Assembly (NCBI RefSeq): GCF_006345805.1
Contig: NC_043017.1
Coordinates: 18,724,001 to 18,788,000 of the forward strand
DNA: 64,000 nt
Source of the DNA: Octopus sinensis
Taxonomy: Eukaryota
Direction: 5' to 3'
Shown here one piece after another: positions 1 through 64,000 of the stretch. Each line of letters opens with the position of its first letter. Position 1 is the first letter of the stretch. The notes below the pieces were generated by a model that was not told where the DNA came from, ran no database searches, and saw nothing but the letters and a program-made list of their open reading frames with translations. Both the position numbers and the translations under genes were made by a program.

Positions 1-2
1 AC

Positions 3-308
<306 letters not shown>

Positions 309-654
309 TAGCTGTTGTAAATCAGTCTCTGAAAAAAAGATACTTCACTAAACATGTAGCTATTCAAACAGATCATCAACTGTAACAATATTAAAATTCA
401 GCTTGTGGTAAATACAATGATGCATGTGTAAAATAAAAATTTTATTCATTAGATTAATTATTTCCTTTTTGTTTTTGTTGTTATAATGTTCTGAACGTTG
501 ATAGTTTACTGAAATAATTGAGTGGTTTTATCAATTTAAAGCTTGTGCACCATATATTGGTAAATATCAATATTGATACTTTCTTAGTATAAATAAATAT
601 ACAATTGATTTCTAATATTGATATAAGAATGCATACTTTGGAGAAGTTCAGGGT

Positions 655-850
655 GTCGTATATATGTATATATATGTATGTGTTTGTCCCCCTAGCATTG
701 CTTGACAACCGTCACTTAGCGGTTCAGCAAAAGAGACCGATAGAATAAGTACTGGGCTTACAAAGAATAAGTCCCATGGTCGATTTGCTCGACTAAAGGC
801 GGTGCTCCAGCATGGCTGCAGTCAAATTACTGAAACAAGTAAAAGAGTAT
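655..850 (+). mobile_element. SINE 3' part, family A (other copies near 16000-16345 +, 33960-34260 -, 34500-34780 -, 34815-35220 +, 47733-48040 +, 48140-48500 -, 53500-53660 +, 63480-63890 -)
   Basis: Recurrent core ACTTAGCGGTTC..GATAGAATAAGTACT..GGTCGATTTGCTCGACTAAAGGCGGTGCTCCAGCATGG; longer copies have a tRNA-like head. Confidence 0.8.
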
Positions 851-2075
851 ATTAAATTCATTTCAGTATTTAACAAGTAGTTATTTTATAAAACCAAGGA
901 ATATCATCATCATTATCATTTAATGTCCCTTTTTCTATGCTGGTAAGGGTTGGACAGTTTGACAAAAACAGACGAACTAGAGGGCTCTGCCAGGTTCTAT
1001 GTCTGCTTTGGTACGGCTTCTACAGTTGGAAGCCCTTCTCAAGACCAGCCACATAACAGTGTACTGGCACAGGTGAGCCCACCAAGTACCCACAAGACTC
1101 AACTGATCAGGGTATAAGAGTGGAGGAATAAGAAACTATGATTGAAGGAGAGGTCTTGCTGAAAAGGGGAATATATGGCTTGCTCACCTGGAAAGTGTGA
1201 AAGAGGTGTGAGGTCCAGGTACATCATTAATCGTTTCCATGCTTTTGCAGCACGTTGATGAACTACAATGAAAGTCTTCCTGATTAAGCACGAGTTCTCC
1301 CACTGGGTGAAGCCATAGTATTACTTCATTCTGATTTTGCCATAGCCATCATCATCATCGTTTAATGTCTGTTTTCCGTGCTAGCATGGGTTGGACAGTT
1401 CGACTGGGGTCTGGGAAGCCAGGGGGCTGCACCAGGCTCCAGTCTGATCTGGCAGTGTTTCTACAGCTGGATGCCCTTCCTAACACCAACCACTCCGTAA
1501 GTGTAGTGGGTGTTTTATACGTGCCACCAGAGTCACTCGTAAACAGAGCTGGATAACAAAACCATTCCCTCTTTAGTGTCCACCCATAATTATGACCCTA
1601 GTATCGATCTATTGCATTTCAATCTGTTTTAGGGTTAGGGGTGGGGGGAAGGGTATCTTTTTTTCTTCAGAAATGTAAATAAACCCAATCTGTTTCTTAA
1701 ACGAATATGTAATATGTGTATCTGTGCAACAGAGAGGAAAATTAAAACTGCATATGTTGTGAACTTAGAATATGTGTTTATTAATAAAAGTTTAATAACG
1801 ATAATCTTTTATTCATACGAACGTAACTGATATGAAATATGTCATAAATAGCAGGGACATTTTCATATGACATCGCAAAAAATTGTTGACAGACTTCGGC
1901 AGATATTGTTTTCACCTCAATAGACGTCACTGATTGGTTGAAATTGCCAAAATACAAGAAATTAAACAACAAATATGTTACAAACTACAGAATTTTCTCA
2001 AGAAAGCCAAGAGAAAATGATGTTTTATAAACACATTCTACCAGTATACGAAGTTTAAAAGTGTTTAGTTACAAA

Positions 2076-2167
2076 AATATAAGACATCCTCCGAAATAGC
2101 CCTAGTGCGTTTTTTTGGGACGCAAAATTAATCTAAGACCGGGTCTTATTTTCGGGGAAACACGGTA
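2076..2167. mobile_element. Terminus of a Tc1/mariner-superfamily (pogo/Tc2-like) DNA transposon
   Basis: Ends GTCTTATTTTCGGGGAAACACGG|TA, a typical TIR followed by a TA target. Confidence 0.55.
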
Positions 2168-2389
2168 TTTAGTATTGGAGTTAAGAAACAAACCACGAGC
2201 TACGTAATATCTGCAGGGTGAGTGCGTTTCGTTTTTTCTGTGTCGAGTTTTATTCTCTGTGTTTATATTTTGCTTCCTGTTTCGTTACGATGTTATTGGA
2301 ATCAGTTCCCCGGATAAATACGGATTTAGAAGACAAAATATATAAAGTAGATTACGTTGAAATTGTTAAAACTTGCTAAAAAAATTCTA

Positions 2390-2790
2390 TTGTTTGATAA
2401 ACATCGTTATTACTGGATCAGATCTAGTTTACAACTGACATTTAGTGGATCCAGTTAAACATAGATGATTGTTGCTAATGAACTGTGGAAAGAAATAGCA
2501 ACAGCATTCTTTATTATGCCGATGTGGAAAATTTAAACGAAGGTTTGTTGTAAAATTTAGTTGTGTTGAAGCTGTCGTTGTCCAGTCTGACTTGTGACAA
2601 CTTGAATATGTTGTGAAATCTTCGTCGTTGGCTCTATATTAATATGTAAGTATTATTGATAGAAACAATACATTGTATAGGTTGTGTCATCTTTCTACTA
2701 CATTTGTTTGCTTTGATGTGTTCAAAGATAAAGGAAAGTGAAGTAAAGAAGAAATTTGACCAAAGTAACGATGTTGCCTTAATCCGCATT
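2390..2790 (+). promoter_or_regulatory. Conserved upstream module of ZNF-2 (putative non-coding exon 1, donor at 2646; acceptor AG 3975-3976)
   Basis: GGCTCTATATTAATAT|GTAAGT and its flanks recur upstream of the paralogs; polypyrimidine-TTTCAG acceptor precedes the coding exon. Confidence 0.7.
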
Positions 2791-2954
2791 ATCTGTCACA
2801 TATGTGATATATGGTTTTATAGACTTCCCATTTTCTGGAAAATATGTCGTATCACTTCCTGTTGTTTTTAAATCTTTTACTTTCAATAAATTTTGCATGT
2901 CTAGTGACACAAATACGGAGAGTTTCAGGATATTTGCTCAACAGTATAAAGGAG

Positions 2955-3295
2955 CATTATTTACATTTGACGAATATTTGTCCTCATCTTTTTTTTTGTT
3001 AACACAACATTTCGGCTGATGTACCTTCCAGCCTTCATCAGGTGTGTTGGGGAAATTTCGAACCTGGGTTCTCATTCCTAAGGTTTATAGATTTATAAGC
3101 CCTAAAATTCACTCCATAATTACCCATGGACATATGGCGTTGTGGTCAAGAGCGCGGGCTACCAACCCCAAGATCAGATAATGCGCCAACAATGACACAA
3201 TTCGATTCCAGGCAGTGACCTGAATAATAACATCGAAAAATATCTTAGGAATGAGAACCCAGGTTCTGATGAAGGCTGGAGGGTATATCAGCTGT
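2955..3295. mobile_element. Two head-to-head copies of a tRNA-headed SINE with a hammerhead-like 3' part
   Basis: 3061-3083 is the reverse complement of 3244-3265; box A/B-like GGCGTTGTGGTCAAGAGCGC and TTCGATTCC; CTGATGA motif in both copies. Confidence 0.7.
3002..3045 (-). ncRNA. Minimal type I hammerhead ribozyme-like motif
   Basis: Minus strand: ACAC-CTGATGA-a-GGCTG-(10 nt)-CAGCC-GAAA-tg-T-T-GTGT. Confidence 0.6.
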
Positions 3296-4521
3296 AACTA
3301 TGATTTTATATTCTAATTAATCTTACATTATAAAAAAGAAAGAGTCCAATGGGTGCTTTTATGTGCCAGTTGCGTAGCACCAGTATCTCCACAACTATGA
3401 TTTCAGCGTATTGCTGAAGGTCTCGGTCATTGGTCATGCGAATACAGGTATATACATGTGTGTGTGTGTATAATTGTGCTCCACAACATCCTCTAGCCAT
3501 ACTTGGTCTGCAGGCTGCCATTGATTAATGAAAACTAAAATAAAGTCTTCAGTCAAATTACATCCATCACAAGAAATAAAGTATCTGACATGAAAGAGGA
3601 AGTTATGGAAAGGCAGTCACATTCATCTACTCTATTAGGATATTTCACTGTATTAACCAGACGATTGGACGTTGTCAGGCATCACTGGTTACAGTGCACT
3701 TCCTTGCATTGTTGTACTTTTTGAAGGATGCCTCCATGTGGGCTGGACAGCATTGGCCCAACATGGAACACCTGTCTGTCACAGAACTACCCATTTACAG
3801 CTGAGTGGCCTGGGGCAATGTGTAAGGAAGAGTTTTACTCACAAGCACAATGCACCACCACATTAGAATATAGATATGTATATATGTGAGAAATGTCATA
3901 AAATGTCCACTGTTGGATGTCTACTTTTCATTTAAATATCCTGTATATTTTATGTCTTGTTCTCTTTTTATTTCAGAATATCAGATGACATTGGCATAGT
4001 AGAAAGTTTTAAAGACGAAAGGAAAGTCTTATACACAAGAGATATAAACTTGTTTGTATAAATCTATGCAGGAATTGCTGTGAAATATTTGATCTGAACA
4101 GAGACAAGTTTTCAAAATTTCCTTACTTCGTTCTCTGAAATATGTACAGGATGATTTCAAGTTTTAATTAAACTCAATTGCAAAGAAGTTTGCAGCATAT
4201 TCAAATATCGACAGAGATCACAATTGACAGAAACATAACAGAAGAAACATTTGTGAGGAATAAAATATAACAGCAAAATTTTAAAATTATCGAAATTGTT
4301 GCAAGACACAACGAAAATTTTAGAAAAGTAAAAAAGAAATAAGTAGAAATTTTACTGGTGAGTGTGTTAAATTACAAGGCAGTAAAAGAGAAAGATTCTC
4401 CCCACACATAACAGAATATGCTTCAACACAAGAAATCACATGAAGAATCTTGCAAACCAAATCTAAAAGTGAAATAAAACTAAAAAAACCATTTGTATAT
4501 TGTGGTGAATGATGTAAAATT

Positions 4522-5556
4522 ATGGAAGATGAACTATGTGAGACCAAGGCTATATGTGAAAAACAATCAAATAATATTAATTTACCTGATGGTAAAATGA
4601 AAGAGAAAGAAAACCCATTACACCACTGTGACATCTGTAAAAGATCATTCACAACTAAAAGTAACTTAACTACTCATAACCTTATTCATACAGGAGAGAG
4701 AAAATATAACTGTAATATATGCAAAAAATCTTTCTTTCGAAAAGGGAATTTAGGTGTTCATAAACGTATTCATACAGGAGAAGAACCATATCGCTGTGAC
4801 ATTTGTGGTAAATCATTCTCTGTAAATAGTAGCCTAACAACTCACAAACGTATTCATACAGGAGAAGAGCCATATCAGTGTGAAATTTGTAAGAAGTCTT
4901 TCTCCCAAACAGGTACATTGACTGCTCACAGACGTATTCACACTGGAGAAAAACCATATCACTGTGATATCTGTGGTAAATCATTCTCTATTAATAGTCA
5001 TTTAACTTCTCACAAACGTATTCATACAGGAGAGAAACCATATCACTGTGATATCTGTGGTAAGCTATTTTCTGGAAATAGTTCTTTAAATCTGCACAGG
5101 CGCATTCATACAGGAGAAATGCCATATCGGTGTGATATCTGTGGGAAATCATTCTCTGGGAGTAGTGATTTAACTAGACACAAACGTATTCATACAGGAG
5201 AAGAACCATATCGTTGTGATGTATGTGGTAAATCATTCTCTTTAAGTGGTAACTTAAGTAAACACAAAGTTATTCATTCAGGAGAGAAGTTATATCATTG
5301 TGATATCTGTGGTAAATCATTCTCTCTAAGTTGTACCTTAACTAAACATAAAGTTACACATACAGGAGAAAAACCACACCACTGTGATATCTGTGGTAAG
5401 TCATTCTCTGCAAAAAGTTCCTTAAACATACATAAACGTATTCATACAGGAGACAAACGATACCAGTGTGATGTCTGTAACAAGTTGTTCACTCAAAAAT
5501 GTAACTTAACTACTCACAAACGGATTCATTACAAGAGAGAATCTACATCCCTGTGA
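4522..5556 (+). CDS. C2H2 zinc-finger protein ZNF-2, 11 tandem fingers
   Basis: 344-aa ORF: MEDELCE leader followed by 11 C-x2-C-x12-H-x3-H repeats with TGEKPY-type linkers. Confidence 0.96.
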   Translation: MEDELCETKAICEKQSNNINLPDGKMKEKENPLHHCDICKRSFTTKSNLTTHNLIHTGERKYNCNICKKSFFRKGNLGVHKRIHTGEEPYRCDICGKSFSVNSSLTTHKRIHTGEEPYQCEICKKSFSQTGTLTAHRRIHTGEKPYHCDICGKSFSINSHLTSHKRIHTGEKPYHCDICGKLFSGNSSLNLHRRIHTGEMPYRCDICGKSFSGSSDLTRHKRIHTGEEPYRCDVCGKSFSLSGNLSKHKVIHSGEKLYHCDICGKSFSLSCTLTKHKVTHTGEKPHHCDICGKSFSAKSSLNIHKRIHTGDKRYQCDVCNKLFTQKCNLTTHKRIHYKRESTSL

Positions 5557-6679
5557 AATCTGATAAATCGTTCTCTCAGACTTCTCTGTTCATGAGACAC
5601 AAACATATTCTTGCAGTAGGGAACTGTGATGTCTATTATATTTCAGTCTCTGAAAAAAAGTTGCTTAACTAAATATGTATTTATTCAAACAGAACACTAA
5701 CTGTATCGATTTTAAAATTCACCTTGTAAATACAATTATACGTGTACAATTAAAATTGTATTCCAATTAATTAGTTCTTTGTTGTTATAATTGTAATGTC
5801 CAACTCATGCCAGCATGGAAAAACGGACGTTAAACGATGATAATGAAATATCGATTGTTTACTTTGTTATAATTTAGTGATTTTTGTCAATATTGGAAAA
5901 TATCAATATTGAAAGTGGGATGCACAGCAGCTGGTGTGTGTCGTCAGACAGCAGCAGAAGCATGCAGAAGTCAGCCGCCGCTCCGTTGGTGGGCACAAAT
6001 GCTCACACACCAATCCACAGAGCGAACACCAAGTGATGGTGGTGGTGGCCATAGAAGAAGAAAGAGCGGACGATGTGTTAGCAGCGGGCATGAGGAGACA
6101 GAGTACTTTTACGGGTGGTACTCTTTTCTTCCCCATCTTCCTTTCAACGTTGCTCTGCTCTGTTATATGTCCCCGCTGTGCTTCGAGCACGTGGTGGTGA
6201 TCATCGAAAGTCGAATGCAAAGCAGCACAAAGATGACAGTCTGGTATGGTGGGAGTCAGAGAATTGAGCGATGCACTCGTCGGGCAGGAAGTGGGCCATT
6301 TCAAAAAGCTTGCTGGGCAATAAGATCACAATGACAGCACAAAAAGCTAAAAAACAATTGCATTAATAACATCACTCAGAGTTCTGTATGGCGTTTTCTT
6401 TTATTTGAAATCTTGCTTTCATTTTGATGCACAGACCTAATTCATCAGACAGAAATTCAGGAAAAATCCTTTTTTTTAAATTTTGTTTTCAATTCGTCTT
6501 ATGATTTATTTGTACTGGCGGAAAAATCATTCACATTTTTATAGAAAAGATTTATTGATGAGGTCCTATAAGTTAAATAGTTCCATCCAGTCTGTTCCGA
6601 ATAAATTTGGCTTTTAAGGTTTTTCCATGAAATGTAAGGTCATTTAATAATTTTCCCTTAAAATGTTTATTTCCTGTTG

Positions 6680-7127
6680 ATGACTGGCATCCGTGCTAGT
6701 GGAGTGTTAAGAGCATGATCATTGCCAGAATGGCTAACTGGCTTCCGTGCTGGTGGCATATAAAAAGCACCATTCAAGCGTGATCGTTACCAGCGTTGCC
6801 TTACTGGCACTTGTGCTGGTGGCACGTGAAAAAACATTCAAATGAGGTCGTTGCCAGTGCCGCTGAACTGGCTCCTGTGCAGGTGGCACGTAAAAAAGAC
6901 CATTTGAGCGTGGCCATTGCCAGTACCGCCTGACTGCCTTTCGTGCTGTTGGCACGTAAAAGCACCCACTACACTCTCAAAGTGGTTGGCGTTAGGAAGG
7001 GCATCCAGCTGTAGAAACTCTGCCAGATCAAGACTGGAGCTTGGTGCAGCCATCTGGTTCGCCAGTCCTCAGTCAAATCATCCAACCCATGCTAGCATGG
7101 AAAGCGGACGTTAAACAATGATGATGA
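6680..7127 (+). mobile_element. Retroposon with (GAT)n tail, family B (other copies near 905-1060, 1348-1530, 15427-15634, 20830-21075, 27165-27300, 35403-35600, 42478-42890, 52690-53000, 53303-53475, 55112-55335, 63115-63300)
   Basis: Recurrent GTTAGGAAGGGCATCCAGCTGTAGAAAC...CCAACCCATGCTAGCATGGAAAGCGGACGTTAAAC(GAT)n in both orientations, variably 5'-truncated. Confidence 0.85.
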
Positions 7128-8504
7128 GCAATTTTCGAAGTTTCTTTTAATCTATGTCTCCCAAAATTTTTCCATGTATCCGTGTTAATTATCAAGATAT
7201 CACTGCCATTATCCAATTGTAACTTTACGTTTGTGTTATCAATTTTTTCAAACACAAATTTCCTTTGAGGCTCATTCGTATTTCTTGTCACCAATAGCCT
7301 GTTTACATGATTTTTTGTCAAACACATTTTAGGTTTTGTTTTACAGTGTGATTTTTTTTTACCTATCTTATCACACTTGAAGCATTTTATATTTTTAAAT
7401 GGACAGTTACTTTTAAAATGTAGACCACCGCACCCATAATATGGATTCGTTCTTGACATTTTTTCTCATCCATTGTCAACGTGCAGTTTTATCTGCATCT
7501 CATCTTAGATTTACAATCCTATGACATACTTCTGCTACTGCCTGCAGAGTTAAATTTTGGTTCTGTGCTAATTTTGTTCATATCCAGGAACATACATCTG
7601 CAACTTTGCTTACAGTAAGCCCTTGAACAAAAATTAGACATTTGAACATGTCTGAGATTAATTCATGAAATTTGAATTTTTCACTCTCTGTTAACAACTC
7701 CAGCATACGTGACAAAATCTTCATCTTTTTTTACCAAATTTACACATTGGCAGCAAGTATTGATGAGGACACTGAAAATTTTCGATAAAATATTTTCATC
7801 GAAACAAATCTCAATTGGTTTCTTTGGTAGAATATAGTTACTATATTTCTTGTGTTCAGCAGGGGATAACTTTCTTAAAAGTAGTTATACTTTTTTCTTC
7901 ATCTGACCAATTTTTACATTCTTGTTTGAAGATTTCTTCATCTCTTTGAAAATATGCAGAGAAGGTAATCCCTTCTTCTGGTTTATAACTGAATTTGCTA
8001 CGCTGTCTGGCGAATAAGAACCTGCAGTATTTTCAGACTTCTTCAACAGTAATTCCAGCAACTGTTGGTTTTTGTTGTTGCTGTAACTGCACCATGGAGG
8101 CCAATAGGTCACCCATGTTAAAACAATTTTTTCTTTGGTTTCGTACCAAAAAAAAAAAAAAAATTGTAAACATCCAACACAAACTTCAAACAACTCATTG
8201 CCACTTTTATATCCTGGTGTTGAATAAATAATTTAATGAAGCAGGAGGAAAGAAATATTTACATGATGCAATACGATTACTATTACACAAGACTCAATAC
8301 TCTCAATCAATTGCTCACCATTCTTTATTTTATAGCAATGAGTCAGTCCACTTTTAGTCACTTGGGAGTGGTCTGAATCCTTCCACAATAAAAGACTTAA
8401 ATGAAGAACTAAGGACCAACAGCTTTTCTTATTTTGTTCATGGAATGGAACACTAGCACACACCACAACATATGACAGAAGGGGATCCCCATAAACTGGT
8501 TACA
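7128..8504 (-). mobile_element. Degenerate Ty3/Gypsy LTR retrotransposon 5' part (LTR, PBS, gag, protease)
   Basis: Zinc-knuckle remnants (CFKCDKIG...HC) and protease motif LQLDNGSD in 7073-7459; broken gag upstream; PBS-like TGGCAATGAG at 8203-8194; candidate LTR start TGTAACC at 8504. Confidence 0.8.
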
Positions 8505-9845
8505 ATATAAACAAAACTGAAAACATAATAAAATAAAATACACAGATAAATAAACAAATGGAAGTAAATAACTATATACATTTTTTATTATTTAAAAAAA
8601 TTTTTATTTTTATCATTATTATTATTGTTATACATACATAATAATAATAATAATAATAAGTGGGTGTAACCACATGAACAAAATAAGAATAAACAAAAAC
8701 TACACGAACGTATATAAATAGGAGAAACAAATATTACAGGCATTTCCCACACACACTAACTAAACAAACACGCACATCGAGATATACGCATGCGCAAATG
8801 AAGACACATACACTAGAAATACAAAATGGTTGATAGTTAGTAAGGAGAGACACACAAATAAGAAAGAAGAAAGCAAAGGACCACTGATGCAGTCACAGGA
8901 GTGTGACAAAAGAACTCTGGCCGAAATAAGATTAAGATTAATGTAAAAAATAAATAACGCTGAAGCAAAGTAACATCAAATATATAGTGCGTGTGTTTTT
9001 ATTGGCTAAACTGGCAAAATGACCATTCCTAAATACAACAATATCTGTTTCAACACACGACTTCACATCAAAAATCTTGCAAAACAAATATATATATATA
9101 TATGTATGTATATATCCAGATTTTAAAGAACTCAGTTTCTTTAGTTGATGATTTAATGATGACATTCGATAAGGCTTTTATTAAAATGTTGAAATAGCAA
9201 AGATCTCATATGAAAACAGTTCCTTTCGCTTTGTTTGTTCAACACAATGTACATCACAGATTGGCAGTGAAGTTAATATCAATAAAGATTATGAATGGTT
9301 GAAATATAGATTTCCAAACAATTTTTTATCTTTACACAGACACAGAAAATGGCAGTGAATATTAACAAAAATTTGATTTATTTGATAATAAAAAAAAAAT
9401 GAAATTTATTAAAGATTTAAAAAGTAAAAATGGCACAGAGCCTAGTCTCTGATTCTTGAAAATGTCCCTATGAAAACACTTCATCACACTTCAACAAATC
9501 ACTTCAACATCTCTTGTGTGGTATACCATACACCTGTGCAGGCAACATTGATTTGATGGAAGGAGTGAACTAGTGTGCAGCTTATCAATTCTCAGTCAGA
9601 CCATCCAACCCATACCAGCATGGAAAGCGGATGTTAAATGATGATGATGACGATTGCAGAAATGTCTTCCTCAGACTATAACAGACCATCATTAATCATC
9701 ATCTTACCTCACCAATGTAAGATATAACAGGGATTATATAAAATACAGTGGTAAGATGTTATCACACTGTTACATCCTCTCTACTGCAATGAAGTATAAT
9801 AAATTGGGTGGGGGTGGGGTTTCCATCGCATACAATGGGTTAGAT

Positions 9846-10028
9846 CAGTGGTTCTCACCTGGGGTCCCTATGAAATTTTATTGCTGAAATTTATGTGCAA
9901 TAAAATTGGTTGCATTTCTACCCAAAATCTTTTAGTTTTTCTTACACAATTCCTAATAATATTTAATTATAAAAATGTTACAGGATTGTTTAAAACACCA
10001 ACAGGTGAAAAAGGGTTGGGAAATACTA
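9846..10028. mobile_element. hAT-like MITE
   Basis: Termini CAGTGGTTCTCACCT and GGGTTGGGAAATACTA; TTAGAT on both flanks; related 5' end near 29853. Confidence 0.55.
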
Positions 10029-10258
10029 ATTAGATAGATGCAGTAATTACATCACAAGAGCACACACACTGTTGAAATCTTTGTTCAAATTAATGTTTTT
10101 CCTCTTGCTCATTCTGTACCTTTGGTAATTTTATGAATTTTTGTAAGGTATCAATTTTCATAAAATTACTAAATTTACAAAGAAAGAAAATCCAAATTGA
10201 ATGACAAAATTTAACAACCTGTTGGATTGTATTTACTGAAACCCAAACTGTGAAACAG

Positions 10259-11782
10259 TTATTGTTGTGTATGAGCAGCTACATGTTTGGTTAAGGAACC
10301 TTTCTGTGAGAATGATTTACCACAAATACTGCATTGATGTGGCTTCTCTCCTGTATGAATAAATTTATGTTTAGTTAAAGTATCATTTCTTGAGAATGAT
10401 TTACCACATATATCACAGGAATATGGCTTTTCCCCAGTATGAACGCGTTTATGAGTGGTTAACTGACTACTTACAGTGAACGCTCTGCCACACACAACAC
10501 AACAATATGGCTTCTCTCCTGTATGAATACGTTTGTGTTTAGAGAAGGCACTATTTCCAGAGAATGATTTACCACAAATATCACAGGTATATGGCTTCTC
10601 TCCTGTATGAATGCGTTTGTGAGTGGTTAGTTGGCTACTAACAGAAAATGATTTACCACAGATATCACAGTGATATGGTTTCTCTCCAGTATGAATACGC
10701 TTATGAGAAATTAATTCACCACTCTGACAAAATGATTTACCACACACATCACAGTGATATGGCTTCTCTCCTGTATGAGTACGTTTATGAGTTGTTAAAT
10801 CGCCAATTCCAGAAAATAATTTACTACAGATATCACAATGATATGGCTTCTCTCCTGTATGAATACGTTTATGCTTAGTCAGGTCACCGTTCTGAGAGAA
10901 TGATTTATTACAGATATCACAGTGATATGGCTTCTCTCCCGTATGAATACGTTTATGTTTAGTTAAGTCTCCTTGTTGAGAGAATGATTTACCACAGACA
11001 TCACAGTGATAAGGTTTCTCTCCTGTATGAACACGTTTGTGATTGGTTAATTGACAATTTACAGAGAATGATTTACCACAGATATCACAACGATATGGCT
11101 TCTCTCCAGTATGGATACGTTTGTGAATGGTTATATCACCACTCCCAGAGAACGACTTTCCACAGATATCACAGTGATATGGCTTCTCACCTGTATGAAT
11201 ACGTTTATGTTTAGTTAAAGCGCCACTTCTAGAGAATGATTTACCACAGATATCACAGTGATATGGCTTCTCACCTGTATGAACAGATCTATGTTTAGTT
11301 AAATAACTAAGTACAGAAAATGATTTGCCACAGATATTACAGTAATGCGATTTCTTTCCTGTGTGAATGAGTTTGTGAGTAGATAATTGACTACTTCCAG
11401 AGAATGATTTACCACAGGCATCACAGTGATATGGCTTCTCTCCTGTATGAATACGCATGTGTAAATTTAAGGCACTCTTTTCAGAGAATGATTTGCCACA
11501 GATATCACAGTGATATGGTTTCTCTCCAGTATGAATACGTTTATGAGAAATTAAATAACTACTTCTATAAAATGATTTACCACAAATGTCACAGCGATAT
11601 GGTACTTCTCCCGTATGAAGACGTTGGTGAGTTGTTAAGTTACCTTTTTGAGCAAATGTCTTCTTACAGATGTCACACTTGTACAATGCTTTCCCTCTCT
11701 CTTTCTTTTTATTATTAGGGAAACCAATCCTGTTAGATTGTTTTTCACAATTATCCTTGTTCTCATGTATTTCACCTTCCAT
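10259..11782 (-). CDS. C2H2 zinc-finger protein ZNF-3, 17 tandem fingers
   Basis: 507-aa ORF: family leader plus 17 fingers. Confidence 0.96.
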
Positions 11783-12289
11783 AATTTTTCATCTTTCACC
11801 ACAATATAGTGATGAATTTCTTTCTTTTTCTTAGTTACAATCTCTTATTCCAAACTAATATTTCTATGTTTCCATAAACTGTTTCTTTGAGGTCCGAAAA
11901 TGCTGCAAACTCCTTTGCAACTAACATTTAATTCCAAACAGTGAGTTAGAGAAATTGTGCATAAATTTATACAAACAGATTTATATCTCTTCTGTATAAC
12001 ATCTTCCTTCAGTCTTGAACAAATGATTAATATTGATGTGTTTCAAGTAAAAAATTTCCCTCTTTGTCAAGGTCATCAGATCTTCTGAAATAAAAGAGAA
12101 ACTGACTAAAATATCAACCATAGTAAAATAAATAAATAAATAAATAAATTTCAAACCCTAAAAGTTAAACAACTTGCACATACACACAGTCAGTTTTCGA
12201 TTCTGGATCAAAGAACATCATGTAATTAGGTATTTTTAGAAAATTTTTGTGAATTTGTGTTCTACAAACTCTATCTTGTACACCTTAAC

Positions 12290-13060
12290 CTTTATTGATC
12301 ACACTGGCACTGGAAGACTTGCAATGGTCATTGCAAGTGCATCCATGAGAGTGTGTAAGAAGACATTTACTAACAGAAAAAAAGCTGCAATGCCCAAGCA
12401 ATTTGGGGGTCTTGGTCTTCCTAAGTATTCATCCTCTCTCTCCCTTGTTTCCTTTCCTCCATTCACGCCTGCCCCACCCTGGTGAGCAACATCCTCTCTG
12501 ACCAGTTCCAACAGGGAGTTGGATCAAGCTCTCCAATACTGGAGTGAATTGGGTTTGTCTGCTCTAGAGAAGGTGGAGGACTGTTGGAGTCAGAATGCTT
12601 GGGACAACATAATTTTGAAGGCCACCTTTGACTCCTTCTTCATCCAGTCGGACCAGTTTTTGGACAGCTTACAGTCTGTTAGTGCCAAATACTCAGGTGA
12701 CTGGATTGATGCCATCCTTGTGGCTAATGTTGGTGGCTTCTTCTGCTTGGACAAACTTCATGTTTTCATTGCTCTCAGAGTGAGAGCTGATGTCTGCATG
12801 GGTTTGAGCTGCCGTTGTGGCAAGTTCTTTGACTCAACAGGCCTCCACGGTATTTCCTTCCACCTGAATGCTGATTGCTTCGCGTGTCATATGAAGTTAA
12901 ACCTTATACTCAAGAAGAGCTTGGTCTGGGCAAACATTCCCAACGCCCCCACCCATCTTGAAATAATCTGGGTTGTCCAGATGTGATATGAAAAACCCTA
13001 CCGGCCTCACCCTGCGCCCCTGATCAAGAGGCAGATACCTTGTCTGGGATGTCACAATAC
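12290..13060 (+). mobile_element. Degenerate CRE-clade non-LTR retrotransposon (3' part), antisense in ZNF-3 intron
   Basis: Motifs GGLGL, SGDWIDA, IALRV, CRCGKFFDSTGLHGIS, LNLILKKSL and YLVWDVT, characteristic of the CRE zinc-knuckle/RLE region. Confidence 0.75.
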
Positions 13061-13519
13061 AAAAGGAAGACTTGCCGAGAAGTTTCCCTGGGCCCCCAAA
13101 TTTTCAACCTAAGGTGGTGATTTTTTTTCTCCCCATTATTCACTATTTTTCCACTTGTGAGAGTTTTACCGTACTACATCAAAATATTTCATCTGAATTT
13201 AGCGATGTTGGTAAAAATTTTGAATATTTTTAGTCACTGATTTTAGATTCTGTGATCTGGAAAATATCGATCTCTAAACAACATCAAAATCACTTTAAAT
13301 CAGCGATGTTGAGCAAAACTTGTCACGTTTATATTTTAGAAATAAAGGTTAAAGTTGAGACTAAACAATTTATTCAATTGACTTTAAGAAATACAAACTT
13401 CCTCTTTGAGTTGAAGTTAAGATATGGGGGAATAACGATAACTGAAACTGAGTGTGGTAAGGAAAACAGTGGAAGTATTAAGACAACAAAACTCACTATA
13501 TTACATGCAACAAGCGTAT

Positions 13520-13870
13520 GGGATTATGACAACATCGTTACTTTAGTAAAATTTCTTCTTTTCTTCACTTACGTTCATTTATCTTACAACTGAACACACC
13601 AAAACAAACAGATGTAGAAGGAAAATGACATGATCTATAATGTAAGACATAGTTTCTATTAAGAATACTTACATATTAATATAGAGCCAGTGACGAAGAT
13701 GTCACATGTCAGAGCGAACAATGACAGCTTCAACACAACGTCTACATTTACAACAACCGACAGCAAAGTATTCACTTCAGGACATCGAAATGCGGCATTT
13801 GTAATGAAAGCAACAATAATGGGGGATGTACAAAAATATTCTCGGCAATCTTGAACTACCGAAACGAATA
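13520..13870 (-). promoter_or_regulatory. Conserved upstream module of ZNF-3 (donor at 13672; acceptor 12086-12085)
   Basis: Reverse-complement match to the family module including AT|GTAAGT. Confidence 0.7.
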
Positions 13871-14737
13871 GGTAAACACTACCCAGATGGTTATTATTGT
13901 TATAGATCATAGTATCGTTCAATGGCATTGATTATTTAACTTGTGGCACTGTTTCACCAATGAAAGAAAAAGAAAATGAAACTGAAAATGAGTAAAAAAA
14001 TTTTTTTTTAAATAAAGAGAAAGAAAGAAAGAAAAGAAACTAAAAATACATTTAGCTTGCCAGAGAAAACAGTAAATGCTTATTTTCGTTTCCGATAACT
14101 TATGGACAGAAAAATCGTAATAAATGTAAACCTCTTTTATAATACGTGCATATGTAAAAGTTATTACGACGTAAACAAAAACATCTGAATATTTAGGGAA
14201 ATAAATTTATGAACAGGTTATATTTATTACTATGCTGCCTAAAAGATTGCATGATGCTACTGAGAAATGAAATCAAGTCTGTAATAATAACATTTTCAGG
14301 ATAACCAAGTTGATTTTTGTATATCCCCTGCTTCATTTTTTTTTTTTCAGTCCTGCGCCATAAGCGAGAAATTATACAACTTACTAAAGTTACGTAGTTA
14401 ATAAAACACTTTTTCTTTTTACAAAAACGAAATAAATAAACAGTAACAGATATCTAAGTTTTGCAACTGTTTGTGTAGTGTGATGGAGGAAAAGGACAAC
14501 AGAAAAATAAGCAAACGGGAGAAAGAAATACAAAAGGCCTTACCTGTTGGCCTCGGCATAATGAGCAATCATTCTCAAGAAATAAACACGTCTTTGCTCG
14601 AACTGACCACACGTGCTTCCTGCCCATGCATGCCCCGTGACTGTACCACAACCCCCTGCAGTCTTCACATCCGTCTACCTCATCTGCAATCCCCTCCACC
14701 AACACCACATAGCTCATCACAGCCCAAAACATCACAG

Positions 14738-15030
14738 TTTGCAAACCAGTCCCTCTATTTAGATTACAGTATGCTTGGTATCAGAGGAGCCAGTAGGCTG
14801 AAGGCCATCAGGTTGGTTGTGGAGACAGTAGGAGTTGCATCAAAGTGGCTGTGGACTAGGAGGGGCGAACCCTGAAAGAGGCAATGCTATGAGGGCTAGT
14901 GTTAACTGGACACAAGCTTGGTGACGCTCAGGTGGGTCACCTGGATGAGGGTGTCTGATGTTGAAAGACTCAAAACGCTTAACAACTCCAAGAAATATCA
15001 GTGATGATGTGTCCAGGTGCATCACAGGAG
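14738..15030 (+). mobile_element. HERO-like RLE non-LTR retrotransposon 3' end
   Basis: FANQSLYLDYSMLGIRGASRLKAIRLVVETVGVASKWLWTRRGEP* followed by a GC-richer 3' UTR. Confidence 0.7.
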
Positions 15031-15634
15031 GATTTATGGAAAACCTATATATATTTTACAGATAAGAAAGTAATTTCGAACACAGTACAGACGTGAAAAC
15101 AGCAGAAAGATTGCGTATTTTGCCCCAATAAGACGGGAAAAGTTCTCAGCAGATGGCTACGGGACTCCCCAGATACTGACTTCCGTACTCTATCATTAGA
15201 CTAAACAACCATACTCACAACAGTTTCCATCAAATTAAATATAAATAATAATAGCTTTTGGAATGCAACAACATTTTGTAAACAGACTTTGGAAGCGTCG
15301 TATGTGTTTCGTATTTTTCAGAGAAGGTAAATTTCGAATGCAGTATAGCCATGAACACGGCAGAAAGTTTGGGTATTCTTTCATTCATAAATACATACAT
15401 AGAGGGAGAAAAGGAAAATGGAGATTCATCATCATCATCATTGTTTAATGTCCATTTTCCATGCTGGCATGGGTTGGACGGTTTGACTAAGGTCTGGGAA
15501 GCCAGCAGCTGAACCAGACTCCAGTCTGATCTGGCAATGTTTCTACATACCTTCTTAATGCCAAGCACTCTGAGAGTGTAGTGGGTGCGTTTTATGTGCC
15601 ACCGGCACAGGAGCCAGTCAGGGGGCACAGGCAT

Positions 15635-15973
15635 TGTGGAGTGAATAAATGTCTATCAAAAACAAATTAATCATTATGCTTTACAGCTGTTTCAATTAAT
15701 ACTCAGTGGATTGAATATTAAATTCACAAGCCCTGAGCAGACTATCTTCAGAGGAAAAAAACATACCCTTAGATGTTTTATATGCGTGATTATGGATTCA
15801 TTATAACAGTCTGCTATAATGAATCCATAAATACACATATAAAACATCTAAAGGTATGTTTTTTTTCCCTCTGAAGATATTATGCTCTGGGCTTATGAAT
15901 TTAATATTCAATCCACTGAGTAAGGCATAATGATTAATTTATTGTTGCTAATAAACATTTATTAACTTCACAA
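15635..15973. repeat. ~340-bp fold-back palindrome, Penelope-like inverted terminal repeats
   Basis: Arms are reverse-complementary around ~15811; CTGAAGA...GAAACAGCTGTA on the minus strand of the left arm. Confidence 0.8.
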
Positions 15974-16517
15974 TCTCCATTTCCTTCTTTAATTTAAGGC
16001 ACAGGAGTGCCTATATAGTTCTGGGTTCAGTCCCGCTGCGTGGCACCTTGAGCAAGTGTCTTCTACTATAGCCTCGGGAAGACCAAAGCCTTGTGAGTGG
16101 ATTTAGTAGACGAAAACTGAAAGAAGCCCTTGTGTATATATACATATATATGTGTGTGTGTATCCCCTACATCACTTGATAACCGATGTTGGTGTGTTTA
16201 CATCCCTAACTTAGCAGTTCAGCAAAATAGACTGATAGAATAAGTACTATGTTTACAAAGAATAAGTCCCGGGGGTCGTTTTGCTCAACTAAAGGTGGTG
16301 CTCCAGCATGGCTACAGTCAAATGGCTGAAAAAGGTGAAGGAATAGGGTCGAAACTTAAATCCTCCTTCTTTCTTTCCTTTCCTGAGCATCCAATAACAC
16401 TATACTTGATCCATGTCCTCGCGTTGTTGTATTTTTTCTTTGTTCATGTTTGGATTAACTATATATATATATATATACACACATGCAAGCATGCGCATGT
16501 ACTCAGAACAAATTATA

Positions 16518-16694
16518 GGTAAGTTCACCATCAATTCACTGTGAAGAATGCTCACAGCGAGGAAAGTTTACCAAGAAAATATATCCGTATTATCTCACCA
16601 ATAATAGCTAAGAAGTATTTTATTGAAAAAAAAAAAAAGTGAATTGATGATGTTGAACTTTCTCCTGCAGTGAATTGATGACAGTGAACTTACC
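16518..16694. mobile_element. MITE-like element
   Basis: GGTAAGTTCACCATCAATTCACTG versus CAGTGAATTGATGACAGTGAACTTACC. Confidence 0.6.
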
Positions 16695-18320
16695 AGACAT
16701 CAAAATCCTGAATTCTGAAAAGCCCAACGATTGCTATTTCAAACTGCCATCAGGCATTTATTTCTCTCCCAGTGTAACATTAATTTAAACACTTCCACTC
16801 CTCATAATTTCAATTCCAACATTTACCATTTGGTCATCACATTTACATTTTCATGACTTTCTTCTCCAAAACCTTGACTTGACCAGTTTGTAGCTTCTAT
16901 ACAGAGTAATACTCTCTCACTTTCTCTTTTTTTCTAATTAGAGTAGCCATGTATCTCCTCCCCATCAGAATCCCTGTTTCTATCATACTTTAACCTCTTG
17001 TCCATTCTACTTCCATCTCACTTGAAGCACTTTGTCTTGCAAGTTGCTTGATGACCTCACCAGTGATGGTGCCATGTAAAAAGCACCCAGTTCACTATGT
17101 AAAATGATTGGCATTAGGAAGGATATCCAGGTGTGGAAACCATGCCAAAGCAGAGAGCAGAGCTTGGCACAATCCTCTGGTTCATCAGCTCCTGTCAAAC
17201 TGTCCAACCCATGGTAGTCTAGCCATGGGTTTCTTTTACAACTGTACATAGTGTGTAGTTGCCACAACTAAACATTAACACTGTTACATTTGTATAGAAT
17301 AACGAAAGAGCCTTTCATAAACTTCACAAGTAATTTGATGCAATTCAGAACAGGTAGGTGACAATTTATTCTCCATTATAAAATACAATGATTGCGATAC
17401 ATGAAATAAAATAACATAACAGGTTACAACAAAGATGTGTGAGAGAACTTCGTGGTTAGACTGGACTGATCTGGTGGACAAAGTCAATGTAGTGTTTGGT
17501 GGTGTGTAGAGGCAACTGTGGTTTTCATACAGCAACAATGTAAGCAGGCGTCTGGTGGAGTGAAAGCAGAGACTGGCTGGTGTCAGATACACTGTTGCTG
17601 GAGATGAGTTGCGTGTGGTCAGTGGTACATGCCAATGGCATAGAGCAGTTGAAAACTGTCTTTTTTATAGAGATCAGTAGTCTCCCAGAGTTGGTGATTA
17701 ATTTCCTGCATAAGGAAAAATAAACTGTTGTGCCAACATGTTTGAATGGCTGGAAACCGACCAATACAAATAACAGGTTCATTTAATCATGAGGTCATGT
17801 GAATTATTTTGGAAGTTATGATAAACTTTTCTTAATGTCCCAAAGGGGGATTGTGCAAAAAAAAGATTTCTCCTTCTCTATTCAATTGCAATAATAAACA
17901 TTTAAGTTTTTTGAAACTATAGTATCAAATGCAAATGTGTATGAAATATCAATGAATGATAAAGATGGGAAATGCAAAAAAAAAACACTTTTCAAAACAG
18001 TCAATATTTTTGTAGTTCAAAAATTGTGATTTATGGCATAAAATATCCTCTCGAATTAGCCAAAGCTAATAATGACGAACTATTAAATATTGTTAAACAC
18101 ACCTCTGCAAATGCAATGTACGTAAGTAATTCACTTTAAATACAACGAACAACTAGTGGTGAGACTCTTTTTAGCAGATCCCCAAATGGGGCTCATGGCA
18201 GGCAATGGGTTAAGTAACTTTTTTCAGAGACTGATTTACAATTGACATCACAGTTCCCTACTGCAAGAATATGTTTGTGTGTCACGAACAGAAAAGTCTT
18301 AAAGAATAATTTATCAGATT

Positions 18321-19520
18321 TCACAGGGATGTAGATTCTCTCTTGTAATGAATCCGTTTGTGAGTAGTTAAGTTACATTTTTGAGTGAACGACTTGTTAC
18401 AGACATCACACTGGTATCGTTTGTCTCCTGTATGAATACGCTTATGTATATTTAAGGAACTTTTTTCAGAGAATGACTTACCACAGATATCACAGTGGTG
18501 TGGTTTCTCTCCTGTATGTGTAACTTTATGTTTGGTTAAGCTACCACTTAGAGAGAATGATTTACCACAGACTTCACAACTATATGGCTTCTCTCCAGTA
18601 TGAATACGCTTGTGTGTAACTAATTGGCTATTTCCAGAGAATGACTTCCCACAGATATCACAGTGATAGGGCATTTCTCCTGTATGAATACGCTGGTGTA
18701 TATTTAAGGTGCCCTTTCCAGAGAATGATTTACCACAAACATCACAGTGATACGGTTTCTCTCCAGTATGAATACGTTTATGAGAAATTAAGTAACTATT
18801 TCTACAGAATGATTTACCACAGATATCACAGAGATATGGCTCTTCTCCTGAATGGATAAGTTTGTGTGTATCCAAGTTACCTTTTTGAGAGAAAGACTTT
18901 TTACAAATATCACACTGATATGGCATTTCTCCTGTATGAATACGTTTGTGAGTAGTTAAGCTACTACTTACAGAGAAGGTTTTACCACAGATATCACAAT
19001 GATATGGTTCTTCTCCTGTATGAATACGTCGATGAGTAGTTAAGCTACCACTAACAGAGAACGATTTACCACAGATATCACAATGATATGGTTCTTCTCC
19101 AGTATGAATGCGAATGTGAGTAGCTAAGCTACCTTTTTGAGAGAAAGATTTTTTGCATATATTGCAGTTATATGCTTTCTCTCCAGCATGAATACGTCTG
19201 TGAGTTGTTAAGTTACTATTTACAGTGAATGATTTACCACAAATATCACAGTGATATGGCTTCTCTCCTGTATGAATTCGCTTGTGTAAGTTTAAGCCAC
19301 CCTTTTCAGAAAATGACTTACCACAGATATCACAATGATATGGTTTCTCACCTGTATGGATGCGTCTGTGAACAGTTAAGTTACATTTTTGAGAAAATGA
19401 CTTGTTACAGATATCACAGTAATATATTTTTTCTTTCTCTTGTTTTTCCTCAGCAGGTAAATCAAGTCTCTTAGACTGTGGTTCACATTCAAACTTTTTC
19501 TCACATAGTTCATCTTCCAT
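18321..19520 (-). CDS. C2H2 zinc-finger protein ZNF-4, 13 tandem fingers
   Basis: 399-aa ORF. Same C-terminus ([13 protein letters not shown]) as ZNF-2. Confidence 0.96.
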
Positions 19521-21247
19521 AATTTTACATCATTCACCACAAAATACAAATGGTTTTTTTAGTTTTATTTCACTTTTGGATTTGGTTTGCAAGATTCTTC
19601 ATGTGATTTCTTGTGTTGAAGCATATTCTGTTATGTGTGGGGAGAAGTCTTTCTCTTTTACTGCCTTGTAATTTAACACACTCACCAGTAAAATTTCCAC
19701 TTATTTCTTTTTTACTTTTCTAAAATTTTTGTTGCGTCTTGCAATCATTTCAATAATTTTAAAATTTTGCTGTTATATTTTATTCCTCACAAATGTTTCT
19801 TCTGTTATGTTTCTGTCAATTGTGATCTCTGTCAATATTTGAATATGCTGCAAACTTCTTTGCAATCCAAAGTTTAATTAAAACTTGAAATCATCCTGTA
19901 CATATTTCAGAGAACGAAGTAAGGAAATTTTGAAAACTTGTCTCTGTTCAGATCAAATATTTCACAGCAATTCCTGCATAGATTTATACAAACAAGTTTA
20001 TATCTCTTGTGTATAAGACTTTCCTTTCGTCTTTAAAACTTTCTACTATGCCAATGTCATCTGATATTCTGAAATAAAAAGAGAACAAGACATAAAATAT
20101 ACAGGATATTTAAATGAAAAGTAGACATCCAACAGTGGACATTTTATGACATTTCTCACATATATACATATCTATATTCTAATGTGGTGGTGCATTGTGC
20201 TTGTGAGTAAAACTCGTCCTTACACCTTGCCCCAGGCCACTCAGCTGTAAATGGGTAGTTCTGTGACAGACAGGTGTTCCATGTTGGGCCAATGCTGTCC
20301 AGCCCACATGGAGGCATCATTCACAAACTACTACAATGCAAGGAAGTGCACTGTAACCAGCGATGCCTGACAACGTCCAATCGTCTGGTTAATACAGTGA
20401 AATATCCTAATAGAGTAGATGAATGTGACTGCCTTTCCATAACTTCCTCTTTCATGTCAGATACTTTATTTCTTGTGATGGATGTAATTTGGCTGAAGAC
20501 TTTATTTTAGTTTTCATTAATCAATGGCAGCCTGCAGACCAAGTATGGCTAGAAGATGTTGTGGAGCACAATTATACACACACACATGTATATACCTGTA
20601 TTCACATGACAAATGACCGAGACCTTCGGCAATACGCTGAAATCATAGTTGTGGAGATACTGGTGTCCCGCATTGGACTCTTTTTTTATATATAATGTAA
20701 GATTAATTAGATAAAATCATATTTACAGCTGATATACCCTTGTATGTGTTGTGGAGCATAATTATACACACACATGTATATACCTGTATTCGCATGACAA
20801 ATGACCGAGACCTTCAGCAATATGCCCTGCTCGAGTAGAAGACCCAACAAGCCAAGTGAAATCATAGTCGTGACAGATACTGGAGTCACGCAACCGGTAC
20901 ATGTGCTGGTGGCACATAAACGCACCCATTACACTCTCGGAGCGGTTACCATTAGGAAGAGTATCCAGCCGTATAAACTATGTCAAATGAGACTGGAGTT
21001 TGATGCAGCCCTGGTCAAATCGTCCAACTCATGCCAGGTTGGACAGCGGACTTCAAATGATGACGATAATGATATATCATCATCATTTAACGTCCGTATT
21101 CCATGCTGGCATGGGCTGGATGATTTGACAGGATCTGATGCCATGTACACAAATACGATAAGCTCAAGAGGTGCAAGCGCCGGTCCTTAGTCCCTTCTTG
21201 TTTATGATTGTTTTTATGTGCCATAAGAGAGGGGTTTAAGACAGGCT

Positions 21248-21358
21248 GTCTATGGGAACTCCAGTTCAGTATAGACCAATTACCCTGAAACTCTCCCGAG
21301 TTTCAGGGTAATTTTTGCATCTCCAGTGACACAAGTAGGGTGTCACTGGAGATGCAAA
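21248..21358. other. Array of consecutive hairpins
   Basis: Perfect 16-bp stem (21278-21313) directly abutting a perfect 19-bp stem (21314-21358); imperfect stem at 21248-21276. Confidence 0.9.
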
Positions 21359-21399
21359 CATTATTGAAATTAAAACATTTCAGAAAAACAGGAAGAGAT

Positions 21400-21720
21400 A
21401 CGACATATTTTCCAGGAAATGGGAAGTCTATAAAACCATATATTACATATGTGACAGCCTACCATATGAAGGATTAAGACAACATCGTTACTTTAGTAAA
21501 ATTTCTTGGCGATCTTACGGTACACGAAGATGTCACGATAGGTTCAAGTTATCACAACTAAGACTGGACAACGACAGCTTTGACACAACTTCTATATTTT
21601 ACAATAATCGTCGGCGACCTTTTTCACTCTGGGACATCGAAGTGCGAACATTTAAAATTAAACTACAATAGGCATTGTACAAAAATAGACCCGGCAATCC
21701 TCAACTATACGAAACGAATA
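21400..21720 (-). promoter_or_regulatory. Upstream module of ZNF-4 with internal deletion (candidate donor GTAAGA at 21518; acceptor 20070-20069)
   Basis: Both flanks of the module are present but the central segment carrying the canonical donor is missing. Confidence 0.55.
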
Positions 21721-22759
21721 CATTAACGCTTGAGAGAAGCTTATTATTACAGATTACTGCTTTCTCCTCTGAACACAATCGTTTATTTAAATTATGGAAA
21801 TATTTCACCAGCGAGAAAACTAAAGCTAAGAATGTTTCAAAAATAAATAAAGGTGTCTGTCTATCCAGTCAAAATGGAATTCTTGTTTTCACTCCACCAC
21901 AGTATTATTTAGATAACTTAACAAGGTAGAATCGCAGTAAACAAGACATTTTACAAAAATAAGGGATAAAAAGAATACATATATTTCACAATAAGTAGAA
22001 ATATTATTCGAAATTTTACGGAAATCCATAAATTACATTCACACGCACTTTTGTTGATCTTTGATTTTCTTAAATATTGGACAGAGGGTTTCCTGACTGT
22101 GAAAGGGGGAAATGCAAAAATGAACGTAGGTTACCCAACTGAAACGAAACGAATACGGAATGCTAAGAAGTGACTTATTAAATGTCATTTTTATAGATTT
22201 GCCTTTATAATTCCGTACGTAAACATAACAGTGACAGGATGCTGTCTCAGTTTTAGATTTTATTTCCTCGCTATATATGCGTTTTCCAAGTGAACGTCGT
22301 CGGCACTTATTAAATTTATTGTATGTTGTTTCCAAATTGTTGTTAATTATAAATCATCCAGACGTTACTTTTCTCTCCTTGTATAACACATGCTTTTAAA
22401 TTGAGTATATTTTCCCTCAAATTGGTAATTCAATGAATTTCGTTTCAGTATTTCACTTAAGCCATGAAGTTTTTATATATTCTCTATTTTTCTTTTTATC
22501 TTTTTTAGCAATTAAAACTGCAATGCCGGCCATTTACCATTTGTGTTGCTTCTAATTATTCCATGTTGGTTCTTTCTACTTTACTAAGAACAAAACAGAT
22601 TTAAATATCATCCCCATAGAGGTACATTATCTTGATGCAGTTGAAGTGGAAGGTTTCCTTGCTGCTGATGAAGACGATAAAGAATTATCAAGTCTGAAGA
22701 TAAACTATATAAAGCAGATCGGGATATATTTAAAGAACTATCCTGAAACTAAAGTGAGA

Positions 22760-23010
22760 GTTAGTTGTTATGACATCTTTGTCATTGCCTCTCTTGTAAC
22801 ATGTAAGTATTATTAATAGAAACAACATCTACATTGCATAGGTCGTGTCCTCTTTCTACTACATCTGTTTGTTTTGATGTGTTCAAAGATAAAGGAAAGA
22901 AAGTGAAGAAATTTTCCTTTAAGTAACGATGTTGTCTTAATCCCCATACGGGTCGGCTGTCACATATGTAATAGAAGTGAGTTGAAAAACTTGCTTTAAC
23001 TGACGTTAAC
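22760..23010 (+). promoter_or_regulatory. Upstream module of ZNF-5 (donor at 22803; acceptor 24332-24333)
   Basis: AT|GTAAGTATTATTAATAGAAACAACATC matches the family module. Confidence 0.7.
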
Positions 23011-23786
23011 GATTGTTCTCTTAATACTTTCACTGTTTGCCTTTGCACACTCAATTTCAATAATCTTTATTCCTCCATATCTTAATATTAACACAAAGAA
23101 AAAGTTTCTATTTCTTAAGGTCACTTCTGTACATTATTTAGTCACCATTTACCTTTATTTCTAGCACCTAAACTTGACAAACTTTTGTCCAACATCGCTG
23201 ATTTCAAGTGATTTTGGTATTGATAGTCAGAGATCGATATTCTCCACTCCATCACAGAATCAGAAATCAACGATTTAAAATATTTAAACATTAACAAAAC
23301 AGGCACTACCACTGCATCTGATAGATTCGTTTTTCGTTTGAGAATTTATAATTTCATTTTTTTAACAATTCTTCTTGCTTCACTTCCCGCCCAAATTTAA
23401 TATCTACTTAACTTCTGTGCTCGCTCCTTTTGTAAGAAATAGCAGCCAAGACTCTTCGCAGTATTATTTCGATATGTAGCATTGTTTAAACTTTAAATTT
23501 TATCGTTTTGTTTATGTCTATCCTATGTCCGCTGGATGCAAAATAGGACATCCGCTGTATGGATGACGTTTATTGACATAGAAACATATTCCCTCTTGTT
23601 TCGCGAATATCAAATTATTTTCATTGGGGAAATACCGATTCGGGAGCATATTTCATTCTTGATATTATTTCCATTTATCATTTAGAGTAGGTCGCTGTAA
23701 TCAACAAAATCTTTAATCAAATCACAGCCATCAGAAAGAATCTATTTAACATGAAAGATAAAGTAAAGAATAAGTTCTCATATTTA

Positions 23787-24159
23787 TCTCTCTATATATA
23801 AACGGCAGTTTGTCTGTGTGTGTTTCTGTGTGTCTGTTTGGTTGTACCCTCACTCTGACCACGGCTTTCAACCGATTCTGATGAAACTTGACACACACAT
23901 AGCCCAATGTCATAATTCAAAACTAACGCAGCGAAAATTTTGAAAAGTTCCCCTAGTTCTGAAAAAAATCGATAAACTCGACATGGGGTCGACAATCAGA
24001 AACACAAACCACAGACCGTCTAGGGGACGCAACTCTACCTTTTTAACTCTCAAAAAAAATTTACCATCATTTTTTTCCCATTATTTGGCTATAACTATCT
24101 AAAAATGCTTTATAGTTATTTCCCTTACAAACCCGAGTAACGCCGGGCGATACTGCTAG
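23787..24159 (+). mobile_element. Non-autonomous Helitron in ZNF-5 intron
   Basis: A|TC 5' end, (GTCT/GT)n tract, 3' hairpin CCCGAGTAACGCCGGG, then CTAG|T. Confidence 0.85.
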
Positions 24160-24656
24160 TCTATTAATATATTTGTACCATTTAGTTTTGATATTGGCTA
24201 TATTGAACGAATCCAATTCATGTAAAAGTTTATATCTGCTGTTTATCAATATAAAAGAAATGTTAAATGTCCACTGTTGAATGTCTTCCGTTGAAGTGTC
24301 TTTTATATTTAATGTTGTTCTGTTTCATTTTAGATTATCAGATGACATTGGCATGAAAGAATTATTTACCTGAGATCCATCAATATTTATCATCTTAAAG
24401 ACAAATGGAAGTCGTCATACAGAACATGTAAACCTCATTGTGTAAAATCTATGGTAGAATTACTGGGAAATATTTGTTCTCAACTGAAATTAATAACAGC
24501 CTATTTTGCAGTCTGGAATGAACTTATGATGATTTTGTATTTTAATTGAACATCTTCAAAAATTGACAAAGATTTCACTAACTAAAGGATTTGTTTAAAA
24601 TAAATTATAACCTCGAAAGAGACACGTCTGTACATTGTGGTAAGAAACGCAAAAAT

Positions 24657-26264
24657 ATGGAAAATAATATGTATGAGACAGGCATTGATTGTAAAACACA
24701 GTCTAAAAAGATTAACTTTACTCGTGATAAAAAGAGAGAGAAAGCAAAACGATTATATCACTGTGATATCTGTAGAAAGATATTCTTTAAAAACTCTCAC
24801 TTAACTGTTCACAAGCGTATTCATACAGGAGAGAAACCATATCACTGTGATATCTGTGGTAAATTTTTCTCTCAACTTGCTAGCTTAACTTATCATAAAC
24901 GCATGCATACAGGTGAAAAACCATATCGATGTGATATCTGTGATAAATCCTTCTCTCGGACTAGTGACCTATCTAGTCACAAACGTGTTCATACAGGAGA
25001 GAAGCCATATCAGTGTGATATCTGTGGTAAATCCTTCTCTGTACTTAGTTCTCTAAATAGTCACAAAGGTGTTCATACAGGAGAGAAATCTTACAATTGT
25101 GATATCTGTGGTAAATCATTCACACATTGCGGTAGCCTTATTACACATAAACGTATTCATACAGGAGAGAAACCATATCATTGTGATATCTGTGGTAAAT
25201 CATTCTCCAACACTAGTTCTGTAACTAGTCACAAACGTATTCATACAGGAGAGAAATCATATGATTGTGATATCTGTGGTAAATCATTCTCACATTCCTC
25301 TACCTTAACTACACACAGACGTCTTCATACTGGAGAGAGGCCATATCGTTGTGATATCTGTGGGAAAACATTCGTCCATGGTTCAGAAGTAAATGTTCAC
25401 AAGCGTGTTCATACAGGAGAAAAACCATATCCTTGTGATATCTGTGGTAGATCATTCTCCGTACTTAGTGCTGTTAATACACATAAACGCATTCACACAG
25501 GGGAGAAAGCATCTCAATGTGATATCTGTGGTAAATCATTCTCATGTAAAGGTTATTTATCTTCACACAAGCGTATCCATACGGGAGAGAAACCATATTG
25601 TTGTGATTTCTGTGGTAAATCATTCACTACAAGTTGTAATTTAATTAAACACAAACGTATGCATACAGGAGAGAAGCCATATCATTGTAACATCTGTGGT
25701 AAATCATTTCCTGGTGCTGATAACTTAATTCAACATAAGCGTGTTCATACAGGGGAGAAGCCACATCAGTGTGATGTCTGCAATAAATCTTTCACAGGAA
25801 TTGGTCATTTAATTAAGCACAAGCGTATTCATACAGGCGAGAAGCCTTATTCCTGTGATATTTGTGGAAAATCATTCCCTCAGAAGGGTACTTTAACCAG
25901 ACACAAACGCGTTCATACAGGAGAGAAACCACATAGCTGTAGTATCTGTGGTCGGTCATTTGCACATCGCAGTACTCTGACTACTCACAAATTTACTCAT
26001 ACTGGAGAAAAGCCATATCACTGTGACATTTGTGGTAAATCATTCTTGTCAAATAGTAGTGTCACTATTCACAAACGTATTCATACAGGAGAAAAGCCAT
26101 ATCGCTGCGATATCTGTGGTAAATCATTCTGTTCAAGTGGTGAGTTGACTACTCACAAACGTATTCATACAGGGGAAAAGCCACACCGCTGTGATATCTG
26201 TGGTAAAGCATTCACTCAAAAATGTAACTTAACTAAGCACATGCATGTTCATATAGAACAATAA
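24657..26264 (+). CDS. C2H2 zinc-finger protein ZNF-5, 18 tandem fingers
   Basis: ATG at 24657 (MENNMYE) aligns with the paralog starts; the ORF-track start at 24591 is TTG. 18 fingers. Confidence 0.95.
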   Translation: MENNMYETGIDCKTQSKKINFTRDKKREKAKRLYHCDICRKIFFKNSHLTVHKRIHTGEKPYHCDICGKFFSQLASLTYHKRMHTGEKPYRCDICDKSFSRTSDLSSHKRVHTGEKPYQCDICGKSFSVLSSLNSHKGVHTGEKSYNCDICGKSFTHCGSLITHKRIHTGEKPYHCDICGKSFSNTSSVTSHKRIHTGEKSYDCDICGKSFSHSSTLTTHRRLHTGERPYRCDICGKTFVHGSEVNVHKRVHTGEKPYPCDICGRSFSVLSAVNTHKRIHTGEKASQCDICGKSFSCKGYLSSHKRIHTGEKPYCCDFCGKSFTTSCNLIKHKRMHTGEKPYHCNICGKSFPGADNLIQHKRVHTGEKPHQCDVCNKSFTGIGHLIKHKRIHTGEKPYSCDICGKSFPQKGTLTRHKRVHTGEKPHSCSICGRSFAHRSTLTTHKFTHTGEKPYHCDICGKSFLSNSSVTIHKRIHTGEKPYRCDICGKSFCSSGELTTHKRIHTGEKPHRCDICGKAFTQKCNLTKHMHVHIEQ

Positions 26265-27689
26265 TTGTACCCAGAACGTAAAGATAGATGAAATGCTGCA
26301 AAGTATTTTGCCTAGTGTGCTAAAGATTCTGCCAGCTCGCCACCAATGATATTTTCTCATGTGAGACCAATATTCATAAAATGACTTGTTTTATTAATTG
26401 AGAAAATGGTGAGGTTAATTTAATGACAAAAATTAAATTGTCTACATAATTGCCCTGTATTTCGCACAACACTCAAAATTCAGTTTAACTAAAAATATCT
26501 GATATAAATATATGTAAGTCTCACAGATAAGAAGATATCACAGTCTGATAACATCCTCTTAACAATATATTTTTTGTATAGACACATCTATATCCACTAT
26601 GATATAGTAATGCAGCACAGTGAGATTTTTAAATAAAACTGTACTTTTAGAACATGCATATAAATTGAATTTAACAAATTTATAGAAGGAAGAAAACTGA
26701 TTTCTTTGACATAATTGAGAAATCTATTCTCATAAATCATGTTCTAAAATCACTGTACAGCCATATTAGAAAAAAAAAGCCGCAAGAAAATATTTAATCA
26801 TACCATACATGTGTATGATATATATATATACACACACATATATATCTATATATATGCATGTGAGAAGGCATGTAGCCAAGTGGTTAGTGTAGTTTGTGTT
26901 CTGGTGCAAAGCACTTATTCTATGTTACCAGTCCACTCGGTAAAAGTAAGAGTAACTGTGTGATAGACAAATGTTCTGTTCAGAAGGAATGTTATCCTGT
27001 GTGCCTAGCCAGCCTGATGGCATCGTTCAAAAGTTACAACCTGAGGGAGCACATAATGACCATCTGAATCCAGTAGTTTGGTCAATACAATGATATACAT
27101 ACATCACTGGATAGAATGATTATTTTTTTGTTAATCTTACCTATTGTGGAACAATAAACTGCCATCATCATTCGTTTTCTATGCTGGCATGATCTGGATG
27201 GTTTTACTGCACCAAGTTCCATTCTTCTGGCATTGTTTCTACAGCTGGATGCCCTTCCGTATGTTTGCCATTTTACAGAGTATACTGGGTGCTTTTTATG
27301 TATTAGTCTCAATTGAAATGGTGGATGGGTCTTGTTGAGTACACCTATATATTGTGGATTTTGCATTGTTTCATCTGTCTATTGTATATTCTCATAGAAA
27401 TTATTTTCCTCTTTGCACATTATTATGGACACTCATTTAAGGGAATAAATCCCTAAAACTATTAATAAAAGCCATGATGTTCAGAACTGTAAGGCTAAAA
27501 TTCTTTCTATTATTTGACAAATCAGTGAATAAATTCTGTTCTAATATTCCATTAATGCTCTCTTGTGCATTGCATGAATAAAAGTGTTGTGTTATTTTTT
27601 TATAGCCTCATTATAACAAAGTTCCAGTGATAATGACTTTTTATAAAACAAAGTTGGAGACAATGTGAAACCAACTCTGATATTTTGCA

Positions 27690-28125
27690 CACATCAGTAA
27701 TTATTATTAGATATTTTGCCAACACTTGCAGGTGATGGTACTACCAGGTGCTAGCAAGTTTATGGGGTCATCAGGAGAGACTGCGCTTGCTTGATCAACT
27801 GGTTAATAGGTTTTGCTCAATATTCATCTAGCCATTGCACATTGTCTCTTTTTAACCAAATCCAATAGCTTGCCTTCTCCACTGTAGTCTGGATATCACT
27901 CTTGTGGTATTTGCTTTATGATGAGTTAGGCCTCGCAACAAAAAATTGCCTCACACCCATGTCCAACGAATCCTCTACATCCAACCTCGATTTGAAAATG
28001 CCTTGCTTTCCAGCCTGCATCTTTGCATTCCTCAAGAAGGTTTTCATAACGGTCAATTTTTCAAGCCCAAGCGATGTCCATGTTATTTTCATGAGGAACT
28101 GTTAACTTGACTAGATTTACCATTT
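27690..28125 (-). mobile_element. Second HERO-like RLE non-LTR retrotransposon 3' fragment
   Basis: Minus strand reads LTVPHENNMDIAWA*KIDRYENLLEECKDAGWKARHFQIEVGCRGFVG and, after a frameshift, VEKASYWIWLKR. Confidence 0.8.
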
Positions 28126-28289
28126 TCCATTTTTAAGAAAATTCACTACTAGTAACATCTGAAGTTTTCTTTGAACATTCAGTTTACTTGGAAAGAGACT
28201 GCATTTAAGAAGAGTGGGAATTAATGCATGCAAGATTTTCTAATGCTACCATCACTTCTTCATAGTCACCCCGTGAACTTGTTAACCCA

Positions 28290-29850
28290 CCATCATAATC
28301 ACAAATTCTTTTGGGTAGGCAGCAGTGATGAAGTGGATGGTGTAGGTATACTGTTGTCAGATAAATGGATAAATAAAATAAGTCAGTTTGTGATGGGATT
28401 GTTAAGCCGAGAGTGTTCCTAGACAAATCAAGTTTAACTCTGCCTCAGCTCCACATTCTGGGCTGGCTGATAATTAGAAGGACCAATTCTATGAAGTCTT
28501 CTTGTAGAATACTTCAATGGCAAATAGCTGATATTTTTATCGTGTCTGGTACTTGCAATGGACATGTTGAGCAGTAAGCCAATGGATTTTATATTGTGCA
28601 CAGAGGTTATGACTTCAGTTCCAGAAATGAGTCTGGAGCAAAGCCATTAGAGTTCTGTAATGCAAATGACTGAGTGATCTGCAACACTAACTCCAAGAAA
28701 CCAGCCAACCACCTGATCACCTACTTATCTGAATGAACTCAAGAGAGATTGACCACATCCTCATCAGAAACGGGATAGGTTGATGCTTGAAAACGAAACG
28801 TCTTGTTAAGGTGAAGATGTAATATCCAACAGGTTAGTGACTTCAAATTTTCAGCTAGGTCACAGAGATGCAAACCAGTCTGGTAAAGGATGATATGGAA
28901 ACTCAAAAGATTCAGCAAACAAATTTAGAGGCATTCTAAATTAATCTACTGATGAAAAGCAGGTGAAGATAGAAACGTATAACATACAAGACAATATAGG
29001 ATAACCTGCTGAGAAATACAGACCAAACCTGTGACTGGTGCGAAGTTACAGCTAGACCAAGCGTGATGTGATGGTGGAACAGTGATGTGGACGAGAGCTA
29101 GAAAAGCAAAAAGCCTGACCCTGGAAGACTGAAGATATATACTAGGTTGATAGAAGAGAAGCTGGGAGGCAGAGAAAAGGGAGAAGGAGATTTGACAATG
29201 ATCTACAGCACAAGAATCAGAAACAAGGTATTCCAGGTAGCAAAAGGGAAGATGTAGGTGAGATGTGTGGATAAATGATGTTATGCTTGCACCTAGTCTT
29301 CTGGAAAAAGAGGTGTAGAAGCGCTATCATGAAAGGCTATTGACCCTTTTGATACCAAACTGCCTCTCGCTTAATAGTACATATGCTTTGTTTTCAAAAG
29401 TCCTGAATTAAAATCTTCCACCAAACCTTAATCACAATTTATGTTCCTAACACTAGCTTAATGATAAACTAAATTATTTTACTAAATTTTGAGTTATATT
29501 TAAAATTAATTGAAAGAAACACTGAGCATCTCAACAGAAATATTGTAACAAATGGGTTGACTGCAGAGAATGAATTGGAAAAATTGGGTTTGCTAATTTG
29601 CTAATGTGGACCCAAAAAAGGGGCCAGATATCCAAGTTGACAGCAATGTTATAGATAAGGTAATTAAGGATATGAAAACAGGTAAATTCCCAAGTCCGAC
29701 AGGACTTAACACTGGGATGCTTAAAATATCTAGTGGAGTAGGTTACAGCCTAGTCATCCACGTTAATCAAATTGTACAGGGAGGTGCATAGCTGATGACT
29801 GGTGTAGCAGCATTGTAGTCAACTGTAACTAGGGTAAAAGAGATGCCTTA
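28290..29850 (+). mobile_element. Degenerate RTE-clade LINE (endonuclease to start of RT)
   Basis: FFWVGSSDEVDGVGILLSDKWI near the 5' end and MKTGKFPSPTG near the 3' end; many stops and frameshifts. Confidence 0.75.
29341..29560. mobile_element. piggyBac-like MITE nested in the RTE LINE (related pieces at 37095-37350 and 61030-61285)
   Basis: TGACCCTTTTGATAC ... GTAACAAATGGGTTGA termini; AT-rich interior recurring elsewhere in the window. Confidence 0.55.
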
Positions 29851-29969
29851 AACCAGAGGTTCTCAACTAGGGTTCATATAATTTTGTTGTGAAAATTTTT
29901 ATGTAATAAATTAGGTACACTTGTACAAATCACAAAATATTTTATCTATTTTCCAATATAATTCCTAGT

Positions 29970-30700
29970 ATGATGCTCCCCCATTACTTCTGCTTGTGAT
30001 CAGAGATGCATACATCGTCAGCCACTAAGGGACATGCTCAACTGATTAAGCTCAAGCAAATCTGTGGGATTAAGTAGAATATTTAGCCCATCTTTTATAC
30101 CAAATCAAAATAATGTACATGATATCACTTCCAATCTGTTAAGATCAAAAGCCATGAAAGCCACTGCCTAGTACTGTATCAGGGCATTTATTATTATTAT
30201 TGAGTGAGAAAGCAGTGCTGCCTTCAAAGTGACACTGGGGTAAAATATACAAAGCTGAGGATACACCAGGAACATGCATCACACCATATGTACATGACAT
30301 GATCTCACATCAAGATAAAACAGCGCATGTCCTTGCATATGGGGCCCAGTTACAATTTTCTTCAGGTTGAGTAGCCCATCCCCATCAAAAGGTCCCTGAA
30401 TAAGGGTTGTTTAAGGATGCTCAATGAAATACTCATGTTTCTAGAGGTGAATTATTCAAGCCCCAAAGAACTCCTTTGAACACATGGCTATGATGCTTCC
30501 CCCACTACTTCTGCTTGTGACCAGAGATGCACATACCATCAGCCACTAAGGGACATGCTCAACTGGTTGCAGTCAAGCAACTAACAAGTGAATCTGTGAT
30601 ATTGGGCAGAATATTTGCTATAGCCCATCTTTTATCAGTTAAGATCAGGAATCATGAAAGCCACTGCCTGGTACTGCGTCAGGGCATTATTATTATTAGT
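29970..30700. repeat. Tandem pair of interspersed-repeat copies
   Basis: 29970-30200 is repeated at 30490-30700; both end in (TTA)n. Confidence 0.7.
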
Positions 30701-30939
30701 CAACAAGTTAACCAAATAACTAATCATTTGGTCAATCAATCAGCTAGGTTTTTGAGAGTCCTTGTAGTTGCCATCCATCACTTCAACATGTCCTTTTTTG
30801 ACCCACTCAAGAAACAATAAAATCTGTTTTCACAAACTAAATATAAAAATGAACTTTTGTTTACTTTTCAAAATAAAGTCACTTTTTATAAAATGACAAT
30901 AGAGTTGAGAAATAAAAACCATATTTTTATACTAACCCT

Positions 30940-31718
30940 TTTCTACTATATGTGCAAGGACTAAAATTTTGAGGGAGGGACTCGTCGTCGATTATATCGA
31001 TCCTAGTGTTCAAGTGGTACTTATTCATCGATCACAGTAGGATGAAAGGTGAGTTCGAACTCAGAATGTAGTCAGAAAAAAATACCGCTTAGCATTTTGT
31101 CCGGCGTGCTAACTATTCTGTCAGCTCGTCGTCTTAATAAGGCTTTCTATTTTAAGCCCAAGACCAGAAATTTGAGGAAAGGGGCTAGTCAATTACATCG
31201 ACCCAGTTCTTGGCTGGTACTTTAATTTCCCGATCACTGAGGGATGAGAGTCAAGGTTGATCGCATAGGAATTTTAACTCTGAACGTAATGTCAGAAGAA
31301 ATGCTGTGCCATTGCGATTTCTTCTTGATCACCAACTTCGCCGCTTTAATAATAATAATATCCTTTCTCCTAAAGGCACAAGGCCTGAAATTTGTTGGGA
31401 GTGAACTAGTCAATTACATCGACTCCAGTGTTTCACTGGTACTTATTTTATCAACCCCGAAAGGAGGAAAGGCAAAGTTGACCCAGGCAGAATCTTAATA
31501 ATATCATCTCCAGCAGTAAGGTGGTTACCACTCCGAGGAAAAAAAATGCTTGGCGACATTTCATATTTACGTTCTGGGTTTAAATGCCACCAGCATTGAC
31601 TTTGCCTTTTATCCTTTCAAGGTCGATAAAATAAGTACCAGTTGAGCCCTGGGGTTGATGTAATCAACGAACCCCTTTTCCCCGAACATGCTGGCCTAGT
31701 GCCAAATTTTGAGGCCAA
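30940..31718. mobile_element. Cluster of tRNA-derived SINE fragments, family C (also 46860-47080)
   Basis: Repeated GATTACATCGACCCCAGT..CTGGTACTTATTTTATCGACCCCGAAAGGATGAAAGGCAAAGTC core in both orientations. Confidence 0.75.
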
Positions 31719-32124
31719 TGTAAGATTTAACACTTCCTTCTCTAAGCCTAGATTCGAAACAGTAGTCTGTCGGCACTTCGAACATTTCTCTCTGTCTCTG
31801 TCGTCTGCCAAAAATTTGGGTCGTAGATGGATCTATCTCGTCTGTCTGCTTGCCTCTCTTGTTTCGTCTGGTTTTATAATATTTGTGGCAGCTAGAAAAA
31901 CAGACATACTGCAGCAGAGTTTGTACCTAAATAGGTCAGCGCTTGTCCAGTTGAACTTCGCCTGATGTGGTGAGGTCGCTGGTCAAAGGGAGATCATCAA
32001 TCAAATTTTGACAGGACAGAGAAAACCTTTTTTCGCGGCTGTTGATCGTCGTGGTTTGGACGACCGAGAATTCTTGGATTCGGTTTTGAATCTAGGCTTA
32101 GAGCAGGAAGTGTTAATTCTTACA
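31719..32124. mobile_element. 406-bp non-autonomous DNA transposon, Ginger-like
   Basis: ~40-bp TIRs beginning TGTAAG and ending CTTACA; CCAA direct repeat on both sides. Confidence 0.65.
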
Positions 32125-32469
32125 CCAATATTAACTTCAATATTAATTAAAATTTTTTATTTTTATTTATTCGTTTCCATCATTTTTATACTTTCCCCAT
32201 TGCTTTTTGTGGATCTTTAAATGGAAAAGATCCCTTTTTGTTTCATTTAAATTGACACGTGTTTTTCAGTTTTAAAATAAAGTATTTATTATAATTTCAG
32301 ATTATGCGGTCTATCTGTACAGAGATACACACACATTCATAAACACCAATGCCAGGGAGGTACATTTTCCTAAGCACCTGCAGAAAAAGGTCACCGTGCT
32401 GCTTGGTGATTGCAGACTAGGATATATTTAAAAAGATAAAGAGTTAGTTGTTCTTACAGTTTATTGTTA

Positions 32470-32835
32470 AAACGAACTAAATCTGTTGTTTGATAAACAT
32501 CTTTATTACTGGGTCAGATCTAATTTAAAACTAACATTAGGGGATCCAATTAAATAGAAATGGTTGTTGCTAATGAACTGTGGACAGAAATCGCTTCAAC
32601 GGTCTTTAAGACGATATGAAAATCTAAATGAAGGTTTCTTGTGAAATATAGAAGTTGTGTTGAAGCTGTCATCGTCCTGTCTGACATCTTCGTCATTGGC
32701 TCTGTATTAATATGTAAGTATTATTGATAGAAACAACATCTACGTTGTATAGGTCGTGTCCTCTTTCTACTACATGTGTTTGTTTTGATGTGTTCAAATA
32801 TAAAGGAGAGAGAGAGTGAAGTAAAGAAGAAATTC
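32470..32835 (+). promoter_or_regulatory. Upstream module of ZNF-6 (donor at 32714; acceptor 38277-38278)
   Basis: Long match to 2390-2760, implying an intron of about 5.6 kb. Confidence 0.7.
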
Positions 32836-32970
32836 TGTCGGACATATCGAATACTAACCCACATGCTTATATACTACTAATACAGCCTACACCTATTATC
32901 TATATGCATGCGTGTGTGTGTGTTTGGTAGAACTCAATACATGAATATATTTGTATATAGACGTTTACAC

Positions 32971-33255
32971 AAATATATCAGCATCCTTTCGATATAACTC
33001 GACAAAATCAAAACTTCTGGTATTTCCGCGGAAGCAATTGACAGTTCGATTCTGTTTTCTGCTTGGAAATTTGCAGAATTTACATACACACATGAAACAG
33101 GTAAGAACAAATATGCAAGTCTTTTTTTCCTTCCAGTTTAAAATGAGACATTGCTGGCATAATTTCGTTATATCTATACTCCACAACCCATTGAAATACC
33201 CAAAGTGAAATGTTTTGATTTTGTCGAGTTATATTGAAAGAATGCCAATATATCT
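32971..33255. mobile_element. MITE-like element in ZNF-6 intron
   Basis: ~45-bp imperfect inverted repeats: CTTTCGATATAACTCGACAAAATCAAAAC versus GTTTTGATTTTGTCGAGTTATATTGAAAG. Confidence 0.65.
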
Positions 33256-35688
33256 GTTGTTCAATTGTGTTTTTAATGTTTCAATATTTTCAATCACTGG
33301 TTTTAGATTCTGTGATGGAGTGGAGAATTAATATTGATCTTTGACTAGCAACATCAAAATCACTTAAAATTAGCGATGTTGGACAAAAGTTCGTCAAGTT
33401 TATAAGTCTAGAAATAAACATAAATTGTGATTATACAATGCATTGAAGTGACCTTAAGAAATACTTTCTCTTTGAGTTGATCTTCACATAAGAGGGAATA
33501 ACGATAATTGAAATGGTGAGTGGAAAGAAAAAACAGTGAAAGTATTAAGACAACAATAGGTAATGTCAGTTAAAGCAAGTTTCTCAACTCACATATGTGA
33601 CAGCCAATTGCACGGGATTGACAACATCGTTACTTCAGTAATAATCCCCTGACATATTCAAGTCACACCGTATACATGTCTTTCTTCCGATTACTATTTT
33701 TACATCACACGTTATAGTTTATCTTACCTTTGAATCGCTTCATTTTATTACTGTGTAATAATGTGTATTATTTCAGTGATTAATATGTACCAGTAATGAA
33801 GCTATGTGTATGCTAAACATCATCAGTGGAAGCGTAGACTTCGGTCAATGCCTGTAAATACGAAAACTGTATGGGTATAACTAGAGATTGATGCCCCCGC
33901 ATTCCGAATTTGTTAGAAACTTTTGCAGAAATACATTTTCGAAAGTGGAGATTACAATTATCGTTTGCTTGGACTGTGGCCGTGATGAATCCTGGTACTT
34001 ATTTTAAAGCCTACTGCTTATTCAAATGGTCCGCGAGATTACGGAGACATAAACCAACAAACACCGGTTGTCAAGCAGTGTGGGGACAAAACACAAAGAC
34101 ACACACGCGCGCGCGCGCGGCGGGCGTCTTTAGTTAACGTCTACTAAATTTATTGGTCTGCCCAGGACTATAGAAGACAGTTGGTCAAGGTGCCTCACAC
34201 AGTCTGGTTGAACCGAAGACCACATAGTTGCAAAGCAACCTTCTTAATCACATTGCTACGCTCATAAAATCTAGAAAACCAATTGGGTGAGGGTGGGGGT
34301 TGATTAGGACCATCTACCTTCTTTCTCTCCTACTTTCTAAACATCAATTTCTGTAATGTGAGCAATTTGTCACGTTTTCTTTTTAGATATCCAAAACGTA
34401 TTTCTTTAAAGTGTCATTTAAAGATATTCATTTTAAAGAGAGAGGGAGTTACGACGAAATAGAGTCAGAGTTGGACTAGAATATTCTGAAACACCTCTTT
34501 CTTTACTCTTTTACTCAGTCATGTGACTGTGGCCATGCTGGAGCACCGCCTTTAGTCGATCAAATCGACCCCAGGACTTATTCTTTGTAAGCCTAGTACT
34601 TATTTTATCGGTATCTTTTTGCCGAACCGCTAGGTTACGGGGACGTATACACACCAGCATCGGTTGTCAAGCGATGCTGGGGGGACAAACACAGACACTC
34701 AAACACGCACATACACATATATATATACATATATACGACGGGCTTCTTTCAGTTTCCATCTGCCAAATCCACTCACCTCCCGAATTTTTTTTTTTTGTTA
34801 ATCTTATGAGGCGTGGGCATGGCTATGTGGTCAAGAGGCTCACTTTGTAACCACGTGGTTTCAGGTTTGATTCCACTACTTGGAATCTTAGGCAAGTGTC
34901 TTGTAATACAGCTCTAGGGTGACCAATAGAACTCAAAATATGAGTATATATTTTTATTAATATTTAGCAGAAGCAATAGAGTAACCCAAGGTCCAAGAGT
35001 TTCATGCTTGGCACATATATATAGTTGTGTCTGTTTGTTCCCCACTTGACAATGGTGTCGGTGTATTTACATCTCCATAACTTAGTGGTTTTACAAAGGA
35101 GATGGATAGAATAAGTACCGTGCTTAACAGAAGATAAGTATTGGGATGAATTAATTTGACTAAAAGATTCTCTAGCATGGCCGCAGTGTAATGGTTGAAA
35201 CAAAAGATAGAAAAAGAAGATAAAAAATATCAACATTGGTGAGATAACTTAGCATGGTGATATTTTTCAGGCTGGTATGCGTTAGACGGATTGACCGGAA
35301 CCAGTAAGTCTGAGAACTGTGCCGGGTTCCAGTTTCAGTTTACTTGGTTTCTATGGCTTGATGCCAACTACTTCACAAAAGTATACTGGGTGCTTTTATG
35401 TGTCATCATCATCATTGTTTAACATCTGCTTTCCATGCTGGCATGGGTTGGACAGTTTGACACGGCGCTGGATATCAGGGAGCTGTCCAGATTCCAGCTG
35501 TCTGTTCTAGCATGGTTTCTACAGCCGGATGCCCTTCCTAATGCCAACCACTTTACAGAGTGTGCTGGGTGGTTTTTATGTGCCCCAAGCACAGGTGCTT
35601 GATTGTATGGTAAGAAGTTTGCTTCTCAACCACATGGTTCTGAGTTCAGTCCCACTGCATGACACCTTGGGCAAGTGTCTTCTACTTA

Positions 35689-36239
35689 CGAAGGACGTTC
35701 AATAAGTAATGCCCCTGACCCACTTGCAGTTGTTTGATCTAGCTGAAATTTTGCATGTGCAATTATTTATATCTCTATAGATTAAGTGGCAAATTACAGC
35801 TCTGAACTAATTGTGGTTTCTGATTTACAGGTGTTTGAACTGAGTCAAGTGTGAAATGGAGCCTATTGAGTGTCGAGCAGTGATCCGATTTTTGTATTTG
35901 AAAGGACGCACACCAACGGAGACTTTTGATGAAATGAAAGTAACTTATGGTGATGATGCCCCATCATATGACCTTGTAAAACGCTGGCATCGTGAATTCA
36001 AACATGGTCGGAACTCTGTGAAAACAGCTCCCAGATCTGGTCGCCCTCCTTCTGCCATTGATGAGGCATCTGTCCGTCAGGTTGAGGCTACCATTTTAGA
36101 AGATCGACACATAAGTATACGCCAAATAGACCATGAGGTCAAGATTAGTACTGGGTCTGTGGAAACTATCATTCATGACCATTTGCATATGCAAAAGGAG
36201 CCTGACGGATGGACTAAACTGGATACTGCTAGCAATTAA
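35689..36239 (+). mobile_element. 3'-truncated mariner element (5' TIR plus transposase HTH domains, ORF 35856-36239)
   Basis: TA|CGAAGGACGTTCAATAAGTAATG TIR; ORF with RAVIRFL, VKRWHREFK, PRSGRP, SVETIIHDHL; ends before the WVP linker and DDD domain. Confidence 0.9.
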
Positions 36240-38584
36240 ACCCAAAACCCCAGTATTTCTATTAAATTGTTGGATTATAAATGACAAGCATTAATTAATA
36301 AATATTAATTACTAACATTGGCTCAAGGCCACACATTTTGGGGAAGTTCTGGATGGATTCAATCTACAACAAACAAAGTAGTACGAAAGATAAAGACCAA
36401 TGTAGTGGGATTTGAACTGAGAACATAAATGGATGTAACTTAATACCAAACATGCTACCCACCACCCATAAATGGTTGAGAGCAGTGTTAATGTAGCTTC
36501 TTTGGTAACAAAACAAGACTTTCGTCTTGTTGATGGAAATATACCAGTAATACTTTCCAGTTGACAGGAACACAATTTATAATTAATGGACATAAGGACA
36601 ACAACTTCACTATGAATTTACTTGTAGATGTAATCTTCTCTGTAAATTCTTACTATTCAATACAAGACATCTGGATGAATGACTCTACCATATTGTTATG
36701 TTAGATATGAAGACAGTCTCAGTGATAGACCAGTTAGTGTTATAAGGTCTCTCTTCCATATTCCTCTAATGTCATCAATCTCTGCCACTCAGTAACTCCT
36801 CTTGGAGACATCCACCCTGATGTAGATATATGTACAGTCGTGTTGCTTTCATATAATTATATATTGTTGTGTAACACATTTCATTTAAAGGGGGGACTAT
36901 TTCATTGCTTTCTGGTGTAGTAGTGTTTTATTGACAGCCTGTATAGAATAAGGAAACAAGAACTGATATAATGATAGTTTCCCTGTTTACAGAGTGAGAC
37001 GTCATGATAAGACTATTTATTAAGGGACACATTTGGTTGTTGAGGAAAGTTTCTTTTTTTTTTCTTTTTGATATTATTTGAATACAGTCAAAAGTTTAAC
37101 CATTTACTTATCATATTTCTGTTGCAAAACACTGCTTGTCTTTAAATCAATTTTGAAAATGATGAAAAATTTACTAAAAATAACTTTATCATTACTAAGT
37201 TAGTGTCTGGAACATAAATTAACTTGAAATTTTGATGTAAAGTTTTAATTTAGATCACTTTAACCTTTATCTTACCATATTTTTGTTAGAATGCACTACT
37301 GTTCTTTCAATTAATTTTGAAAATAACGAGGAAGTTATTAAAATAAGATGATTGTGAATAAATTGGGGACTGCTCTTCTTTCAACCATGTTGCATTAAAA
37401 ACTTGCCTATGTTTCTATTTTATTTAGTATGTGTCACATCTTCCCCTTTAGTCCTTCCTGTTTACTTTCGAACAGTATCATTCCTGAGTCCATTAACATT
37501 AAAACCTTAGCCTCATCATCTGAATGAAATGGTGGTAATTCTGACAAGTTCATGCAGTTTGCAGCAGCCTACAAAAGATCACAAAATAATTTTATTATTA
37601 ATATCAATGCTGCATTTAAAATCATTCTGTGGTATATTTCATCGTTTATTTCACATGTGGTGCCTTGGTTTGTTAAAGTTCCATCATTAATCTTCTTGTT
37701 TTTGATGTAATTCTGTATAAATATTGTTGTGTTGTTGTTGACTAAGGTTTTCTTTCGAATTTTATTTTATGTACTGAATATGAGGAATTATGATGGTTTT
37801 GTGTTTTGAATTCAAAAAGTGACATAATTAAATGTCTTGTAGAAAAGTTTGAGACTTGAAGGCAATAACTTTGCGATTTTTGTTACTGGTGACAGGCAAA
37901 GCGTTAAGGTTAAAAGCAAACCAAAAATTAACCCAATACTACAGCACTGGCCTATAAAAAGATATATGGAAGGCAGCAATATTTATCTACTTCATATGAT
38001 ACACCATAGAAGCTAATTTTTGTGATGGATAAGAAACAGACACTTTCAGATAATAACTGGCTGATGACATTCACCAGCAGATGTAACAATAACTTGGATG
38101 TCTGCAATTAAGTGGCTCCCACTGTGTATACAACTTTTAGTCATGAAAAGGGCTGAAAGTGTTAAATGAGCTCCATTGTTCATGTAAATGTTTATATATA
38201 CAGTTTATTAATATAGAAGAAATGCACTAGAATGTCCACTTTTTAAGTATGTTTTATATTGTTTCTCTTTTATTTCAGGATATCATATCACATTGGCATA
38301 AAAGAATATTTTACTTTTGTGTCATCTTTTAAAGAAGATAGAGAGCAGATATAACCCTCATTGCATAAATCTATGGTAGAATTACTGTGAAGCATTTGCC
38401 GTGAACTGAGATTAGTTTTCAAAGCTTCCCTACTTCACTTTGGATTACAAAAGAGTTTGCAACATCTTCAAAATTGACAAATGTTGTAGCAAATGTATGT
38501 ATTGCGGAAGAAATAATTATTAACAATAAACTAAAAACTAAAAGAAGGGAAACCTTTGTGTATTGTGGTGAGAGACAAAAAATT

Positions 38585-39769
38585 ATGGAAAATGAGTTCA
38601 GTGAAAACAATATTGAATGTGAAACAGAGTCGAAGAGGATTGATTTTCCTAATGATAAAAAGAAAAAGAAAGATAAAATACATCAGTGTGATATCTGTAA
38701 AAAGTCATTCTCTGGAAAAAGTAGCCTAACTGCCCATAAACGCATTCATACAGGAGAAAAGCCATACCATTGTGATGTCTGTGGTAAATCATTCTCTGTG
38801 AATAGTGCCTTAACTTCTCACAAACGTATCCATACAGATGAGAAGCCATATCATTGTGATATCTGTGGGAAATCATTCTCTCAAATAAGTAACTTAACTA
38901 CTCACAAACGTGTTCACACAGGAGAGAAGCCATATCAGTGTGAGATATGTGGTAAATCATTCTCTGTAAGTAGTGCTGTAAATTCTCACAAACGTGTTCA
39001 TACAGGAGAGAAACCAAATCACTGTGATATCTGTGGTAAATCATTTTCTGTAAGTAGCCACTTGACTATACACAAACACATTCATACAGGGGAGAAGCCA
39101 TACCAATGTGATTTATGTGGTAAATCATTCTCTGTAAGTAGTGCTGTAAACAAACACAAACGTATTCACACAAGGGAAAAGCCATATCACTGTAATATCT
39201 GTGGTAAATCATTCATTCAGTTGAGTCACTTAACAACACACAAACTTATTCATACAGGAGAGAAGCCATATCATTGTGATATTTGTGGCAAATCATTCTC
39301 TGGAAGTAGTGAATTAACTATGCATAAACGTATTCACACAGGACAGAAGCCATATCACTGTAGTATCTGTGGTAAATCATTCTCTCAAAATAGTCATTTA
39401 ACTAAACACATACGTGTTCATACTGGAGAGAAACTATATCACTGTGATATTTGCAGTAAATCATTCTCTCAAAAAGGCAATCTGATTATTCACAAGCACG
39501 TCCATGAAGGTGAAAAACCATATCACTGTGATATCTGCGGCAAATCATTCTCTGGAAGCAGTTACTTAACTTCTCATAAACGCATCCATACAGGTGAGAA
39601 ACCTTACCATTGTAATATCTGTGGGAAATCATTTTCTCATAGTGGTAACATAACCATTCACAAACGTATTCATACAGGAGAAAAGCCATATCACTGTAAT
39701 ATCTGTGGTAAATCATTTTCTCAAAGAAGTAATTTGGCTACACATGTAGGTATTCATATACAACAATGA
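38585..39769 (+). CDS. C2H2 zinc-finger protein ZNF-6, 13 tandem fingers
   Basis: ATG at 38585 (MENEFSE) aligns with paralogs; 13 fingers. Confidence 0.95.
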
Positions 39770-41099
39770 CTATTAATGTTGAAGTCACTGTTATATTACA
39801 GTGCAACCTCTGTATTAAGTTTTGTTGATCAAATTAGTTTTGCCTTCCTCTTAATATTGTGTACGTGTGTAAATGCATATACACTTACTGCTTCATTTAC
39901 TCTTTATTCTCTCTCCCAACTATTTATATGACACTTGATTACGATGCATAAATGTTTCATCCAAATGTAAATTTTGTATTTTATTCTGACCGAAGAATTT
40001 CCAATAGGAAATTGCTTCCACATGTGCACTTTTGCGATTCCTATTAGGAAATGAAACTTGTATAATGGTGAATAAATAATACCAAAGAATTTTTCAAACT
40101 TCTTCTTTTTGATATGTAATTACTCTGCAATGTAATTACTTGCTGAATTTTCCAACTCTAATATGTACTTCACATAAATATAACAACTACTCGCTGGATT
40201 GCAATGCTGAAATAGGCAGATCTGCTTCAAGAGGACACAGCTGGGATTTTAACCATCTACATAATGTACTTTGAGGATATATCCCGATGCATCTCCATCA
40301 CCAACTCTCTCTCTGTCTTTCTCTTTCTTTTCCAACTGGTGTAGCAATGTATCTCTACAGCAAAATATCTATCCTTCAATACTACTCCCTCTCCCAGTCA
40401 AGGGGTCTTTGTCCTACGAGATATTTGTTGACCCTGCTGGTGCAGGTGCCTCGTAAAAAACACTCAGTACAATTTGTAAAGTGGAAGGCATCAGCCATAG
40501 TAACTATACCAAAGCAGACAATAGAGTTTTGTGCAGTTCTCTGGTTTGCCACTTCCTATCAGATACTATCACTCCAGCATCATGGAAAACAAACATTAAA
40601 TAATGATGATGACATTTATATCTATCTATATGAGCAAAACGCCCCCTGTCCAATGGACGGTGCTGAGTTGTCAAACATTTAAACCAAATTTTCTCAAAAC
40701 AACTTGTCCGACCGTCCCATAGTCTTTCCTTTTGAGAAACACTGATTTAACCTAAATTTGAGACACCAGCAAAAGAAGAAATAAAGATAGACTTTTTTTC
40801 TATTCCAAAGAAAAACGATTTTATTCACACAAATATGCAACCAAAGAGTTTAAAGTACCAGTAATGATAAGGCTGTTGACTGGGAGAACACAAACATGGT
40901 TTAAACACTTCTTTTCATTAAAAAATAATTAAGCATGCCTTTATTTCAATAAAATTTTTAGTTTTGTTAAACGAATTTAAGACAAAAAAAAACTTGAGAA
41001 ACCAAAGTCTTTCCTTCCTTCATGCCAAGTTTGAAGAAAATATCTCTTTTGCACTTACTTTTTTGGTCTCTTAAATATACTGCATTTTGTGGCATTATT

Positions 41100-41381
41100 T
41101 CAAACCAGCCGGCTTTTTTGCGCAAACTGCACATGCATTTTTCTCGCGTACACGTAGTATCAATCGCAACAGTTGATGTACTTGTGAGTACAAATGCATG
41201 TTCCCACAGCTTTATTGATTGCATTCTCACCTGGAATCGATTTTTGTAATTTTTTCAAGACTTATACATGCCCTGATACCGTCGGTATCTACATATCAAA
41301 TTTGAGCGCAATCAGAAGGAGGATGCCCAAGATCCTAGAGCACACACACACAGACAGACAGAACGGATTTTATATAATAGA
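41100..41381 (-). mobile_element. Helitron-like 5' fragment
   Basis: Minus strand begins ATCTATTATATAAAATCCGTTCTGTCTGTCTGTGTG, resembling the 5' end of the 23787 Helitron. Confidence 0.5.
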
Positions 41382-42122
41382 TATGGTAATGACCATGAGA
41401 TTGCACCTAGAAAGTTCCCCTCTGAGGCACAAGTCCAGGCAATATAATTTTCTCTGATGTTGTGGAGACAGAAATGTTTACATTTCACTTGAACTACTTT
41501 TGAAACATTGAAACAGTTACCAAAATCTTTTGGAATATATTGAGATCACTGACATGGAACTTCTCCATGAAAACGTTTAACAACATGGGCACAGGTATGG
41601 CTGTGTTGTTGAGAAGCCTGCATTGCAACCACATGGCTTTAGGTTCAGTCTCACTGTGCAACAACTTGAGCAGGAGTCTTCTACTATAACCTTAGGCTAA
41701 CTAATGCCTTCTGAGTGAATTCTGCCAGATAGAAACTGTACGGAACCCAATTGTGTGTGTGTATGACTAATAGGCATGTGGCTGAGTGGTTATGATGTTG
41801 CACTCGTGATTGCTAAACCGTGGGTTCAATTCTTGCACTGAGCAACACGTGTTCTTGTGCAAAACACATCAATTTCACGTTGCTCCAGTCCACTCAGCTG
41901 TACATGGGTCCCCCTGTGACTGACTAGCCTTCTGATTAGGGGCAATGTTGGCCTGTTCGCCTAGTCAGTGGTGTGGCATCACGACCAGCGATGTGTATCA
42001 ACATGATAGCCTGGTCGATCTCATGATTAAGGTCAAGAAAATTACTGTAATATAGCATAAAGTGGTGTTTAAACATAAACGAACTTAAGCTTGGTTAAAA
42101 TATGTTTGTGACATATCTCAAC

Positions 42123-42271
42123 TGCTAAAGGCAAATCCACTGCAGTTACCATGGAGAAAAAAATTCTCTTTTATGGTAGGTGTAAAATGCCAGATATGGT
42201 GTTTTTATACCTTTTTACCATAACAGAAAATTTTTTTCTCCACAGTAACTGCAGTGGATCTGCCTTTAGCA
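42123..42271. repeat. 149-bp fold-back palindrome (MITE-like)
   Basis: TGCTAAAGGCAAATCCACTGCAGTTAC versus GTAACTGCAGTGGATCTGCCTTTAGCA; pairing continues to the centre. Confidence 0.85.
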
Positions 42272-42889
42272 CTAGCATAGCTAGAGTGTGTGCCACTTGG
42301 GGTGGACCTACCATCTGCCACTCCTGGACTCCACAAGAAAACACATATTGCCTACAGCTGCCTGGGGTAGACAGCTCCTACCGTGTCCCACTAGCTACAC
42401 TAGTGGCCTTTAGCAAGTGTAATAGGTCACAAACATATTTTAACTAACCTAAAGTTTGCAGACACACACACACACATCATCATCATCATCATCGTTTAAC
42501 GTCCGTTCTCCATGCTAGCATGGGTTGGACGGTTCGACCGGGGATCTGGGAAGCCAGAAGGCTGCACCAGGCTCCGGTCTTATCTGGCAATGTTTCTACA
42601 GCTGGATGCCCTTCCTAACGCCAACCACTCCGTGAGTGTAGTGGGTGCTTTTTACGTGCCACCTGCACTGGTGCCAAGCGAGGCTGGCATCGGCCACGGT
42701 CGGATTGGTGCATTTTACGTGCCACCTGCATGGAAGCCAGTCGAGGCGGCGCTGGCATCGGCCATGATTCGGATAGTGCTTTTTACGTATCTCCAGTCCA
42801 GGGGTCCTGGCATCTGCCGGGTGCCAGTCATAGGATTGGTTCAATTTCGATTCCGATTTCACTTGCCCCAACAGGTCTTCGCAAAAGTA

Positions 42890-43430
42890 TTTAGCTAAGA
42901 ACAAGCCATTGTACTTGTCATTTGTTGATCTAGAGAGAGCTTTCAAATGTACCTCACTGTGATACAGTGGCCTTTGTGGAAGTTAGAGATAGATGAATGG
43001 CTTGTGAAAGCAGTACAGGCCTTGTACAGAGATGCTGTTAGTAAGGTAAGAGTTAGCAATGGGTACAGTGATGAAGTCAGTGTACAGGTGTTTACCAAGG
43101 CTCGGTCCTCAGGCCCCTCCTATTCATCATTTACCAGAAGGGTGAAAGGTTATTCAATTTCTTGCTTACTTGGGTCTTGGTCTTTATTTCCACATCAGGA
43201 ATTTCTTTTCTAATTCTGTAACAGATTCTTCCAGGAGGGCAAGATCACCAGCAGATAGTAGTTCCCATGGGCTTCCAGTTTTAAATTCCTCTGATATGGC
43301 CTGGAGGATGATGATGGTGAATAGGAGGGGGCTGATATCTGAGCCTTGGTGAGTACCTACTTGTACAATGAATTCATCATTGTACTCATAGCCAACCTTT
43401 ACCTTACCAACAGCACCCCTGTACATAGCA
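42890..43430. mobile_element. Two RTE reverse-transcriptase fragments in inverted orientation
   Basis: Plus strand: FVDLERAF, EWLVKAVQALYRDAVSKVRV. Minus strand: VGTHQGSDISPLLFTI, WELLSAGDLAL. Confidence 0.8.
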
Positions 43431-43974
43431 ATTATATCAAGTTTAAGGTTACATTAATACTTGCAAATTAACATTCAGTTTAGCCATCAAGTCATGAAGG
43501 AATCATACAAGAAATAAAAGAAATGATAAAACAGTAGAAATCAAAACCAACATCAGAATTGGTCTCTCGGTAGGATACATCCATAATAACATTTAAACCA
43601 GAATATATGCAAGATACATGAAACAATGTATAGAAGATGCAGAATACATACAAGATATCATATGTACATAATGATATAAATGAAATATTTTCTTTTATGG
43701 TTTCTGTATTTATTTCTTACCTAATAACTGTACAGGGATGTTATAACAGGGCTTGTGAGAATAGATTCCTCAGTTATTTACCCACAATGCCAAATAAAAT
43801 CAATTGTATCTTTTTTCCTATCAGAAGGAATATTTTGAAAGAATAATTTTCTTATACACATCACAGCTGTAAGTTATCAGTGTGTTGATATACTTTTGGT
43901 TATATAAAATAGTGCCTGCAGATTGTTATCTCACTGTGGTATCTTCTTTCATCTGTCAGCATCACCATTTAATG

Positions 43975-44115
43975 TCTGGAGTAGGAGTCTTCTGGAGTAC
44001 AGCAAGGTACCAGGCATCTCAATCCTTTTGTCATCTCACCTGAAAGGTTCAGTGACCTGAGGTCATTCTTCAGTACTTCATCCCATATCTTCCTGGGTCT
44101 CCCACTTTCACGTTT
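43975..44115 (-). mobile_element. RTE LINE extreme 3' fragment
   Basis: RESGRPRKIWDEVLKNDLRSLNL matches the RTE C-terminal RGRPRKTW motif. Confidence 0.65.
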
Positions 44116-44558
44116 CAATACATTTATTATCATATAAGATATTTTTACATTCAATGAATTCTGACTGTTATGATATAGTACAACATACAGTTAACTTTTG
44201 TAGATCAAATTAATCTTTTCCCATTTCGTTAATTATACTCAAACATTTAAATAATACTATAGAGCATGAATATTCGTTATTTCATAATTAGATTTGCAAA
44301 CAAGAAAAAAATGAATTTAATCAAAAAAAAAAAACCCAGTAAACTATGAAGTTTACCATTAAGGAGAATTATCATTGTTAAAATTTATAAATATCGATAT
44401 TTTCCTATATAGAGGAGACTTGGTGTTGATAAAATTAGCAACTTACCCTATGGGAAAGTATTAACATTCATTATATGACTAATTATATGAAAAAAGAAAA
44501 GGGAAAAATTCATTTAATCAATAAAAACTAAATCAAATGAATTTAAATTTTGGTTCAG

Positions 44559-45830
44559 TTATTGGTCTTTATGTTTATTTATATGCGAAGTTAAATTGGT
44601 TTCTTGAGAGAATGAATTGCCACAGACATCACAGTGATATGGCTTCTCATCTGTATGGATACGTACGTGCTTAGTTAATTCGCTATTTTGAGAAAATGAT
44701 TTATGACAGATATCACAAGAAAACAGTTGCTCTGCTGTATGAGTATGTTTGTGTCTAGTTACATTACCACTTTTAAAAAATGATTTACCACACACATCAC
44801 AGTGATACGGCTTCTCTCCTGTATGAACGTGCTTGTGCATATTTAAGTCGCTATTTCTTGTAAATGATTTACCACAAATGTTACAGCAATATGGTTTCTC
44901 TCCTGTATGACTGTACCTGTGTGTAATTAAGTGAGTACTTACAGAGAATGATTTACCACAGATATCACAGAAATATGGTTTCTCTCCTGTATGAATGCGT
45001 TTGTGTGTTGTTAAGTTACTACTTGCACAGAATGATTTGCCACAGACATCACAGTGATATGGTTTTTCTCCTGTGTGGATACGTATGTGTTTAGTTAAGA
45101 CACCACTCCCAGAGAATGATTTACCACAGATATCACAGTGGAATGGTTTATCTCCTGTATGAATACGTTTGTGTACAGTTAATTCGCTACTTCCATAGAA
45201 TGATTTATCACAAATACCACACTGATATGGCTTCTCTCCTGTATGAATACGTTTGTGCTTTGTTAAGGGACTTATCTGAGAGAATGATTTACCACAGATA
45301 TGACAGCGATATGGTTTCTCTCCTGTATGAATACGCTTGTGAGAAGTTAATATACCTGTCTCAGAGAACGATTTCCCACAAATATCACACTGATACGGCT
45401 TCTCTCCTGTGTGAATGCGTCTATGAGAAGTTAATTCACAATTCTGAGAAAATGATTTGCCGCAGATATCACAATGATATGGTTTTTCTCCTGTATGAAT
45501 ACGTGTGTGATTAGTTAAGTTACAATTCGTAGAGAATGATTTACCACAGATCTTACAACGATATGGTTTCTCCCCTGTATGTATGCGTTTGTGTAAAATT
45601 AAGGTATTCTTTTGAGCAAAGGATTCACCACAGATATCACAGGGAAATGGTTTTTCTCCAGTATGAGTACGTTTGTGAATACAAAGGTTACCTTTTTGAG
45701 AGAATGACTTGTTACAGATGTCACAGTAATATAAAGGTTTTCCATTCTCTTCCATTTTCTCGTTAAGAAAATCAATCTTTTCAACCTGAGTTCCACATTT
45801 AACTTTATTCTCACATAACTCATCTTCCAT
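44559..45830 (-). CDS. C2H2 zinc-finger protein ZNF-7, 14 tandem fingers
   Basis: Family start MEDELCE at 45830; an in-frame upstream ATG at 45941 lies inside a LINE insertion. 14 fingers. Confidence 0.95.
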
Positions 45831-45870
45831 AATTGTTTGTCTCCCACCATAAAACTTCAAAAGATTTTGA

Positions 45871-46127
45871 TTTGAAGCATGGAACAAACTGCCGGCATCA
45901 GTTGTTAGTTGTCGGAGCACTGCATCCTTCAAAACTTCCATGCTTTCTGAGATTCGCCAACACTACACCTGATTTTCTCCCCTCCATACACACACAAGCA
46001 TGTATCTGACTCATACATTGTTCGCTTTCCAGACATTTGTACATTACTGTATATACTTTATCCACACTGTCTGACAAGTTGTGGTGCACCTGAGCACTGT
46101 ATACAATAATTTCATTATTATTATTAT
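45871..46127 (+). mobile_element. 5'-truncated CR1/L2-type LINE, antisense in ZNF-7 5' UTR
   Basis: FEAWNKLPASVVSCRSTASFKTSM...* (WNxLP..VV...SFK motif), a 3' UTR and an (ATT)n tail. Confidence 0.85.
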
Positions 46128-46625
46128 ATATTATATTTCATTCCTAACAAATATTTCTTCTGCTACATTTCCTTCCATCGTCTTTGTTGAGATTTGAATG
46201 TACACAAACTCCATTTTTGTCCAAATTTATTTAGAAGGCAAAATCATCTTGTATGGCTATTTTGCAAATAATCTCAGCTCGGAGTCAATATTTCACAGTA
46301 ATTCTACCACAGATTTATATAACGAATGGTTACATTTGTTGTGTATGACATCTTCCATTTGTCTTGAAAGGATGATAAATATTGATGGATCTCAGGTAAA
46401 TAATATTCTTTAATGCCAATATCATTTGATATTCTGAAAGAAAAGAGAACAAAATATAAAATGCAGAGGATACTTAAACCAAAGACATTCAACACTGGAC
46501 ATCTTATTACATTTCTTCTAATATTGATAAACTGTAGTTATAAACTTCTTCCTGGACATTGGAACCCATCTAATACATGCATCCATTTTCAAGACTAAAA
46601 GCTTTATATACATACTCCATACACA

Positions 46626-46657
<32 letters not shown>

Positions 46658-47083
46658 GGGGAGAAAGAGAGAGTGTGCCTCTTACACATAGATGACAATA
46701 CACATGTTCACTCACTTACACGCACTCTCTCTCAAACACACACACATGCACACAAAAAGGATGTATGCATATGTAATGATGTATGTATGTATACATGACA
46801 ACACACCCCTTCACTCACTCACTCTCTTTCACACACACATCCATTTCATATACACGTACCTATTTCTTTATTACCCACAAGGGGCTAAACATAGAGGGGA
46901 CAAACAAAGACAGACATAGGTATTAAATTGATTACATCAACCCCAGTGCGTAACTGGTACTTAATTTATCGACCCCGAAAGGATGAAAGGCAAAGTCGAC
47001 CTCGGCGGAATTTGAACTCACAACGTAACGGCAGACGAAATACGGCTACGCATTTCGCCCGGCGTGCTAATGTTTCTGCCAAA

Positions 47084-47400
47084 GGCAACATCGTTACTTT
47101 AGGAAGATTTCTTTTTTTCTTCACTTTCTTTCCATAATCTTTGAACACATCAAAACAAACAGATGTAGAAGAAAGAGGACACGACCTATTCAATGTAGAC
47201 GTTATTTCTGTTAATAATACTTACATATTAATATAGAGCCGATGACGAAGATGTGATAGATTCAAGTAGTCGCAACTCAGACTGGACAATGACAGCTTTG
47301 ACACAACTTCTATATTTTACAACAAACCTTCATTCAAATTTTTCACATCGACATAATAAAGAATGTTGTAGCTATTTCTTTCCTCGGTTAATTAGCAATC
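47084..47400 (-). promoter_or_regulatory. Upstream module of ZNF-7 (donor at 47224; acceptor 46435-46434)
   Basis: Reverse-complement match to the family module. Confidence 0.7.
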
Positions 47401-49204
47401 ATCTATCAACCGACGTCTTCGATGTATAATTAAGACACACCAAAGTGAGGGAGGTGCATTTTTCAGTGATGTTAAAAAAAATGCACTTCCCACATATTGG
47501 TTTATCTTTATTATTTGAATTTGATAAAATTATTGTTTTTGTTGTTGTTATTGTTATTATTATTATTGTTATTGTTATTATTATTATTATTATTATTAAA
47601 ATTGGGGAAAACAAATTCTTTTACAACACTTATGGTTTGTGAGAAGAGACACTTTAGGTGTTTGGAGGTTTTGAAAAAGGAAACCCTTTGGAAAATGTTT
47701 CCTAGTGTAAATGGTTAATTACAAAAGAGGTAGCGTGGCACCTTGGGCAAGTGTCTTCTACTATGGCCTCGGGCCAACCAAAGCCTTGTGAGTAGATTTG
47801 GTAGATGGAAACTGAAAGAAGCCCATGTATATATACATATGTGTGTGTTTGTGTGTTTGTCTCCCCAAAGTCGCTTGACAACTGATGTTGGTTTGTTTAC
47901 ATCCCCACAACTTAGCGGTTCAGCAAAAGAGAGAGAATAAGTACTAGGCTTACAAAGATTAAGTCCTGGGGTCGATTTGCTCGACTAAATGCGGTGCTCC
48001 AGCATGGCTACATTCAAATGACTGGAAAAGGTGAAGGAATAGGGTATTCCTTTCATTACTGACACATAACAGCATAAAACTAACATTTTGTTTTTCTTTA
48101 ACATTTTTACAACATAAAACAAACGATATTTTTTATTTTATTCCAGTCATTAGAGCATGGCCATGCTGGGGCACTGCTTTGAAAGGTTTTATAGAACAAA
48201 TTGACCCCTATATAGATATTCTTTAAATACCTATTCTATTCGACTCCATACGCCGAACTGCTAATGGGGACATGAACAGACCAGCACTAGTTGTCAAGTG
48301 GTGGGGATGAACAAATACAAAGACACATACACTTATGTATTTATATGATGGGCTTCCACACAGTTTCCATCAACCAAATTCACTCTTAAGGCATTGGTCA
48401 ACCTGGGACTACATTAAAAATAACTCAACCTAGGTGCCTTACCAGGGGATTGAACCTAATACCCATGGTTACAATGCAAGCTTCTTAACCACACTACCAT
48501 ACCTGTACCTACATGCAAACATTTGAATATTTAATCTCCCTTTCCTCCATCACACATGATAGTTTTTTTCTCAGTCTCCTAACCAACAAACATGTAGCTG
48601 CCATTACTGTCTCACTTCCATTACTTCTTACTGTTTCCCCTATCATACTCTCTCTTTGATCACTCTATCACACTATTTCTCCCACTATTTTTCTCCGCCA
48701 TCATTTTCTCTCATTATATCTCCCATCATACTCTCTCCTCCATCACTCCCTCTTACTGTTTCTCTCATCATACTCTCTCTAATTCTCCTATCATACTCTC
48801 TCCTCCCTTGCTCAGTTTCTCCCATCATACTTTTTTTTTTGACACATTGCCTTGAATTGAATGGAAATGGCACAGAAAAGCAAGGAGTTTTTAATCTTGG
48901 TAGGAAAGAAGGTAATCTCATTGTTGCTGGTGTTAAGGAAGGAACTTAACCATAGAAATCACACCAGCACTTGGAGCATTCGAACAAGATGTGCTCTCCA
49001 CCCATAGAGGAGTGGAATAATTCTGAACAAAAAATATCTTGGATTGTGACAACCTATCCAGCACAAGCCAACATGGAAACCAGATGTAAAGTGATTGTGC
49101 TATTTGGTGTAATGATGGTTTCTTTTTTAACTTTGTTTATTTCATTCTAACATAATAACCACAGTGATTTATGAGAATACATATTTCTGACATGATAACT
49201 CTCA

Positions 49205-49505
49205 TGCGGCTCAGTGGTTAGAGCGTCAGGCTCACAATCATGAGGTAACGAGTTCAATTACCAAACAGGGACATGTTGTGTTCTTGAGCAAGACACTCTA
49301 TTTCATGTTGCTCCAGTTCACTCAGCTGTAGAAATGAGTTGCAACATCACTGGTGCCAAGTTGTATCGGCCCCTTTGCCTCTCCCTTGGATAACATTGGT
49401 GGCATGGAGAAGGGAGGCTGGTATACATGAGCAACTGCTGGACTTGTGCCTCGGAGGGGAACTTTCTAGGTGCAATCTCATGAAGATTCATGACCAAAGG
49501 GTGTC
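49205..49505 (+). mobile_element. tRNA-derived SINE, family D (relatives near 26865-27070 and 41770-42030)
   Basis: GCGGCTCAGTGGTTAGAGCG box A, GAGTTCAAT box B, TTGCTCCAGTTCACTCAGCTGTA core. Confidence 0.7.
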
Positions 49506-49921
49506 TTTACTCTATAACTCTAACATAATTTATGAAAATACATTTCTCAATTATTTACCCACAATGTCAAATGCATTGTATATTTTCTTCTTTCTGGAAA
49601 TAAGTGAGACAGAACATATGTATTTTTTTTAATACTTTTATTAAAAATATGACAGTAGTAAGTTACCTCGCCAAAACAGAGATGTAGTTATACAAAAACA
49701 TAGTGTTGCCAAGTTGTTATCTTCTTTCCAGAGTGTAGATATTTATGTTTATGTCAGATACTTGTTTTAAATTTAATTTTAATAGTTGTGGCAAATAGAG
49801 CAATATCAACTAATAAATTTCGCTTTGGATGTGGCTTGCAAGATTATTTATGTGAATTCGTGTGTTGAAGCATCAAATGAAGTAGACCAAAAGTTGCTCT
49901 GACTTTGCTATATTCATATTA

Positions 49922-51676
49922 TCATTGAATACATACATGTTTAGTTAAGTGAGACTTTTGAATGAATGATTTGCCACAGATATCACAATGATATGGCCTC
50001 TCTCCAGTATGAATACGTTTGTGTTTAGTTACAGCACCAATTCCATCAGAGAATGATTTGCCACAGATATCACACTGATATGGCTTTTCTCCTGTATGAA
50101 TACGTTTGTGAGAAATTAATCCAGCACTTCCAGAAAAAGATTTACCACAAATATCACAGCAATATGGCTTCTCTCCTGTATGAGTATATGTGTGAGTTTT
50201 TAAGTGGTTACTTCGAGAGAATGATTTACCACAAATATCACAGTGATACGGCTTCACTCCAGTATGAATGTATTTGTGTGCAGCTAAACTATTTCCATGA
50301 GTGAATGATTCATCACAGATATCACAGTGATAAGGTTTCTCTCCTGTATGAATACGTATATGTTTAGTTAAGTCACCACTTCCACAGAATGATTTACCAC
50401 AGATGTCACAGTGATATGGCCTCTCTCCTGTATGAATACGATTATGTGATTTCAAAGATGTCCTTAGTGAGAATGATTTATTACAGATATCACACTGGAA
50501 TGATTTTTTACCTGTATGAATATATTTGTGAAGAGTTAATTCACAATTTTGAGAGAATGATTTACCACAAATATCACAGTGATATGGCTTCTCTCCTGTA
50601 TGAATACGTTTGTGTGGAGTCAAGTAACTACTTCCAGAGAAAGATTTATCACAGACATCACAATGATAAGGCCTCTCTCCTGTGTGAATATATTTGTGAG
50701 TAGTTAAGTGACTTGATTGAGAGAATGATTTGCCACAGATGTCACAGTGATATGGCCTCTCTCCTGTATGAATACGTTTGTGTTTAGTTACAGCACCAAT
50801 TCCATTAGAGAATGACTTACCACAGATATCACACTGATATGGCTTCTCTCCTGTATGAATACGTACGTGAGAAGTTAATCCAGCACTTCTTGAAAAAGAT
50901 TTACCACAAATATCACAGAGATATGGCTTTTCTCCAGTATGAATGTATTTGTGAGTTTTCAAGTGGCTACTTTGAGAGAATGATTTACCACAAATATCAC
51001 AGTGATATGGCTTCTCTCCGGTATGAATGTATTTGTGTGCAATTAAACTATTCCCATGAGAGAATGATTCACCACAAATATCACACTGATATGGTTTCTC
51101 TCCTGTATGAATTCGTTTATGTTTAGTTAAGTTACCACTTCCAAAGAATGAACTACCACAAATTTCACAGTGATATGGTTTCTTCCCTGTATGAATACGA
51201 TTATGAAATGTTAAATGACTCCTTAGAGAAAATGATTTATCACAGACATCACATTGGAATGGCTTTGCACCAGTATGAACATATTTGTGAGAAGTTAATT
51301 CAGAATTTTGAGAGAATGTCTTTCCACAGATATCACAGTGATACGGCTTCTCACCTGTATGAATGCGTTTGTGAGAAGTTAATCCTCCATTTTGATAGAA
51401 TGATTTACCACAGACTTCACAGTGGTATGGCTTCTCTCCTGTATGAATGAGTTTGTGTCTTGTTAAGTTACTACGACTAGAAAATGATTTAGCACAAATA
51501 TCACAATGGTATGTTTTCTCTCCTTTATGAATACATTTGTGAGAGAATGACTTTTTACAGACATCACAGTAGAATAATGCTTTCCTTTCCTCTTTGCTTA
51601 CATCATTAGGAAAGTCAATCTTATGAATCCGTGTTTCACATTTATCCTTGTTTTCACAGTTCCATTCAGTTTCCAT
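49922..51676 (-). CDS. C2H2 zinc-finger protein ZNF-8, 18 complete fingers plus degenerate first and last fingers
   Basis: ATG at 51676 (METEWNCE). First finger lacks 7 aa, last finger lacks the second His, and there is an internal block duplication. Confidence 0.95.
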
Positions 51677-53939
51677 AATGTTTTTGTCTCTCACCACAAC
51701 ATACAGATGTTATATTCTGTTATATTTTGTTTTTATATTTTATTCCTTACAAATATTTCTTCTGCTGTGAATGTTGTAGACATTTGAAGATGCTGCAAAC
51801 TCATTCCCGATCCAAGTTTAATTACAATATAAAATTATCTTGTACATATTCGAGACAGTGAAGTAGGCATATATTGATATTAATTTTCATTTAGAGTAAA
51901 TATTTCAAAGTAATTCTACCACAGATTTATATAAACAAGGTTTATATCTGTTCTCTGACATCTTTTCTTTTTCTTTTTAAAAGAGGATAAATATTGATGC
52001 ATCTGTACTGAAGAATTCTACCTTCCACATGACATAGATTATTCTGAAAGAAAAGAGAAACAATATAGAGAATCCTTCAAAGGTAGACATTCAACGGTGG
52101 ACATTTTACTACATTTCTTTTACATCAAAAACCTATATATAAAATTTACCCATCACATCAACCCCTTTCCAAGACAAAAAGACATTTATAGGCCCAACTG
52201 CTTGAGCAAAACTGGGTTCTAAAAGTGTTGTGTGTGAAAATTTTTTTCACACACCCTTATCCCAACAAACCAAACAACATTCCTTCTCTTCTCTTCCTCT
52301 TTTTCCTGCACTATACTTATGCTTATCTCTCCCTCCCCACTGTGTCATTGCCATACTGTTGTGCCCCCACCCTACACCTGCATTCCTTCACCGCTTCGCA
52401 TTCATGTGAACCCTCTACTCCCAACTCATGTATTCCTGGCAATACTTTACCATCCCATTTATATTTTCATCCCTGTACCTTGCAGATGTGCCCTGGCACA
52501 TTCCCCACTATTTCGCTCTCACTCTCTCTTGCACTCTCACACTCATTCTCATTTTTGATCTCTCTCTCTCTCCCTCCTGGGTAACCATGTATCTCCCCTA
52601 CAGCAAGACTCCTGTTTCTCTGTCACACTCTAACCTCCCATTGTGTGGCACAAGGCTACATCCTCCTATACCCCACCTCTCAAAGGATCTTTGTCTTGCA
52701 AGTTACTCTGTGACTCCACCAGTGCTGGTGTCTAGTCCACACTGTAAAGTGTTAAGTGTTTGGAAGGGAATCCAGTCATAGAAACCATGCCAAAACAGAC
52801 TTTGCCAGTGTTGGTGCCATATTAAAAGCATCGTGTCCACTCTGTAAAATAGTTGGCATTAGGAACGGCATCCGATCATAGAAACTATGCCAATACAGAT
52901 AGTAAAGTCTGGTGCAGTCCTCTGGTTTGCCAGCTCCACTCAAACCCGCCAACACATGCTAGCATGGAAAATGAACATTAAATGATGATGATGATGATGG
53001 TGTGTGTGTCTGTGTTTGTCACCCACCACTGCTTGATAACCAGTAGTGATGTATTTACAGCCCCATAACTTAGTGGTTCAGCAAAAGAGGCCAACAGAAT
53101 AAGTACCAAGCTTACAAAAAAAAAAGTTCTAGGGTTAATTCATTTAACCAAAGGCTGTGATGGGTTTGTCTCCAGTGAGACATGATGGAACACAATGAAC
53201 TCTTTGAATAGCTAGGACCTTATTAAACTATCCAGCTTGTGTCATCATGGAGCACAGATGCTAGAGTATTACAGGGATCATACACACACAGAAACACTAT
53301 AATCATCATCATCATTGTTGTTTAACATCCGCTTTCCATGCTGGTGTGGGTTTGACGGTTTGACTGAGGACTGGCAAGCCAGAAGGCTGCACCAGATTCC
53401 AATCTGATCTGGCAAGGTTTCTACAGCTGGATGCCCTTCTTAACTCCAGCCACTCTGAGAGTGTAGTGGGTGCATGTCCAGTCATGGGGTAACTGATGCA
53501 ATCGATGTTGGTATGTTTACGTCCCCGTAACTTAGCGGTTCGGCAAATGAAGCCCGATAGAATAAGCACTTGGCTTACAAAGCATAAGTCCTGGGTCGAT
53601 TTGTTCGACTAAAGGCGGTGCTCCAGCATGGCTGCACTCACATGACTGAAACAAACAAAACAATATATATGTATGTCTATATGCCGATTTTATTCACCAA
53701 CACTTCGTGGCATTTTTATCCTTCAATTTTCAAAAATTATTTCTGTCATTCATTGAAACATAGTAGTTGGGTCACACCCCTTCCTTTCGTAACTTTTCAA
53801 TTTTAAGTCTTTTTACAAATAAATTTTTCGGATCCACGTTTGAAACATCGGAGATTATATTCTACAAATTTTTTTTTCTAACATTTCAATTTCTTTTCAT
53901 TCCTCTTCGCATCTCTTCCGAAAGTATCAAGACAATAGA

Positions 53940-54330
53940 CATTGTCAGCTAAAGCAAGTTTTTCGACTCGCTTCTATTACATATGCGGCAGCCTACCGTA
54001 TGCGGATTAAGGCAACATCGTTACTTTAGGAAGATTTCTTTTTTTCTTCACTTTCTTTCCATAATCTTTGAACACATCAAAACAAACAGATGTAGAAGAA
54101 TGAGGACATGACCTATTCAATGTAGACGATGTTTCTGTTAATAATACTTACATATTAATATAGAGCCGATGACGAAGATGTGATAGATTCAAATAGTCAC
54201 AGCTAAGACTGGACAATGACAGCTTTGACACACATTCTATATTTTACAACAAACCTTCATTTAGATTTTTCACATCGACATAATAAAGAATGTTGTAGCT
54301 GTTTCTTTCCTCGGTTAATTAGCAATCATC
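53940..54330 (-). promoter_or_regulatory. Upstream module of ZNF-8 (donor at 54151; acceptor 52045-52044)
   Basis: Reverse-complement match to the family module; near-identical to the ZNF-7 copy. Confidence 0.7.
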
Positions 54331-57300
54331 TATCAACCGACGTCTTCGATGTATAATTAAGGCACACCAAAGTGAGGGAGGTGCATTTTTCAGCGCTATA
54401 AAAAAAACAACAAAAAGAACTTCCCTCACATTGGTATATCTTGTTTCATTTTGATGAGGAAACTTATTGTTATGGACAATGGACGGCATGAGTTAAAATA
54501 AGAACAGTAATAAGCGAGTGAAGAACGAATATTTAGTGTGTTTATTTGGTAAAAAAAACAAAAATGACCGTCTCGAAAAAGAATATCAGTTTCAGGAATC
54601 TTACAACTCAAATTCATTATTATTATATGAGATCAAGTTCTTTAACCACACTAATGATTAGGGGTGAGAGACACGTTAGGTGTTTGGTGGTTTCGAAAGA
54701 CGAAACCTTTGTAAATGTTTCAGTGATCACTCGAGTTGCTAGAAATAGCAGTCAAATTTCCTGCGAAGTACAGCATATTATATTGCGTGTACTGCTGTCC
54801 TTCCATACTTGCTACCGTTGTTTGTTACTCGATTTCTCTCTCTCACACACACACATACACACAAAAGTATCACATCGTAATCGATCGAGTGATCATTGCT
54901 AAACTCAAACTCCTTTTTGTGCCGATTTCTCACTCTGATGAAATATTCAACTCACAATATTCAAAATGCATCTTTGATTTATTATTTGTAATTTGAATGA
55001 ATTGAATATGCAATAGGTAATTTGAAATTGACATTATGTTAATCAATTGATATTTAACTATCGATCTCTCCATTTTCTTCTTATCCTATACACACACACA
55101 CACGAGAAGCGCATCATCATCATCATTTAATGTCCGCTTTCCATGCTGGTATGGATTGGACGGCTTGACTGAGAACTCGCAAGCCAGAGGCTGTACCAGG
55201 CTCCAATCTGATCTGGCAGTGTTTCTACAGCTGGATGCCCTTCCTAACGCCAACCACTCCAAGAGTGTAGTGGGTGCTTTTTACGTGCCACCGGCATGAG
55301 GGCCAGTCAGCTAGTACTGGCATCAACCATGCTTGATGGGAGCCAGTCAGGTGTGATGTTGTTGTGGAAAGTGACAGATTATTAACTATTATCTTAATAC
55401 AATATATTGTGATATTATCAGGTGTAATTAGTGTCATTGATTAACGACTGAGTTCATATCTTTCCAATCAGCTTCTTTGCCCTACTGGAGTAGCCAAATA
55501 TTTTCTGGAAAAACCAAAGTTGCTGGGGCCATGCAAAAAAAGGCCTTGTTCCAGACCCATGCTAATGCCACATAAAGAAGTGCACATGCTGGAGCCACAT
55601 AAGACATCATTCATGCCAGCACCAAGCACACTTTGTAGTGGTTGGCTTTAGGAAAGGCATCCAGCCAAAAGACCTTACTAAAACAGATGAGTGGAAGCTG
55701 CTGCATCCTGTCAAACCCATGTATAGAAAGCAGACATTAAATGATGACGATGATGATCAAACACACACACATACATAGTAGGTGAGTTGGGATAAAATAA
55801 TCCAACAGTTTACATTGAGAAGCACTTCCATGGACAGTGGCTATCTGAAAATTGTAACGGAGATATTCCTTATAAACTGTTGTTCCCAATAAACAAAATC
55901 CACAAACCACTTTTCTGTCGCAGAGTATAAATAAAAATTAAAGACTGAAGTTAGCAGAATTATTTTTATTTCATAGTTTACAATTGTTTCAACAACTCCA
56001 TTGTCAATAACCTTGCATCATGCTTAGAAACATGTCCATAATTAATGATTTGGTCATATATGCTGTGCAATTTATGATCCAGAGAAATTGTTTCTTCAGA
56101 AGTTTTTATAAAAGAATATAATGAAGCAATTGATTATTTTTGCTTAAACATGGGATAATCAGCAACATTTATAGCAGGAAGGACTAAGATTTATAATTTT
56201 ATGTGGAAAATGACAAGAAAAAATAAGAAAGAAAGAAAGCTTTCGGCTCTGTTCAGCCTTCACTGGATAATCCTCAAGTGCTAATCCTTCACTAGATAAT
56301 CCTCAAGTGCTAATCAGATCTGCTGCTCAAGACAATTCCATGGTATCAAAATATTTTCATGTCACCTTAGTGGTGTTTTGTCATTAGTATGTTATATCTC
56401 TACTAAGTTAACTTTACGGCTCTTTCATTCTAGGCTTACTTTCATATCTGGAATTTCTTTCCTAATACCACTACAGATTCAGCTATAGGAACAAGGTCAT
56501 TAACATACAGGAGTTTCTATGGACAATTGAACTTAACCACCTCCATTACAGCCTGAAGCATTAAAACAAACATAAGGTAACTGAGAATCAAGCCTGGCTC
56601 AATTCCTTTACATATATATCATACCATAATAAAATTTGAACCAGAATCCTCACAAAATACATGAAATAATGTATAAAAGATCCACAACATACATAATGAT
56701 ATAAATGAAATATTTTCTTTTATGGTTTCTGTATTTATTTCTTACCTAATAACTGTACATGGCTTATGAGAATAGATTTCTCAGTTATTTACCCACAATG
56801 TCAAATAAATTGATTGCATCTCTACTCTCATTAGATGGAAAACATAAATATTCTGAAAGAATATTTTTATTGAAGGTATCGCCATAGTTATTTACTTCAC
56901 CAATACTTGATGCAGGGGTTATATAAAACAAAGTGTTTGGAAATTGTTATCACAATATATCTTCTTTGATATGTGGAATACATTTATTCTCATAATATTT
57001 GTTTCATACAAATTCCAGATGCTAAGCCTCACAGAGGAAATAACAAGGGAGCAGGAGTTGGGGTGATTTGTTTAACATCTGTTTTTCATGCTGGCATGGA
57101 CTGGACGGTTTGACTGAGGTCTGGAGAGCCAGTGGCTGCACCAGGCTCCAATCTGATCTGTGTATGAATATGTAAATTTGTAGTTAAGGGACCTATTCAA
57201 GAGAATTACTATAAAAATCAATGAAATTGGTTTCTCACCTGTATGAATACACCTGTGTACATTTAAGGCAACCTTTTTTTAGACAACTGCTATAGAAACC

Positions 57301-57385
57301 ACAGAAAGATAGCACCACTGCTTCTACATTTGTGCTTTGATAGGGCACCAATTTCAGAGAATGATTCACTGCAGATATCACAGTG

Positions 57386-58453
57386 CTATTTCTTTTCTCT
57401 TGTATGAATATGTTTATGAGTAAATAAGGTACCACTTTCAGAGAATGACTTATCACAAATATCACAGTGATATGGTTTCTCTCCTGTATGTGTACGTTTG
57501 TGAGTAATCAAGGTACTATTTCCAGAGAATGATTTACCACAGATATCACAGTGATATGGTTTTTCCCCAGTATGAATACGTTTATGAGAAGTTAGGTTAC
57601 CATTTTTAGAGAATGATTTACCACAAATATCACATTGATATGGTTTCTCTCCAGTATGAATACGTACATGTTTAGTTAAGTCACCATTCTGAGAGAAAGA
57701 TTTACCACAAATATCACAGTGATATGGCTTCTCTCCTGTATGAATACGTTTATGATTACTTAGGTGACCATTTTCAGAGAATGATTTACCACAGATATCA
57801 CAGTAATATGGTTTTTCTCCAGTATGAAGCCGTTTGTGTATAGTTAGGGTTGTGCAACGTGAAAATGATTTACCACAGATATCACACTGATATGGCTTCT
57901 CTCCCATATGAATACGATTGTGAGTAGTTAAACTCTCATTTTGAGAGAATGATTTACCACAGATATCACAATGATATGGTTTTTCTCCTGTATGAATACG
58001 TCTGTGTGCAGTTAAGCTGCTACTTTGAGAGAATGCTTTACCACAGATATCACAATGAAATGGTTTTTCTCCTGTATGAATACGTCTGTGTGCAGTTAAA
58101 CTACCATTCTGAGAGAACAATTTACCACAGATATCACAGGAATATGCTTTCTCTCCTGTATGAACGACTTTGTGAGAAGCTAAAGTATCACTTCGAGAGA
58201 ATGATTTACCACAGATATCACAGTAAAACGGTTTCTCTCCTGTATGAATGAATTTGTGAGAAGTTAAAACATCATTTCTGTTAAATGATTTACCACAGAT
58301 ATCACAATGATATGGTCTCTCCCCTGAATGAATGCGTTTGTGAGTAGTTAGGTTGCTTTTCTGAGAGAATGACTTTTTACAAATATCACATTTATGCAAT
58401 GGCCTTCCATTCTCTTTCTTTTGAACTTTGTCCTCACAGAATTCAGTTTCCAT
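57386..58453 (-). CDS. C2H2 zinc-finger protein ZNF-9, 12 tandem fingers, shortened leader
   Basis: 355-aa ORF. The stop falls inside a linker (TREKK*HCDIC). Confidence 0.95.
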
Positions 58454-59059
58454 AATTTTTCATGTCTCACCACGAATATTCCTTCCACTGTATTTCCTTC
58501 AATTGTGATTTTCTGTCAATATGTGAAGATGCTGTAAATTTACTAGGAATCTGAGTTTAATTAGACAATAAATTCATTTTGTATATATTTCTGACAATGA
58601 AGTAACGCTATTCTGCAATCAGTTTCAGTTCACAGCAAATATTTCATGGTGATTCTACCACAGATTTATATAAACAAAGTTTATATTTGTTCTGTATGGC
58701 ATTTCCTTTTAGTCATTAAAAAGTGATAAATATTGACGGGTCTGGAGTAAATAATTCTTTTATGCCAATGTAATTTGATAATCTGAAATAATAAAGAAAT
58801 AGAAAATATAGAGGATACTTAAAAAGTAGGCATTCAACTGACACTTTACTACATTTCTTCTATATTGATAAAACTTTATTTGACAAACGATCTTCTCCCG
58901 TTTCAAGACTTATACATAAAGGTAACAGAGAAGGTAAATCATCTCGGCAGTATTTTTGCAAATTTTTTCTGTGTGTTGATATTAAGATATGAGGGAATAA
59001 AGATAACTGAAATGGAATGTGGAAAGGAAAACGGGGAAGATATGAAGACAACCATAGGT

Positions 59060-59340
59060 AATGTCAGTTAAAGCAAGTTTTTCAACTAACAGACTACGGC
59101 ATAGGAATTAAGACAGCATCGTTACTTTAGGAAAATTTCTTCTTCACTATCCTTCTTTTATCCTTGAACACATCAAAACAAAAGGATGTAGTAGAAAGAG
59201 GACACGACCTATACAATGTAGACGTTGTTTCTCTCCAGAATACTTACATATTAATATAGAGCCAATGACGAAGATGTCGTGATAGATTCAAGTAGTCACA
59301 ACTCAGACAGGACAATGACAGCTTCAACAAACCTTCGTTT
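59060..59340 (-). promoter_or_regulatory. Upstream module of ZNF-9 (donor at 59247; acceptor 58784-58783)
   Basis: Reverse-complement match to the family module; shortest intron (about 465 bp). Confidence 0.7.
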
Positions 59341-59906
59341 ATACCAGTATTTGGCCAACACTGCTGGGGTACAGTGAACGATTTATAAAAGAAATAGTGA
59401 ATAGTTTTTTTTTTTAGTGGTTGTCTCTTATTCAAATATTAACTTTAAAATGATTTTAAATGTGAAATATTATAGTAAACTGCACGTTACCCCCACAATC
59501 GCGACAACAATAATAAGTCTGGGTGAAACCCTGATTCGAATATATGTGTCAATAATGAAACTGAAGCGGTGTCATTAAAGAGTAGGTCCAGTAGTAAAAT
59601 AGTACCCCGCGTTAAACTAGTTCCCAAAACTAAATTACACCGTCCTGATATTACATGAAAAAGTTTTAAAAGGTATATTTCGAAACCTTTGGATCTTTTC
59701 ACTTTCAAAGCCTGTTCTTTCAAATTTTTCCTACTGAACCAAACAATTTGAAACTTCGTATACTGGTAGAATGTGTCAAAAGAAAACATAATTGTAAACC
59801 AGAATGAAAAAGGAATTGTAATTTCAAGATCCGGGGAAAGTATAAAAATGATGGAAACGAATAAATAAAAATTAAAAATTTTAATTAATATTGAAGTTAA
59901 TATTGG

Positions 59907-60308
59907 TGTAAGAATTAACACTTCCTTCTCTAAGCCTAGATTCGAAACCGAATCCAAGAATTCTCGGTCGTCCAAACCACGACGATCAACAGCCGCGAAA
60001 AAAGGTTTTCTCTGTCCTGTCAAAAATTGATTGATGATCTCCCTTTGACCAGCGACCTCACATCAGGCGAAGTTCAACTGGACAAGCGCTGACCTATTTA
60101 GGTACAAACTCTGCTGCAGTATGTCTGTCTTTCTAGCTGCCACAAATATTATAAAACCAGACGAAACAAGCGAGGCAAGCAGACAGACGAGATAGATCTA
60201 TCTACGACCCAAGTTTTGGCAGACGACAGAGACAGAGAGAAATGTTCGAAGTGCCGACAGACTACTGTTTCGAATATAGGCTTAGAGAAGGAAGTGTTAA
60301 TTCTTACA
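59907..60308. mobile_element. Copy of the Ginger-like element inside the duplication
   Basis: TGTAAGAATTAACACTTCC...GGAAGTGTTAATTCTTACA, flanked by TTGG and CTGG. Confidence 0.65.
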
Positions 60309-62460
60309 CTGGTTTCAAATTTTGGCACAGGGCCAGCATGTTCGGGGAAAAGGGGTTCGTTGATTACATCAACCCCAGGGCTCAACTGATACTTATTTTA
60401 TCGACCTTGAAAGGATAAAAGGTAAAGTCAATGCTGGTGGCATTTAAACCCAGAATGTAAATATGAAATGTCGCCAAGCATTTTTTTCCTCAGAGTGGTA
60501 ACCACCTTACTGCTGGAGATGATATTATTAAGATTCTGCCTGGGTCAACTTTGCCTTTCCTCCTTTCGGGGTTGATAAAACAAGTACCAGTGAAACACTG
60601 GGGTCGATGTAATTGACTAGTTCACTCCCAACAAATTTCAGGCCTTGTGCCTTTAGGAGAAAGGATATTATTATTATTATTAAAGCGGCGAAGCTGGTCA
60701 TTAGGAAGACATCGCAATGGCACAGCATTTCTTGTGACATTACATTCAGAGTTAAAATTCCTATGCAGCATTGATATTAATAATAAAATTATTTTGTGAT
60801 CTTTTGTAGGCTGCTGCAAACTGCATGAACTTGTCAGAATTACCATCATTTCATTCAGATGATGAGGCTAAGGTTTTAATGTTAATGGACTCAGGAATGA
60901 TACTGTTCGAAAGTAAACAGGAAGGACTAAAGGGGAAGATGTGACACATACTAAATAAAATAGAAACATAGGCAAGTGTTTAATGCAACACGGTTGAAAG
61001 AAGAGCAGTCCCCAATTTATTCACACACATCTTATTTTAATAACTTCCTCGTTATTTTCAAAATTAATTGAAACAACAGTAGTGCATTCTAACAGAAATA
61101 TGGTAAGATAAAAGGTTAAAGTGATCTAAATTAAAACTTTACATCAAAATTTCAAGTTAATTTATGTTCCAGACACTAACTTAGTAATGATAAAGTCATT
61201 TTTAGTAAATTTTTCATCATTTTCAAAATTGATTTAAAGACAAGCAGTGTTTTGCAACAGAAATATGATAAGTAAATGGTTAAACTTTTGACCGTATTCA
61301 AATAATATCAAAAAGAAAAAAAAGAAACTTTCCTCAACAACCAAATGTGTCCCTTAATAAATAGTCTTATCATGACGTCTCACTCTGTAAACAGGGAAAC
61401 TATCATTATATCAGTTCTTGTTTCCTTATTCTATACAGGCTGTCAATAAAACACTACTACACCAGAAAGCAATGAAATAGTCCCCCCTTTAAATGAAATG
61501 TGTTACACAACAATATATAATTATATGAAAGCAACACGACTGTATATATATCTACATCAGGGTGGATGTCTCCAAGAGGAGTTACTGAGTGGCAGAGATT
61601 GATGACATTAGAGGAATATGGAAGAGAGACCTTATAACACTAACTGGTCTATCACTGAGACTGTCTTCATATCTAACATAACAATATGGTAGAGTTCATC
61701 CAGATGTCTTGTATTGAATAGTAAGAATTTACAGAGAAGATTACATCTACACAAGTAAGTTCATAGTGAAGTTGTTGTCCTTATGTCCATTAATTATAAA
61801 CAGTTTGTGTTCCTGACATCTGGAAAGTATTAGCGATATATTTAGAACAACATGACCAGAGTGAAACTTCATTACAAACTCAAACACTATTCTTAAGTGA
61901 AGGAGAACAGAGCTGCCATTAAGTTTGAAGAATATGGAAGGGAGACTTTATAACACCAACTGGTCTATCACTGAGACTGTCTTCATATCTAACATAACAG
62001 TAGAGTCATTCATCCAGATGTGACTGCAATGTCTTGTATTGAATAGTAAAAATTTCCAGGGAATATTACATCTACACAAGTAAATTAGCAATGAAGGTTT
62101 TGTCCTTATGTCCATTAATTATAAATTGTTTGTGTTCCTGACATCTGGAAAGTATTACTGGTATATTTCCATCAACAAGACCAAAGTCTTGTTTTGTTAC
62201 CAAAGAAGCTACATTAGCTCTCTACCATTTATGGGTGGTGGATAGCATGTTTGGTATTAAGTTACATCCATTTATGTTCTCAGTTCAAATCCCACTACAT
62301 TGGTCTTTATCTTTCGTACTACTTTGTTTGTTGTAGATTGAATCCATCCAGAACTTCCCCAAAATGTGTGGCCTTGAGCCAATGTTAGTAATTAATATTT
62401 ATTAATTGATGCTGGTCATTTGTAATCCAACAATTTAATAGAAATACTGGGGTTCTGGGT

Positions 62461-63011
62461 TTAATTGCTAACAGTATGCAGTTTAGTCCATCCGGCAGGT
62501 TCCTTTTGCATATGCAAATGGTCATGAATGATAGTTTCCACAGACCCGGTGCTAATCTTGACCTCATGGGCTATTTGGCGTATACTTATGTGTCGATCTT
62601 CCAAAATGGCAGCCTCAACTTGACGGACAGATGCCTCATCAATGGCAGAAGGGGGGCGACCAGATCTGGGAGCTGTTTTCACAGAGTTCCGACCACGTTT
62701 GAATTCACGATGCCAGCGTTTTACAAGTTCATATGATGGGGCATCATCACCATAAGTTACTTTCATTTCATCAAAAGTCTCCGTTGCTGTGCGTCCTTGC
62801 AAATACAAAAATCGGATCACTGCTCGACACTCAACAGGCTCCATTTCACACTTGACTCAGTTCAAACACCTGTAAATCAGAAACCACAATTAGTTCAGAG
62901 CTGTAATTTGCCACTTAATCTATAGAGATATAAATAATTGCACATGCAAAGTTTCAGCTAGATCAAACAACTGCAAGTGAGTCAGGGGCATTACTTATTG
63001 AACGTCCCTCG
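62461..63011 (-). mobile_element. Copy of the truncated mariner element inside the duplication (ORF 62461-62844)
   Basis: 127-aa ORF with the same truncation point and flanks as 35856-36239. Confidence 0.9.
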
Positions 63012-64000
63012 TAAGTAGAAGACACTTGCCCAAGGTGTCATGCAGTGGGACTGAACTCAGAACCATGTGGTTGAGAAGCAAACTTCTTACCATACAATCA
63101 AGCACCTGTGCTTGGGGCACATAAAAACCACCCAGCACACTCTGTAAAGTGGTTGGCATTAGGAAGGGCATCCGGCTGTAGAAACCATGCTAGAACAGAC
63201 AGCTGGAATCTGGACAGCTCCCTGATGGCCAGCGCCGTGTCAAACTGTCCAACCCATGCCAGCATGGAAAGCAGATGTTAAACAATGATGATGATGACAC
63301 ATAAAAGCACCCAGTATACTTTTGTGAAGTAGTTGGCATCAAGCCATAGTAACCAAGTAAACTGAGACTGGAACCCGGTACAGTTCTCAGGCTTACTGGT
63401 TCCGGTCAATCCGTCTAACGCATACCAGCCTGAAAAATATCACCATGCTAAGTTATCTCACCAATGTTGATATTTTTTATCTTCTTTTTCTATCTTTTGT
63501 TTCAACCATTACACTGCGGCCATGCTAGAGAATCTTTTAGTCAAATTAATTCATCCCAATACTTATCTTCTGTTAAGCACGGTACTTATTCTATCCATCT
63601 CCTTTGTCAAACCACTAAGCTATGGAGATGTAAATACACCGACACCATTATCAAGTGGGGAACAAACAGACATAACTATATATATGTGCCAAGCATGAAA
63701 CTCTTGGACCTTGGGTTACTCTATTGCTTCTGCTAAATATTAATAAAAATATATACTCATATTTTGAGTTCTATTGGTCACCCTAGAGCTGTATTACAAG
63801 ACACTTGCCTAAGATTCCAAGTAGTGGAATCAAACCTGAAACCACGTGGTTACAAAGTGAGCCTCTTGACCACATAGCCATGCCCACGCCTCATAAGATT
63901 AACAAAAAAAAAATTCGGGAGGTGAGTGGATTTGGCAGATGGAAACTGAAAGAAGCCCGTCGTATATATGTATATATATATGTGTATGTGCGTGTTTGAG

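Follow-up and report, generated by a model that had tools for sequence, protein, structure and literature searches.

A short, patchily constrained N-terminal head shared by clustered poly-C2H2 zinc-finger genes of Octopus

Zinc-finger genes and their heads in the window

C2H2 zinc-finger (ZNF) genes are very greatly expanded in octopus genomes. The window analysed here, a 64-kb stretch of Octopus sinensis DNA, contains eight open reading frames (ORFs) of at least 150 residues, all encoding poly-C2H2 proteins, with 11, 17, 13, 18, 13, 14, 16 and 12 fingers in genes 1 to 8, respectively. The arrays are tandem C2H2 (Krüppel-type) fingers of the form C-x2-C-x12-H-x3-H, joined by TGEKP-like linkers, and the five of the eight proteins that were scanned match PF00096 (E 1e-61 to 5e-99) and PF13465 (E 3e-86 to 1e-163). 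The 3′ end of a ninth array, with finger motifs at 48–110, 132–194 and 216–278, is cut by the left edge of the window (1–300, + strand). An exact look-up of the eight proteins and the long form of gene 6 in a collection of 15 billion proteins found none of them.

A first-pass annotation had proposed that these proteins share a conserved leader (hereafter the head) before finger 1. Seven of the eight genes have a full head of 34–36 residues. On the forward strand, heads occupy 4522–4626 in gene 1 (ORF 4522–5556; MEDELCETKAICEKQSNNINLPDGKMKEKENPLHH), 24657–24761 in gene 4 (ORF 24657–26264) and 38585–38686 in gene 5 (ORF 38585–39769), and score 55.7, 56.6 and 60.5 bits, respectively, with an HMM of the head. 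On the reverse strand, they occupy 11678–11782 in gene 2 (ORF 10259–11782; 57.4 bits), 19419–19520 in gene 3 (ORF 18321–19520; 55.2 bits), 45726–45830 in gene 6 (ORF 44559–45941; 61.4 bits) and 51569–51676 in gene 7 (ORF 49922–51676; 40.1 bits). In gene 6, only an insertion of about 270 nt into the 5′ leader keeps the frame open up to 45941; the family start is the internal methionine at 45830, preceded by 36 codons that are open by accident. Gene 7 has a one-residue insertion (W-N) in the head and an internal deletion in finger 1.

The residues that the annotation had singled out are as described. All eight proteins start with Met-Glu (gene 6 from its internal methionine), and M1, E2 and a second glutamate, E7, are invariant in a protein alignment of the eight heads. 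In an alignment of the seven full heads, C12 is likewise invariant, and the hydrophobic motifs read exactly INLP, IGFP, LDLP, INFT, IDFP, IDFL and IDFP. Gene 8 (ORF 57386–58453, − strand) is the deletion variant that had been recognized: its truncated head (58391–58453) matches the HMM at positions 1–11 only, and a 42-nt in-frame gap in the DNA alignment removes 14 residues, including the C..T..IDFP block, leaving ten residues and the lysine/glycine tail.

Distribution of the head

The likeness among heads is far beyond chance. The 34-residue head of gene 5, used as the query for a search of the 2.7-Gb genome, gave at least 141 matches (150 of 168 candidates were scored), nearly all aligned from query position 1 and standing at the front of open frames of 300–900 residues. 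They are spread over about ten chromosomes (contigs C21, C27, C28, C30, C7, C9, C4, C10, C2 and C24). A strict DNA pattern, ME.E followed by 14 codons and IDF, occurs 105 times in the genome versus 4 times for the reversed control. In a 264-kb cluster sample chosen without regard to the head, 33 of 35 ZNF ORFs with four or more fingers match the head HMM (i-E 1.6e-8 or better). About 33–35 residues precede finger 1, the length being nearly fixed at 34–35 in most copies, and head and fingers form a single uninterrupted ORF in all eight window genes and in 61 non-redundant copies. Glutamate makes up 17% of head residues; C12 is present in 45 of 58 copies and C6 in 26 of 58. Thus, the family-wide, KRAB-independent N-terminal signature joined to fast-changing fingers, as first suggested, is real.

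A role of the head as a constant effector of octopus ZNF proteins in general is not supported. The genome-wide sample of heads was gathered by likeness to a head; among 29 ZNF ORFs sampled by their fingers, only about three have one, and a first look counted 29,278 candidate finger sites in the genome. Expansion continued in sister subfamilies in which the head was reframed or lost. Among 66 family-like matches to an IDFP...CDIC DNA pattern, 39 (counted by match length) have an IDFP remnant that is out of frame with finger 1 or separated from it by a stop. The subfamilies with a broken head read MEKSEKSVELISPE... or lack an ATG, and comprise dozens of copies with long open arrays. Such effector-less poly-ZNF genes have finger arrays, clusters and homologous 5′ DNA in common with the head-bearing genes of the same genome; unlike them, they have heads of 5–24 residues in which the MENEL...IDFP peptide is not kept. 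Given that sister clades reframed or dropped the head, the gene family does not require it.

Within public protein sets, the head is found only in Octopus (O. sinensis and O. bimaculoides, and partially in O. vulgaris). A 35-position profile run against 1.84 billion proteins returned 23 matches, all of them zinc-finger heads, and the nine named proteins among ten looked up are all from O. sinensis or O. bimaculoides. A word-indexed search with the head plus eight finger residues gave ten rows with 100% query cover, all Octopus, the other rows being generic ZNFs that match the linker-like tail and are uninformative. Residues 1–40 of gene 5 found no match in the word-indexed search, and the ESM Atlas gave no usable match to the head.

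Start codon and upstream DNA

Judged from the sequences, the Met-Glu is the real start of the family. An in-frame stop lies upstream of it in 49 of 49 copies (at a median of 18 codons, and within ten codons in 12), 48 of the 49 have adenine at −3 and guanine at +4, and 19 of 22 database proteins with the head begin it at residue 1 or 2, RefSeq models included. The possibility that an in-frame CGERRKI before the methionine belongs to a coding extension or to a spliced exon was rejected as a general rule, because all 49 copies have the upstream in-frame stop and only seven have another in-frame ATG after it. Assembled contigs from four runs, whose RNA origin is only a guess, were compared with 30001–50000 and cover 36169–38711 without a break, crossing the gene 5 head and a candidate splice acceptor about 125 nt upstream, with no splice or transcript start visible in this interval.

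A conserved non-coding block of about 135 nt precedes the ATG (for example, 38450–38584, + strand, at gene 5), with the consensus core GGAGTTTGCAGCATCTTCAGATAT ... TTGTGGTGAGAGAAGAAAAATT-ATG-G. Mean pairwise identity is 0.55–0.65 in this block (−135 to −1), 0.45–0.53 farther upstream and 0.62–0.83 in the head. The non-coding 135 nt are thus almost as alike as the head, so much of the visible likeness reflects shared descent. This near-match counts towards a reading in which the head has no effector function and is an ancestral N-terminus carried along by duplication, its modest constraint arising from start-codon context, Met-Glu N-terminal processing, a need to avoid harmful residues and the capping of finger 1. 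The adenine at −3 and guanine at +4 in 48 of 49 copies, the continued expansion of sister clades after reframing or loss, and the heads of only 5–18 residues in other subfamilies also favour this reading, which we consider somewhat improbable in view of the selection described below.

The upstream likeness could alternatively mean that the nucleic acid is what is conserved, with the 5′ untranslated region and first codons forming a shared element for translational or transcriptional control and the peptide a by-product. The −135 to −1 block is more alike than DNA farther upstream, and the synonymous difference (pS) is somewhat lower in the head (0.46) than in fingers 1 and 2 (0.54). Genes 1 and 3 are 95–100% identical over 1.1 kb of upstream DNA and the first ~20 coding nucleotides, whereas the rest of their heads is not; gene conversion is present in the cluster. 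Nucleotide constraint, however, would lower synonymous and non-synonymous change alike, yet the kept columns have an ω of 0.25 (below) and show synonymous changes in a per-site parsimony analysis that is qualitative, being of low power and based on two partly overlapping samples. We therefore regard conservation of the nucleic acid as very unlikely.

Selection on the head

We estimated ω with the GY+F3X4 codon model and compared it with ω = 1 by 2ΔlnL. The whole head has an ω of 0.63 (2ΔlnL 21.0), and its core, residues 2–24, an ω of 0.51 (34.1). In a sample of 29 cluster genes drawn blind to the head, from which six degenerate heads were excluded, ω is 0.65 (9.8). The seven window heads alone give only 0.71, and the case for selection therefore rests on the wider family.

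This average conceals a sharp division among columns. Twelve positions (E2, N3, E4, L5, C12, T14, I19, D20, F21, P22, K31 and Y34) were picked in 37 copies outside the cluster and then scored in the 29 cluster genes, where they have an ω of 0.25 (2ΔlnL 32.5); the other 22 of 34 columns have an ω of 0.90 (2ΔlnL 1.2) in the same genes. The tail of the head, with an ω of 0.71, is not different from neutral. The constraint is real but patchy, being weak on average, with roughly two columns in three evolving neutrally. Part of the leader that had been proposed is therefore under purifying selection at the amino-acid level. The companion claim that the DNA-contacting helix residues vary widely is borne out, as positions −1, 2, 3 and 6 of fingers 1 and 2 have ω values of 0.92–1.00 and other finger residues 0.19–0.20.

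These results cut both ways for a head without effector function. An ω of 0.90 at 22 of 34 columns is what such a legacy would leave, and Y34 is part of finger 1 itself, its first residue, with which it aligns. Start-codon context or N-terminal processing, rather than a partner, could account for the retention of E2, N3, E4 and L5. Against it, the constraint on C12, T14 and I19–P22 lies 34–66 nt into the coding sequence and acts at the amino-acid level; at codons 19–22, which lie 55–66 nt from the ATG, ω is far below 1, which suggests that the peptide, not the RNA, is the target of selection. The near-fixed length of the head also argues against a mere legacy, as does the closest cross-species pair, in which the head is the best-kept part: it is identical at 32 of 35 positions, compared with 65% identity over 214 aligned residues, and its three differences all fall in unconstrained columns.

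Domain, fold and motif searches

The head resembles no domain in the collections searched. When 49 heads were scanned alone against Pfam at E ≤10, six unrelated families each matched a single head (best E 0.026), and KRAB (PF01352), ZAD (PF07776), SCAN (PF02023) and BTB-POZ (PF00651) matched none. KRAB is also missing among the best 25 families for each of five whole proteins, each of which has a further 1 to 19 weaker families. The profile searches that had been suggested as a check led to zinc-finger heads only, the named ones among those looked up being from Octopus, and to no Pfam family. A sequence profile search of the PDB with the head gave no match at E ≤10. A degenerate zinc finger was rejected as the origin of the head: in hhalign, the 49-head profile against 110 finger units has a probability of 0.1%, and only the last two head residues align, with the first two of the finger. 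The head is predicted to be disordered, as AlphaFold2, run on gene 5, gives residues 1–27 a pLDDT below 50 and no secondary structure, in contrast to scores of 87–91 for fingers 1 and 2.

This prediction weighs on the possibility that the head is a self-association module, an amphipathic strand pair that dimerizes the proteins as ZAD, SCAN and BTB do. Hydrophobic and polar residues alternate in variants such as PIKIKTESESIDFP, and other ZNF-associated N-terminal domains are dimerizers (PMC12649048). However, the low-confidence model contains no strands, only one cysteine is well kept, the head spans just 33–35 residues, and similarity to ZAD, SCAN or BTB is lacking in the Pfam scan. Self-association is a distant prospect on this balance.

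Short motifs offer two further readings. A nuclear localization signal, as had been put forward for the leader, would lie in the K/E-rich tract before finger 1, and some heads do contain KKKERGK, KKREKAKR or KKKKKDK. Yet K[KR]x[KR] occurs in only 11 of 49 tails, net tail charge ranges from −6 to +5, a subfamily of about 22 copies on contig C28 has the acidic tail EDETEEEEK, and the tail evolves at the near-neutral rate given above. The proposal does not survive these counts, and we give it hardly any credence. The other reading is that the head is modified or turned over in a regulated way, for instance by SUMO attachment at K11 or K13 or through an N-terminal degron, instead of docking a partner. 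ψ-K-x-[DE] is found in 20 of 49 heads; shuffling the heads gave 13.8 ± 3.0, with a count of 20 attained in 13 of 500 rounds. Among the cluster heads, 16 of 29 contain it. The lysines concentrate at positions 11 and 13, and Met-Glu starts are typical substrates of N-terminal acetylation. Nevertheless, fewer than half of the heads contain the motif, with K11 in 27 of 58 and an acidic residue at position 13 in 18 of 58, and the best-kept residues, I19, D20 and F21, lie outside it. We regard regulated modification as quite unlikely. IDFP itself presumably resembles CtBP, WDR5 and SUMO-interaction motifs, but the fit is poor or confined to few members.

A putative docking tag

We tentatively favour the reading, at a probability of roughly 0.42, that the head is the shared N-terminus of one large, Octopus-restricted poly-C2H2 subfamily and serves as a disordered short-linear-motif tag that docks a common partner. 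The tag would sit on proteins whose DNA-reading fingers diverge freely. Its constrained patches (MENEL; C12, T14 and I-D-F-P at 19–22; K31 and Y34 at finger 1) may contact another macromolecule, the most plausible candidate being a cofactor of chromatin or transcription; the head would then be a tag of the effector type, comparable to FiNZ or to a minimal KRAB. A more ambitious version, which we think doubtful, makes the head the equivalent in octopus of KRAB and FiNZ: a minimal disordered tag with an acidic-flanked IDFP recruiting one shared silencing cofactor to hundreds of transposon-directed arrays that diversify rapidly. If so, molluscs would represent a further origin of genome-defence ZNF systems, one in which a linear motif replaces a folded domain.

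The KRAB domain, about 75 residues long, is folded and binds TRIM28, and ZAD is a zinc-binding dimerization fold of about 75–90 residues with four cysteines. Tetrapod KRAB-ZNF genes and the octopus genes are alike in having a constant N-terminus before a variable array, contact residues with ω near 1, clustered and tandemly amplified copies, and loss of the N-terminal part in some descendants; compared with the folded KRAB domain, the octopus head is shorter by more than half and predicted disordered. In insects, too, many clustered poly-ZNF genes have an N-terminal module peculiar to the lineage, ZAD, whereas the octopus head has a single kept cysteine and neither a Pfam match nor a predicted structure.

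The closest system in kind, on our best reading, appears to be FiNZ of cyprinid fish. As described by Wells et al. (2023, Genome Res, PMC10547256), FiNZ is a 28-residue N-terminal sequence, compared with 33–35 residues for the octopus head, and neither is similar to known domains. Both are glutamate-rich, a likeness of kind only, and both lead large, lineage-restricted, tandemly clustered poly-ZNF families with fast-changing fingers. The same account has knock-down of FiNZ-ZNF genes derepressing retroelements, with the activity of the FiNZ domain itself unproven. FiNZ is encoded by a separate exon ahead of the finger exon, unlike the octopus head, which shares one open frame with the fingers. 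FiNZ is also described there as highly conserved, whereas the head keeps only about 12 positions, and it belongs to a different phylum from the octopus genes.

In the literature that could be searched, no effector domain is named for octopus C2H2 ZNF genes. With about a dozen residues under selection, the common head offers a concrete handle, since one 35-residue peptide, together with IDFP and MENEL mutants, would serve for pull-downs and tethering, and a single antisense reagent at the start site could reach many head-bearing genes, as was achieved with FiNZ (PMC10547256). Binding of a cofactor would show how cephalopod ZNF proteins act and reveal an independent origin of a constant tag with variable fingers; failure to bind one would be informative as well, identifying the family as finger-only ZNFs that expand without an effector. 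In keeping with a short-motif character, in four or five cluster genes the first 11-residue unit of the head is repeated two to three times in tandem, and a single TESE.IDFP block is retained.

The window genes share an N-terminal head

The window contains eight open reading frames (ORFs) of at least 150 amino acids (ATG starts, standard code), all of which encode poly-C2H2 zinc-finger (ZNF) proteins with 11 to 18 fingers, and a ninth ZNF array is interrupted by the left edge. The ME start that the first-pass annotation had claimed for all eight proteins was borne out (8/8; genes 1–8, left to right). In gene 6 (44559-45941, minus strand), the Met at 45830 corresponds to the family start, and the 36 codons ahead of it are open only because ~270 nt have been inserted in the 5′ leader. 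Within 45831-46160 (minus strand), the insertion separates a conserved 5′ block from the final 30 nt ahead of the ATG, and the spurious in-frame extension reads MEVLKDAV....

The segment between the family start and finger 1 (the head) comprises 34–36 residues in seven genes and aligns almost without gaps, with M1, E2, E7 and C12 invariant; the second conserved Glu and the Cys near residue 12 were thus correctly noted, and the hydrophobic motifs INLP, IGFP, LDLP, INFT, IDFP, IDFL and IDFP read identically. In gene 8 (57386-58453, minus strand), an in-frame gap of 42 nt removes 14 residues, which accounts for the central ~14-residue loss described in one gene. Finger 1 of gene 7 (49922-51676, minus strand) is deleted internally (51505-51568, minus strand), and the first intact finger lies 22 residues past the head. 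Genes 1 and 3 are mosaics (3420-5630, plus strand, and 18250-20620, minus strand), with 95–100% identity over 1.1 kb 5′ of the ATG and 93–97% over the final ~300 nt of the ORF, but only 71–82% in the intervening coding sequence, which begins around codon 8, and their lengths differ by two fingers. The pattern suggests that gene conversion or recombination took place, its breakpoint falling a short way into the head.

The head marks one ZNF subfamily

In the 2.72-Gb assembly, where the window occupies C21:18724001-18788000, a single 34-residue head query gave at least 141 matches at E up to 10, with scores computed for 150 of 168 candidates, nearly all matches beginning at query residue 1 and fronting open frames of 300–900 amino acids, on contigs C21, C27, C28, C30, C7, C9, C4, C10, C2 and C24. 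The strict DNA pattern ATGGAR-NNN-GAR-N42-ATHGAYTTY gave 105 matches, versus 4 for the reversed control, and these include two young sets of ~40 copies on C27 and ~22 on C28. From 70 fetched loci we drew 61 non-redundant copies with a 35-residue consensus. Among the 58 with canonical fingers 1–2, the kept residues fall at the start (M1 58, E2 58, E4 49, L5 44), in the middle (V/I10 47, C12 45, T14 40), in the IDFP motif (I19 47, D20 45, F21 48, P22 34) and near finger 1 (K31 50, Y/F34 51).

In a sample collected blind to the head (35 ORFs with at least four fingers in the window and the next 200 kb, hereafter the cluster), a head HMM matched 33 ORFs at i-E 1.6e-8 or better; gene 8, which matched at positions 1–11 only, and a gene at +262.8 kb were the exceptions. 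A further 30 loci were drawn from 29,278 first-look candidates with the Pfam finger model as the sole criterion; 29 had an ORF with at least three fingers, many with other, shorter heads, and only 3 of these 29 had the head, one of them decayed. Therefore, the head marks one subfamily and not all octopus ZNFs.

Start codon and upstream block

In 49 copies, with near-duplicates removed, an in-frame stop precedes the head ATG in every case (at a median distance of 18 codons, and in 12 copies within 10), a further in-frame ATG follows that stop in only seven, and 48 carry A at −3 together with G at +4. The ~135 nt 5′ of the ATG show a mean pairwise identity of 0.55–0.65 between copies, versus 0.45–0.53 further upstream, and their core is GGAGTTTGCAG|CATCTTCAG, which could be a 3′ splice site (acceptor) or a promoter element. 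Paralogues on different chromosomes have a non-coding block in common over ~210 nt 5′ of the ATG (for example, 38375-38584), and its strongest core, ~125 nt before the ATG, is GGAGTTTGCAGCATCTTCAGATAT. Contigs of four public runs (RNA by guess only) span 36169-38711 unbroken, covering 2.4 kb upstream of gene 5 (38585-39769, plus strand), and pass straight through the core; if these runs are RNA, the interval would be transcribed together with the start of gene 5.

Selection acts on twelve head columns

Pooled Nei–Gojobori estimates over 1,653 pairs gave an omega of 0.55 for the head (pS 0.46, pN 0.30), 0.19 for fingers 1–2 outside the contact positions (helix −1/2/3/6) and 0.92 for the contacts. 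A codon model (GY+F3X4, fixed tree of 49 copies), compared with a null of omega = 1 at a fixed kappa of 2.2 (the head's own kappa being 2.22), gave an omega of 0.63 for the head (2dlnL 21.0), 0.51 for residues 2–24 (34.1), 0.71 for the tail, residues 25–35 (2.7), 0.20 for the finger framework and 1.00 for the contacts.

Because the 49 copies had been found by likeness to a head, we repeated the codon test on the head-blind cluster sample, excluding six truncated or decayed heads, and obtained an omega of 0.65 (29 of 35 genes; 2dlnL 9.8). The 12 best-kept columns, picked from 37 non-cluster copies (E2, N3, E4, L5, C12, T14, I19, D20, F21, P22, K31 and Y34), had an omega of 0.25 in the cluster genes (2dlnL 32.5), and the other 22 an omega of 0.90 (2dlnL 1.2). 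The window's seven heads by themselves gave 0.71. All of these estimates are subject to near-saturation of synonymous sites (dS 0.7–1.0), to the copies being paralogues and to gene conversion.

The head in other species

A 35-position head profile, searched against 1.84 billion representative proteins, matched 23 at E up to 0.001. All 22 that we fetched are ZNF proteins, with the head at residue 1–2 in 19, 7–8 residues in for two, and in one fused model. Ten matches were looked up by species, of which five are named Octopus sinensis and four O. bimaculoides; in a second search, all ten rows with full query cover belong to these two species. O. vulgaris models have partial heads, and none was seen in squid, cuttlefish or other mollusc proteins, so far as the searched libraries represent them. 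In the cross-species pair closest by likeness, which does not imply orthology, the head is 32/35 identical, versus 65% over 214 aligned residues, and the three differences (columns 6, 17 and 26) all fall outside the kept twelve. A search of the full-text literature, PMC12513265 included, found no description of an octopus ZNF head in the main texts.

A tail predicted to be disordered, with short constrained patches

Pfam scans of 49 heads alone at E up to 10 matched six unrelated families, every one of them in a single head (1/49). A profile search of PDB sequences gave no match, and the ESM Atlas no usable one. AlphaFold2, given 49 aligned paralogues, predicts residues 1–27 at pLDDT under 50 and without secondary structure, and fingers 1–2 at 87–91. 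We reject a decayed finger as the origin of the head, which hhalign scored at a probability of 0.1% against 110 finger units; only the head's last two residues align, to the finger's own first two, and therefore Y34 belongs to finger 1.

The main rival explanation, which we consider somewhat less likely than docking of a partner, is that the head is a functionless legacy, its constraints arising from start context and finger capping; the start codon context and Y34 fit it, and the constraint at C12, T14 and I19–P22 counts against it. In our reading, the head is an N-terminal tail that is restricted to the lineage and disordered, with two short constrained patches set among neutral spacers, the signature of short linear motifs. 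The head may dock a partner protein, the most likely role in our estimate (probability about 0.4). The closest system in kind is FiNZ of cyprinid ZNFs, a 28-amino-acid, Glu-rich sequence whose own activity is likewise unproven (PMC10547256); unlike FiNZ, the octopus head shares one exon with the fingers.

Heads average 17% E and 15.7% K, with a mean net charge of −1.7 (range −9 to +7). The suggested nuclear localization signal was rejected as a family feature, the basic cluster K[KR]x[KR] being present in only 11/49 tails. A SUMO consensus in 20/49 heads, versus 13.8 ± 3.0 in shuffles, is a weak lead.

Variant heads and sister subfamilies

Four or five genes 120–171 kb downstream of the window start (C21:18844042-18894726; loci L106-L111) have 13–37 fingers and carry the first 11-residue unit (ENELCETPIxIK) in two or three tandem repeats, with one TESE.IDFP block kept; their finger 1 is without its cysteines.

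A DNA pattern of IDFP followed by CDxC 12–15 codons on gave 67 matches, versus 1 in the control; judged by match length, the reading frame is intact in 27, shifted or broken by a stop in 39, and 1 resembles a chance match. The out-of-frame set represents sister subfamilies on C30 (9.7-10.7 Mb), C27 (11.6-13.2 Mb), C18 (16.8-17.2 Mb) and unplaced contigs (loci L074 and L121-L128), in which a 28-nt deletion and frame change leave a head reading MEKSEKSVELISPEPMTKEMSSYD, or the ATG is gone. There are many sister copies, and their arrays are long and open; therefore, the head peptide is dispensable for gene persistence and amplification. After the deletion, sister heads read MEKSEKSVELISPE... or have no ATG at all, and the DNA remnant of IDFP, ATTGATTTCCCC, is retained in another frame. 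Another ZNF subfamily (C27:12.5-13.0 Mb; loci L078, L079 and L085-L088) has an 18-residue head, MNNSTKAKISDKREKPYQ, in a reading frame that is open for just 24 codons ahead of finger 1.

Follow-up and report, generated by a model that had tools for sequence, protein, structure and literature searches.

Two C2H2 zinc-finger genes on opposite strands, ZNF-6 and ZNF-9, take part in the structure described here (Table 1). The window is the whole stretch of Octopus sinensis DNA that was analysed (64,000 nucleotides); positions above 64000 lie beyond it, in the extended sequence of 604 kb. A 5.4-kb stretch from upstream of ZNF-6 recurs upstream of ZNF-9, where it is inverted and has its halves swapped. 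ZNF-9 and the ZNF gene that follows it face each other head-to-head with their 5' ends, and the insertion locus is situated in the interval.

Table 1. Features of the ZNF-6/ZNF-9 region, in window positions (TSD, target site duplication)
Feature	Position	Strand	Remarks
Donor half X, ZNF-6 distal upstream DNA	31263..32198	+	SINE-like repeats
Small inverted-repeat element inside donor half X	31719-32125		
Opening point	32203..32241		TSD 32203-32210; M remnant 32211-32233; TSD 32234-32241
Donor half Y, ZNF-6 promoter-proximal DNA, putative 5' exon, most of intron	32249..37615	+	
Putative 5' non-coding exon of ZNF-6 (element A)	32600..32719	+	start approximate; splice donor GTAAGT 32714
Donor DNA deleted in copy	33542..34683	+	1,142 bp; both breakpoints interrupt donor-continuous repeats
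Mariner transposase N-terminal fragment, carried passively	35856..36239	+	copy at 62461-62844, minus strand
ZNF-6 coding exon, not copied	38279..39769	+	acceptor 38278/38279; ORF 38585-39769, 13 fingers
ZNF-9 coding exon	57386..58782	-	acceptor 58783/58782; ORF 58453-57386, 12 fingers
ZNF-9's own putative 5' exon	59242..59340	-	intact donor GTAAGT at 59247
M', collapsed M copy at left end of copy	59691..59832		precise terminus 59691
Copy of X (donor 32198 to 31263)	59833..60766	-	96.1% identity
End-to-start fusion, 4-bp microhomology	60763..60766		ATGC = GCAT at 31263-31266 and 37612-37615
Copy of Y (donor 37615 down to 34698 in the window)	60763..64000	-	96-97% identity, two BLAST blocks
Two ~320-bp tandem units in copy	61590..62200	-	83% alike

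Geometry and polarity of the copy

The sequence at 59833-65280 is an inverted, closed circular permutation of donor 31263-37615, fused at a 4-bp GCAT. A preliminary description of the window had read its minus strand as copying 34698 to 37615 and then 31263 to 32198, with the segment ends fused at a 4-bp microhomology; the BLAST blocks and the junction sequence bear out both points. It had further predicted that homology beyond the window would stop near donor position 32199. The copy of Y reaches 64014 (donor 34684) and restarts at 64017-65280, which is 96.8% identical to donor 33541-32249, and homology ends at 65280 (G000:C21:18789280). The actual stop at 32249 is within 50 bp of that prediction, and homology runs past neither 32199 nor 31263, as it would in the larger inverted duplicate named as the alternative. 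The ends of the copy thus map to donor positions 32198 and 32249, which lie 50 bp apart and are adjacent in the donor.

The boundary at 31263 is native and the ZNF-6 segment is the donor, because 33 repeat matches span donor 31263 and none spans the fusion at 60763-60766. The reverse polarity, with the ZNF-9 locus as donor and GCAT as a target duplication, is rejected by this repeat continuity. At the other end of the donor, a 70% homologue on contig C4 continues for ~45 bp beyond 37615. No third copy of the junction regions was found, and the copy number is two.

Copy and donor differ at 79 of 4,852 bases (1.6%), 49 of the substitutions being transitions, and for X and its copy alone 931 bases can be aligned, with 29 substitutions. 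Parts of the copy have diverged to unequal degrees (0.4-3.1%, p = 7e-6), and the 0.4% block, at 32249-35000, may be a gene-conversion tract. Each of the two sequences carries private deletions. The copy has lost the 1,142 bp listed in Table 1, as well as 8 and 22 bp in microhomology deletions, all three less than 1.3 kb from the right junction. A later insertion of 33542-34683 into the donor is rejected because repeats that are continuous in the donor are cut at both ends. Conversely, the donor retains a single chimeric ~320-bp unit and has lost the second one, which the copy has kept; the copy of Y splits into two BLAST blocks for this reason. A third copy of this tandem, at 92008-92712 of the extended sequence, has the two-unit form. 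Measured against a third copy, derived changes are present on both the donor and the inverted copy (3 and 4). The mariner fragments match PF17906 (HTH_48) at E values of 2e-10 and 1e-11.

Transposon M at the opening point and the left junction

The 50 donor bases missing from the copy, 32199-32248, contain a 23-bp remnant with both termini of a transposon, M, inside a perfect 8/8 TSD. An element of the same family, M', adjoins the copy on its left. It consists of 137 bp of one M end followed by 5-7 terminal bases joined to the copy, and it differs from 11 family copies at 4-8 positions over 135-137 bp. At this junction 12 donor bases adjoining M are absent, the TSD included, and 14 flanking donor bases are absent at the right end of the copy. 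No M sequence was found at or beyond the right junction, so that a precise terminus is present at the left end only. Nor is there a TSD around the whole insert, the left 8-mer having no match of at least 7/8 in 65260-65700.

Judged by its ends, M looks like a Merlin-like DNA transposon, i.e. a GG-ended MITE with an 8-bp TSD. All ten two-ended loci start with GG and finish with CC, the inverted repeat is ~100 bp long and ~86% alike, and the TSD is an exact 8 bp at seven of the ten loci and a 7/8 match at one more. An 8-bp TSD is common also to hAT and P elements. Terminal inverted repeats (TIRs) with a terminal 5'-GG-3' are described for the Merlin superfamily in PMC8101967. In the features compared, M agrees with Merlin both in its GG-ended TIRs and in its TSD, for which 8 or 9 bp are expected. 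The genome contains 150 matches to PF12762 (DDE_Tnp_IS1595, the Merlin transposase). Within this superfamily, none of the 45 loci examined (of the 150) is bounded by M ends and could be an autonomous partner, and 22 Merlin ORFs gave no tblastn hit with 8 M copies. Pairwise divergence within the M family has a mean of 2.2% and a range of 1.0-3.9% (8 copies), a range with which the divergence of the copy overlaps.

Collapse of GGATC-ended elements is routine here: tip-only remnants gave 66+74 strand matches compared with 1+3 for the control, and among 18 that were fetched, 11 keep at least 7/8 of the TSD and 7 do not. Three of these 11, picked for low repeat content, were inspected for a duplication centred on them, and none has one.

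Routes by which the segment may have moved

Duplicates whose blocks have changed places are widely taken as proof of an extrachromosomal circle, and the preliminary description had considered an excised circle for this locus; it had noted neither the pieces of M nor the 1,142-bp deletion. Its reading was right in that the circular permutation is real and the ZNF-6 upstream segment is the donor, but permutation does not single out a circle. The copy opens at a transposon remnant and meets a same-family element where it was inserted. These two scars make it likely that the segment was moved by a transposon and not as a free circle; they point to a transposase-started event that does not need one.

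The explanation that we favour, at a probability of roughly 0.4, is that a tandem duplication turned M into a composite element, M-Y-X-M, which then jumped in inverted orientation by cut-and-paste and left a remnant in the donor. The donor would at first have been X-M-Y with a full-length M, and tandem duplication at GCAT would have given X-M-Y-X-M-Y; the fusion junction is present in the copy, whereas the tandem stage itself is inferred and not seen directly. Transposase would then have acted on the outermost end of each M copy, excising M-Y-X-M, which would have inserted inverted 27 kb away while the donor re-closed as X-remnant-Y. Subsequently, in an order that we can only propose, the left M would have collapsed to its present 142 bp with loss of 12 flanking bases, and the right M, 14 flanking bases and the target duplication would have disappeared. 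The private deletions seen today accrued in each copy thereafter.

With composite transposition a single event explains why a remnant persists in the donor, why the halves are swapped, why there are two copies and why they lie close together. It is supported by the closure of the permutation within 50 bp, by the presence of both M termini in an 8/8 TSD within that gap, and by the same-family element with a precise terminus next to the copy. Also in its favour are the routine collapse of GGATC-ended elements, the tandem duplicates with periods of 1.4-6 kb that the 604 kb contain, and the overlap of the copy's divergence with that of the M family. On the other side, the right M and the TSD, both of them hallmarks of composite transposons, are absent, so that additional loss has to be assumed, and the model does not explain the uneven divergence along the copy. 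The lack of an autonomous partner among the 45 Merlin loci and of a duplication centred on the three other tip-only remnants likewise counts against it. An empty site, with the insertion flanks joined, occurs in no paralogue found. The only paralogue of the left flank (85356-85586) runs on into other sequence, while for the right flank (65281-65690) the 604 kb contain no match and contig C14 a single one of 59 bp and 83%. Donor 32195-32204 and 65297-65306 share 10 bp, considered as a templated insertion; this is probably due to chance, since 1.2% of 1,500 random 40-mers equal it in a post hoc control and these bases are part of the sequence matched on C14.

Maize Ac/Ds macrotransposons are reportedly treated by Huang and Dooner (2008) and Wang et al. 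(2022). In PMC9910405, two copies of a DNA transposon with 8-bp TSDs move the DNA between them, excise leaving a footprint and reinsert nearby; the DNA carried can be regulatory, and the octopus segment likewise holds ZNF-6 upstream DNA. The octopus locus differs in that its two M copies would stem from tandem duplication of a single one, yielding circularly permuted cargo, and in having one surviving end, no TSD pair and a Merlin-like instead of a hAT element.

Unlikely, though it survives best among the rivals, is alternative transposition in S phase with re-replication, which passes through neither a tandem stage nor a free circle. The M ends of sister chromatids, or one such end, would enter unreplicated DNA 27 kb off in the orientation that gives inversion, forks would re-replicate X over ~0.95 kb and Y over ~5.4 kb and then abort, and the broken ends would join at GCAT. 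Reconstruction yields the same topology. The route works in cis, in keeping with the short distance; its one-ended form predicts the missing right M and the trimmed Y end, both of which are seen; and error-prone synthesis might give the 8-, 22- and 1,142-bp deletions, which cluster near the right junction and are all in the copy. Closest to it are the Composite Insertions of maize, in which, according to PMC4270019 and bioRxiv 10.1101/2020.08.10.245175, both donor flanks are joined end-to-start at a few bp of microhomology (3, 4 and 9 bp at internal junctions in PMC4270019) and insertion occurs in cis near a paralogue, to which it can bring an enhancer. However, these insertions use reversed ends of two separate elements and keep both transposon termini and a TSD (PMC4270019), whereas the octopus donor has a single element, of which one end was used and no TSD is left, and the single-element inverted form is an extrapolation. 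A change in expression has been demonstrated in maize.

Slightly less probable is a true circular molecule, formed by closure of X-M-Y at GCAT, whose M let transposase open and integrate it, one M end joining the target and the freed Y end being trimmed and then end-joined. This would account for the missing right M and for the similar trimming of 12 and 14 bp at the two ends, and the block order fits the signature of a circular intermediate. Circular-DNA-mediated segmental duplications share with the octopus locus the swapped blocks, the short microhomology at the fusion and small losses at the opening point (PMC7450558, PMC7188851). The 16 cases in PMC7450558, which also cites cattle KIT, measure 22 kb to 3.9 Mb and have breakpoints given as free of homology and inverted repeats, whereas the octopus segment of 6.35 kb has its opening in a TIR element and moved 22 kb. 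The circle would, however, require that the donor keep its segment and that its M be reduced independently, and a destination only 22 kb off, in a genome of 2.7 Gb, is not accounted for by the circle alone. Tilapia vasa is said to be a further segmental duplication mediated by circular DNA (PMC3245284).

Homology-driven integration or gap repair between the donor M and an M already present at the insertion locus is very improbable. Such integration or gap filling is proposed for SVA-flanked lcr16a (PMC9132208) and for Pack-TIRs (PMC8277862). The former is likewise a permuted duplicate with one transposon family at the opening point and the insertion site, and gap filling shows a cis bias and microhomology (PMC8277862). 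Yet under either process the copy should be flanked by elements left and right and should retain donor TSDs at both inner boundaries, and the lcr16a duplicate has the retrotransposon on both sides, donor TSDs inside and target TSDs outside (PMC9132208); in the octopus a DNA transposon is found on one side only and inner TSDs are lost. The nearest related end, 70144-70282, is only ~77% alike, lacks a matching TSD and was rejected as partner of M'. In animal Pack-TIRs, too, TIR elements are tied to the duplication of DNA in their vicinity, joined at microhomologies, but the captured DNA lies between two halves of one element (PMC8277862), whereas the octopus copy is external to M' and has the donor element as the point about which it is permuted.

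A passive circle reopened at a random point, with the transposon pieces there by coincidence, is scarcely credible: its permutation and 4-bp microhomology match cases from humans, cattle and fish that PMC7450558 cites, but that source reports no homology or inverted repeats within 500 bp of its breakpoints, unlike the TIR remnant here. Moreover, for the 50-bp gap to contain an M remnant and the junction also to carry an M end, the joint chance is ~4e-6 (a rough, post hoc figure resting on 10 exact terminal 10-mers in 604 kb). An assembly artefact is the least likely of all, for although a 100%-identical 1.5-kb tandem 22-25 kb left of the window indicates that artefacts may exist in the region, the substitutions with their transitions, the derived changes on both copies, the private deletions in each, junctions at transposon termini and 604 kb without an N gap speak against it.

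The copied 5' module and the wider pattern

The copied segment comprises a putative first exon and excludes the ZNF-6 coding exon, as had been noted at the outset. This putative exon is conserved in the copy, with an intact donor GTAAGT at 64821 on the minus strand, in the sense of ZNF-9, and 5 substitutions in 1,260 bases around it. Element A occurs 15 times in 604 kb, with the donor motif in 15/15 copies and with 14/15 in the sense of the next ZNF array, and 27 of its 33 genome matches are on C21. This second, putative 5' exon could provide ZNF-9 with an alternative upstream start. Regulatory capture by ZNF-9, which the preliminary description had suggested, is only structurally possible. 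The copied putative exon lies ~5.6 kb upstream of ZNF-9's own, which ZNF-9 has kept. Copied DNA is indeed present ~0.5 kb upstream of ZNF-9 and in the same sense, but this portion is the distal, repeat-rich half.

Among repeat pairs of at least 88% identity and at least 400 bp in the 604 kb with its 40 ZNF arrays, a survey that filters out shorter or older pairs, permuted ones come only from this locus (4 pairs of 30). The locus is a single event and a variant of known mechanisms; no cephalopod or Merlin case of such a structure is among the literature matches listed, which exclude subscription journals and show absence weakly. The scars place a DNA transposon at the opening point, and the circle signature is thus likely to be obtainable by tandem duplication plus composite transposition, or by alternative transposition. 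Inspecting the opening point for a transposon is cheap and can be applied to published 'circle' cases.

It is tempting, if quite doubtful, to go further and suppose that a Merlin-type MITE in an animal germ line moved the permuted 5' module and so gave ZNF-9 a second transcription start that is used. On this similarly doubtful extension, the MITE would act as a composite or alternatively transposing element and the module would be promoter region plus first exon. If true, cut-and-paste transposons can make 'circular-DNA' signatures without a circle, and they rewire zinc-finger clusters. In this expanded C2H2 zinc-finger cluster, the locus is an instance of the transfer of a 5' exon module from one paralogue to another that can be dated and tested by PCR, and the many tip-only remnants with intact TSDs offer a lead on how the M family breaks or excises.

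Structure and polarity of the permuted copy

As represented in the Octopus sinensis assembly (2.72 Gb), the permuted duplicate upstream of ZNF-9 is real. BLAST alignment bore out the inverted copy reported in the preliminary description, in which two blocks of donor DNA from the ZNF-6 upstream/intron region (halves X and Y; see table) meet at a 4-bp microhomology (GCAT/ATGC, 60763-60766). Past the window, homology runs to 64014, donor positions 33542-34683 are missing, and homology resumes and then stops; the copy (5,448 bp) lies 22,218 bp from the donor (6,353 bp). The closed permutation that had been predicted is also present, since the two ends of the copy lie only 50 bp apart in the donor. 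With the three junction regions as queries, no further copy was found in the assembly, these searches giving lower bounds.

Coordinates of features at the locus; window numbering is continued along contig C21 for positions >64000 and <1
Feature	Position	Counterpart or strand	Remark
Donor half X	31263-32198	59833-60766, reverse complement	96-97% identity
Donor half Y, part copied within the window	34698-37615	60763-64000, reverse complement	96-97% identity
Donor half Y, part copied beyond the window	33541-32249	64017-65280
M' (collapsed M), first part	59691-59827		137 bases of a high-copy repeat
Terminal bases of M	59828-59832		Directly before copy
Donor remnant of M	32211-32233		23 bp, both M termini
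MITE-like element in X	31719-32125	59906-60309 (copy)	Bounded by 42-43-bp inverted repeats
ZNF-6 ORF	38585-39769	Plus
ZNF-9 ORF	58453-57386	Minus
ZNF-10, next gene after ZNF-9	68294-69817	Plus
Older inverted duplicate, ZNF-2/ZNF-4	3280-5576	18468-20740	86-87%, colinear
5' modules, ZNF-7/ZNF-8	47082-47481	54009-54407	95.5% (381/399); acceptor and coding start 80%
5' modules, ZNF-6/ZNF-10	32620-32790	66555-66754	95% (145/152); acceptor and coding start 79%
Further similar 5' modules	99319-99798, 107473-107970, 113313-113692
5' module copy	113455		No same-sense ZNF downstream
Intact 630-aa ORF	82688-84580		Between two head-to-head ZNF 5' modules; start presumably transposase-like
Tandem duplicates, ~1.5 kb	-25250 to -22157; -158547 to -155619		100% and 98.9% identity
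Inverted block	~33266-33644		Near a 46-bp inverted repeat (32969-33014/33212-33257)

In the surrounding 604 kb of C21, which are free of N gaps and contain 40 C2H2 zinc-finger arrays, 33 repeat matches reach at least 25 bp to either side of donor position 31263, and no match spans the fusion. On contig C4, a 70% homologue extends ~45 bp beyond donor 37615. This continuity identifies 31263-37615 as the donor and the GCAT fusion as derived. Because repeats left uninterrupted in the donor are cut at both ends of the 1,142-bp gap, this gap reflects a deletion in the copy; the donor has lost one of two ~320-bp units, both of which are retained in a third copy at 92008-92712. These private changes on both sides, together with 79 substitutions in 4,852 aligned bases (49 of them transitions), argue against an assembly artefact. 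The near-identical ~1.5-kb tandems elsewhere on C21 are either recent duplications or such artefacts.

Divergence (1.6% overall) is uneven along the copy (chi-square p = 7e-6), with 29/931 substitutions in X, 5/1,260 in proximal Y, and 35/1,825 and 10/836 in distal Y; despite its few substitutions, proximal Y carries seven small indels. The unevenness may owe something to gene conversion, to constraint or to a mosaic allelic template.

A transposon at the opening point and the insertion end

The preliminary description overlooked a DNA transposon, M, at both places. M is non-coding and mostly 1.06-1.2 kb long, with inverted ends of ~100 bp starting GGATC; of ten two-ended loci, seven have an exact 8-bp target duplication and another matches at 7 of 8 positions. 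The 137 bases at 59691-59827 recur, at 92-97%, at no fewer than 39 other loci among the matches listed, and in all 11 other family loci fetched the sequence diverges from M' after the point equivalent to 59827. The 50-bp donor gap contains a remnant flanked by two identical 8-mers; next to this remnant, 12 bases towards X and 14 towards Y have no counterpart in the copy. The joint chance of a remnant in the gap and an M end at the junction is ~4e-6, a rough post hoc estimate based on ten exact terminal 10-mers in 604 kb, and M thus almost certainly took part in the event. Pairwise differences among eight M copies average 2.2% (range 1.0-3.9%), against 1.6% between donor segment and copy, so the timing of M activity is about right.

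In its GG termini and 8-bp duplication, M fits the description of Merlin elements in passages of PMC8101967. At least 150 Merlin-type transposase matches occur in the assembly, but M ends flank none of the 45 such loci examined, and membership in this superfamily is a lead only. Many Merlin-type elements there have open frames of ~300-350 aa, with several types of terminal repeat; some show long tandemly repeated ends and 8- or 9-bp target duplications.

Tip-only remnants of GGATC-ended elements, counted over several related families pooled, gave 140 strand matches (66+74) in the assembly versus four (1+3) for a control pattern. They span 18-43 bp, many with an intact 8-bp duplication; among 18 fetched, 11 retain at least 7/8 of it and seven do not. 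Given this abundance and frequent loss, element collapse and loss of a flank are ordinary outcomes for elements of this kind, and the remnants may record this family's pattern of excision or repair.

Origin of the permutation

We favour, at a probability of roughly 0.4, a combination of two steps that are each already known: a tandem duplication, followed by composite transposition. Duplication at GCAT would have produced X-M-Y-X-M-Y, in which two direct M copies could act as one composite element, M-Y-X-M; excised via its outer ends, this would have inserted inverted 27 kb away, the donor closing again as X-remnant-Y. Such a route would need no free circle. It accounts for the swapped order and for the remnant exactly at the opening point, and equally for the short distance, the total of two copies and the precise terminus found at 59691. 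Passages of PMC9910405 describe excision with a footprint and reinsertion for maize macrotransposons; we tentatively attribute the copy to a comparable composite route, yet do not class it as a member of that group. The right junction has neither M nor a target duplication, and composite transposition must therefore assume one further loss.

Alternative transposition, in which the target DNA is not yet replicated and re-replication aborts, would give an identical topology, and similar microhomology junctions occur in maize (passages of PMC4270019); its one-ended form would leave a bare right end. We consider alternative transposition unlikely but a serious competitor. An M-carrying circle opened by transposase also fits, and is somewhat more doubtful. 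Recombination between M copies, as described in parts of PMC9132208 for SVA and lcr16a, is improbable, as the expected inner duplications and right element are both absent. Least credible is a passive circle (passages of PMC7450558; PMC7188851), which requires the presence of M to be coincidental. Taken together, the transposon-linked readings are highly probable. The permuted structure given in the preliminary description stands, and its interpretation shifts from a passive circle to a transposon-driven event.

Permuted duplicates are already known as a kind. Among 30 repeat pairs in the 604 kb (at least 88%, at least 400 bp), only this locus is permuted, and none of three other tip-only remnants tested lies at the centre of a duplication. 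Also known are hybrid-end events (PMC3744419; PMC12312487), TIR-linked duplication in animals (PMC8277862) and enhancer-moving composite insertions (bioRxiv 10.1101/2020.08.10.245175). Literature searches listed no permuted duplicate with a Merlin-like element at its opening point and none in a cephalopod, a weak negative; in the available passages of PMC12513265, on cephalopod C2H2 expansions, the words 'promoter' and 'exon' are absent.

Possible exchange of 5' modules

A conserved element upstream of one ZNF-module subfamily is likely, from its sequence, to be a 5' non-coding exon: all 15 copies in the 604 kb carry a splice-donor motif and 14 share the sense of the next array. C21 holds 27 of its 33 genome matches. 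The permuted copy carries this putative exon intact (donor site 64821) in ZNF-9 sense; the acceptor at 58782 is 6.0 kb away, and ZNF-9 retains a putative exon of its own (donor site 59247). Capture of the copied module by ZNF-9 is possible. The permutation left the repeat-rich distal half beside the ZNF-9 promoter region, with the promoter-proximal half at 1.3-1.9 kb from the ZNF-10 5' module, and it moved these head-to-head genes ~5.6 kb apart.

Compared between ZNF genes of this cluster, 5' modules show 91-95.5% similarity, whereas acceptors and coding starts, where compared, reach ~80%. This pattern suggests that 5' modules have repeatedly been exchanged between ZNF genes by conversion or copying; conversion would offer a route to 5' shuffling without permutation. 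In both ZNF-6 and the copy, the conserved block following the putative 5' exon is inverted relative to the paralogues, likely by a small older inversion.
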